Virus record (IMG/VR): IMGVR_UViG_3300032373_001208
Coordinates: 1-43,586 of that record
Strand: one strand, 5' to 3'
Origin: a virus
Lineage: Duplodnaviria; Caudoviricetes
Length of the DNA: 43,586 nucleotides
The notes beneath the pieces were generated by a model, which saw nothing but the letters and a program-made list of their open reading frames with translations, ran no database searches and was not told where the DNA came from. Below, piece after piece: positions 1-43,586 of this stretch; position 1 is the first letter of the stretch, and each line of letters starts with the position of its first letter. A program made the translations under genes and the position numbers.

Positions 1-1734
<1,734 letters not shown>

Positions 1735-1777
1735 TTACATCTATTAAATCATCAAACAATGCCATGATATTAATTGC

Positions 1778-1805
1778 TTGACGCGTCACATTTCAGCGCT
1801 AAAGT
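1778..1805 (+). promoter_or_regulatory. sigma70-type promoter of tRNA-Gly
   Basis: TTGACG-16bp-TAAAGT followed by a GC-rich discriminator, 14 nt before the tRNA. Confidence 0.55.
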
Positions 1806-1819
1806 TCGCCGCGTTCATT

Positions 1820-1895
1820 GCGGGTATAGCTCATTTGGTAGAGCGCGACCTTGCCAAGGTCGAGGTAACCGGTTCGAGCCCGGTTACCCGCTCCA
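1820..1895 (+). tRNA. tRNA-Gly(GCC)
   Basis: GCGGGTA/TACCCGC acceptor stem, anticodon arm GACCTTGCCAAGGTC, GGTTCGAGCC T-arm, encoded CCA; 76 nt. Confidence 0.97.
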
Positions 1896-1900
1896 AACAC

Positions 1901-1945
1901 AAAAGGGAGTCTTGTTGGTCTCACGACTCAGGCTCCCTTTTTTTT
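1901..1945 (+). terminator. intrinsic terminator-like hairpin after tRNA-Gly
   Basis: GGGAGTCT...AGGCTCCC stem followed by T8. Confidence 0.55.
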
Positions 1946-2002
1946 ATTCTAAATATAGAATAAATTTTGAACAACTAGTATTGTATTGTAGTATGCAGGC
2001 AT

Positions 2003-2077
2003 GGCAGGGTGGCTCAGTGGTACGGCGGGGGATTGCAAATCCCTTATTCGCGAGTTCGATTCTCGCCCCTGCCTCCA
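2003..2077 (+). tRNA. tRNA-Cys(GCA)
   Basis: GGCAGGG/CCCTGCC acceptor stem, anticodon arm GGGATTGCAAATCCC, GTTCGATT T-loop, encoded CCA. Confidence 0.95.
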
Positions 2078-2115
2078 ATTTCAACCTTAGAGTAACTCTT
2101 AGGTTGGCAGTGCAT

Positions 2116-2202
2116 GCCGGGATGGCGGAACTGGTAGACGCAAGGGACTTAAAATCCCTCGAAAGCAATTTCGTGCGGGTTCGACTCCCGCTCCCGGTAC
2201 CA
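2116..2202 (+). tRNA. tRNA-Leu(TAA), prophage integration target
   Basis: GCCGGGA/TCCCGGT acceptor stem, anticodon arm GGGACTTAAAATCCC, long variable arm, encoded CCA; 87 nt. Confidence 0.96.
2176..2202 (+). repeat. attL core (27 bp)
   Basis: CGGGTTCGACTCCCGCTCCCGGTACCA, identical to 42957..42983; equals the 3' end of tRNA-Leu. Confidence 0.95.
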
Positions 2203-2205
2203 TTA

Positions 2206-2233
2206 CAAGCCCTTGATATTCAAGGGCTTTTTT
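2206..2233 (+). terminator. phage-supplied hairpin/terminator after tRNA-Leu, overlapping an IHF-consensus site
   Basis: AAGCCCTTGA-TAT-TCAAGGGCTT plus T-run; minus strand 2218..2206 reads TATCAAGGGCTTG = WATCAANNNNTTR. Confidence 0.65.
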
Positions 2234-2250
2234 GTTTATGGTGGGTGTAC

Positions 2251-2305
2251 CAGTGCCCAGATAGTGACTATTCATAGAAAAACCCCGTGGCCACACAGTG
2301 ACCAA
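2251..2305 (+). promoter_or_regulatory. integrase arm-type binding sites (left)
   Basis: CAGTGCCCAGATAGTGACTA (2251-2270) and CCGTGGCCACACAGTGACCAA (2285-2305) resemble CAGTGCCCAAACAGTGACCAA at 42819-42839. Confidence 0.7.
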
Positions 2306-3441
2306 GCTTCTTTTATTTTCTCACCAGCGTGCGGATACATGTCTGGCATCCATCGCGCATATTTTTTATAAAGCACACTTGGGTCGGTATGCCCAAGTTG
2401 CCGCGCCAGCCATACTGGGTGTTCGCCTGCTGAAAGCATCATCGATGCATAAGTGTGACGCGTCTGATATGGCTCTCTGTATGAAATATTGTGAGACTTT
2501 TCCAGCGCTTTCATGATTGGATTCCAATATTTCCAAACCGCACCATCACCAGACCATGGCTTATTGGTGTGTGGGTTGTGAAATACCCTGTCTGCATTTT
2601 CATAGGTGTATTCTTTTTGTGCTTCTAGCGCCTGAAGCGCTGGCTTGAATAAGTCCACACTACGCACACCAGCTGCCGTTTTTGGCGTTGTGATCACACC
2701 ATTGGTAAAGTTGCGGCGCACATGCACCCCCCCTTTTGCCCAATCTATATCCGTCCAACGTAAAGCAATAAGCTCACCCGTGCGCAGCCCTGTGAAAATA
2801 GCAAATTGCAAATAATTGCGCAGCTGATCAGGGAAGCTTGCCAAAATCGTGCGCTGCTCTTGAGTTGAAAAGGGTAATGGTTCGCGGGTGATGATGGGTA
2901 GATTGCTGATAATATCCATAGGGTTTACGGGGATAAGCTCATGCTCATAAGCTTCCTTAATCATGCCGCGCAATGGGATAAGGATATTATTCACTCTTTT
3001 ATTGCCACATGTTTGGCTGCGAATAAATTCGCGCACCTTCTGTACATTCAAATCCACCAGGCGCACATCTTTAAAAAATGGAACCAACTGCCCTTCTATG
3101 GCCTGCAAGTTTGTTTTTGCTGTGGACACCTTCCAAGCGCGCTCATTGTTTGCACCATCTTTAGGGGCCTTTGATACATAATAATCCATCAAAGCTTTTT
3201 CCACGGTTGTATTACCAGCCTTGGCATTGCCAAACAAGTTTGCAGATCGGGTATTGCTATCTGGGAAATAGTCTCTGAACACAAAATGACCAAGGCCAAT
3301 ATCATATGCAATTTTAGCATCCATGCCCTCGGCATGTTTCATGTTCTTTTTGGTTGGTGGCAGATTTAAAGTCTCTCTGCAGCGTACCCCTTTATAATAA
3401 AACTGAATCTGAATTTTATCACCACGCGCTTTCACACTCAT
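2272..3441 (-). CDS. int: phage tyrosine integrase with N-terminal arm-binding domain
   Basis: IQIQFYYKGVRCRETL arm-binding N-terminus; TGLRTGEL, PKT, YQTRHTYAS, LGH and Y catalytic motifs; next to attL. Confidence 0.95.
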   Translation of the reverse strand: MSVKARGDKIQIQFYYKGVRCRETLNLPPTKKNMKHAEGMDAKIAYDIGLGHFVFRDYFPDSNTRSANLFGNAKAGNTTVEKALMDYYVSKAPKDGANNERAWKVSTAKTNLQAIEGQLVPFFKDVRLVDLNVQKVREFIRSQTCGNKRVNNILIPLRGMIKEAYEHELIPVNPMDIISNLPIITREPLPFSTQEQRTILASFPDQLRNYLQFAIFTGLRTGELIALRWTDIDWAKGGVHVRRNFTNGVITTPKTAAGVRSVDLFKPALQALEAQKEYTYENADRVFHNPHTNKPWSGDGAVWKYWNPIMKALEKSHNISYREPYQTRHTYASMMLSAGEHPVWLARQLGHTDPSVLYKKYARWMPDMYPHAGEKIKEAWSLCGHGVFL

Positions 3442-3632
3442 GACGGGCCCCCTTCAATCCAACGCTCAATGGCAGGCACACAATAGTAAATGGTGTTTTC
3501 ATCTGGTGGTTGTCTCCAATGAATATTCTGCAACCACTTGCCCTGCACACGCTTGGCATTGATTGCCGCCACTGTAAGCCCGGTCATTTCTGCCAGCTTA
3601 GATGCAACCACGTATTTGGCTGCTTTGATCAT
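3438..3632 (-). CDS. xis: excisionase / recombination directionality factor
   Basis: small basic wHTH-like protein (GKWLQNIHW...IYYCVPAIERWIEG); ATGA overlap with int start; GGAGG RBS before ATG 3632. Confidence 0.75.
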   Translation of the reverse strand: MIKAAKYVVASKLAEMTGLTVAAINAKRVQGKWLQNIHWRQPPDENTIYYCVPAIERWIEGGPS

Positions 3633-3730
3633 ACTGCCAACCTCCCCTGCGACTGGAATCTGCACATCGTTTGTTCATCCATATGGCTTCAATACTCTTT
3701 TTACCAATATCAAACAGAGGCTGTGAATCA

Positions 3731-3886
3731 TCACACATCATTGAACACCCACTCGTCATCCACTTTAGTATAGTTGTGAGCCGCCATTATTTCATCCAAC
3801 TGACCAAAGCTTATATCGAACATTACACACACATCCTGGTCACTTGCGCCACTTTCTATTTCCATTACTACATAGGCTTCATTCAT
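3731..3886 (-). CDS. hypothetical protein (51 aa, not in ORF track)
   Basis: manual translation MNEAYVVMEIESGASDQDVCVMFDISFGQLDEIMAAHNYTKVDDEWVFNDV; GGAG RBS; co-oriented with the operon. Confidence 0.5.
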   Translation of the reverse strand: MNEAYVVMEIESGASDQDVCVMFDISFGQLDEIMAAHNYTKVDDEWVFNDV

Positions 3887-3967
3887 AAACTTCTCCCATC
3901 GTTACATTATCTAATTTAGCTAATTTTTCACCAGTGATTTCCTCAGCAACTGATATTGTTTTATCAC

Positions 3968-4234
3968 TCATGCCGCTACCCCTGCTTGGAAAGTTTCTAG
4001 GCCCCAAAACTTGGGGGCTTCGATGCGTTTTTTTGGTTCTTTTGCCATGCGTTTGGCTTGCTCGGCTTCTTTGATTTGTTTGCGTATAGCGCGAATGCCT
4101 GACCATACCACTGGCACGGTCACCCCGTATTTTTTAGCAATGCGTTGCGGGCTAAATCCCTTGTTGTGCATGCGCATATATGCCAAGCGTCGCTGTCTAA
4201 TTTCTTGAAGTTCCTTTTTTGACCATCTAGCCAT
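3968..4234 (-). CDS. putative HTH DNA-binding protein
   Basis: GFSPQRIAKKYGVTVPVVWSGI helix-turn-helix pattern; basic. Confidence 0.6.
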   Translation of the reverse strand: MARWSKKELQEIRQRRLAYMRMHNKGFSPQRIAKKYGVTVPVVWSGIRAIRKQIKEAEQAKRMAKEPKKRIEAPKFWGLETFQAGVAA

Positions 4235-4421
4235 GATTGCCTCCTACATTGTGTTGCTGTGTTGCTGTTTCAAACCAATGGCGGGTGATGAATCCACCGC
4301 CCAAAAGTAATAAACCGTAATAAATGATTGCCGATGCTTTCCACACCAAAAACGCACACGCCACCACGAATAAGCCAAGCAAGGCCACCGCGTGGGTGAT
4401 GTTGTTCCAGTGGGTTTTCAT
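4227..4421 (-). CDS. small membrane protein
   Basis: two hydrophobic segments; start MKTHW at 4421 overlaps the methyltransferase stop (ATGA). Confidence 0.55.
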   Translation of the reverse strand: MKTHWNNITHAVALLGLFVVACAFLVWKASAIIYYGLLLLGGGFITRHWFETATQQHNVGGNHG

Positions 4422-5911
4422 GCAGCTGCTTCCATCGGCTCTGTGACCAATTGGCTCACATAGTTTGCCGACACCAAAGCCTTGGCGAAATGCGGAGGCA
4501 CTGAGTTGCCACACATGCGAACCTGCGCTGTCTTGGTCAGTTTTAGGCCCTGTTCTGCATCATCACCAATGATGTAATTGTCATCAAATCCTTGGGCGGT
4601 GAATAGCTCTCGTGGTTGCATCATGCGCATGCCAATATCAACAATGGCGTACTCAACACCTTCAACGATGACCAAACCAAATCGCTCTTTGGTGGTTATA
4701 GTGTGCAAAGGTTCATCCACGAGCTGAGCGCCATCTGTGCCGTAATACTTAATAAGAAAAGCCCTTACCTCGGCATGGTGTGAACCACTCGATGTGATGG
4801 TTCTCAAAGGCTCATCAACGCCTTGACCAATCGCATTGTTTCGCAAGGTAACCAAATTAGTCGTTACCAAACTATTATGATCCACAGATGTGACCGTGTG
4901 CAGCGGGTCGCTCACTGGTGAACCAACAACACCTGTATAATGTTTAGCTATCAAAGCTGATACTAAAGCGAAATGACCACCCTTAACTTGAGCGCATTGT
5001 GTGCGCAGTGGTGAGTTTGCATCCATATTGCGTTGGTTTGAAGCGTTGGCATGCTCAGTGATAAAAGGAACTATTGAAGAGACAATAAAAGGCTTTTCAC
5101 AATCAATCACATACCGCTGAATTCCTTTTGCAATCCTGCGCAACGTGTTTTCTGCTAGTGGTTTCTTACGCTCAAAAATTGAAGGGCATGGGAGGCTAAA
5201 ATCAATGCAATCGGCTGCTGTTTTCCATGGCAATAGCTTGCCTGATTTCACTGCATCGCCTTTAGGGTCACCATGAGTTACTTCTGGCCATACAATCGGC
5301 AAGCCATCACACCTAGCAATTAGAAACAAGCGCTTACGAATTGTTGGTGCACCATAATCACAGGCACGAAGCTCACGGTGTTCAACAACATAACCAAGGC
5401 GCTCTAATGCTCTACAGAATGACTTAAAAGTGTGTCCTTTTCGTGTCGGGTTGGGAATAAAATTACCCTTGCCATCAGAAACCAATGGGCCCCATGTTAC
5501 AAACTCTCCAACATTTTCAAGCGTGATCAGGCGCGCCTTTGTAACTGCCGCCCAGCGAACACCAACCCAAGCCAAACCACGGATATTCTTTTCTACTGGT
5601 TTGCCACCCTTCGCTTTACTGAAGTGTTTGCAGTCTGGTGAAAGATGAACAGCGCCCACCGGACGACCTCGGGTAACTTCTCTTGGGTTTACATCCCAAA
5701 CAGACTCACACAAGTGCATAGTGTGCGGGTGATTAATGGCATGCATTGCCAAGGCTTCTGCATCATGGTTAATTGCCACATCAACATGTTTCCCTGTTGC
5801 CTGGTAGAATCCTTCTGACCAACCGCCGCCGCCTGCAAAATTATCAATCGCCATTTCACCAAAGTTTATAGGCATCTGAGTTGGTTTATGGGTCACGTGA
5901 ATATTCTTCAT
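4418..5911 (-). CDS. phage DNA (cytosine-5) methyltransferase
   Basis: motif I DNFAGGGG, IV SPDC, VI LENV, VIII PTIRKRLF, X MCGNSVPP; repeated PL(R/H)T(I/V)T units in the variable region. Confidence 0.92.
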   Translation of the reverse strand: MKNIHVTHKPTQMPINFGEMAIDNFAGGGGWSEGFYQATGKHVDVAINHDAEALAMHAINHPHTMHLCESVWDVNPREVTRGRPVGAVHLSPDCKHFSKAKGGKPVEKNIRGLAWVGVRWAAVTKARLITLENVGEFVTWGPLVSDGKGNFIPNPTRKGHTFKSFCRALERLGYVVEHRELRACDYGAPTIRKRLFLIARCDGLPIVWPEVTHGDPKGDAVKSGKLLPWKTAADCIDFSLPCPSIFERKKPLAENTLRRIAKGIQRYVIDCEKPFIVSSIVPFITEHANASNQRNMDANSPLRTQCAQVKGGHFALVSALIAKHYTGVVGSPVSDPLHTVTSVDHNSLVTTNLVTLRNNAIGQGVDEPLRTITSSGSHHAEVRAFLIKYYGTDGAQLVDEPLHTITTKERFGLVIVEGVEYAIVDIGMRMMQPRELFTAQGFDDNYIIGDDAEQGLKLTKTAQVRMCGNSVPPHFAKALVSANYVSQLVTEPMEAAA

Positions 5912-6144
5912 ATGAAGCTCACCAAAGCCCTAAAGTTTGTTGTTTTGATATGTATAAGCGTCGTCTTTTGTCTGCTGAGGATGTCGTTACTTCGACTACC
6001 CCCCCCCCTCACAAGTCTTGAGAGCGCATGGCGCACTGAGCCTATAGTTAGCCCCTGACGTTTGGCGATAAAGCTAGGCGAATATTTTCGATTAAAGCGC
6101 ATGCTGGTGAAAACCTTGGTCAATACGGAATTGTCGATGTTCAT
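5908..6144 (-). CDS. winged-helix DNA-binding protein, probably frameshifted at a G10 tract
   Basis: HTH SPSFIAKRQGLTIGSVRHALSRLVRGG; the alternative frame after the tract gives VVEVTTSSADKRRRLYISK (MarR-like wing). Confidence 0.6.
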   Translation of the reverse strand: MNIDNSVLTKVFTSMRFNRKYSPSFIAKRQGLTIGSVRHALSRLVRGGGSRSNDILSRQKTTLIHIKTTNFRALVSFI

Positions 6145-6500
6145 TCATTGCCTCCGATTGCTTGCGTGGCAAAGGTTTCGCTTTGTTGGATTTGCTCTGC
6201 CACTTCGTGGTCGCCGTAGTCGCCTGCGAATGCTGGGTCGCGGTATTTGTAGACTTGCCACAAATAAAAGGCATTGGTGGCAGTCATGAGGATGGCAGCA
6301 TAACCAGACCATGTTTGGGTGAGCGATGGGTAGTAGAAGATATTCCACAGCCCCCAGCTGGTGAAAAACAGGCTGGTGATGATAGACACGCCCATGATGC
6401 GCTTGGTGCGGTGCGCCTCTAAAATGGAAGGCAACACGGCAAACGCGCCAAACAACTCAAACAGCGCATTCATGATATCCATGTGATCAACCGCAAACAT
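6141..6500 (-). CDS. PQ-loop / SemiSWEET-like three-helix membrane protein
   Basis: LPSILEAHRTKRIMGVS pattern (LP-x-I...K...G-x-S) and three hydrophobic helices. Confidence 0.6.
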   Translation of the reverse strand: MFAVDHMDIMNALFELFGAFAVLPSILEAHRTKRIMGVSIITSLFFTSWGLWNIFYYPSLTQTWSGYAAILMTATNAFYLWQVYKYRDPAFAGDYGDHEVAEQIQQSETFATQAIGGNE

Positions 6501-7089
6501 CGAGGCTGCTCCATACGCGTAGAAATTCAGCTTTGGCTTGTTCTGGGAAAAATGCAGCGACTAGGTGGAACCACCCTGCCCCACCCTCAAATGCGCGGGT
6601 GTCTGGGATGCCCCATTTCTCGCCCTGTGATGGCATCAAAGCCTCGGCTTCAAGCTTGAGCGCGTGGTTGTCGGCTTCTTTGACCAAATCCAAATCAACC
6701 ATGCAAATATCAATGCCCAAGGCCATGCAGATATGCACCTGCCAGTTGGTTTCCAAATCTTTGTAGCCCTTCATTTCTTTGGCATATTTGAGGGGGCGCG
6801 TAATATCATGCACATATGCCTCAGCAGAATCATGCAGCAATGCCCATTTCAATGTTTCGGTGTTTGCATTGTGTAGGCGAACCAAGCGATACACCAAAAG
6901 CGAATGCTGGGCCACGGTATAAAGCTGGCGGCAATGCCCTGCAAAACGACAGCAATGGCTTAATGCGTGGGCGATGTCTTCAATGCACACATCGGCATGA
7001 TCAGGCTCAGTAGGATAAATGCGGCGGCCTGTGGTTGATTCAAACCATGTTGGCGTGTGTGTTTGTGGATACAAGGCGGTTTCAAGCAT
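6487..7089 (-). CDS. HD-domain phosphohydrolase (YfbR/YfdR-like 5'-deoxynucleotidase)
   Basis: IEDIAHALS..CRFAGH...YTVAQHS, ALLHDSAEAYVHDI and VKEAD motifs; GGAGG RBS before ATG 7089. Confidence 0.88.
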   Translation of the reverse strand: MLETALYPQTHTPTWFESTTGRRIYPTEPDHADVCIEDIAHALSHCCRFAGHCRQLYTVAQHSLLVYRLVRLHNANTETLKWALLHDSAEAYVHDITRPLKYAKEMKGYKDLETNWQVHICMALGIDICMVDLDLVKEADNHALKLEAEALMPSQGEKWGIPDTRAFEGGAGWFHLVAAFFPEQAKAEFLRVWSSLDVCG

Positions 7090-7291
7090 GGTTTGCCTCC
7101 CATGATGGTTGTTTGATGATGCGGTGTTTGTTGCAGTGGCAGCATGTTTGGTGATGGGTTGTTTTTTGCCCCACCTTGCCAGTTGACCAATCAAGGTATT
7201 CATGGACACCAAGCAAACACCCGATGCGGTTGAAGGCTGTGATAAGCAGAAAAATCAAAGCGCGAAGGAAGTTGACGATTGCGGGTTTCAT
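7082..7291 (-). CDS. hypothetical protein
   Basis: 69 aa; ATGA overlap with the upstream gene; CxxGxH...CCHC pattern. Confidence 0.5.
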   Translation of the reverse strand: MKPAIVNFLRALIFLLITAFNRIGCLLGVHEYLDWSTGKVGQKTTHHQTCCHCNKHRIIKQPSWEANHA

Positions 7292-7803
7292 GATTCCCCC
7301 TCAATTCCTTTTAACATCACACAGCCGCGCTCAAGTAGTTCGTAGAGTTGTTGGGCTGCTTCTTTGCGTTCGTTGCGTGAAAGGTCGGTCCCGTTGGGTG
7401 AGTCTGGGTCTGTGGCTTTGGCGATGACGCTCATCACATCACCAAACTCTTTGCCAAGCTTCACAGCTTCGCGGTTGATCGCTTCTGGCTGTGGTAAATC
7501 TTTGGGTTTGTTGAATACCAGCCGACCCAAGCCATGCTCGAGGTTGTCCAGTGATGCGGTGTCCATGCCAGCAAGCAAATTGCGCATCCAGTGTCTTAAA
7601 AAAGGCTCTGCCTCTTGGTTTGGATCAAGGCGTTTTTTAAAAGTAGTCTCGTCCGTTTCTGCGATTCTTGCGGCGTGGGCTGTGCCCATGGGTTTGATGG
7701 TTCTATCCCCTACCGTGTAACCGCCCGGATGGCTCACGACCGACTTGTGATATAGGTGGAACGAGTGCTCCACCACCGCGTCTGCCTGCATACTATTACA
7801 CAT
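7288..7803 (-). CDS. phage regulatory protein, CII/YmfL-like
   Basis: HTH-like N-part, then KEFGDVMSVIAKATDPDS..G..LSRNERK typical of this family; downstream of cro. Confidence 0.6.
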   Translation of the reverse strand: MCNSMQADAVVEHSFHLYHKSVVSHPGGYTVGDRTIKPMGTAHAARIAETDETTFKKRLDPNQEAEPFLRHWMRNLLAGMDTASLDNLEHGLGRLVFNKPKDLPQPEAINREAVKLGKEFGDVMSVIAKATDPDSPNGTDLSRNERKEAAQQLYELLERGCVMLKGIEGES

Positions 7804-8413
7804 GGGAAGCTTCTTCCTCTTTCTTGGCGTTGACCTCTTTTACATGTGTGTTCCACTCATCAAAGGCTTTTTGGACTTCCCACTCTTTGACCTCTTCCAT
7901 ATGGGCAGTTGGCTTCCACAGCAGTGAATCCATATTCGAGCATCCTGTGTCAGGGTCATTCACATATTCCGCGAGCTTCTCAGGGTCTTCGTCATACCAA
8001 GGCACCCCAACAAATGCGACGATAGGCGATGATGGTATGATGTTTAATGTTGGCTGGCACAAATACCTGCCTGTTATGATGGTATGACCTTTAAGCCCAA
8101 CTAGTGATAAGTGGTCATCTTCATTTGAAGTAACGACAGCCTTAAGTTTGAGATGAAGCGCCTTTCCTTCTTTGGTTGTTTGTTTTGGGTACCATCCATC
8201 CCAAGCCTTTTTAAAAACTTTTCTGTCGGGGACGGTTGCAAACTGAATTGCAACCAGTTTTTTATTCCTTTGATAATACCCTTGCCCATTATTAACATCT
8301 TTCAGGATATTTCGATATTCTTGCTCAGCAGCCTTGTTTGTTTCACGGCTTGCTTTGATGGCATCAATTAATGGACCATCTGTTACCTTGAAATAACGTG
8401 TATATTTATTCAT
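7796..8413 (-). CDS. hypothetical early phage protein
   Basis: 205 aa; GAGGAGG RBS before MNKYTRY; C-terminal EVKEWEVQKAFDEWN resembles lambdoid Eac-like early proteins (tentative). Confidence 0.6.
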   Translation of the reverse strand: MNKYTRYFKVTDGPLIDAIKASRETNKAAEQEYRNILKDVNNGQGYYQRNKKLVAIQFATVPDRKVFKKAWDGWYPKQTTKEGKALHLKLKAVVTSNEDDHLSLVGLKGHTIITGRYLCQPTLNIIPSSPIVAFVGVPWYDEDPEKLAEYVNDPDTGCSNMDSLLWKPTAHMEEVKEWEVQKAFDEWNTHVKEVNAKKEEEASHV

Positions 8414-9206
8414 GGGAAATTGCCTCCTCATTACCCATTGCGGTGGGTAAACCGTTTTCGTTAGCGTTTGCTGCATGTTGCTTTTGATTCTCTTCTTCCA
8501 GCCATTGGGCAAACAGGTCATCGTTGATGCTGTTGCTCAAAATGGAGGTGATGGTGGATGTCGCCCAAATCTTGCGGCCATTGCGCGTTTTGAAGGGGCT
8601 GTCGCTCATTTTGTTGGCAATGGCAGTGGGCCCAAGCCCATCTTGCTTGCAGCCCCAAATCAGGCGCAAACCTTTTTGCTCAATAGCGTGTGGCAAACAC
8701 TGTTTGTTGACATATTTCCAGCCATAAGGCGCATAAAAACTATGCTGTTGTCCGTTTTCTTTCTTATGCGCAAGCACTGTTTTGGTGCGCTCACCAGTGC
8801 GCATGCGTTCACATTCGGCATCGATAAGGTCATAAGCAAAAATGCGGCGGCCACGTGCAGTGCTCACATCAGCATTGGTGCCACCCATTTCAATAAAGAA
8901 CATGCTCACACCAAGCTTTTCAAATTCATCAGCTGTTTGCAGCCCTTCGATGGTGTTGCGAAACATGCGGTCGATTTTACAGGTCACAAAAGCTTCAACC
9001 TCGCCATTTCTGCACATATCAATCAGCGCAACCATAGCTGGGCGGCTCTTGATGGCCTTGGCGCTGCTGGCATCTTCAAGAAAATCCACCAACTCAAGAT
9101 CATACATAGCGCAATAACGCTCAATCATATCCTTCTGGGCTTCAATGGAGCCGCCAAACTGCTCTTGTTTGCTGGTGCTCACCCGCACATATCCGATGGT
9201 TTTCAT
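8406..9206 (-). CDS. serine recombinase (resolvase catalytic domain plus recombinase DNA-binding domain)
   Basis: IGYVRVSTSKQ catalytic serine motif, KIDRMFRN, APYGW and TRNGRKIWATSTITSILSN. Confidence 0.92.
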   Translation of the reverse strand: MKTIGYVRVSTSKQEQFGGSIEAQKDMIERYCAMYDLELVDFLEDASSAKAIKSRPAMVALIDMCRNGEVEAFVTCKIDRMFRNTIEGLQTADEFEKLGVSMFFIEMGGTNADVSTARGRRIFAYDLIDAECERMRTGERTKTVLAHKKENGQQHSFYAPYGWKYVNKQCLPHAIEQKGLRLIWGCKQDGLGPTAIANKMSDSPFKTRNGRKIWATSTITSILSNSINDDLFAQWLEEENQKQHAANANENGLPTAMGNEEAISHE

Positions 9207-9928
9207 TGCACCACCGTAAAATTGGTGCCAGTGATACCTATTTTACGTTGAATATGGTCCAAGCCTTTACCAGTGATGAGCGTTTTGGTGCTCAAACGTG
9301 TTTTTTGCTCACGGGAATCAAACCAAGGTGTTTCAACAACACGAAAGTAGCCAGCATCGATATATTTTTGATAAGGCATCGTGCTGCTCATCATGATAGC
9401 ACCGATTTCACGCAAAAAGCGTGTAAGGCGGTTGCGGCCTGTGCCAATCACTTTCGCCGCCTGTTCAAGGGTATGACAATTTGCAGCAGAGGTCACCGCA
9501 TCATGAAAAGCCACCTTGGGCGCGTCTTGGTTCACCTTGTCTACCAAAGCGATGCGTTGTTCTTCAATCTCAGCCGCAAAGCGCAAGGCATCACCCAAGG
9601 TCTTGGGGATATTATAATCCGTAAGCGCAGCTTCCCGCTCCAAATCTTGCCAGCGGTTCACAATCTTGGAGCGGATGGCAACCATATAACCCGATACCAA
9701 AATCATGGTGGCAGGATAAGTGAGCTCAAAAGCGACAGAATCTCGACCGTAGCTATCTTTGCGAGAGGATTCAGCAAACCCACTCACATCTTCACCAGCG
9801 GCATCCAAATCATCGATGATTTTGCGAATATCACGAATAACATGGTCATGACGCTTGGTTGTAAGTTCGGCAACTTCCATGCTACTCATGGTTTGGTTGC
9901 CGTTGCTAGGCTGCATAAAGTTTTTCAT
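9203..9928 (-). CDS. phage antirepressor, Rha N-terminal plus KilAC (ANT) C-terminal domains
   Basis: MSSMEVAELTTKRHDHVIRDI (Rha) and PKVAFHDAV...AAKVIG.GRNRL...PYQKYIDAGYF...TLITGKG (KilAC). Confidence 0.88.
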   Translation of the reverse strand: MKNFMQPSNGNQTMSSMEVAELTTKRHDHVIRDIRKIIDDLDAAGEDVSGFAESSRKDSYGRDSVAFELTYPATMILVSGYMVAIRSKIVNRWQDLEREAALTDYNIPKTLGDALRFAAEIEEQRIALVDKVNQDAPKVAFHDAVTSAANCHTLEQAAKVIGTGRNRLTRFLREIGAIMMSSTMPYQKYIDAGYFRVVETPWFDSREQKTRLSTKTLITGKGLDHIQRKIGITGTNFTVVQ

Positions 9929-9960
9929 ATCATCATTCTCTCTTGTGGTTTCTTAGTGTT

Positions 9961-9992
9961 TAGAGTTCTCCCCAAAGTTGGGGAGAACTCTA
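9961..9992. repeat. perfect 15-bp inverted repeat with 2-nt spacer
   Basis: TAGAGTTCTCCCCAA-AG-TTGGGGAGAACTCTA. Confidence 0.9.
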
Positions 9993-10014
9993 TCTTGGTG
10001 TTTGCTGAAGCTGT

Positions 10015-10275
10015 TCATGCCGCCTCCTTGGCTGCCATGTATTGGCCAGCACCTGGGCAAATTTCCAAGGGGCTGATTTCATGCTGAAGTACTTCGGCAA
10101 TTTTGGCGGCGTGTTGTGTCTTGCCAGTCCATTCAGATGCAGGCATGCCGCGACGAATCCAGTTGGAGAAGAGTTCAATGCTAAATCCACAGGCATTGCA
10201 GAAGTCGGTACGCGTGCGTCCATCAAAATGTTTGGCAACCAGCGCGTTAATTTTTTTGATTGTTATCTCGTCCAT
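10015..10275 (-). CDS. Cro-like protein (copy 2)
   Basis: 86 aa HTH (FCNACGFSIELFSNWIRRGMP); C-terminus nearly identical to copy 1. Confidence 0.75.
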   Translation of the reverse strand: MDEITIKKINALVAKHFDGRTRTDFCNACGFSIELFSNWIRRGMPASEWTGKTQHAAKIAEVLQHEISPLEICPGAGQYMAAKEAA

Positions 10276-10385
10276 GGCATGTCTCGTAGGACACTCCTAT
10301 GCTCTTTTTTTGTAAGCTTGGCAATTTCAACACTGCTCATGGATTGCTGTTGCCCATGACCGTTCAGGCGAAAGAAATTAATCAT
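10263..10385 (-). pseudogene. truncated Rha-family antirepressor fragment (40 aa, not in ORF track)
   Basis: MINFFRLNGHGQQQSMSSVEIAKLTKKEHRSVLRDMPWTR aligns with MSSMEVAELTTKRHDHVIRD of 9203..9928; ATGA overlap with the cro1 stop. Confidence 0.75.
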
Positions 10386-10645
10386 GCCGCCCCCTTGGCT
10401 GCCATGTATTGTCCAGCACCTGGGCAAAGCTCAATAGGAGCAACATCGCCATTGCCCATTGCTTTGATGAGGTCGCAAATGACTTGCGCGTATTTGGTGG
10501 TGCCCAGCCATTCAGAATTGGGTAATGCTTGGCGAGTGATCCATGCGTGGGGGGCAAATCGTCCAATAGCCATACCCTTTGCGGTGCATGCTCTGGCAAT
10601 CGTTGCTGCCCCACCTGCTTTTTCTATTGCTGTTTTAATGTCCAT
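10382..10645 (-). CDS. Cro-like protein (copy 1)
   Basis: IKTAIEKAGGAATIARAC...W..RQALP pattern of Cro/YdaS-like proteins; divergent from the CI-like gene. Confidence 0.8.
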   Translation of the reverse strand: MDIKTAIEKAGGAATIARACTAKGMAIGRFAPHAWITRQALPNSEWLGTTKYAQVICDLIKAMGNGDVAPIELCPGAGQYMAAKGAA

Positions 10646-10718
10646 GGCGCAACACTAAACAAAGTGTTCAGTTCCTGTCAACACATTTTGTGCAGTTCGG
10701 AGTTAAACATTATGTGTA
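10646..10718. promoter_or_regulatory. cI/cro switch: lytic promoter and three operators
   Basis: minus-strand TTGACA (10681-10676)-18bp-TAGTGT (10657-10652), 6 nt before the cro ATG; three A(A/C)ACA-N3-TGT(T/G) palindromes starting at 10656, 10680 and 10704 (24-bp period). Confidence 0.75.
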
Positions 10719-11527
10719 ATGATTCGGAAATGAGTCAGTTTGAACGTATGCTTAAAGAAATGGATGCGCTTAAAATATCCAAAGCTGAAATGGCTCGCCG
10801 TTTAGAAGTAAGCGACCAGAGGTTTGGTAATTGGAAAAGACGCGGCGCTATTCCTAAAGAGAAACTGCCTGCTGCAGCCAAGGTGTTGAGGGTTAATTTA
10901 CACTATCTCATGACAGGTGAAGGTGCTGCCAGAAAACTATCCACCATGCAGCGTAGAATCTCTGATATGATGCTGCGCAATGATATTGATGCGCATGATT
11001 TAGAGATGTTGACGCGCAATAAGGTGAGTGCGGCTGTGATTCAAAGCTGGCTCAATGGTGAAGCAGAGCTATCCGATACAGAGCTTACCATTGTCGCACC
11101 ACATTTGGGTATGCCTGCTGATTACTTCCGCACAGGGGTAAACAGCATCAAACAGATGGATGGGCCAAGCCGCAAGGTGCTTGAGCTTCCCGAAGGCTAT
11201 GAGCAGGCATCACATCTTGCGCAAACTTTATCAAAAGCCGTTATTCAAATGTCGAGCAATGGGCAATTACCCGACGAAAAACTAGAGGCCATGATGAATC
11301 TGCTTAATATCCCTGCACCTGTAGCCGCTCAGAAGCTAAAAATAACAAAAGCTCAGTTACGCAAAGATGCTGAAGCAGAGGTGGCAAAGCGTGAAAAATT
11401 AGGCAAGCGCAAGCTCTCTGCAGAAGAAAAAGAGCATTTCATTCAGTTTATTATGGATACATCACTCAGCCACCCTGCTCTTGAGTTAGATGAATCCGAA
11501 AGCAGCTGGCAAGAGCAGAGCAACTGA
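10712..11527 (+). CDS. CI-like repressor with two tandem XRE-type HTH domains and no S24 peptidase domain (start could be 10730)
   Basis: HTH1 ISKAEMARRLEVSDQRFGNWKRRG...LHYLMTGEG; HTH2 VSAAVIQSWLNGEAEL...DYFRTG; divergent from cro. Confidence 0.8.
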   Translation: MCNDSEMSQFERMLKEMDALKISKAEMARRLEVSDQRFGNWKRRGAIPKEKLPAAAKVLRVNLHYLMTGEGAARKLSTMQRRISDMMLRNDIDAHDLEMLTRNKVSAAVIQSWLNGEAELSDTELTIVAPHLGMPADYFRTGVNSIKQMDGPSRKVLELPEGYEQASHLAQTLSKAVIQMSSNGQLPDEKLEAMMNLLNIPAPVAAQKLKITKAQLRKDAEAEVAKREKLGKRKLSAEEKEHFIQFIMDTSLSHPALELDESESSWQEQSN

Positions 11528-11549
11528 TCGCTTTCTAAAAATGGAGGGA

Positions 11550-12113
11550 ATGGATATCAAAACAATTATACTTTTTTTAACGATAATGCTGGTGGGGCTG
11601 CCTGCCAATGCTGCCGATTTTCGAGGGGTTTCATGGGGCGCAACTGCTGCTGAGATTCAAAAGGCTGAAGGTAGAAAAGCTGACAACGCTTCGCCGCAAG
11701 GGTTGATCTATGTCACGACACTTGCCGGCATAAAGTGTTTGGCGATGTATGGGCTTAAAGGTGGGCAATTAAGCTCGGGTGTTTATTCTTTTGTTGAGCA
11801 TCGGAAAAATAACGGACTATATATTCTCGACTTTGAAAAAATAAACGATCTTCTTACTAAAAAATATGGCTCCCCCCAAATTGCAGACCAATGGGTCAAT
11901 GAGACATATAAAAACAAACCTAAACTTCATGGCACAGCGCTTTGGCTTGGGCACCTGAGCAAAATTAGCGGCTTCACAAACGGCGAGACCTCTATTGCCC
12001 ACGTGTTAAACCATGAGGACGAAAAAATAAGCCATCGGATTTACTACCAAAATAAAGCTGTCATAAAGAAAAACTCGAATAAAGCTGAGAACACTGCTCT
12101 TGATGCTCTGTAG
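11550..12113 (+). CDS. exported protein co-transcribed with the repressor
   Basis: signal peptide MDIKTIILFLTIMLVGLPANA-ADFRGVSWG; GGAGG RBS. Confidence 0.7.
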   Translation: MDIKTIILFLTIMLVGLPANAADFRGVSWGATAAEIQKAEGRKADNASPQGLIYVTTLAGIKCLAMYGLKGGQLSSGVYSFVEHRKNNGLYILDFEKINDLLTKKYGSPQIADQWVNETYKNKPKLHGTALWLGHLSKISGFTNGETSIAHVLNHEDEKISHRIYYQNKAVIKKNSNKAENTALDAL

Positions 12114-12139
12114 AAAGGTGGTCAGCAGCGCTGTCTAGG

Positions 12140-12484
12140 CTATCTGGCATGCCGCTTTAATGGCGCTTCTTCATTTGTGGCTGGTGCTGGCAAGGCATGC
12201 ATCGCCACTACATTGTGATGAAAAACATGCTCTAGTTGCATCACTTCATCCATAAGATCTTTAGAATATAGCCGTGCCCACAGTCGCAGCTCATAGGAAA
12301 GGTCAAGAAACCCATCGTCATCATCCTCTTTAATACATTGCAGCCGTTTGGCTGATATGGGTTTGATGCGCTCAATCACATACCTGTCTGCTGCAGCTTC
12401 CATTATAGCCTTATAAGAAGTCGTAGTATCGTGGGACCCCACTGTGCGTCTGTGCTCTGTTGCCGCTTTTTGTTTTGCAAACAT
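12140..12484 (-). CDS. hypothetical protein
   Basis: 114 aa ORF with a purine-rich RBS. Confidence 0.55.
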   Translation of the reverse strand: MFAKQKAATEHRRTVGSHDTTTSYKAIMEAAADRYVIERIKPISAKRLQCIKEDDDDGFLDLSYELRLWARLYSKDLMDEVMQLEHVFHHNVVAMHALPAPATNEEAPLKRHAR

Positions 12485-12769
12485 CCTTGTTCCCCTCTAC
12501 CTAAACCTATGAAAAAATTGCGCATTGGTTTACTTGCCCCTCATGAATATGAGCCATCATTCTTGCGATGATTGGAATGAAGTGAAGCGATAAAGCTATG
12601 ACACCGCAACCTCTTTTCTGCGTAAAAAGGGTTAATGCCTGCGCGCTATGCTTTAGCACCTGCCAATAAGCCGCGAAAAAAATATTTTCATGCCATGCGT
12701 TTTTATGCTCATTTTTTCTCAAGCAAGGGACAGTTTATGCGATAAGAAAGAATAAGGAGCAATAAACTT

Positions 12770-13249
12770 ATGCCTCTTTCGAAAAAAAGCAGAGAAAAAT
12801 ATCGGGCGATGTTGCGGGCGATGGTCCGAGCATGGCGGTGTCGGCATAAGTCGCACACTTTAATCTTGCTTGCAAGTCGTATAGACATGAATGTACATAC
12901 ATTTTTAAGCAAGTTGCGAGGGAAAAATGGCGCTACATTTGACGGCTATGAGGCTGCTGAGCTAACCAATGAAACCCAACAAGATCATTTTGTTGAATGG
13001 ATATGCACAAAAACAGGGCATATCAATGTGCCAGCGGCATCATTCATTGATGACGATGAGGTATTTGAACACAACATCAAGAAAAACTCAGCATATGCAA
13101 CGATTGCAGCGGGTGAGTTTCATGCATCGGTCTTCCAAGCGCTTGAAGATGATGTCGTTGATGATGATGAACATGCAACAATTCGCCAGAAAGGCCGCAA
13201 AAGCATCCAAAAGACTTTGGCAGTGATGCATATCAAAAAGAAACCCTAA
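12770..13249 (+). CDS. second CII/YmfL-like regulatory protein
   Basis: LASRIDMNVHTFLSKL HTH-like segment; GEFHASVFQALEDDVVDDDEHATI C-terminal motif; AAGGAG RBS. Confidence 0.6.
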   Translation: MPLSKKSREKYRAMLRAMVRAWRCRHKSHTLILLASRIDMNVHTFLSKLRGKNGATFDGYEAAELTNETQQDHFVEWICTKTGHINVPAASFIDDDEVFEHNIKKNSAYATIAAGEFHASVFQALEDDVVDDDEHATIRQKGRKSIQKTLAVMHIKKKP

Positions 13250-13311
13250 AACTTGTAACAAAATACGATATCTGTAACACTTCTTTTTCGATTTCTCGGA
13301 GGGAATATATA

Positions 13312-13737
13312 ATGAATAAAATTATAGCGGTAATCATTGCGGGCATGCTATCTGCATGCGCAACAGCAGGTGATGCTTATCTAAAAAGTAAAAGCTTGGA
13401 TTATGAGTCAAAACCAGCAGATGCATTGGTGATAGAGCAAGCTCGAAAAATGATTCGCCCACATTTAAAAGACCCTGATTCATTAAAAAACTTGAGTATT
13501 GTAAATAATTACAAATGTTACGCTTCAAAAATGGGCGTAACTGACAATGTCAGCCCAAAATATAACTATGGTTACTGGTGTTATAACTTTAAATATCAAG
13601 CAACAAACAGCTATGGTGGCTATGTAGGCGGCGATAAATTTGCAGTTTATGCTAAAGGTAGACTTCAAAACATTAATCGTCTTGGTGAAACTGTCCGAAA
13701 ATTTGATGATCTGTATATGTATCACTCTCCCCAATGA
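13312..13737 (+). CDS. lipoprotein (moron)
   Basis: lipobox LSAC after a hydrophobic leader; LKDPDS and ATNSYGGYVG motifs; GGAGG RBS. Confidence 0.75.
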   Translation: MNKIIAVIIAGMLSACATAGDAYLKSKSLDYESKPADALVIEQARKMIRPHLKDPDSLKNLSIVNNYKCYASKMGVTDNVSPKYNYGYWCYNFKYQATNSYGGYVGGDKFAVYAKGRLQNINRLGETVRKFDDLYMYHSPQ

Positions 13738-13788
13738 GAATCTAGGCGTGATTGAAGGCGGATGGGGCTTAGTGAGCCTCACCGCGCA

Positions 13789-14073
13789 TCACGTGCCCCA
13801 AGCTCTTAGGTACCAAAAGCCCGTCACCAACACATCAAGTAGGCTTTCTTTATTCGTATTTTGTGCCTTCCCAATGCGCTGGATGCGCTGCACAAGCTCA
13901 ATCGCCAAACCCATCAAAAACGGGCAACCGAAAAACGCGGTCAATGCATAATTAAGGTTCAGCGTGAGCAATAGCGCAAGACAAACACTGGCTAGTGATG
14001 CGAACGCACCTAAACGCATGTGCTTAGGTGCATTGGGGTCGGTTTGCATGTGGCTTAGGATTACTTTAATCAT
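13789..14073 (-). CDS. small membrane protein at the end of the tail operon
   Basis: KH...G followed by hydrophobic helices and IELVQ...SLLDVLVT (VanZ-like pattern, tentative). Confidence 0.55.
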   Translation of the reverse strand: MIKVILSHMQTDPNAPKHMRLGAFASLASVCLALLLTLNLNYALTAFFGCPFLMGLAIELVQRIQRIGKAQNTNKESLLDVLVTGFWYLRAWGT

Positions 14074-14531
14074 ACAACCGCCCTAGCTGTAACCAAGTCG
14101 GTTACTGCTACGCTTGCACCATCCACCACTGCTTGGGCTACTGCACGTTCATCAGCATCAATGGCTAGAGCAGGGTTAGCTACCTTCCCACCATTGATGC
14201 CGCCAACATCCGGGTAGGCTAATGGGTCAAGGGGCGCTTTAGCTAGTCTAACTTGGGCTACTTCATAATCAAGTACAGACTGTAAAAGAAGACTATCTGC
14301 TGCTGCATCAACACCTGCTTGTCTCGCTGAAAGCACAAGGGTGGAAAACGCATCAATCTGCGCCTGCTCTGACAGTGTTGGCGTATACTTGGCAAGAGCC
14401 TCACCTTGTATAATTCGGTTCAGCTTAAACTCGTCGTTCTCACTGAATTTTTGGCGAATCATGGAAACAACGCGGTTGTTTATTTCATCAGCAGTGAATA
14501 CTTTATTATCCATCATATTTATGAAGCTCAT
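14070..14531 (-). CDS. putative tail fibre-associated/chaperone protein
   Basis: directly downstream of the tail fibre with ATGA overlap; MIRQKFSENDE motif. Confidence 0.5.
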   Translation of the reverse strand: MSFINMMDNKVFTADEINNRVVSMIRQKFSENDEFKLNRIIQGEALAKYTPTLSEQAQIDAFSTLVLSARQAGVDAAADSLLLQSVLDYEVAQVRLAKAPLDPLAYPDVGGINGGKVANPALAIDADERAVAQAVVDGASVAVTDLVTARAVV

Positions 14532-16969
14532 ACTAGCACCCCTTCAATTACTACGTTATTTGTCCCAAGCGCTGGTGCAACTGCAAAGCTAACACCATAA
14601 ATAAAGCCATCATAAGTTATCGTATAGTCAGAAGTAGCTCCTTCAAACTTACGAACACCTGCAACATAAACTGATTGCGGTCTCCACCCACTTTGAAGCT
14701 CGAATAGCGTTATAGCCGCATTACCATTAAAGCCAAAAGATTTTGGCTTGGTTGCCGCTTTAGACAACTTCTCATTAGCTGCATTCAATTCTGCATTCAC
14801 ATTAATCGTAGGCGCATAATACTTAGTGCCTGTTAGTGCAGGGCATGGTGCTGCTGTAAAGCCTGCTGTAGTTACAACGCTGTCAATGCGTTTCAAGCCT
14901 TTAAATAAGTCAGTATTTGCGCCGTTTTTGACTTGGTGGGTATCTGTTTTATCATCGTACGTTAAGCCTGATACCAAGGCTGAATTTGACAACAAGCATA
15001 AGCCACCACCTTTGATTGCGCTCTCTTGGTCCGCAATGAATTTAGATTGCTCGGCTGTTGGTGCCGTGGCTTCGATGTTGCAAGTCTCGAATGAGCCACC
15101 TATCCACGGTGCCGATGCATGCTGCCCTTCTCCGATGCGTAAAAACCCAGTTAAGTTGCTGATGGACAGTGCAGAAGTTGCGCTACATACCAGTTCTCCA
15201 TCTACAAGCACGGTTACAGTTGTTCCGCTGCGCTTAACCTCAAGCGTGTGCAGTGCTATATCAGAGAAGGAACTAGTGCTCGTCCCAATTAGAGTTAGAG
15301 ATATACCATTATGAATGTAAAGATTTATGACATTTAATGCCGTCAAAGATACATACATTGAGCCAGCTGATACACCATCTCCTAGAGATAGTATAAATCC
15401 ATTAAACCCAGCAGCTCCCCACTTAACTCCTGTCATTCTGATACAGAAATCACCAGTACCAAGTGCATTCCAATCAGCATGTGAAGCTTCTTGAATATAG
15501 TTAGTAGCACTAAACCCACTAATCGCTGTGCGTCCCCCTGCAACTGGTATATATGTAAGTACACCAACTGCTGCAGGTAAACCTGCTTTAACACTCTTGT
15601 CGCCAATGATAGAACCAGAATCAGCAAGAATGCAGCGGCGAATATCGCCAACCATGTAGCCCGTGTTGTAGGTGTTAGTGATATACGCATTTAGACTCGA
15701 CGTCGGTGCTGTTATGTTGTGTTTTAGTAAAGTTAAGCCCGCACTATTTGAAAACACCCCTGTACGGTAGCGATTATTGCCTGAGCCTATAAGTGGTGCT
15801 GGGATACTAGTTGCCCCTGTAAATACATTAGTGAGTGACGCGTATGGAGGCTCTGAATACTGTAGGTATGTAGATACAGTTGCATTGGCAGCGTACAAGT
15901 TACCTTGCTTATCGAACTCACAATTAAAGTATGCCCCAGCTCCGCTAGGGGTCACCGTCGTACCATCATCTTTAATAATACTTAGGCCACCAGCCGTACC
16001 AACTACAATAGTCGGAACCTTAAGACCATTCTCGATTGGCGCGCTGGGTAGGTGGGTGATTGCTACAGAGTTGACTATGCGATTAACTATTGCTTTTGCG
16101 GCCTCGGTATTATTCGCAGAACCAATACTACTAAAAACCGATTCGGTGAAGCTAACTTTTCCACCTACGCCGAAAGATACCCATGCTCCAGTTTTGAAGT
16201 CATAAACTGCTAAGCCGTGAACAGAACTAGCTAGGCATATTGATCCATTGATGGCTGCAATAGATGATATAGAAGGCTGTACAGACGTAACCGCCCACAT
16301 GGATGGAGAACCGTGCGTAGAATCCCAAATGATAGCTCGACCTGCCTCTGCTGTGACAAAACCACGCATTGGGAATTTCTTTGTACCTGCGCGAGTAGTC
16401 GCACCAATACCATACGCATTAAACACTGAGCCAGTGTAGTAAACATCCCCAATAGCAATAGTTGGATTAGCTGCAAGAGCCGCTGCATCATTTACATAGT
16501 TTGCTGTAAGGAATTGTTTAGAGTTAGAGCGAGTTTCACTATACCAAGACTTATCCGAGCAACGGTCTAGCCATGCAGGGTCAGCACTGTTATCAAAGAA
16601 TGCTGTTGCTATAGGGGTGATTGGCAGCGTTGCGGTAACATCCCCTGTGGCTGAACCAATCGTAAGTGCGCCAAAAGTTGCACTGCGTGATGTTGAATCG
16701 CCATTTTTCAGTATATCATCAAGCGCTTGAGTTGCGCTCCCAGCGGCGGGGAATGTTAAGCGTCTAACGCCACCGAGGGTCAGACCTGCGCTAACAACGG
16801 CTTCGGCAGCCGTGATGCCTGGTGTAGTCATAGCCTTGTGAGTGCCATCTCCATAATGCTCAGGGTTAAATGCTTGCTCTAACATGCTATTATTTTCATC
16901 AATTTCATCGGCATAGCGTCCAATAGAGTTGCGTGTTATCCTGTTTAAAGAAATCGGTGGCTTTGGCAT
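14528..16969 (-). CDS. tail fibre / receptor-binding protein with beta-propeller-like and LamG-like regions
   Basis: 813 aa, G/S/T/A-rich; IVVGTAGGLSII propeller-like segment; HTLEVKRSGTTVTVLVDGEL...LRIGE LamG-like segment; last large tail gene. Confidence 0.7.
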   Translation of the reverse strand: MPKPPISLNRITRNSIGRYADEIDENNSMLEQAFNPEHYGDGTHKAMTTPGITAAEAVVSAGLTLGGVRRLTFPAAGSATQALDDILKNGDSTSRSATFGALTIGSATGDVTATLPITPIATAFFDNSADPAWLDRCSDKSWYSETRSNSKQFLTANYVNDAAALAANPTIAIGDVYYTGSVFNAYGIGATTRAGTKKFPMRGFVTAEAGRAIIWDSTHGSPSMWAVTSVQPSISSIAAINGSICLASSVHGLAVYDFKTGAWVSFGVGGKVSFTESVFSSIGSANNTEAAKAIVNRIVNSVAITHLPSAPIENGLKVPTIVVGTAGGLSIIKDDGTTVTPSGAGAYFNCEFDKQGNLYAANATVSTYLQYSEPPYASLTNVFTGATSIPAPLIGSGNNRYRTGVFSNSAGLTLLKHNITAPTSSLNAYITNTYNTGYMVGDIRRCILADSGSIIGDKSVKAGLPAAVGVLTYIPVAGGRTAISGFSATNYIQEASHADWNALGTGDFCIRMTGVKWGAAGFNGFILSLGDGVSAGSMYVSLTALNVINLYIHNGISLTLIGTSTSSFSDIALHTLEVKRSGTTVTVLVDGELVCSATSALSISNLTGFLRIGEGQHASAPWIGGSFETCNIEATAPTAEQSKFIADQESAIKGGGLCLLSNSALVSGLTYDDKTDTHQVKNGANTDLFKGLKRIDSVVTTAGFTAAPCPALTGTKYYAPTINVNAELNAANEKLSKAATKPKSFGFNGNAAITLFELQSGWRPQSVYVAGVRKFEGATSDYTITYDGFIYGVSFAVAPALGTNNVVIEGVLV

Positions 16970-19257
16970 TATTTCACCTCGAGTAATGTGAGATTTATTT
17001 TTTGTTGCTGTTGTTTTAAGTCGGCAGTAGTCACCATCATTTTGATAGAATGAATACCTTTAGGAAGCTGCTTAGAAGAAAGCAAGACGATATCGCCAAC
17101 CGTAATGTCCAGCTTGCGTAATGAGACAGGCAAGGTGACGACTGCACGACCATCATTCCAAGCATTGAGATAATTCGCGCCAATCAAGGCGAGTATGGCT
17201 GCTGGGATATTCCACCAATCGCGCATCGTTTCCCAGAAATCAGAGCCATAGGATGAGACACTTGCTGCATCCACAAAAATTTCACCTGAAGCAAACTGCT
17301 CATCACCTTTGCCTGTGCCCGAATAACCCGTGAGCAACATTAAACTGTTAATCATCAGGTTCCAGCCACGCCGCCAGGTTACAGATTTTGTGCCCACAAT
17401 ATCTTTATCTGTAATGACATGATTAGGGACGATACCCACTTCTGGCTCTGCCAATAACGTTATTCTATTTTGCTCATCGCTTGCCCACTGCGCATTCAAC
17501 ATGAGTGCGAGTTGCGATAACATTTCAAAAATAGAAGTGGGTTTATCGATGATTCTGGAGCCTGTATAGTTAGGTCGCATGGCTTTGACACGAACAAGGC
17601 TTGCTTCATTGATGAACTGTGGTGGCAATAAGGCGCGGTTGATAAGTAAATCGCGCGCAATATCAATCAAGTGCCAATCTGCAGCCGCATTGGTTGTTGG
17701 GTTATATATGATTTGATTCCAAACTGCTCCAGTCTTGGTGTCAGGAACTTTCCTATCTGTAATTGACGTTGTATCTTCTAATTCAAGCTTATATTTTCCA
17801 GCTTCGTAAGTAAGATCGTTGATGCGGGCACGATTGACAATCGTCTTTTCATCAATACCCATGACACCAAGGCTCATCGTAGCGTGATGACCTTTTAAAT
17901 CTAATTCGCGTAACGACTCCACGATGGGCACAGCTTCAAGCTCTGCCGACGAAATGCCTTTTGCCATTTTACCAGGGCGCGCAGAAAGTTTGGCATTGAG
18001 CATAGTCATGCTGCCCAAGCCGCGATGAGCAAGCATATAATGGTCCTTATCAACAATGTTTTGGGTCGCAATGGTTAAGATTTTACTCGACGAATACTTA
18101 ATCTCCCACTTCTCAATCGCAGGCGATTCATCCAAACTAGCATTGGCATACATCACAGCTTCAACGCGCCAATATTGCGCAGGTGGCAAGTTGGGTGTAA
18201 ATGCTGATAAAACACCAAATGAACTCCATAATAGCGGGTCGAAAGCGCTGGCATCTGCCAAAGCTTTATCATTGGTATACCAAGCATTAAGCGTTGTTGT
18301 TGTACCCACGGGATGGTTCGCAAGCTGCGTAAAGCTGGCTAATTCTGTTGCTGCCGGAATATCACCCATTTTAAATATGCGAGCAAAGCTACCCTGACTT
18401 GCAAAGTTATTGCCTCCACCAGATGGCCAATAACCATCACGAATGGGAACATCCCAACTGATATCAGTTGAGACTATCGTTCCGACGTACACAGATGCTT
18501 TAAATGATACGGTGTTAAGTGTGGCGCCACCATTATAAACATATGTATTTTCATCAGGCAGAATCATCGATACTTCAAAGCTATAAGTATGCCCTTTTGC
18601 AATGGGCGCATTCAACATTGAAAACGTGTATTTGGCATAATTACCACTAAATGCCACACGTTTTTTGCTGATATTTCCAACCTGATTGCCTGAAGCATCT
18701 AAAATACGCAACATAATATCTACAGCTTCAGATTCATAATTCCATAATGGAATACATACATCGTTGACGAGGCGCGTAGATGTTGGCGTGTACGAAAAGG
18801 GTAATACATTTGGCTGCGTAATAAGTGTTCGTTTATAGCCCGTGTGATGCCATGTATGACCAATGTGTTTGTTACCAGTGACGTAACCTTGCTCCTGTAC
18901 ATCAAGCTGCCATGGCATCCATCCTACACTATATGAGCGCGCCATTGATGGTGAAGGAAAGAATATTGCACCTGTTGTATTTATCACATGTGCTGTGCCT
19001 GCGGCTAACATCACAGCACCAGCTTTGCGTGTTAAATCTATATTTGTATCACCAATAATAGATTGTGTCGGATAAAAGAAACCGTTGGGGTCAAAATAGG
19101 TTTGCCAGGCTACCCTAGCGCTAATATCGCTTGCCCATTCTGCTGCGGAATCAAAACTATCATGCAATGGGTTGCCAATATCTAAATCCAAAAATGATAT
19201 GGGTGTTGTCGTTTGCTTGTTTAAAGCTTCGAGTAATATTGGCGGCACGTTTCTCAT
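16969..19257 (-). CDS. tail tip / baseplate hub protein
   Basis: 762 aa after the distal tail gene; C-terminal SVSSYG...LDITVGDIV motif typical of siphophage hub proteins. Confidence 0.65.
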   Translation of the reverse strand: MRNVPPILLEALNKQTTTPISFLDLDIGNPLHDSFDSAAEWASDISARVAWQTYFDPNGFFYPTQSIIGDTNIDLTRKAGAVMLAAGTAHVINTTGAIFFPSPSMARSYSVGWMPWQLDVQEQGYVTGNKHIGHTWHHTGYKRTLITQPNVLPFSYTPTSTRLVNDVCIPLWNYESEAVDIMLRILDASGNQVGNISKKRVAFSGNYAKYTFSMLNAPIAKGHTYSFEVSMILPDENTYVYNGGATLNTVSFKASVYVGTIVSTDISWDVPIRDGYWPSGGGNNFASQGSFARIFKMGDIPAATELASFTQLANHPVGTTTTLNAWYTNDKALADASAFDPLLWSSFGVLSAFTPNLPPAQYWRVEAVMYANASLDESPAIEKWEIKYSSSKILTIATQNIVDKDHYMLAHRGLGSMTMLNAKLSARPGKMAKGISSAELEAVPIVESLRELDLKGHHATMSLGVMGIDEKTIVNRARINDLTYEAGKYKLELEDTTSITDRKVPDTKTGAVWNQIIYNPTTNAAADWHLIDIARDLLINRALLPPQFINEASLVRVKAMRPNYTGSRIIDKPTSIFEMLSQLALMLNAQWASDEQNRITLLAEPEVGIVPNHVITDKDIVGTKSVTWRRGWNLMINSLMLLTGYSGTGKGDEQFASGEIFVDAASVSSYGSDFWETMRDWWNIPAAILALIGANYLNAWNDGRAVVTLPVSLRKLDITVGDIVLLSSKQLPKGIHSIKMMVTTADLKQQQQKINLTLLEVK

Positions 19258-20075
19258 AAGACTTCTATCAGATGAAGACTAAGCGGTCTTTTAAAACCAT
19301 CACGAATGGGGAAATGGATATCACCTTTTTGCTTGACCAGATAACAACGCCATGCTTCTGAAGCTGGCATAGCACACCACCAAAAAGGCTCATTTTTTTC
19401 AGTCACAAATTCACGAAAAGCATCAATACTGCTCCAAAGTTCATCATAGATACCATCCCATCTTGGTTTTGCTTCTATACGTAAAAAATTATTGATGTGC
19501 CACGTATTGCCTGCTGAATATTCAACCATTTCACCGTGTGATTTGTCAGGGTAGGTATCATAACCAAAGTTTAAATATGGCATTCTCAATGTCGAACCCA
19601 TAAATAAGAGTGGAACAACAACCGTAGCATTGGGCGGAAATCCTGTTAATTTTAAGGTGTATATGCTGCCTCGTGTATGAGGATCAATTATGAATAATGC
19701 TGACTCGTTTTTGGGAGCATAAAATTTTGTGTTGAGAATTTGAGTGGTATCAGCAAATAAAGATATAGCACCACTTTCAAAATGAAAACCTGCAGCATCA
19801 TGTCGACTTGCACCAATAATCAAAGCATCCACAGTATAACCAAGCAACGGCTCAAGTCCCCAACGGAAATTTCCCCAGCCTTTATCTCTAAAATCAGGTG
19901 TAAATTGAATATGCACTTCACCTGCGGCATCACATTCAAGCACAGCTGGCATATCAGGCGTTGGCTCAAAGGCATCATTGAGATTGCTGCCATATCGAAT
20001 GGTTCCAACAGTCACTGTTGCCTGCGCATTTTTAGCTAGATTTAACCAGCCTATAAGTGGGTTGTCGGTGGTCAT
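19254..20075 (-). CDS. distal tail (Dit-like) protein
   Basis: immediately after the tape measure gene; NPLIGWLN start and PFWW...LSLHLIEVL end. Confidence 0.55.
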   Translation of the reverse strand: MTTDNPLIGWLNLAKNAQATVTVGTIRYGSNLNDAFEPTPDMPAVLECDAAGEVHIQFTPDFRDKGWGNFRWGLEPLLGYTVDALIIGASRHDAAGFHFESGAISLFADTTQILNTKFYAPKNESALFIIDPHTRGSIYTLKLTGFPPNATVVVPLLFMGSTLRMPYLNFGYDTYPDKSHGEMVEYSAGNTWHINNFLRIEAKPRWDGIYDELWSSIDAFREFVTEKNEPFWWCAMPASEAWRCYLVKQKGDIHFPIRDGFKRPLSLHLIEVL

Positions 20076-22333
20076 GCTGTTAATCCCATACCATTTTCTT
20101 GCTGGTCCGTAATTTTTTTAGAAATTCGATCAGCTAAGGCATCTTCTGCATCTGGTGACATTGATCCATCCGATATAACCGTAATATTCCAATCGACAAT
20201 TGGTCTATCATTTTGATTGTTGGACTGACGCTGAGGCAAACCAGTGCCAGGATTTATCGGCGTTGTTGGTGTGCTTCCACCATTCCCTCCACCAGCTGAA
20301 ATAGTTGGCATAGTTACAGTGCCAGCGCCACCACCCATTTGGGTACCTGCAATTTTTGCATCATTAGCCATCGCCATTTTGCCAACGGCTAACGCCGCAG
20401 CGCCACCAAGAAAGGGGCCGATGATTGGAATGGGGGCAAGGGATGAGTATGCGCCCATAGCAGCCTTAAAACCATTGATAGCATTCTCAGCGCGCGCAGC
20501 TTTTTTCCCTATTTCAAATTGTTTTTTATTCTCACTGCCCATCAAGCCCGATAAAGCACCGAATGTGGATGCGGCAAATGCCATTTTTTGCTCACCAGTT
20601 GCTTTATCCAAGCTTTGGGTGGCCTTGGCATAAGTTTGGGCATTGCTCACCATGGCATTAAGGTTGACCAGTTGATTTTCACTGGTGAGCTGCTGGAACT
20701 GCCCTTTTAAATTGTAAGCGGCATTTTCACCATCCATCAACCGCTGCATGCGCGCTTCTGCATCGGCCATTTCAATTTCACCAATGGCATCGGCAGTTTC
20801 TTGAGCACGTGTGATGCGCAGGTCATCGTAATACATGCCCATGGTATCAAGCTGCTCTTTGCTTGCGCCCTGTGTTTCTGCAGCAGATATCATGCGCGCT
20901 TGCTCAGCATCGAGCATGGATAATTCTAAATCATTTTTAGCAAATAAGCGGGTGGATTCATCTTCAAAAGCCACGGCTCCAAGCGCTTGAATCTTTTCAA
21001 ATTTAGCACTGTGAATATCAATGACTTTCTGCGCATCTGCCGTGGCTTTGGCAGTGTTGGCATTGTTGCCTTTACCCTGTGTTTTGCCTTCTCCAGCGCT
21101 TGGAGCCAAAACATCTACAGGCGCATTGCGCCCTTTTTCTAAGGCATTAACGACCTTCTGTGTTTTGCTATTAATTTTTGCCCATGATTTCTCAGCGGCC
21201 ACGGAGTTATCAAGGAAAGTTTTTAAGCTTTCATTGCCTGTGGCTTTGATGCCTTCTTCCAAATAACCAATTTCTTTACGAAATGCCCTAACATCTTCCA
21301 AGTCGCTTTTTGCATCTTTCCCGATTGCACCAGGGATGTGTTGAACCGCACTCATGTATGCTTCATAGCCAGCTAACATGACGTCAAAGGCTTGAACGCC
21401 GACGAGAGCAACGGCATCAATACCGATGCGCACTGCATCGATAGGCATTTGCATAGCAACAAATCCTTTGGCAAATATCGCGGCACCAGTGGTGCCTACC
21501 TGCATGCTGGTGATTAATACATCGGAGATATCGCCTGCGAGTTCTTTTACGCCGGAACCATTATCAACAATCTCATCATGCAGCAAGTTTAAAACGTTAG
21601 TCATGGCTAGATAAGAACCATTGTCGGCGACTTCCGACCGCAAGCTAAAGAAGTCATTGCCAAGTCGACTAACAGCAGAGCCACCCCGTTTTGCCATAAG
21701 TTCTGCTGCTGGGGTAAACTCTTTAATCATTTTCTCAGATAACTTGGGCAGAAGGTCCGAGGCGAGAACTTCACCGTTATCTAGCATCTTGTTAAGTTCT
21801 TGAGTAGAGACACCCATAGCATCAGCCGCCATATTGAATGCCCCTGGTAATCGCTCACCAAGCTGCCCTCGAAGCTCTTCTGCTTGCACATTACCTTTGG
21901 ACATCATTTGCTCAAAAGCTTTAAGCATGCCTGTTGATTGTTCAGTTGTTAAATTTAATGCTTTGGATGCTAAGGCACTTGCTAACCAAACTTTTTGAGT
22001 CGCTTCGCCTTGCAACTCTGTGCCTTTGGATGCAGCTGTTAGTGAACCATAGTCATCAGCATTTTTTCGTATATTTAAGCCCAATAGTTCAGATTTTGTG
22101 GCCACAAAGTCTAATGATGCACCTGAATACTCCATTTTAGCGCGAAGACGGTCTGTTTCCATACCTACTTGAAAGATATCTGTGGCTAAAGCTGCTGTTG
22201 CAGCCATTGCAGCCGAAGTAGCAACGCCGATACCTGCCATGGTTGTTTCAGCAGCATCTTGGACTTGCCTAAATGCTTGTTCCGCATCTTTGGCATCACC
22301 AAGGATGGCAATTTTTACTTTTTCGTTAAGCAT
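20072..22333 (-). CDS. tail tape measure protein
   Basis: 753 aa, Ala-rich; QMMSKGNVQAEELRGQLGERLPGAF tape-measure motif; follows the tail assembly chaperones. Confidence 0.92.
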   Translation of the reverse strand: MLNEKVKIAILGDAKDAEQAFRQVQDAAETTMAGIGVATSAAMAATAALATDIFQVGMETDRLRAKMEYSGASLDFVATKSELLGLNIRKNADDYGSLTAASKGTELQGEATQKVWLASALASKALNLTTEQSTGMLKAFEQMMSKGNVQAEELRGQLGERLPGAFNMAADAMGVSTQELNKMLDNGEVLASDLLPKLSEKMIKEFTPAAELMAKRGGSAVSRLGNDFFSLRSEVADNGSYLAMTNVLNLLHDEIVDNGSGVKELAGDISDVLITSMQVGTTGAAIFAKGFVAMQMPIDAVRIGIDAVALVGVQAFDVMLAGYEAYMSAVQHIPGAIGKDAKSDLEDVRAFRKEIGYLEEGIKATGNESLKTFLDNSVAAEKSWAKINSKTQKVVNALEKGRNAPVDVLAPSAGEGKTQGKGNNANTAKATADAQKVIDIHSAKFEKIQALGAVAFEDESTRLFAKNDLELSMLDAEQARMISAAETQGASKEQLDTMGMYYDDLRITRAQETADAIGEIEMADAEARMQRLMDGENAAYNLKGQFQQLTSENQLVNLNAMVSNAQTYAKATQSLDKATGEQKMAFAASTFGALSGLMGSENKKQFEIGKKAARAENAINGFKAAMGAYSSLAPIPIIGPFLGGAAALAVGKMAMANDAKIAGTQMGGGAGTVTMPTISAGGGNGGSTPTTPINPGTGLPQRQSNNQNDRPIVDWNITVISDGSMSPDAEDALADRISKKITDQQENGMGLTA

Positions 22334-22569
22334 TGGTTGCGTACACCTTGTAAGATGTCCATGAGTTCAATAAACAAGGGTGGCTGATCTGACCAGCCAC
22401 CTGCCAGCGGCATCCGCATGGCACTGGGAAGGTTTTCATCAACGTAGCGATTCCAAGCACGAAAAACAGCATCATACTCAATTTGGAATACGACCGGGCA
22501 AGCATAGCTTGGTGGCGCATTCTCAATCCACTGCACTGGCTTAGGCTCAAAGCAACCACCATCTGGCAT
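22315..22569 (-). CDS. tail assembly chaperone T-part (expressed by -1 frameshift)
   Basis: MPLAGGWSDQP motif; open in the -1 frame back to the A_AAA_AAG site of the upstream gene. Confidence 0.75.
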   Translation of the reverse strand: MPDGGCFEPKPVQWIENAPPSYACPVVFQIEYDAVFRAWNRYVDENLPSAMRMPLAGGWSDQPPLFIELMDILQGVRNQCLTKK

Positions 22570-22991
22570 TAACCCTTTTTGACTTTTTGGGCAGTTTTGG
22601 CAGAGCTTGGTGCTGCTTCCTGCGAAGAAATTTCGCGCTGCTGCTTTAACTTTTTTAATGCTTCTTCATCCAATAAAACGGCTTCCATCACAATCGCTGC
22701 AATCACATAACACAGCTTTTCGGTTTCATCATCACGTGTATCGAGGGTGAATGACAACTCGCGTGGATTATAATCTTTGCCTTTAATCGTTAGCTCTGTG
22801 ATACACTCGCGCAAAGCATAGAGGGCAATCTTTATATGTGGTGCTGTTCCCACAAAACGCATGGCTTTCATTTCGCTGATATCATCAGGTAAGACATTGC
22901 CAAGCTTGAGGCTTACGCTATGTTTATTACCATAATCAGTTAGCATTTCAGTGAGAGTTGCATCTTTTCTATTTAACAATTTAAAGTTCAT
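22569..22991 (-). CDS. tail assembly chaperone (gpG-like)
   Basis: between tail tube and tape measure; LDEEALKK followed by the slippery heptamer. Confidence 0.75.
   Translation of the reverse strand: MNFKLLNRKDATLTEMLTDYGNKHSVSLKLGNVLPDDISEMKAMRFVGTAPHIKIALYALRECITELTIKGKDYNPRELSFTLDTRDDETEKLCYVIAAIVMEAVLLDEEALKKLKQQREISSQEAAPSSAKTAQKVKKG
22650..22656 (-). other. programmed -1 ribosomal frameshift site A_AAA_AAG
   Basis: codons TTA AAA AAG; the -1 frame reads VKAAARNFFAGSSTKLCQNCPKSQKGL into MPDGGCFEP without a stop. Confidence 0.8.
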
Positions 22992-23003
22992 ATGTTGCCC
23001 CTA

Positions 23004-23933
23004 TTAATCAATCAAAATTTGATACGCGCTGTCGCGGCCGCGAAGTGCAATCACACATTCATCATCGACAAGCGAGTTGTTCGCTTTTGATTTGAGCGAG
23101 GTGTATTGCCCTTGTGGCGCAGAAAAGGTAATGCGGTTGCCAGCAGCACCACTTTTGCTGGTAAATATAGCAAGGGTGCTTGCTAGCAACTTGCCATGGT
23201 CTGCTGCGAAGGTGAGCGATGCTTTGCTGAAGGTGATTGTTGGTTTTGGACGATCATCTGTGTGGACCTCTGTTTGCCCAATATAACGCGTTTGAGATGC
23301 GGAAAGGCTAGAATCAAAGGAAAAACTACCCACTGCAATAGATATTCCAGCCTCTGTAACCACATCAGAGGCCATGACATCAATCTTGTCTGATTGCTGG
23401 TATGCAAGCGTCGCTGGAAGCACTGCAGCAGGCTGGGGATCAGCATATGCCGCTAAAATGGTTACTTTTGCTGTGACTGAACCATCCATGTTTTGCTCAA
23501 AGGTAAATGCCGAAGCTTTGGCACCGACAAAATGATAAACAAGACCATTGTCATACCAATCAAAGGTTGCTGTTTTTCTTGCGCTTCCTCGCGCTGAAGT
23601 GGGCGAGATGAGTACACTTGTGTTCAGTGTGCTGACAAGATTATGATCAGCGCATGCAATCAGTGGGGCAAAATCTGGGATAATACCCAACCCACCGCCA
23701 GAACGCAGATAAAATGAAACCTCGAGTGACATGGTTTTGCCAATCACACTTGAAATACCATCGCCATAAGCTTGGGCTATTGATTTGTCTTCGCGCTCTA
23801 AATATTCTGGATTAAAGGCTGGCTTGGACATCAAACGAATGGCATGCAATGCAGGATTCAATACGACTGCGACACCAGGTGTAGCTTCTTCTGCGCCAAC
23901 CAGGGCATAATCTCTATCTGAATATCTTGGCAT
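23004..23933 (-). CDS. major tail tube protein
   Basis: 309 aa beta-rich protein; EEATPG N-terminal motif; between tail terminator and chaperones. Confidence 0.75.
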   Translation of the reverse strand: MPRYSDRDYALVGAEEATPGVAVVLNPALHAIRLMSKPAFNPEYLEREDKSIAQAYGDGISSVIGKTMSLEVSFYLRSGGGLGIIPDFAPLIACADHNLVSTLNTSVLISPTSARGSARKTATFDWYDNGLVYHFVGAKASAFTFEQNMDGSVTAKVTILAAYADPQPAAVLPATLAYQQSDKIDVMASDVVTEAGISIAVGSFSFDSSLSASQTRYIGQTEVHTDDRPKPTITFSKASLTFAADHGKLLASTLAIFTSKSGAAGNRITFSAPQGQYTSLKSKANNSLVDDECVIALRGRDSAYQILID

Positions 23934-23936
23934 GAC

Positions 23937-24107
23937 TTACTCCTTTACTGCCTTTGTTTCGGTTTGGGTTACTTCTTCGTTATCCGGTGCGCCAACTGGC
24001 TTGATGGCCTCTCGAATTTTTGCGGCGGGAACGCGTTTTTCTTCGATTTGCTCTGTGACCGCTGGTTTTTCAGAAACTTGTTTTGCTATTGTTTTTTTAG
24101 CTTGCAT
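23937..24107 (-). CDS. small hypothetical protein (56 aa, not in ORF track)
   Basis: MQAKKTIAKQVSEKPAVTEQ...; AAGGAG RBS; fills the gap in the tail operon. Confidence 0.55.
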   Translation of the reverse strand: MQAKKTIAKQVSEKPAVTEQIEEKRVPAAKIREAIKPVGAPDNEEVTQTETKAVKE

Positions 24108-24133
24108 GTCTTTCTCCTTGTTTATTCATCATC

Positions 24134-24595
24134 TTAATACGGCGCAGTGCGTTCAATTTGGAAGATAATCGTGAAAAAATGGAAGGGATGATTTACATTT
24201 TCATCACCTTGGCGATGCGTAATATTAAGATTGGTAGATAATCCACCCATGCGCCGATCAGACAGCAGCGCAAGCGCTACCAGCCGCTCAAATTCAGCGA
24301 TATGTTGAAGGTGGGTATCATCCAGCGTAGACGCTTTTTCAAAATAAAGACCCATATCCACCATATAATCTTCAACAAGATATGCAGGCTCTCCGGTATG
24401 GAGTTGTTTGACTTCTTTGGGGCCAAAAATAATGCTCGCAGATGGAAATCCTTGGCTTTTCACCACTTGGTTTTTACGATTACCCAGCAACACGGTGAGT
24501 GTTTTGCCAAAGGTGGCGGCTAACCACGCCGTGAGCGCAACATCAGTTTGAAGAATCGTGCGCATATAATTTTGCACATCGTATTGCGTACTCAT
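24134..24595 (-). CDS. putative tail terminator / completion protein
   Basis: size and position; FPSASI and LLSDRRMGG motifs. Confidence 0.6.
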   Translation of the reverse strand: MSTQYDVQNYMRTILQTDVALTAWLAATFGKTLTVLLGNRKNQVVKSQGFPSASIIFGPKEVKQLHTGEPAYLVEDYMVDMGLYFEKASTLDDTHLQHIAEFERLVALALLSDRRMGGLSTNLNITHRQGDENVNHPFHFFTIIFQIERTAPY

Positions 24596-25002
24596 ATTGA
24601 GATACCTGCCATCAACCCTTTTCTAAGCTCTAAAGAAATGGCGCGCATGCCTTCGCTGCGGGTCTGATTGATACCATCTTGGGCAAAAGGCCGCTTTTTG
24701 TGGATAGCGGCTGCATAACGCACTGTATTCACGAGATAAGCATCGCCTTGGCGGGCTGTGATACCATGTTTGCTTTTGCCTGGTAAAATATAATCTTGGG
24801 CGCGACGAAGCTGGCCTGTGCGCACTGGTACTGGATATGCACCAGCAGCCGATTTGCCGCTACCTGATAATAATCTGTGGGCGGATTTGTGTGCCATCAA
24901 CACCCATTTGCTCAAGCCACGATTCAAAGACTTTTGAATGCCTTTTTCATACCTTTTAAGTCGCTTGATGGTTGATTTCACATCGCTGATAACGCGAATC
25001 AT
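24592..25002 (-). CDS. neck protein (HK97 gp10-like)
   Basis: PVRTGQLRR...VRYAAAIH..RPF motifs. Confidence 0.7.
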   Translation of the reverse strand: MIRVISDVKSTIKRLKRYEKGIQKSLNRGLSKWVLMAHKSAHRLLSGSGKSAAGAYPVPVRTGQLRRAQDYILPGKSKHGITARQGDAYLVNTVRYAAAIHKKRPFAQDGINQTRSEGMRAISLELRKGLMAGISI

Positions 25003-25442
25003 AATGCCGCCTCAAAATGACTGGTAGACACTATACCCATTGCAGGTCCACTGCTTGCTTCTACTGCTGTGGCTTTAACAGCGGGAACTGCAGCGAATTC
25101 GGCTTGGGCCTTTTTCATATACGATTCATGGTTGGTTTTAAAACGCAAAAAGCCTTGGCCTTTATTATCACTGCCATCAAGCACAACATCACTTTCCTGC
25201 TTATTCATGCGCCGCAACCAAAGCTCAGCACTGGCAAGAAAACGCTCCGCTCTTTTGATGCGATTTTTGATGCCTGCATCAGCTGATGCATAGTTGGTAG
25301 CCCCTACGCGCTCAAGCACAATTAAGTTTTGCTCATCCAGTAATGCTTGGGCAAAAATAGGCCAACCAGCGCTATCTTCACCAAACTGGTCTGGTACAAA
25401 CCCTTCTTGGAGAAGTTCTGCGGGTGTGTTTAGCGAAACCAT
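24999..25442 (-). CDS. putative head-tail adaptor
   Basis: 147 aa helical protein at the start of the neck cluster; position-based call. Confidence 0.5.
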   Translation of the reverse strand: MVSLNTPAELLQEGFVPDQFGEDSAGWPIFAQALLDEQNLIVLERVGATNYASADAGIKNRIKRAERFLASAELWLRRMNKQESDVVLDGSDNKGQGFLRFKTNHESYMKKAQAEFAAVPAVKATAVEASSGPAMGIVSTSHFEAAL

Positions 25443-25753
25443 TACAGATTGCCGCCTGATTTATGGTTATTGATTCCGCGCTCAATTATCCTATCCAGCT
25501 TTTTATCCATCGCTTTGAGCTGATCACCAAACTGGTCACGAAAAGCAATGTTTGCTTCATGCTCTGCACTCATTTGCACCTCCATGATAGATATGCGTTT
25601 ATCTGCTGCTGAGTGTTGCGATATATTATCTGTATAAACGCCAATCATTGCGCCAACCAACAATATTGTGCTGAAGACATGGCTCCATGTGAATTTTGAA
25701 CCAAGATGCGTTGACTCAAGATGTGTAGGCATATGATTGCAATTTTCAGACAT
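25442..25753 (-). CDS. membrane-anchored coiled-coil protein in the lysis cluster
   Basis: one transmembrane helix and a MDKKLDRIIE coiled coil; TGATG overlap. Confidence 0.55.
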   Translation of the reverse strand: MSENCNHMPTHLESTHLGSKFTWSHVFSTILLVGAMIGVYTDNISQHSAADKRISIMEVQMSAEHEANIAFRDQFGDQLKAMDKKLDRIIERGINNHKSGGNL

Positions 25754-26199
25754 CACTTCGACTCCTGTTTTAAAGCTTGGTTGGCTGCATCCAAAGTGCT
25801 TTGCCAAAGCTTTTCTCTGGTTAAAAGCATGTTGTAGTTGTTGATGAGGTTGTTGAAATTGGCTTGATCCAAACCAATATAAATATTGGATTCAAAATCA
25901 ATGGCAGGCACAGCGCAATCTCGCGATAAATGTTCATTGAGCGTGGCAAAGGGATAAATGCTTTTACGATCCAAACCCATGGCTTTGGCCTCTTCAATGC
26001 AAACGCTGGTATTGGCGATAGTGGAGTAACCATTTAGTCGGGGCCAATCAAAAGAGATGGATGCTAAATTTTGTTTGGCTGGTGCAAAAAACTTGAAGCT
26101 GGGCTTAGCAACTTCAACTGGTGCGGTGAACACAGTTGGCGTGGATGCACAGCCAGACACCATGAAACTTAATAGAAATACGATTAATAACTTCATCAT
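25753..26199 (-). CDS. putative o-spanin (Rz1-like lipoprotein)
   Basis: lipobox VSGC; follows the i-spanin candidate. Confidence 0.6.
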   Translation of the reverse strand: MMKLLIVFLLSFMVSGCASTPTVFTAPVEVAKPSFKFFAPAKQNLASISFDWPRLNGYSTIANTSVCIEEAKAMGLDRKSIYPFATLNEHLSRDCAVPAIDFESNIYIGLDQANFNNLINNYNMLLTREKLWQSTLDAANQALKQESK

Positions 26200-26582
26200 T
26201 GCACCCACTCCGCATGCTTTTTATCACCGGATGCATTGATGATGGCCAATACCCGCTCGGCATGGCGCGACTCGCGCAAACCCTGCCAATTGCGGGTGGC
26301 ATTTTTTGTTTGTACGGCTTGCAGTGACTGATTCATGTTGGCATTTTGCTCTGCCAATGTTGCCAATGAACCCACGAAATCATTCATGCTATGGGTGTTA
26401 TTTAATAGCTGAGTACGCAATGAGGTGTTGGCTGCTAGGGCGGCATCTTTTGCTGCACGCTCTTCTGACACCTTCGCAGCATTGGATGCTGCTTCTGCTT
26501 TGTAGTAAAACAAACCAGCCGCAAGACCTGCCATGATGAGCAAGTATCCACCTAGAATATAAAGTTTAAATTTGTTAAACAT
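26196..26582 (-). CDS. putative i-spanin (Rz-like)
   Basis: N-terminal transmembrane helix and Ala-rich coiled coil after the endolysin and holin. Confidence 0.65.
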   Translation of the reverse strand: MFNKFKLYILGGYLLIMAGLAAGLFYYKAEAASNAAKVSEERAAKDAALAANTSLRTQLLNNTHSMNDFVGSLATLAEQNANMNQSLQAVQTKNATRNWQGLRESRHAERVLAIINASGDKKHAEWVQ

Positions 26583-26796
26583 CGGATTTGCCCCGCCACG
26601 CTTTGATAATCCCCTTAATTTCAAACAACATCTTGTCGCCAAACAGCAATGCGGCGAACATGAACGCCAACGCCCAAAAAGCGTATTCCACAAGCACGGC
26701 ATCAGGCTTGGGCGCAGCGGCAAGGGTCAAACAAACATAGGTGATGGCTAAAGCCATGGTGCGCGTGACCAGTTTATGTTTTTCGATGAGGTCCAT
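26575..26796 (-). CDS. putative holin
   Basis: 73 aa (MDLIEKHK...), two transmembrane helices, basic C-terminus, immediately after the endolysin. Confidence 0.6.
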   Translation of the reverse strand: MDLIEKHKLVTRTMALAITYVCLTLAAAPKPDAVLVEYAFWALAFMFAALLFGDKMLFEIKGIIKAWRGKSDV

Positions 26797-26797
26797 A

Positions 26798-27196
26798 TCA
26801 GCCCTGCTCCACAATTTCAAAATGTGGTAGATCAAAGAAGGTTTGGTCGTTGAAAATGTTGTCGCTATCCCAATCGCCACCCCAACGAATTTCGATGCCC
26901 ATTTGTGAAGCAATGCCTTTGACCACGCCTGCAAAGTAATAAAAGCGATCTTTGTCATTCCAATTGATTGGGTAAGGTGCAGCATCCACAGCCATCGATG
27001 GTGATGCATTGTGTTTACTATGTGGAAACTCAACCTTTGAGCGCCCTGTGCGGAAAAGCTCGGTTTGCTCAGCTTCGTCGCGCTCACCACACAAAATGCT
27101 GCAGTCAACATGCTTCACCACTTCATTGAACAAACGCTGAAGGTTTGGGTGGCAGCCTTTTAATCGCTGTGCTGATGATGTTCCAAATGCTGGCAT
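26798..27196 (-). CDS. endolysin, M15-family L-Ala-D-Glu peptidase
   Basis: SKH...AVD, IRWGGDW and DLPHFE zinc-peptidase motifs (T5 endolysin-like); AGGAG RBS. Confidence 0.9.
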   Translation of the reverse strand: MPAFGTSSAQRLKGCHPNLQRLFNEVVKHVDCSILCGERDEAEQTELFRTGRSKVEFPHSKHNASPSMAVDAAPYPINWNDKDRFYYFAGVVKGIASQMGIEIRWGGDWDSDNIFNDQTFFDLPHFEIVEQG

Positions 27197-27273
27197 GGCG
27201 GCTCCTGTGGTTTTTTGGCTTTTGAAAGCAAGGGGCGTGGGAGGAGGCATGCAACCACACCACTTGCTTACAA

Positions 27274-27307
27274 AAACCAGAGGGGAATCTGTTCAACCCC
27301 TCTGGCT
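27274..27307 (-). terminator. intrinsic terminator after the major capsid gene
   Basis: CCAGAGGGG-11nt-CCCCTCTGG stem followed by T5 on the minus strand. Confidence 0.7.
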
Positions 27308-27325
27308 GAGTTCTTTTGCTTTGGC

Positions 27326-28276
27326 TTATGCCAAGGCGATACGACGTACTTGCCCAGAATCACCAATCACTGCATTGTGTTTGCCGCGATAATCGTATTC
27401 TGTGCCACGCACTTTGCTGCTGCGCGAAGCTTCAACATTAAGTGCTTCCCACTCAGCAGATTGCAAGGTGTGACCTGGCAAGATGAGGTATGTAGCATCC
27501 ACTTTTCGAGAGATGATGATTTCATCAATATCAGTCATCACTTGATTGTTATTGGTGTTTGGATTTTCAAAGCGTGATGCCAAGGCTTTGGCGACCGCGC
27601 CACCGTTGATACGGTTGTTGGTTAATATTTTCATAGTGGCGCCTTCATCTACTGAAAGCTTGTCGCCCACTGCTGTTAAAATACTGTCTGCAGCCGTATC
27701 AATTGTTTTCTCAACTGTTGTTGAAAATGCTGTATTAATACCAGCACCCAAAGCAGTGAACAAACCATAATGATTGCTTGCTTCAGTGTGCGCATATTTG
27801 CGCAATACATCTGCAAACAACTTATCAATTTTGTAGAATTGGTTGAAACGCAACCAATCATCAAGGATGGCTAAACCAGCACCATATTGAAGAAACCCAA
27901 CGGATGTTTTGTTTGAAGTGATGCGGCGTGTTTTTGATGGCTGATTTGGTTCAAGCTGCTCAAACATCACGCCATTGGAGACATCCAATGCTTCAAATGT
28001 TGTGGAGGTTGAACTTGTTAAATCAATATGATCAAACAAACGACGAAAACCAAAATCAGGCATACCAACTTCACCAGTAGATGTTGTCACCAAGGCGACA
28101 TCAGGCTTACCAGCTAGATTAGGGTCAGCTGCATTTTGGATTAAAAACCCATTTTGACGCATGTTTGCATAATGAATGTTTACTGCATCAATGAATTGTT
28201 CAAAGGCTTTCTGATTGCCAGAGAACGCACCATCTAATGCAGCTTTTGCAATATTTATATGTTTTTTAGTTGTCAT
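27326..28276 (-). CDS. major capsid protein
   Basis: 316 aa after the protease and cement genes; QYGAGLAILDDWLRFNQF HK97-fold-like segment; followed by a terminator. Confidence 0.75.
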   Translation of the reverse strand: MTTKKHINIAKAALDGAFSGNQKAFEQFIDAVNIHYANMRQNGFLIQNAADPNLAGKPDVALVTTSTGEVGMPDFGFRRLFDHIDLTSSTSTTFEALDVSNGVMFEQLEPNQPSKTRRITSNKTSVGFLQYGAGLAILDDWLRFNQFYKIDKLFADVLRKYAHTEASNHYGLFTALGAGINTAFSTTVEKTIDTAADSILTAVGDKLSVDEGATMKILTNNRINGGAVAKALASRFENPNTNNNQVMTDIDEIIISRKVDATYLILPGHTLQSAEWEALNVEASRSSKVRGTEYDYRGKHNAVIGDSGQVRRIALA

Positions 28277-28285
28277 ATCATTCCC

Positions 28286-28630
28286 CTACAGGTTCACTTC
28301 ATTGGTTAATAAAATTTGTGCTACAGCCACTGCGATTGCTGCATCTTCAGTGAAGACACCGCACTTGGTATTGCCTAGGGCAACATTGGTAAATAATGCT
28401 GCGGTGTTATCCCAATAGGCTGTTTCACCGGCTAAAATGGTGACAGCTGCAGAAGGCGCTTCGATGTTTCCTTCAAATAGCCAAATGTTGTCGGCATTTG
28501 CTAAGGTGTCGTTTAGACCAATAAGCACGCGTCCACGCAGCAATAAAATCGTTAATGCTGCGACAGCTGCGGTGTGAGCAAATCGAATGGTGTGGCCTTG
28601 TAGGCCTGATGTTTTTGTTGCTAAAGCCAT
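28286..28630 (-). CDS. capsid cement/decoration protein (DUF2190-like)
   Basis: 114 aa; AGETAYWD...TN...GNTKCG motif. Confidence 0.75.
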   Translation of the reverse strand: MALATKTSGLQGHTIRFAHTAAVAALTILLLRGRVLIGLNDTLANADNIWLFEGNIEAPSAAVTILAGETAYWDNTAALFTNVALGNTKCGVFTEDAAIAVAVAQILLTNEVNL

Positions 28631-28641
28631 AATATTCTCCC

Positions 28642-29748
28642 TTATTTATTTTTGTTATCGTAGTATGGGTTGCCATCTTCTTGGTCAGCGCCTTGAGCTT
28701 CATTGTTGAATTGCGGAGTTGCTTTTACTGCTGCTGCAAGCGGCTTTGCAATTGCCTCAAGTTGCGCAAGATGAATGCCCTCAAATGAGGCTTTGGCAGC
28801 TGCCACAGCTTCATCATCATCACCCACTTGTTTGAGTGCGCGTTGGCTGGCAACAATGCTGTCTACCACGCCTTCACGATGCGTATCAGCTGCAGCAAGT
28901 GCTGCTTTGATTTCATCATGCGAACGCTCACCCACTAAGGTGTTGAGTGTTTCTAGTGATTTATTTGCAGTAGCAAGAGCATTCTCATTCTCTTGGTTCT
29001 GCTCAACCAAGCCCGGCACATCCACTCCGGTCTCGGTTTTGATTTGGGCGTACATATCTTTTAACTTCATAACATCTCCTTTGCCCTGATCTCGATGATC
29101 GGAGTCATCGGAAACTTGTTTTTTTGGTGCATTTAAAAGACGTTTGAAAGCTTCGGGTGCATGTCGGAAGCTGTTTACAATTTTGTTTGATAAAGTGGTT
29201 GACTCATCTGCCTCGAGATTTGCATCAATCGTGGTGATAAAACCCTCATCCAAAGCTTCTTTGGCAGTGAACCATGTCTCATCATCCATGAGCTGCTCAA
29301 CTTTTGCGGTATCAATACCTGTGCGCTCGGCATAGGTAGTGACGATGGTGTCTTTAAATTTATCCATCACATCAGCCGCTTTGCGAAGCTCTTCGGCATC
29401 ACCATCGACATAACCCCAAGGGTTGTGAATCATCAGTAAAGCATTGGATGCCATGGTGATGGTGTCGCCTGCCATGGTAATCACGGATGCGATGGAGGCT
29501 GCAATAGAATCAATTTCGATATCAATCGCGGCTGGGTGTTTGCGCAGGGCGTTAAAAATCGCCACGCCTTCTGATACGATACCACCAAGTGAATGAATAC
29601 GAACGGTGATGCGTGGAGCATCCACGCGCTGAAGCGCTGCAATCATATCTGCTGCAGACACACCCCAATAACCAATCTCATCATAAATATACAACACAGG
29701 GGTTTCGCCTGCCTTGTTGCTGATCTCGTACCAGTTGCGCTTACCCAT
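28642..29748 (-). CDS. ClpP-type head maturation protease with C-terminal scaffold region
   Basis: IYDEIG, IHSLGG, AASIASVI, MIHNPW and ETWFTAKEA motifs; Ala-rich coiled-coil tail. Confidence 0.93.
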   Translation of the reverse strand: MGKRNWYEISNKAGETPVLYIYDEIGYWGVSAADMIAALQRVDAPRITVRIHSLGGIVSEGVAIFNALRKHPAAIDIEIDSIAASIASVITMAGDTITMASNALLMIHNPWGYVDGDAEELRKAADVMDKFKDTIVTTYAERTGIDTAKVEQLMDDETWFTAKEALDEGFITTIDANLEADESTTLSNKIVNSFRHAPEAFKRLLNAPKKQVSDDSDHRDQGKGDVMKLKDMYAQIKTETGVDVPGLVEQNQENENALATANKSLETLNTLVGERSHDEIKAALAAADTHREGVVDSIVASQRALKQVGDDDEAVAAAKASFEGIHLAQLEAIAKPLAAAVKATPQFNNEAQGADQEDGNPYYDNKNK

Positions 29749-29751
29749 GAC

Positions 29752-30069
29752 TTACTTCTTCAAACCAACAAGCTCAGCGCGCAGGCGCTTAATCACTTGG
29801 GCATTGGTCACATCTGTTGGGCCTTCTTCGGCTTTTTCTAAATCGGCTTCAACATCTTTGATGCTGCGCTTGGGCGCTGGTGTTTCTTTTTGTTCGGGGT
29901 TTAACAAGGCATTGATAGCTGACACGACACCTTTGCGTGTATTGCCGTTGTTTTCTGTATCGAGCAAAGCTTCAAGCTCTTCGGGTGTTTTACCCTCTAA
30001 AGCCGCGGTGACTTCGCCCACATTACCATCAAGAATTTTTAGCAGCTCTTCCTTTTGTTCTGGTGTCAT
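29752..30069 (-). CDS. hypothetical head-region protein
   Basis: 105 aa acidic helical protein with an E..GNTRKGVVSAI motif; GAGGAGG RBS. Confidence 0.6.
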   Translation of the reverse strand: MTPEQKEELLKILDGNVGEVTAALEGKTPEELEALLDTENNGNTRKGVVSAINALLNPEQKETPAPKRSIKDVEADLEKAEEGPTDVTNAQVIKRLRAELVGLKK

Positions 30070-30080
30070 ATCAGACCTCC

Positions 30081-32300
30081 TCAGATATGTGGTGTAACAT
30101 CACATCGGCATGATGGATGCGTGTTGACCACGGGTTTTGGTGTTTCGTTTAAAGGGCGCGGGTTGCCAATAGCTTGGCTTTGGCAGGTTGGGCAGCCATC
30201 TGGCGCTGGGATAAAGTCAAACAGGTCATCAATGGCACTATCGGCAATCTCTGCCTGCCATTCGCCGCGCTTGGCTTCATCCCATGCAAGGGCTGTTTCT
30301 GTGCGTGCAATTTGTTCCCATTTCCAACGTGCGCCGTCTAATTCTCTTCTGAGGTTGCCAGCAATGGTCAATGGGTTTTCACCAGCATCCACACCCGCTT
30401 TTAAAATGCTGTGTATGGCTGGGGTTAAAGTGTTGTTGGTGAATGTGTCAAAGGCGACTGTGCTTGTGGTAAGCAGCTGATTCACTGCCGCAAGGTTGGA
30501 AAGCTCACCTGTTGGACCATCCAAGCTTGAGCGCTCAAAAGCATCCAACACACCCAAAGACCACGCGCGCAAATAAGCTTGGGCAAGAGCGCCTTGGGTA
30601 AGTGTTTCATTTTCATGGAGTGCGGTGATAAAGGCTGTCATTTCATCTGCAATCAACGCTTTGTCTGATTGCGTAAAAGTGAAACCATCGGATTGCAAAC
30701 CATTACTGGCTTGCGCATCAAGACCAAGCTTCACAATCATGCGGGTGATGGATGCAGACCAAACATCATCCATGCCCTTGAGTGCATCTTTTTCGATTTT
30801 GTCTAAGGATGCATTATCAATCGGGCGGGTTTCAAGATTTTGAATGGGTGTTTTAAAACGAGCACCGTGGTTGGCATACCGCATGGATTGCGCTGAATTA
30901 AGCGCAGCACTTAAAACCTTGTTGCTGGTTTCCTCATCATCTTTGCCTTCGGATACATCAACAGGTTTCGCCGCATCACCATTTGCAAGCCCTGCATTGG
31001 CTTTCACCGCATCGGCTTGCGCATTCATAAACTTGGCTTGGGCTTCTGCCACCAAGTCAGCAAGGTTTGGTTTTTGGAAGATCACACGCCATGCCTTGCG
31101 CACATGGCTGCCATCTTCAAGCACTGTGGTTTCATTTGACCAGGTGCGGCCACGCGCCCTGAGCATGGCAATAATGATATCCTCAAGCACCTCAGCTTCC
31201 ATATTGGTGCGAGTGTCTGATTCTTGTTTGAGGATTTCCATTTGAAACTTGGCAAGGCGCTCTGCGGTGGAAAAATGCAGACCAAGCAACCATGCAGGCA
31301 AACCAGACTTGGCAACCACTTGCTCAAGCAAATGACGCGCTGGCGCTTCAATCTCTAAAACTTGACCATCGGCACCAATCACATTGATAGAAACATCAGA
31401 ATCTTTATCTACAGCTGTGGCAAATTCAACCGACTTACCATCACGCTTGGCTTGTATGCTTGCACCAAGCTGAGAAGCCAAGTCTTTGCGGCGGCTTTCT
31501 AGCTCTTCGCTTGAAACACGTCCTGCGGCTTTGTAGTTGATATGATAAGACGGGTCGCCAAAACGCTCATGGGTATTGGCAATGCCATTTTGAATCGTGG
31601 CAATGGCTTTGGCCACAAACGGCATCGAACGCAAACGCGAAACACCATAAGGGCTGGCATTTTCAACGGTGTATGCCATATACACCTTATTGCGCATATC
31701 CAGCTCTTTAAAACCTTTGTTGGCATAAAAGCTTGAAAGCACATTGGCAGACTGGCGCGACTCAAGCACAAGCTGCATGCCGCTCTCTGTTTTTGTTGGC
31801 TGAACACGTGTGTTAAAATACCAGGCTAAAGAACCATCATCTTCACGCCCACAGCGCAAGGCTTTGGAATCAGGCACATTCAAACGGACAATATCATGCC
31901 CATCAGCCGCAAAAACATGCTCTGTAATGCTAAAACCCTGCTCATGCACTTCATTACGCATGGCATGAGAAAAGCTGGTTAAACCTTTTTGCACATCATT
32001 GACTTGGATTTCTTTTGCCCATTGCTGAATCTCAGCTACAAGGGCTGTATCTTCGCCCACGATCACAGGTACACCATCAAGGGTGACTAGCCGATCAATC
32101 ATGGCATCAAAGATGGGAATAGCTTCGCGCAGGGCTTCAATAAACTCAGGCTGGAAACTTCTTGCTTCATACGCACCAAACAATGGGGTGAGCAAACCTT
32201 GACCGTTTGGGGTGCGCTGCGAAAGCTCACCAGAGGCACCGCCACGGTTTAAAACGTAGTTGACTGCTCGCGCCAAAAAGCCTTGCTCCTTAGCCGTCAT
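30081..32300 (-). CDS. portal protein fused to a C-terminal MuF-like (minor head) domain
   Basis: follows the terminase; PYGVSRLRS portal-like motif; C-terminal IARTET...CPTC...HPSCRC MuF signature. Confidence 0.8.
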   Translation of the reverse strand: MTAKEQGFLARAVNYVLNRGGASGELSQRTPNGQGLLTPLFGAYEARSFQPEFIEALREAIPIFDAMIDRLVTLDGVPVIVGEDTALVAEIQQWAKEIQVNDVQKGLTSFSHAMRNEVHEQGFSITEHVFAADGHDIVRLNVPDSKALRCGREDDGSLAWYFNTRVQPTKTESGMQLVLESRQSANVLSSFYANKGFKELDMRNKVYMAYTVENASPYGVSRLRSMPFVAKAIATIQNGIANTHERFGDPSYHINYKAAGRVSSEELESRRKDLASQLGASIQAKRDGKSVEFATAVDKDSDVSINVIGADGQVLEIEAPARHLLEQVVAKSGLPAWLLGLHFSTAERLAKFQMEILKQESDTRTNMEAEVLEDIIIAMLRARGRTWSNETTVLEDGSHVRKAWRVIFQKPNLADLVAEAQAKFMNAQADAVKANAGLANGDAAKPVDVSEGKDDEETSNKVLSAALNSAQSMRYANHGARFKTPIQNLETRPIDNASLDKIEKDALKGMDDVWSASITRMIVKLGLDAQASNGLQSDGFTFTQSDKALIADEMTAFITALHENETLTQGALAQAYLRAWSLGVLDAFERSSLDGPTGELSNLAAVNQLLTTSTVAFDTFTNNTLTPAIHSILKAGVDAGENPLTIAGNLRRELDGARWKWEQIARTETALAWDEAKRGEWQAEIADSAIDDLFDFIPAPDGCPTCQSQAIGNPRPLNETPKPVVNTHPSCRCDVTPHI

Positions 32301-32377
32301 TATTGGGCTTCCCTGTCAACGGGTAATTGGTTGTGAGTTTCCCATGCATACGCCGATTGATAACGGGCGCGCGCGAA

Positions 32378-32390
32378 CGTGATAAGGGGT
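32378..32390 (-). promoter_or_regulatory. late-promoter motif upstream of the portal gene
   Basis: CGTGATAAGGGGT (plus strand), identical to 34370..34382. Confidence 0.6.
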
Positions 32391-32425
32391 AAACAGTGGC
32401 GAGGTAGTAACGCGTGTGATAATAA

Positions 32426-34342
32426 CTAGCGCTGATGCGCTCCACAGGAAAAGGCATCATGGCCGCCCACACCATCAGCCAATACCTTATTCATAATCAA
32501 AGCACGGTCTGCGTCCACAAGATGGTCGTTTTTGTTTTTAAACGAGCGCCAACGTGGGCCTTGGGTGTAGACTTGGCTTGTATAGGTTTGCACGATTTCT
32601 GGGGCGAGTGGATACTGCGCTTTTTTCTTTTGCATGGCTAAAGACAACAAATCAGAGCCCAGCTCTTTACCATTCACGCGCATGGGTTTCTCAGATTGCC
32701 TATCAATGACAACCTCGCCATCTAAATCAACAGAGTCATAACCGCCACCAAACTGAATGCCCAAAAGGCGTTCTTCATAGTTGCGGTGTTGGTAGCGCTC
32801 TTCTGAGCACAGCTGCCCAATCACAGCCACACCAGCACTGCCCTGATCCACGCCAATGTTTGGGGTGATTGCATCAGGGTCAAACAAGCTGTCTATGGCG
32901 CGAATAAACTCGGTTTGGATATGGTAATCCACGCCTTTCATGTGTAGGCGCGAATGGCGGCGCAGGGTGCCCAGCCTGTCTTCGGCAACAAGTATCTCTG
33001 TGGGGTCCATGGAAAAACCAAGGTCGCACCCTATCCAATGGCTGCCACCACGAATATGACCAAAAGCTTCAAGCACAATGCTATCGGCAACATCGTGCCA
33101 TTCATCCACATTGTTCCAATCACGAATAGACTCTACCCGCTCAAATTCAATCACCTCGCGCCCTTCGCCTACACCAATGGCTTCATAACTGAGCAACTCA
33201 ATGCTAAAGGTGGACTCCGATTTGTTGGCAATCATTTTGAGACAACGGAATTCTTGAATGTCTGCGAGCACAGGCTTGAGTGTGGCAAAGGGGAACACAG
33301 CATTGCTGCGGTCACCATCGCGCCCAAGCACGTTTTGCTGGTAACCCGACGAATCCTCGCCGCCAAAGTCTTTGATGTATTGCCTGCGGCGCGCAGCTGA
33401 CCAAAACGGGGCTGGCATCAATGTCTTGGGCCAGTTGAATAACACCCGGGGAAACTCGCCCTTGGTTAGCCTGCCTTGTTTGAGTTGTTTTTGTAGCTCG
33501 GGATAAGGAAGCGCCTCATTGCCACGGCGATGAAACTCACAATCCCTATCACCATCAGATACAGAATACTCACGCCACTGCGCTGTGGGTTTTAGCCCCC
33601 GCTTAAATTCAGAATAATGCTTTTTGTTTTTGAGCAAGGTGGCTTCATCCAATAGACCCCAACCATTCACATGCACACCCCTGAATGATGCACCTGCAAT
33701 ACCTGCTGGGCGAAAATCAATGATGCCGCGCCCATCGCCGTGGGTGAATGTCATTTTATGGTAGGGTGCTTTTTTGTGCCAGCCCTTGTTGCACATCGCC
33801 TGCAGCTGTGGGCTAAGCTCGATTTGTTCTTCAATGGCATCGATGATGTCAGTGAGGTGACCTTGCAAGGGTGCGCCCACCAGCGATTGCACGCGCCGCA
33901 TAGGATTGCCATGCACATCCAGCAGCTCAAGATTGTGCAGCGTGGCACAGCTCCACATCAATAAGGTGATGATTTCGCGTGTTTTGCCCACCTCGGCACC
34001 ATCTTTGTGAATCACATCGCCCATGCGATAATTGACGCTGGCAAGCTGATAATCCCAAAACTCATAGGGCATCATGGTGTCTGGCTCAATGAGATTCATG
34101 TTTGCCCAAAGGTGTGGGCGCGCATTGGTGAGCATCCAGGCATATTGCTCGATATTGATTTGGCTGCCATCGGTGGCGTGGTAATCACCGCGCATTAAGC
34201 CTTCAAAATTCAAACCATCAGGTGCGCTCACCTGCTCACCAAAGGCATTAATGAATGAGGTTTGCCGCGCAAGCGTTTGCTCAATGCTTTTTTGCATCAA
34301 GGCTGTGTAATTCAATATTTGACTAGGCTGACGGGCTATCAT
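32426..34342 (-). CDS. terL: terminase large subunit
   Basis: Walker A variant GAEVGKT, Walker B LLDEA, nuclease motifs GCDLGF and NDHLVDA; precedes the portal. Confidence 0.85.
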   Translation of the reverse strand: MIARQPSQILNYTALMQKSIEQTLARQTSFINAFGEQVSAPDGLNFEGLMRGDYHATDGSQINIEQYAWMLTNARPHLWANMNLIEPDTMMPYEFWDYQLASVNYRMGDVIHKDGAEVGKTREIITLLMWSCATLHNLELLDVHGNPMRRVQSLVGAPLQGHLTDIIDAIEEQIELSPQLQAMCNKGWHKKAPYHKMTFTHGDGRGIIDFRPAGIAGASFRGVHVNGWGLLDEATLLKNKKHYSEFKRGLKPTAQWREYSVSDGDRDCEFHRRGNEALPYPELQKQLKQGRLTKGEFPRVLFNWPKTLMPAPFWSAARRRQYIKDFGGEDSSGYQQNVLGRDGDRSNAVFPFATLKPVLADIQEFRCLKMIANKSESTFSIELLSYEAIGVGEGREVIEFERVESIRDWNNVDEWHDVADSIVLEAFGHIRGGSHWIGCDLGFSMDPTEILVAEDRLGTLRRHSRLHMKGVDYHIQTEFIRAIDSLFDPDAITPNIGVDQGSAGVAVIGQLCSEERYQHRNYEERLLGIQFGGGYDSVDLDGEVVIDRQSEKPMRVNGKELGSDLLSLAMQKKKAQYPLAPEIVQTYTSQVYTQGPRWRSFKNKNDHLVDADRALIMNKVLADGVGGHDAFSCGAHQR

Positions 34343-34369
34343 GTGCGGTTCTTAGCTTTACGTCGCGCC

Positions 34370-34382
34370 CGTGATAAGGGGT
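34370..34382 (-). promoter_or_regulatory. late-promoter motif upstream of terL
   Basis: CGTGATAAGGGGT (plus strand), identical to 32378..32390. Confidence 0.6.
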
Positions 34383-34442
34383 GAAATGTTGCAGCATGAA
34401 AATAAAGCTTGTGCTCGTGTGTATCGTGTGTATAATATTCCT

Positions 34443-34628
34443 ATGAACAGTAAAGAAGTGATGAAGAAAATGAAAAAAGCAGGTTGGACAGTTTCCCGCA
34501 TCAAAGGAAGCCACCACCAAATGACTCACCCTGACTTTGCTCATACTGTTACTGTTCCGCACCCAAAAAAAGAACTCGGCAAAGGTTTGGTTAAAGCAAT
34601 TTTCAAACAAGCTGGGTTAAAGGAGTAA
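34443..34628 (+). CDS. hicA: HicA toxin (mRNA interferase)
   Basis: GW...RIKGSHHQMTHP...VTVPHPKKEL..G...AIFKQAGL; TATAAT 6 nt before the ATG (probably leaderless). Confidence 0.95.
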   Translation: MNSKEVMKKMKKAGWTVSRIKGSHHQMTHPDFAHTVTVPHPKKELGKGLVKAIFKQAGLKE

Positions 34629-34631
34629 GTC

Positions 34632-35045
34632 ATGCGATTTCCAATTGTCATTGAACCAGGTGATGCAACGACAGCTTATGGCGTGATTGTGCCAGACCTT
34701 GCTGGCTGCTTTTCTGCTGGTGATACCATGGATGAAGCCATGGATAATGCATCTGAAGCGATTGCTCTATATCTCGAAGAGAGCCTTCTTGAGGGCGAGG
34801 CTTTGCCTCAGGTGGGAAGCCTTGAAAACCACCGTAGCAACCCTGATTATGAAGGATGGATTTGGGCAATGGTGGATGTTGACCTAAGCAAACTTGAAAG
34901 CGAAGTGAAACGTGTAAACATTTCAGTGCCCGCTCGTGTGCTTGGTTTGGTGGATATTGCAGCGCATCAAGCTGGAAGAAACCGCAGCCAATTCCTTTAC
35001 GAATCTGCTGTACTTCGTATTGAGCGTGAGCTTCCTTGCCCTTGA
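34632..35045 (+). CDS. hicB: HicB antitoxin
   Basis: YGVIVPDLAGCFSAGDTMDEA and the RVNISVP...RSQFL ribbon-helix-helix. Confidence 0.95.
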   Translation: MRFPIVIEPGDATTAYGVIVPDLAGCFSAGDTMDEAMDNASEAIALYLEESLLEGEALPQVGSLENHRSNPDYEGWIWAMVDVDLSKLESEVKRVNISVPARVLGLVDIAAHQAGRNRSQFLYESAVLRIERELPCP

Positions 35046-35051
35046 TAGTAT

Positions 35052-35762
35052 TTAGGTCTTAGACAGGGCAATCTGTACCTGTGAAATCGCCTCATGCTTA
35101 ATAAAAGCATGAAATTGACGGGCGCGAGGTTTAGCGCAGCGATTGGATAGCTCTAACACACCATCGAGAGAAAGTGTGTTGGTCATCCTTGGTGAACCAA
35201 ACACATCGGGCAGACGCTCAAGCCGCTTGAAGTGGCTATCCAGCTTAAACAGCGGCCCATTAGGGCGGCGATAGCCGAGTGCGTGGCAGCAGTCTACGCC
35301 AATAAACCTATATCCATCTTCACGCTTATAAACTCGGATTTCAACGCCTTCAAATGAAATCACAGCATCAGCAAGCATCACCCGAGTGCGGTCAATAATC
35401 GAAGGTTCAATGCTTTGCGCTGGTCTAGCATGATATGACCCTGTTTGCCGAATCGCTGGCAACACTTTGGATGTTACCCACTTGCGAAAAGCTTGCGCTT
35501 CTTCTTTGCGCGATTTGAAAATCAGGTGATACATACCTGATTCTGAGATGACGTTAAACTCTCTCTCTTCACCCATAGCACCCTTCATACTGTGAAGGGT
35601 GCTTTCGTCATCATCTAGGATAGAAAGCGCCCTTGTCGGGTTGACTATGCCAAGTATTTTGCAGAGATCGGCAGCCACAAACCAGATGTTGCCCAGCTCA
35701 TCCACGCTGGTGCGCAATTTGGGCGCTGAGGGTGTGTAATCAAAAACCTGTGGCATGTTCAT
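35052..35762 (-). CDS. Bro-N domain antirepressor-like protein (two Bro-like repeats)
   Basis: WFVAADLCKILG...ISESGMYHLIFKSRKEEAQAFRKWVTSKVLPAIRQTGSY; second repeat FIGVDCCHALGY. Confidence 0.88.
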   Translation of the reverse strand: MNMPQVFDYTPSAPKLRTSVDELGNIWFVAADLCKILGIVNPTRALSILDDDESTLHSMKGAMGEEREFNVISESGMYHLIFKSRKEEAQAFRKWVTSKVLPAIRQTGSYHARPAQSIEPSIIDRTRVMLADAVISFEGVEIRVYKREDGYRFIGVDCCHALGYRRPNGPLFKLDSHFKRLERLPDVFGSPRMTNTLSLDGVLELSNRCAKPRARQFHAFIKHEAISQVQIALSKT

Positions 35763-35959
35763 AGCTCAACCCCATGCTGATTTCTTGCGCGGCGATAGAG
35801 TATGCCCGATAGCATATGGACTGGGGGAACCGACACATTGACATAGAAACGACTGTTGTCTGTAAGGATGTTAAGCACATGCTGCGTTGTGCGTGGGCCA
35901 AGCTCATCGATAAGTTGTTGGATATAGTTGGCGGAAGCCGCCTGTTGTGTGTTTGCCAT
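35759..35959 (-). CDS. small leader protein of the Bro operon (icd/kil position)
   Basis: AAGGAG RBS; ATGA overlap with the Bro gene. Confidence 0.6.
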   Translation of the reverse strand: MANTQQAASANYIQQLIDELGPRTTQHVLNILTDNSRFYVNVSVPPVHMLSGILYRRARNQHGVEL

Positions 35960-36004
35960 GATAGGCTCCTTTGTTTTTTTGAATAGACACTTTTTGAATA
36001 AGTA

Positions 36005-36077
36005 TCGGGCGCTTCAAAACAGCCAAAGAACTGCTACCGGTATTCCCCTAAGGTCTTTTATTCCCAGTAACACCCGA
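36005..36077 (-). ncRNA. C4/CI/isrK-like antisense immunity RNA
   Basis: closing stem UCGGGUGU/GCGCCCGA with internal hairpins; segment CUUUGG-CUG-UUUUGAA is complementary to targets at 36133..36148 and 35969..35983. Confidence 0.7.
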
Positions 36078-36160
36078 ATTCAAATCTGAATTCTAGGCAC
36101 AAAAAATCCAAGGTTTGCGACCTTGGTTGTCGCTTTGAGTGTTTTGAAGCACTTAAAGCA

Positions 36161-36190
36161 ACTTTAGTCATTCACTTGCGCACTTGTCAA
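36161..36190 (-). promoter_or_regulatory. sigma70 promoter of the antisense-RNA/Bro operon
   Basis: TTGACA-18bp-TAAAGT on the minus strand. Confidence 0.65.
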
Positions 36191-36237
36191 ATCTCTTCTA
36201 CTATATCTCTGCGAAGTGAGGGGGGGGGCATCCAGCT

Positions 36238-36939
36238 ATGAAGACCTTATATGCTGCACTTTTAACACTAGTCATGTGGCTGTTTTCGCTGATGGCCTTC
36301 ATCATGTTGATGATGTCCATTTTTGGCAGTAAAAGTTCGCTTTTCCCTGCTGTAGTCATCTTATCCATTCCTGCTTTGGGCGCGTGGTATTTGCGCAAAA
36401 GAGCGGTGGAGAATCAGCACCACATTGGCGCAATGTTTCCGAAAAGAATATTGGAAAACAACAACCCTGAGGAAGATATCCGCTGTCCGCACTGCCAAGC
36501 TGCATTCGATGAAATGCCCAAACGCAAGCGGCGGTGCCCACACTGCAAAGAGTGGATTTGGCCTATGCGCCCACCTGGCATGCAACACAAACGCCTGACC
36601 ACAGTTGAGCAGGCTTTGGCGTGGAAGCTGGAACACGAAAGAACCAACCCTCTCGATGTTGGTTTTGGCTATGCGCGTGAGCTGGCAAGGCAGGGCAAGC
36701 CATTTCAGCAAGCCTTGCATGATGCCCACAGAAAGAAACTGCTTGAATACCTTGATAAAGGGATAAAAACAGTGGGTGTTTCCCCTGCGCCTGATAGGTG
36801 CGCAGCTTGTGGACGAACACCTAAAAAACGAATCAAGGTAGCAGATGAATTGCTCAACCAAAGGCTTCCTTGCTTGGATTGCACTTCTGATAGTGTTGCT
36901 GACGGCTGGTGCCGCTGCGACTACTTGCCTTTCGATTAG
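36238..36939 (+). CDS. membrane-anchored Cys-rich (zinc-ribbon) moron protein
   Basis: two N-terminal transmembrane helices, CPHC..CPHC, and C-terminal PAPDRCAAC...CRCDYLP. Confidence 0.7.
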   Translation: MKTLYAALLTLVMWLFSLMAFIMLMMSIFGSKSSLFPAVVILSIPALGAWYLRKRAVENQHHIGAMFPKRILENNNPEEDIRCPHCQAAFDEMPKRKRRCPHCKEWIWPMRPPGMQHKRLTTVEQALAWKLEHERTNPLDVGFGYARELARQGKPFQQALHDAHRKKLLEYLDKGIKTVGVSPAPDRCAACGRTPKKRIKVADELLNQRLPCLDCTSDSVADGWCRCDYLPFD

Positions 36940-37065
36940 CTTCATTTTTGCTCCTGTTTTCGTTTGGCTTGATAGTAGGCTCTGGTTTTGCGAAGCAACT
37001 CGGCTTCGCGTTTTTTCTTTTGTTTGCTCATTTTAATCATCAAAGGGGTTGGCGGCTCTAGCATT

Positions 37066-37326
37066 TCACCACCTCCGCTCTCGAATAATATTGATCATGG
37101 TGACCGCAAATGAGCCACGTCCCCTCCGACGAACCCGCACATAGTTGCCCTTCTCTGTTTTGATGGGTTCGCGGGTGGTGTATTTGGGATTGTGGGCGCG
37201 CCAATAGGTGTTTACCACATTGCCCTGAAAACCCGTGCGCCGCTGCATCTCTTCGGGATTGTAATGCCCTCGCACCACAATCCGCGCAGATGTTTCCAAC
37301 AAAATCTCACCTTCGCGGAAGGTCAT
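37066..37326 (-). CDS. hypothetical protein
   Basis: 86 aa, ATGA-coupled; C-terminal GRGSFAVT motif. Confidence 0.6.
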   Translation of the reverse strand: MTFREGEILLETSARIVVRGHYNPEEMQRRTGFQGNVVNTYWRAHNPKYTTREPIKTEKGNYVRVRRRGRGSFAVTMINIIRERRW

Positions 37327-37541
37327 TTGTTTACTCGGAATTCATAAGGCGTTAATGGCAACCTTCTGATTACACCATCAGCTTCCAGCCTTTCAATCAC
37401 CCTTGAAGCCCTATTGTATCCAACCATCAAGTGCCTCTGCAAAAATGATGTGCCAAAGGAGCCTTGTACCACACGGCCAATAAGCTCTACAGCTCTTTCA
37501 TAGGCTTCGTCATCTGCGCGTTGATGCTCTTCTACACTCAT
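37323..37541 (-). CDS. stand-alone FtsK gamma-domain protein
   Basis: DDEAYERAVELI...TSFLQRHLMVGYNRASRVIERLEADGVI matches the FtsK-gamma winged-helix signature. Confidence 0.88.
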   Translation of the reverse strand: MSVEEHQRADDEAYERAVELIGRVVQGSFGTSFLQRHLMVGYNRASRVIERLEADGVIRRLPLTPYEFRVNK

Positions 37542-37717
37542 AAAAAGTGAACCCCTCTTTTAGAGTCTAAAAAACAACCTTGAAGTAGTTTGTACAGCTT
37601 ACGCCCACCTTCATGCTTGTTTTCAATTGGCTGCGGCATGCTGTTGATAATATCTAACGCATCTTTCCTGCTTATTTTCACCGTAACTGATTCAACTTCT
37701 AGTTGTATCTCACTCAT
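37538..37717 (-). CDS. hypothetical protein (59 aa, not in ORF track)
   Basis: MSEIQLEVESVTVKISRKDALDII...; GAGGAG RBS; ATGA overlaps at both ends. Confidence 0.6.
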   Translation of the reverse strand: MSEIQLEVESVTVKISRKDALDIINSMPQPIENKHEGGRKLYKLLQGCFLDSKRGVHFL

Positions 37718-38370
37718 GACTCAGGCTCCTCATACAATGTTTTTATGCGTAGTTTATCGTTGCCAACCCTTAGCATTTCGCTGAGGTCTTCTGGCATGAT
37801 GATAATGGGCACGCTGATGGTGCTTAGGTAGTTTTTGCCTTCTGGTTTCCATTTCCACACGTCAGCTTTGAATGCATCGATGGCTGCTTGCAAATTAACC
37901 CACGATGCCAACTGCTCTGGTGTGCAGCCATAAGTCTTTTCGATGTATTCAAATTCTTTACAGGCTCTCTCTGCGGCTTCTCTCAATTCTTTGCTGTTGC
38001 CAAACATCACAGGCTCTTGCTCTACTGGCTCGGCTTGTAGGGCGGCTTTGAGTCCAATCATTTCATAATCACAATGAAAATCATGGCTCCATAAAACACC
38101 GTCTTCATCACAGTCATTCTCATCAAGCTTATCGGCAGAAGGTCGCTTTTGTAGGTTTGTTTGCTTTGCTTCATGTGTAATCTTGCCTACAACTATATTT
38201 TCAACACCTGCATCCCATTCACCATCAAGATAAGTAGATATTGATTCCTTAGCGTCATCAAGTGCCTCTGCCTCTGTTTTAAATGTTTCAAAATACCCTG
38301 CGTCAGAGTCATATACAAAATATCCATCCTCCATCGTTTTCTCTACTGCTTCTCTCAATTCTTTACTCAT
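37714..38370 (-). CDS. mosaic hypothetical phage protein (Ea22/Eaa-like modular type)
   Basis: GAGGTGG RBS before MSKELRE; internal repeat SKELREA; AEPVEQEPV linker. Confidence 0.6.
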   Translation of the reverse strand: MSKELREAVEKTMEDGYFVYDSDAGYFETFKTEAEALDDAKESISTYLDGEWDAGVENIVVGKITHEAKQTNLQKRPSADKLDENDCDEDGVLWSHDFHCDYEMIGLKAALQAEPVEQEPVMFGNSKELREAAERACKEFEYIEKTYGCTPEQLASWVNLQAAIDAFKADVWKWKPEGKNYLSTISVPIIIMPEDLSEMLRVGNDKLRIKTLYEEPES

Positions 38371-38377
38371 AACCACC

Positions 38378-38560
38378 TCATTTTTTCTCAATCACTTTCC
38401 CATCTACAACTTCAATCACCACACTGGCACCAAGCTGATCACGTAGGGCTTTGTAGCCTTCGCTTTGCATAAACTCGGCAAGCGCTGGTGCATCCCGCTG
38501 AATCGCTGCCCACGCTTTTCGCTTTTGCGCATCATCCAACGTGGCCAGAACAACTTTCAC
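38378..38560 (-). CDS. hypothetical protein
   Basis: 60 aa; GTGA overlap; W..IQRDAPALAEFM motif. Confidence 0.55.
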   Translation of the reverse strand: MKVVLATLDDAQKRKAWAAIQRDAPALAEFMQSEGYKALRDQLGASVVIEVVDGKVIEKK

Positions 38561-38691
38561 GATTTAAGCAGTATTTCCCTCTGATATACTGGGATAAACC
38601 CAAGCAACCAAAATGTTTCAACTTTGACGCTGTATGAAGGGCGACGCGATGATGTCTCCTTTACTTTCAAAACATAAACTGTCTTTTTCAT
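38557..38691 (-). CDS. hypothetical protein (44 aa, not in ORF track)
   Basis: MKKTVYVLKVKETSSRRPSYSVKVETFWLLGFIPVYQREILLKS; overlaps its neighbours at both ends. Confidence 0.55.
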   Translation of the reverse strand: MKKTVYVLKVKETSSRRPSYSVKVETFWLLGFIPVYQREILLKS

Positions 38692-39422
38692 GTTCCCTCT
38701 CCTGTTTCGCTGATAACATCTGCATCCACCACCTCGGCATCATCAAAGGATGGCACCTGCATATTTTGCGGAATCATGCGGCTCATTTGTCTTGTCATTT
38801 CTGCAGCTGTGAGCTGCGTTTCTTCATCGGTGATGGCTTTGGCTTTAGACTGTGGTGTAGCCAAAAACTCGGGCAGATTGATGCCCAGCTTGTCCATAAG
38901 TTTGATGAGGATGTTGATTTGCGGGTTTTCAAACTCTTTGGTGCCTACAATGTCGCCATCGGCTCCAAATACATCTTGAGATACCCACATGCCCTTGTCT
39001 TGAATGTCTTTGAATGCCTGTTGAATCAGGGCGACATTTTGACCCATTAACAATGCGGCAAGACCCTGCAAAGCTTCCATGTCGCCTTGTTGCGCAGAAA
39101 CAATGGCACTACCAGCCTCTTCAATCACTGACCAATCAATCACATCAAGGCATCTGCCCCCTGCTTTGGTTTTTTGCTCTTTGATAAAGGGGCATGTGTC
39201 ATATTTGGGGCAAGTGGTCTGGCATGGCTTGCCTTGCATGGCTGACATGGAGGCTTTGGCTGACATGCCATGTTTCCAAGCATTCATGGATGATGCTTTT
39301 TTGCCTTTATCTGTTTTGGGGCCTGTGGCGTGTTTGCGCGCTTTCAGCGAGGCATCTTGGCGCTGCTTGATTTGGGCAGGGCTTAGTGGCTTTTTGTTTT
39401 TCTTAGGCTTTGCCATGATCAC
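38688..39422 (-). CDS. putative terminase small subunit / DNA packaging protein
   Basis: ATGPKTDKGKKASSMNAWKHG motif, Cys cluster, and a KEFENPQINILIKL segment similar to TerS proteins. Confidence 0.55.
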   Translation of the reverse strand: MIMAKPKKNKKPLSPAQIKQRQDASLKARKHATGPKTDKGKKASSMNAWKHGMSAKASMSAMQGKPCQTTCPKYDTCPFIKEQKTKAGGRCLDVIDWSVIEEAGSAIVSAQQGDMEALQGLAALLMGQNVALIQQAFKDIQDKGMWVSQDVFGADGDIVGTKEFENPQINILIKLMDKLGINLPEFLATPQSKAKAITDEETQLTAAEMTRQMSRMIPQNMQVPSFDDAEVVDADVISETGEGT

Positions 39423-39739
39423 TCAACCTCTCTGGCGCTGTTTCTGATGATTTCGCGCACTCTGTTTTCTGAAATGTTGTGCTTGGCGGCGAATAACGCT
39501 GTGTCATCACCACCTTTGCAGTGGGCAATGATGTCGGCATCGCGAAATGGCTTAGCAAGGCCTTTAAAGAAGTTTTCTGCGGTCTGAACGTAGAACTCGC
39601 CACCAATGCCGCCTGAGAGGGCATCTAGCATGTCAGAAAGCGCCTCTGCGCCATGTCTGCGACCGATAGATACCAAACCCGTAGCATCTTCTGCCGATGC
39701 CTGAAGTAGTTCGTTTCGTTGTGCCATGATGTTGGTCAT
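39419..39739 (-). CDS. Mor/C-family late transcription activator
   Basis: GGEFYV...RDADII...AAKHNISENRVREII Mor-family signature. Confidence 0.75.
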   Translation of the reverse strand: MTNIMAQRNELLQASAEDATGLVSIGRRHGAEALSDMLDALSGGIGGEFYVQTAENFFKGLAKPFRDADIIAHCKGGDDTALFAAKHNISENRVREIIRNSAREVE

Positions 39740-39740
39740 A

Positions 39741-40673
39741 TCAGTTCCCCAAGATGGATTGCCAGTGGGCTGTGCCCAGGCGTGATTTTTGTAAGTGTCT
39801 TTCTGAAATGGCGATGTAGCGCATTGTTGTTTCAATGCTTGAGTGGCCCATTAACAAGGCAATCTCTTGAACGCCAATGCCGTGGTCGTATAACTCGGTG
39901 GCGTAGGTGCTGCGCAACTTGTGAAGGAAAACATCACCTTTAAGGCCCACACGCTTGGAAACGCGCTTGATCACATCATGCATGCCACGAATGCCCATGC
40001 GGCCACCACTTGGCTGATGACGATTGCCATGGAAGCTGATGAAAAAGCTGTCTTCGCTGTCAGCTGCATACATTTGGCGAACCACAAGCCATTTGGTCAA
40101 CTCGCCAACAATTGGGCCCTCAAATGGAATCACGCGCTGTTTGGCACCCTTGCCAATCACGTGGACACGTCCTGTGCGGTGGGCAAGCGTAATGCGATGA
40201 ATCGTTAAGTTTGCCATTTCTTCGCGGCGCATGCCCGTGGCATAAAACAACATCAAAATGCAGCGGTCGCGCACTGTGGTTGCAGTTTCATTCTCTGCGA
40301 TTGAGAACATATCTCGCAATTCGGAATGGCTAAACTTCTGGGCAGCTGTTTTGCTCACTTTAGGTGTGGGCACACCATCGCATGGATTACTTGGCAGCTT
40401 GTCTGTATCAACCAGCCAGGCACACACGCTACGCAATGCAGATAAGCGGCTGGCTCTGGTGGCGTTTGAATGATTGCCTCGACTGACAACCAAATACTTC
40501 ATCCATTCTTCGACTGTGTTCTTGCTCAATGGAAGACCATTGCTTTGAACCCAACCAAAGAACATGCGCGCAACTTCGCAATACTTATGCGCAGCACTTC
40601 GGCTGCAGCCACGTGTAATGACATGATAATCCGTGAATAAAGACGAATGCTGGGGTGTCCACGCGAAATTCAT
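39741..40673 (-). CDS. XerC/D-like tyrosine recombinase (start could be 40712)
   Basis: SAM-like N-domain (ATRASRLSALRS); catalytic R (TGMRREE), K (GKGAKQR), HKLR, MGH and Y (TMRY) all present. Confidence 0.9.
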   Translation of the reverse strand: MNFAWTPQHSSLFTDYHVITRGCSRSAAHKYCEVARMFFGWVQSNGLPLSKNTVEEWMKYLVVSRGNHSNATRASRLSALRSVCAWLVDTDKLPSNPCDGVPTPKVSKTAAQKFSHSELRDMFSIAENETATTVRDRCILMLFYATGMRREEMANLTIHRITLAHRTGRVHVIGKGAKQRVIPFEGPIVGELTKWLVVRQMYAADSEDSFFISFHGNRHQPSGGRMGIRGMHDVIKRVSKRVGLKGDVFLHKLRSTYATELYDHGIGVQEIALLMGHSSIETTMRYIAISERHLQKSRLGTAHWQSILGN

Positions 40674-41038
40674 GCCGCAGGCTCCCAAATCCAAAAGTTG
40701 AAAATCGCCCATTTATTACGAGCCACATAGTGTGCCCGCTTCGCTTTGTGGTACTGAGCTTTTGACGGGGGGTACCCCTTAGCGTACACGGTGGAACCAC
40801 CAAGGCACACAACATACAATAAAAACAAACACTTAGAACAGCGCCTAGTAAACACGCTCCGACCCTTCCGACTCTGTTTTTGGCAAATTTCTTTACCAAA
40901 AGAACATAGGTTGCCACATAGGCACAACCTACCCCCTATATACAACAACACATCAAGCCCTTTCGCTCCGACTTCCAAGGTGTATGAACAGAACCTAATT
41001 ACCGTGCAAGCTATATAAACAAAGGGAAAAACAAGCAT
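40670..41038 (-). CDS. hypothetical ORF, possibly bridging a cis-acting site
   Basis: TGATG and ATGA overlaps at both ends but atypical composition; contains palindromes and direct repeats. Confidence 0.4.
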   Translation of the reverse strand: MLVFPFVYIACTVIRFCSYTLEVGAKGLDVLLYIGGRLCLCGNLCSFGKEICQKQSRKGRSVFTRRCSKCLFLLYVVCLGGSTVYAKGYPPSKAQYHKAKRAHYVARNKWAIFNFWIWEPAA

Positions 41039-41769
41039 CAGCGTTGCCCTCTAGCCGATGGCCAGTTGAATACAACTTGGGCCATATCATTGCGTAATCG
41101 GTCCACAACTCTTGGGTGAAATACCTTCGTTGATAGATGCTCCATGCCCTTATTGCTGCAGATAATCGTTGGCAGCTCATAATCAAGGCGCTCAGCCAAA
41201 ATGTCTGACAAGATTTGGCAGGTATATTCACCCAGTGGGCTTGCCGCTACTTCATCTACAACTAAAAAAGGTTTCCTTTTGAAGTTTTTAACGTATTCCT
41301 CACGACTAATCTTGCTATCAGGGTTCATCGCATCACGAATACCACGATCAATATCATTTGCTGTGCAGTAGTAACCAGGTGATTTGCCATGCTTCACGAA
41401 TTCAAACAGCAAAATTGCAGCAAGCGTTGTCTTGCCTGTGCCAAACCCACCATCTCTCGATGATTCACCAACAAACAATAGGCTAGAAATATCACCATCA
41501 AAAAAACGCCGCGCATATTTAAGCGCTCTGCGATGCCCATCATGTTCTTGCCAAAAATCGGCAAAGGTTAACCCATGATATCTTGGTGCAAGCCCCATGC
41601 TCTCACACTGTGCCACCAATGCTTTTTCACGTTGGGCCAACTGTCGCTCACACGATTCACACTTATCACCAAAATAGTCGCCATGATAGCTGCAAACTTT
41701 TGTCTCCAAATCGGCTGGCTTGAAATGGTGCCTGTGTTTTTCAGGAATAAGATCTTGAATTGATTGCAT
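41038..41769 (-). CDS. DnaC/IstB-like helicase loader ATPase
   Basis: C..HG zinc region, PRY...TF, GFGTGKT Walker A, LVVDEV Walker B, PTIICSN and RVVDRL. Confidence 0.9.
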   Translation of the reverse strand: MQSIQDLIPEKHRHHFKPADLETKVCSYHGDYFGDKCESCERQLAQREKALVAQCESMGLAPRYHGLTFADFWQEHDGHRRALKYARRFFDGDISSLLFVGESSRDGGFGTGKTTLAAILLFEFVKHGKSPGYYCTANDIDRGIRDAMNPDSKISREEYVKNFKRKPFLVVDEVAASPLGEYTCQILSDILAERLDYELPTIICSNKGMEHLSTKVFHPRVVDRLRNDMAQVVFNWPSARGQR

Positions 41770-42695
41770 TAGAAATCATCTCCTGTTTGAGCAGTTCTTC
41801 TTTCTTGAAAAGCGTTGTATCCACCAGATAAAATTTTCTTGGTGTTAGCTGGATTAATGAGGAAAGAGATGTTCATAGTGAATGGATCCTTTTGTTTTCC
41901 TTTTTTCCTGCCTGTTAAAAAATCACTCTCACTGGCTTTGCTAAAAATATTTAGCCAATAATCAGGGGTATTGATTTCAAGAGCAGATTTTAAAGCACTC
42001 CATATTGTTGACTCTGATGTGATCACTAAATCAGTTTTTGATTTGTTGGGGAACAACTCACAGAACCGATTGAATAAAAGAATGATATCGCGCTCACTCT
42101 CTGTGTGTGTGTGTGTAATATCTGTACCTTCTGTACACTCTGTACACTCTGTAGAGCGCGCGGGCTCGCGTGGGCGCGTTACGTGCGCGTGAGTTTCGGG
42201 AACGGTTGCAAACGGTTTGTTTAACGGTTCGGGAACGGTTAAAGAATCGGCTAGTTTTCTAAGCTTATCAAGGGTCTTTGAATAATATGGTTTATCTTTA
42301 TCAACACTGGTTTTGTAATCTTGGAAGATTGAGCCCATTACCAATTGGGCAACCTGTGGAGGTAGGTTTGATGCATTTTTCATGGCTCCAATCCAGATGT
42401 TTGGATTGGCAGCTTGCCACATTGAAAACTGCGGCAAAAAGATGATGTTATACTCTGGCCACCACACTGCTTTCTCACCAAGTGCGGCGATTGCCTTTGC
42501 CACCTTTTTCTTTCTGAAAAGTCCATCGATGCCAGCTAATTCAGCCAAGCGCTCTTGCGATGCAAACATGACGCCGCAAAGGTTCATTTCAGAAGATGTA
42601 TATATGGATGAATAGAGCGCGATTGATTGACATGAGTTGAGGCCTGAAGAAAAACCAACTGGCATGCTTCTGTAGCGGCATTGATTTGTGCTCAT
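41769..42695 (-). CDS. phage replication initiator (O/DnaD-like)
   Basis: upstream of the DnaC-like gene with TAATG overlap; internal iteron cluster; C-terminal SDFLTG...FLINPAN..KILSGGY motif. Confidence 0.8.
   Translation of the reverse strand: MSTNQCRYRSMPVGFSSGLNSCQSIALYSSIYTSSEMNLCGVMFASQERLAELAGIDGLFRKKKVAKAIAALGEKAVWWPEYNIIFLPQFSMWQAANPNIWIGAMKNASNLPPQVAQLVMGSIFQDYKTSVDKDKPYYSKTLDKLRKLADSLTVPEPLNKPFATVPETHAHVTRPREPARSTECTECTEGTDITHTHTESERDIILLFNRFCELFPNKSKTDLVITSESTIWSALKSALEINTPDYWLNIFSKASESDFLTGRKKGKQKDPFTMNISFLINPANTKKILSGGYNAFQERRTAQTGDDF
42095..42245. repeat. iteron cluster / putative phage replication origin
   Basis: (TG)7, four 9-bp TCTGTA(C/G)nn repeats (42121-42156), a GC-rich block, and four AACGGTT repeats (42201, 42211, 42223, 42234). 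Confidence 0.7.
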
Positions 42696-42805
42696 ACGCC
42701 AAACCCCCATCCGCTGTCATCGTCATCGAATGGATCAAAGAAGTTTTGCAGTTCTTTTAAAACATAAACAACCAAGCCTAATATGAAAAAGATTACTTTC
42801 TTCAT
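42692..42805 (-). CDS. small membrane-anchored protein (37 aa, not in ORF track)
   Basis: MKKVIFFILGLVVYVLKELQNFFDPFDDDDSGWGFGV; its stop overlaps the initiator ATG (ATGA). Confidence 0.55.
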   Translation of the reverse strand: MKKVIFFILGLVVYVLKELQNFFDPFDDDDSGWGFGV

Positions 42806-42818
42806 AGCAGAACTATCC

Positions 42819-42839
42819 CAGTGCCCAAACAGTGACCAA
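42819..42839 (+). promoter_or_regulatory. integrase arm-type binding sites (right)
   Basis: CAGTGCCCAAACAGTGACCAA, 18/21 identical to 2285..2305. Confidence 0.7.
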
Positions 42840-42956
42840 AAGCCACGCTCATAGGCGTATTTTCAAGCACTTTGGCACCCTGGTTAGATATGCGACTTGT
42901 GCGCGTTTCCCTATATTTTAATTGGGTTCTTGCTGTTCCTGACGTTGGCGCATGTT

Positions 42957-42983
42957 CGGGTTCGACTCCCGCTCCCGGTACCA
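42957..42983 (+). repeat. attR core (27 bp)
   Basis: identical to 2176..2202. Confidence 0.95.
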
Positions 42984-42990
42984 CGCATTT

Positions 42991-43027
42991 AAAAAGCCTG
43001 TAAGCATCACGCTTATAGGCTTTTTTT
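42991..43027 (+). terminator. displaced host tRNA-Leu terminator
   Basis: AAAAAGCCTGTAAGC-ATCAC-GCTTATAGGCTTTTTTT hairpin just after attR. Confidence 0.7.
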
Positions 43028-43122
43028 ATTCCCATAACTTATCTTTCAACCTTTTCATAAACCAATTATGCAGAAACCCAAGAGAAAAAAGCACCCAAGC
43101 CTTCATTAAAGGGCTCTGCTCC

Positions 43123-43586
43123 GAATGCCGCTGACTTAAGCCCTTTTTAGTCAATTTTTCATAGTATTTCACTGCTTGTAATCCTTCCTAGCTTTGGTGA
43201 GTAAACGGTGTGGCTTTGGTCTCCGTTTTACTGCCCTAGGTTCGCTTCTACCAGAGCGTTGGTGGAGGATGCTACCCGCGATTGAAACATACAAACATTG
43301 CATCAGTCGCAGCCTTTCCGTTTGTGTGATATAGGGTTGGCTAAGGTGGGGTTCCCACACTGCCGCAATGTTTGCACACAGCCCTTAAAACTTATCTGAC
43401 GTAATCTTATCTTTTTTTCTCTCGCCGATTCGATTATTAGAGCACGAATACAGTTATAAACAGCCTTTTCCAATATGAAATGAGTCTGAAATCGAGTATG
43501 TCGTCCATAATAGGAGGATGTTGGTACAAATGGATGAACAACGTATAGAAACGATTGAAGATATTGCTGCATTTTTAAGTGGCACA
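43123..43586 (-). pseudogene. IS4-family transposase remnant (frameshifted C-terminal part) with a terminal inverted repeat
   Basis: AVYNCIRALI...QISFKGCVQTL and RSEPRAVKRRPKPH motifs in two frames; GAATGCCGCTGACTTAAG (43123-43140) resembles IS4-family ends. Confidence 0.7.

Follow-up and report, generated by a model that had tools for sequence, protein, structure and literature searches.

Recombination that cuts a reading frame or an operon at an att site is known from the integrases of Mx8 and SSV1, the repressor of BPs and the 'split-operon' idea for P2, and in these cases the end or the activity of one protein is altered. A closer counterpart is orf26 of SNJ2, a haloarchaeal pleolipovirus with rolling-circle replication and an operon start mapped inside int: this ORF is born by circularisation, contains attP, follows int and belongs to an operon of closely packed genes that ends in Rep (PMC13107129). 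As far as the accessible text of that paper goes, orf26 is translated and required for replication, its product is read by the authors as a toxin-like protein, and the arrangement is interpreted as a lysogeny-to-replication switch; the main text uses neither the term 'translational coupling' nor 'polar'. Similarly, the replication genes of Tn916 are described as silent in the integrated state and transcribed across att from Porf7 only on the circle, with a terminator insulating them from host promoters; however, Tn916 is a conjugative element, and its read-through is ascribed to the cis-acting antiterminator RNA canT, not to an att-spanning frame (PMC11658703, accessible text). Termination-reinitiation coupling, in turn, is stated to require overlaps or very short gaps between genes and to be lost at gaps of about 20 nt (PMC10666635, accessible text).

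We analysed a stretch of 43,586 nt, referred to as the window, which holds a tailed-phage prophage. Unlike in the att-in-gene cases, the importance of its frame across the att site seems to lie in the connection it makes to the following gene. The sequence-only reading of this locus, which named no comparable coupling bridge, overstated its novelty, since for SNJ2 orf26 an ORF that excision creates across attP, behind int and within a replication operon, has already been published (PMC13107129). A literature search of titles and abstract openings, in which subscription papers were thinly covered, found no coupling bridge across attP described. The design is already known from SNJ2 orf26 and Tn916; what is new is its presence in tailed phages, its independent origins and the evidence for translation continuity as the property that is kept. 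The features of the window that bear on this are as follows.

2176..2202, no strand: attL core (int end), 27 bp, forming the 3' end of tRNA-Leu(TAA), which is restored at 2116-2202
42957..42983, no strand: attR core (rep end), 27 bp, direct repeat of the attL core
2176..2275, minus: int-side half of the bridge ORF, 33 codons; in the prophage it continues to a 58-aa dead end at 2099
42802..42983, minus: rep-side half of the bridge ORF; its stop forms the second ATGA overlap
2251..2304, minus: arm-type-like repeats, int side (2304-2296, 2270-2263, 2259-2251); motif matches, putative sites
42819..42838, minus: arm-type-like repeat pair, rep side; motif match, putative sites
2206..2229, no strand: hairpin, terminator-like for the plus-strand tRNA operon, containing an exact IHF consensus match at 2218-2206
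2272..3441, minus: tyrosine integrase (DUF3596/Arm-DNA-binding type), 389 aa, phrog_1 (E 2.6e-57); its stop forms the first ATGA overlap
3438..3632, minus: excisionase (DUF1233), ATGA-coupled to int; PF06806 over cut-off, phrog_539
4418..5911, minus: DNA methyltransferase, adjoining rep in three related phage regions and marking the cassette location
10529..11527, plus: CI-like repressor, PF07022 over cut-off, divergent from the leftward early operon
39419..39739, minus: likely late activator of the Mor type, farther downstream in this chain; PF08765 E 0.016, below cut-off
41038..41769, minus: DnaC-like helicase loader, -1 overlap with rep; phrog_50 (E 3.8e-32)
41769..42695, minus: likely replication initiator, 308 aa, with its own SD (-9.1); phrog_19658 (E 5.9e-8)
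42692..42805, minus: 37-aa ORF with hydrophobic start and acidic end, second link in the chain; weak SD (-4.0)
42991..43025, no strand: hairpin in host DNA close outside attR, carrying an A-run and a T-run, fold -16.6 kcal/mol, absent from the consensus-scan list

The 27-bp direct repeat at both ends corresponds to the 3' end of tRNA-Leu(TAA), the tRNA is restored and int and xis lie adjacent, as in prophages of tRNA-targeting tyrosine integrases. The best named relatives of the integrase are those of Mariprofundus and Ghiorsea (55%). The excisionase start at 3632 was picked by likeness to relatives. The start Met of the initiator is common to 5/5 homologues. The initiator had no Pfam match, rolling-circle families included, and no named family in the Atlas; the homologue of the Mor-type activator in L286 exceeds the PF08765 cut-off. 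With its tailed-phage genes and DnaC-associated initiator, the window does not belong among the Rep-Arvir/rolling-circle pleolipoviruses. Its mode of operation resembles that of SNJ2, yet it falls outside the SNJ2 type: here, in a bacterial tailed phage, a whole repressor-controlled operon is split and the protein is not conserved.

Joining attL and attR in silico reproduced the proposed bridge, a minus-strand ORF that starts with ATG 2275 and stops at 42804-42802 (255 nt, 84 codons plus stop), and the ATGA overlaps at the int stop, the start of the 37-aa ORF (42805) and the rep start (42695) were all present. On the joined circle this creates an ORF that contains attP directly after int. The -4 and -1 overlaps are typical of gene pairs coupled by termination-reinitiation, and ATGA overlaps occur at all three junctions of the window; such pairs normally join two functional genes, whereas here a filler ORF would span recombination DNA. 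The claim that the ORF exists only on the circle holds for the joined form but not for its halves, both of which are already ORFs in the prophage: on the int side ATG 2275 opens 58 codons running into antisense tRNA, and on the rep side a 77-codon frame with the same stop as the bridge begins in host DNA, at ATG 43035 (weak SD, -2.2 kcal/mol). Likewise, the arm-type and IHF motifs that the frame was said to traverse are present in the sequence, as motif matches marking putative sites; the IHF match is exact to the consensus used. The int-side arm-type-like motif also ends int in relatives. In the window the att core lies outside the int ORF, 69 nt from the Int stop; it falls within the integrase ORF only in the relatives L082, L288 and L289, a group whose Int runs through attP and which resembles Mx8 in this respect. 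The hairpin at 2206-2229 has no U-run on the minus strand. Folding of the mRNA at the starts 42805 and 42695 was not significant (z -1.30 and -0.26).

The attP site sits between xis-int and a rep-DnaC-Mor block, on one strand throughout and divergent from the repressor. On the circle, int and the replication gene are linked by co-oriented, tightly overlapping genes; the end of each overlaps the start of the next with no interruption, and the sole large gap, 247 nt, is filled by the bridge. From 9928 across attP to 36942, 31 of 31 junctions have gaps between -8 and +10, compared with 29/77 on the antisense strand and 208/751 in shuffles. Across the 247-nt gap the two remaining minus-strand frames carry 5 stops each, and an open frame arose in 0.021-0.023 of trials under a dinucleotide-composition null. 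With 58 C and 62 G, this gap shows no C enrichment that would hint at a Rho site. In L286, L287 and L298 the methyltransferase abuts rep; this direct coupling in relatives implies that the xis-int-attP cassette likely split a continuous early operon.

Relatives of the window were found by alignment and not by single-protein scans, as scanning viral contigs with Int, Rep and the XerC-like protein singly yielded no relative. The predicted retention of the open frame and its overlaps in diverged relatives was borne out in 18 of 19 rebuilt attP sites, a count that overstates independence because ten passing elements form one homologous group, and in one natural attP with an unrelated integrase. 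These were two-ended relatives only (8 of 10 regions of one set, which had no second att end, were excluded), and the joins were set at the T-loop crossover; L094 and L177 pass only when so placed. In one rebuild 217 of 235 loci, having no repeat of at least 15 nt, were left out; L084, one of these, was later rebuilt as G002. Translation continuity from int across attP is reached by a separate bridge ORF in 12 of the 18, by fusion of Rep to an int-overlapping start in 3 and by Int read-through in 3. The next gene is a Pfam Rep in 16 of the 18; that of L085 is ambiguous and has no family. The sole failing relative, L172, has 21 codons and a broken int. In L081 the core is crossed in a different phase, yet the frame stays in phase with Rep. 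Both other sense frames carry stops in 16/16 elements of one set and 3/3 of another. The bridge was found in 0 of 8 GenBank phages with a distant Int. No diverged relative was found for the attR-side sequence of the window and its 37-aa ORF, which matched nothing but itself among 1.84 billion representatives. Run X2 contains a contig identical to positions 41500-42983, with no differing letters; contigs of this run stop at the core on all four sides, the pattern predicted when attB and attP are both present, but among the matches listed none bridges attP, and we do not count this pattern as evidence.

L298 is a related tailed phage with an unrelated integrase (Int 22%), another tRNA target and a natural, unjoined attP. 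Its bridge has 94 codons with ATGA at both ends, the other frames contain 2 and 3 stops (P 0.021), and it shows no similarity to 16 other bridges at E 0.01. This bears on the explanation that chance and att geometry suffice, fixed arm-to-core spacing and IHF-like motifs supplying starts and stops so that a frame stays open without translational selection. The window shares an arm-to-core spacing of 48 nt with G002 and G003, an IHF-like motif contains both the int stop and the start of the bridge in the sense-orientation group, the rep start context of that group holds stops in two frames, and P for single elements is only 0.02-0.28. However, when each lineage is represented by one element with its least favourable P, the product 0.067 x 0.125 x 0.277 x 0.023 x 0.021 is about 1e-6 (independence assumed), the four free IHF positions begin ATG or GTG in 25/36 int stops versus 3/20 elsewhere, and lambdoid controls have no such frame. 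This explanation is already disfavoured, and we consider it very improbable.

Selection on the frame could instead concern a functional small protein existing only after excision, as proposed for SNJ2 ORF26, with the overlaps reflecting ordinary operon packing. SNJ2 ORF26 is reported to be translated, and a nonsense mutation in it to block replication (PMC13107129, accessible text); moreover, bridges of the sense-orientation group are 28-77% identical, and the Int tail gained from attP in L082, L288 and L289 retains a cysteine motif. Nevertheless, dN/dS of the bridge is near 1 (0.56-1.14, versus 0.07-0.12 for Rep; 6 pairs), the residues in common fall on conserved att DNA, and neither half matches PHROG or Pfam. 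The same DNA serves as free ORF, Rep head or Int tail, and the phase switch through the core in L081 and the dissimilarity of the L298 bridge likewise speak against a conserved product. A protein function is therefore unlikely. Since relatives keep the frame without keeping its protein, the bridge likely carries ribosomes across the att site.

A further possibility is that the frame is an inherited remnant, selected in small rolling-circle cassette donors, while rep in the window uses its own promoter and SD. The bridge of the window aligns with the attP-derived Rep head of G002 and L086 (26-37%), and rep has a good SD. The sibling L161 says little, its int-side half differing by five substitutions, three of them synonymous, without indels; its attR half was taken from the contig of run X2, a run that shows the same five substitutions at attL. 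On the other hand, L298, of the same phage group but with a different cassette, shows the same solution, and a weak scan for an internal rep promoter detected no consensus promoter-like site on the minus strand at 42695-43400. Bridge junctions of the closest relatives start at -11 or -14, and as both ATGA junctions of the window differ from these they were likely made anew. We regard a mere remnant as improbable.

Altogether, the 84-codon frame is probably a selected reading frame across attP whose role is to bridge translation and not to supply a protein, and from its sequence context we infer translational coupling combined with an excision switch; the sequence-only interpretation is thereby supported in part. 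The xis-int-attP cassette would have been inserted into an early operon that relatives keep continuous. In the prophage, rep and the late activator would be severed from the repressor-controlled promoter, and the hairpin outside attR, predicted to be a two-way terminator, would shield rep from host transcription. Upon induction Xis and Int would be made first, and excision would then rejoin the operon. Ribosomes finishing int may reinitiate at ATG 2275, translate through the arm, IHF and core sequences and start again at 42805 and at 42695, the bridge thereby sustaining reinitiation and/or preventing polarity, so that replication could start only after excision. The switch itself would be the DNA rearrangement, and the bridge what lets the rejoined operon be read through the recombination site. 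Against this, rep may not need delivered ribosomes because it has its own SD, and the base composition of the gap gives no sign of a Rho site.

Many temperate phages are able to replicate before excising. If, however, att separates the replication and late-activator genes of a phage from their promoter, excision would have to come first, which would affect induction timing and the packaging of host DNA. Annotation overlooks such a bridge, as the joined frame is present on the circle alone. The selected trait seems to be translation continuity, achieved in three ways and with unrelated integrases. With even confidence for and against, we propose that filler ORFs which carry ribosomes over attP represent a general design that arose repeatedly: tailed phages and small integrating replicons would place attP within the operon for Rep and span it with a frame of free sequence, so that replication and late genes are strictly gated by excision. 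In SNJ2, orf26 would be the same device, essential via polarity rather than its protein. The comparison yields an easy way to screen for elements of this kind, and an alternative reading of SNJ2 orf26 that can be tested.

Joining attL and attR of the window's complete-looking 40.8-kb prophage, which lies in tRNA-Leu(TAA) between copies of a 27-bp repeat (2176-2202 / 42957-42983), reproduced in silico the frame proposed by the sequence-only reading: 84 codons plus stop on the minus strand, from ATG 2275 to 42802, with ATGA at each end. This bridge and the short 37-aa ORF behind it connect int to rep, the likely replication initiator gene, through three overlaps:

2275, minus strand, ATGA: int stop and bridge start
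42802 (bridge end), minus strand, ATGA: bridge stop and start of the 37-aa ORF
42695, minus strand, ATGA: stop of the 37-aa ORF and rep start

The two remaining minus frames of the 247-nt gap contain 5 stops each, and a composition-matched null left the bridge frame open in ~0.02 of trials, a chance that is suggestive only when taken alone. In the integrated state the bridge halves are ORFs of 58 and 77 codons. Since each half is already an ORF in the prophage, the claim that the frame exists only on the excised circle is correct for the joined form and not for its halves. Both bridge junctions (2304-2272 and 42838-42802) share a common build of an arm-like repeat pair, a G-run and the ATGA overlap, and look like a duplicated module. 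The window Int ends 4 codons beyond that of most close relatives. The best named relatives of this Int belong to Mariprofundus and Ghiorsea, which makes a zetaproteobacterium the likely host. The 37-aa ORF (42692-42805) had no relative in any of the sequence sets searched; it may act as a further filler link or encode a small membrane peptide.

A CI-like repressor gene (10529-11527, plus strand) is divergent from a leftward run encoding antirepressor, serine recombinase, CII-like protein, HD phosphatase, DNA methyltransferase, Xis and Int. On the circle, the 37-aa ORF, the likely initiator, a DnaC-like loader, a XerC-like recombinase and a likely Mor activator follow beyond attP on one strand, and head and tail genes lie further along on the strand shared with the rep block and int. 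A greedy gene chain from 9928 through attP to 36942 had gaps of -8 to +10 at 31/31 junctions (exactly -1, -4 or -8 at 26); the identical procedure gave 29/77 on the antisense strand and 208/751 in shuffles. Were the bridge absent, attP would leave 247 nt of this chain uncovered. The methyltransferase gene lies immediately next to rep in three regions from related phages (L286, GTG -4 or ATG +2; L287, ATGA; L298, ATGA), and the simplest reading is insertion of a xis-int-attP cassette into an early operon that had been continuous. L286, in which this operon is unsplit, encodes another type of integrase at 1-715, in opposite orientation and next to a tRNA-like fragment where the contig ends. The XerC-like tyrosine recombinase (39741-40673) and the serine recombinase (8406-9206) are both kept in L286 and a further related region, G134. 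Beside the repressor, a 47-bp direct repeat (96%; 10015-10061 / 10382-10428) ends two neighbouring ORFs of 86-87 aa. A TGTG run with short direct and inverted repeats within rep (42100-42250) may be a replication origin. A HicB-like antitoxin gene (34632-35045, plus strand) runs counter to the lytic genes.

For comparison, the 12 closest integrases were aligned and the alignment search fetched 239 loci, 235 with a mapped int end, of which 18, including two duplicates, had a within-locus repeat of at least 15 nt. With G002, assembled from two contigs, and with L288 and L289, which came from another 10 regions, this gave 19 distinct elements, none picked for frame; those two-ended on one contig span 4-8 kb. 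Integrases that target tRNA genes generally cross over at the T-loop, and all attP in the bridge comparison were rebuilt by this rule, on which L094 and L177 depend to pass. Translation could run unbroken from int across attP to the next gene in 18/19 elements, the sole failure (L172) having an internal stop in int. Together with the natural attP of L298, this bears out conservation of the open frame and overlaps in relatives. A separate bridge of 39-114 codons, its stop overlapping the next start by 4-13 nt, was present in 12/19, with a Pfam Rep directly downstream in 10 of these; in L109 the bridge leads to a 69-aa ORF and then an ORF of 521 aa that weakly matches Rep_1; the downstream gene of L085 is ambiguous. 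In three tRNA-Leu elements (L081, L086, G002; Int 53-56%) an ATG at position -11 relative to the int stop reads in frame across attP into a GPA-type Rep of 557-560 aa; L081 traverses the core in a different phase, yet still in frame. In three tRNA-Met elements (L082, L288, L289) Int itself extends through attP and overlaps a Rep start. The 4-8 kb elements, L081, L086 and G002 included, make up a family of small replicons that integrate at tRNA or tmRNA genes; each encodes a DUF3596 Int and a rolling-circle Rep of one of three types (GPA, Phage_CRI, REP_ORF2-G2P), and no description of the family was found in the literature searched. At 36 int ends, an IHF-like motif encloses the int stop together with the bridge start; its free positions begin with ATG or GTG in 25/36, most of these having AGG just upstream.

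Such a bridge occurred in 0/8 GenBank phages with distant integrases (33-42%), attP being annotated in just two of them. In six, the int stop was not overlapped by any start; one had a 55-codon TTG frame heading to convergent genes and one an ordinary gene ahead of attP; in two of the eight a co-oriented gene lay 285-373 nt away without a bridge. The chance of an open frame per element was 0.02-0.28. Because ten passing elements form one homologous group, one element per lineage was counted, at the least favourable P, giving a joint chance over five lineages of ~1e-6, which assumes an independence that is firm for L298 only.

L298, a contig from a related tailed phage (terminase 67%, portal 56%, Rep 52%, repressor 43%), encodes an integrase sharing 22% identity with that of the window. 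Its int-to-methyltransferase interval holds a single antisense tRNA 3' half, read as tRNA-Lys, flanked on both sides by phage genes on a contig without a full tRNA; this site is a natural attP that needs no joining. Its bridge is 94 codons long, with a start at -4 relative to the int stop and an SD of -7.9 kcal/mol; the bridge stop forms an ATGA overlap with the start of the methyltransferase gene, which in turn overlaps rep. The remaining frames are interrupted by 2 and 3 stops (P 0.021). Its peptide showed no resemblance to any of 16 other bridges.

Less probably, the bridge could be conserved as a functional protein, as sense-orientation bridges of related elements keep 28-77% identity and Int tails past attP keep a cysteine motif. 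The dN/dS of six pairs from four alignable bridges was 0.56-1.14, bridge dN being somewhat inflated by a 10-nt insertion in two of the four, and that of the matching Reps 0.07-0.12. Beyond this insertion the end of the bridge continues to fall on the rep start, despite stops in two frames in the start context. Among relatives, att DNA is read three ways, as free ORF, head of Rep or tail of Int. PHROGs gave no match for either half of the window bridge, nor did Pfam for its rep-side ORF. The ~88 residues gained by Int across attP in L082, L288 and L289 hold a cysteine-pair motif and are possibly a metal-binding, circle-only tail.

Beyond the observed geometry, overlaps and conservation of the bridge, an excision-dependent translation bridge across attP is, as a whole, the probable mechanism. 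In the lysogen, rep and Mor would be severed from the repressor-controlled promoter, and a host hairpin (42991-43025) is predicted to insulate them. Induction would yield Xis and Int first, excision would rejoin the operon on the circle, and ribosomes would reinitiate at 2275, 42805 and 42695, the benefit being reinitiation and/or protection against polarity. Translational coupling is lost within about 20 nt (PMC10666635), so that a 247-nt gap would break it. This gap is not C-rich. SD strength is -9.1 for rep and weak for the bridge (-5.7) and the 37-aa ORF (-4.0).

The arrangement is less novel than the sequence-only reading held, since the same layout is published for SNJ2: orf26 arises across attP, after int, by circularisation, is translated, and a nonsense mutation in it blocks replication (PMC13107129). 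Its authors view the product as a toxin-like protein, and coupling or polarity does not feature in the main text (PMC13107129). In Tn916, replication and transfer genes are expressed across att on the circle only, with the aid of an antiterminator RNA (PMC11658703). The literature searched yielded no account of a coupling bridge across attP. Altogether, we judge from the sequence comparisons that the bridge is real, selected and more general than the sequence-only reading recognized, a variant of a published design. New are tailed phages with an entire early lytic operon split by att, independent origins of attP-crossing bridges, and evidence that translation continuity, not a protein, is conserved.
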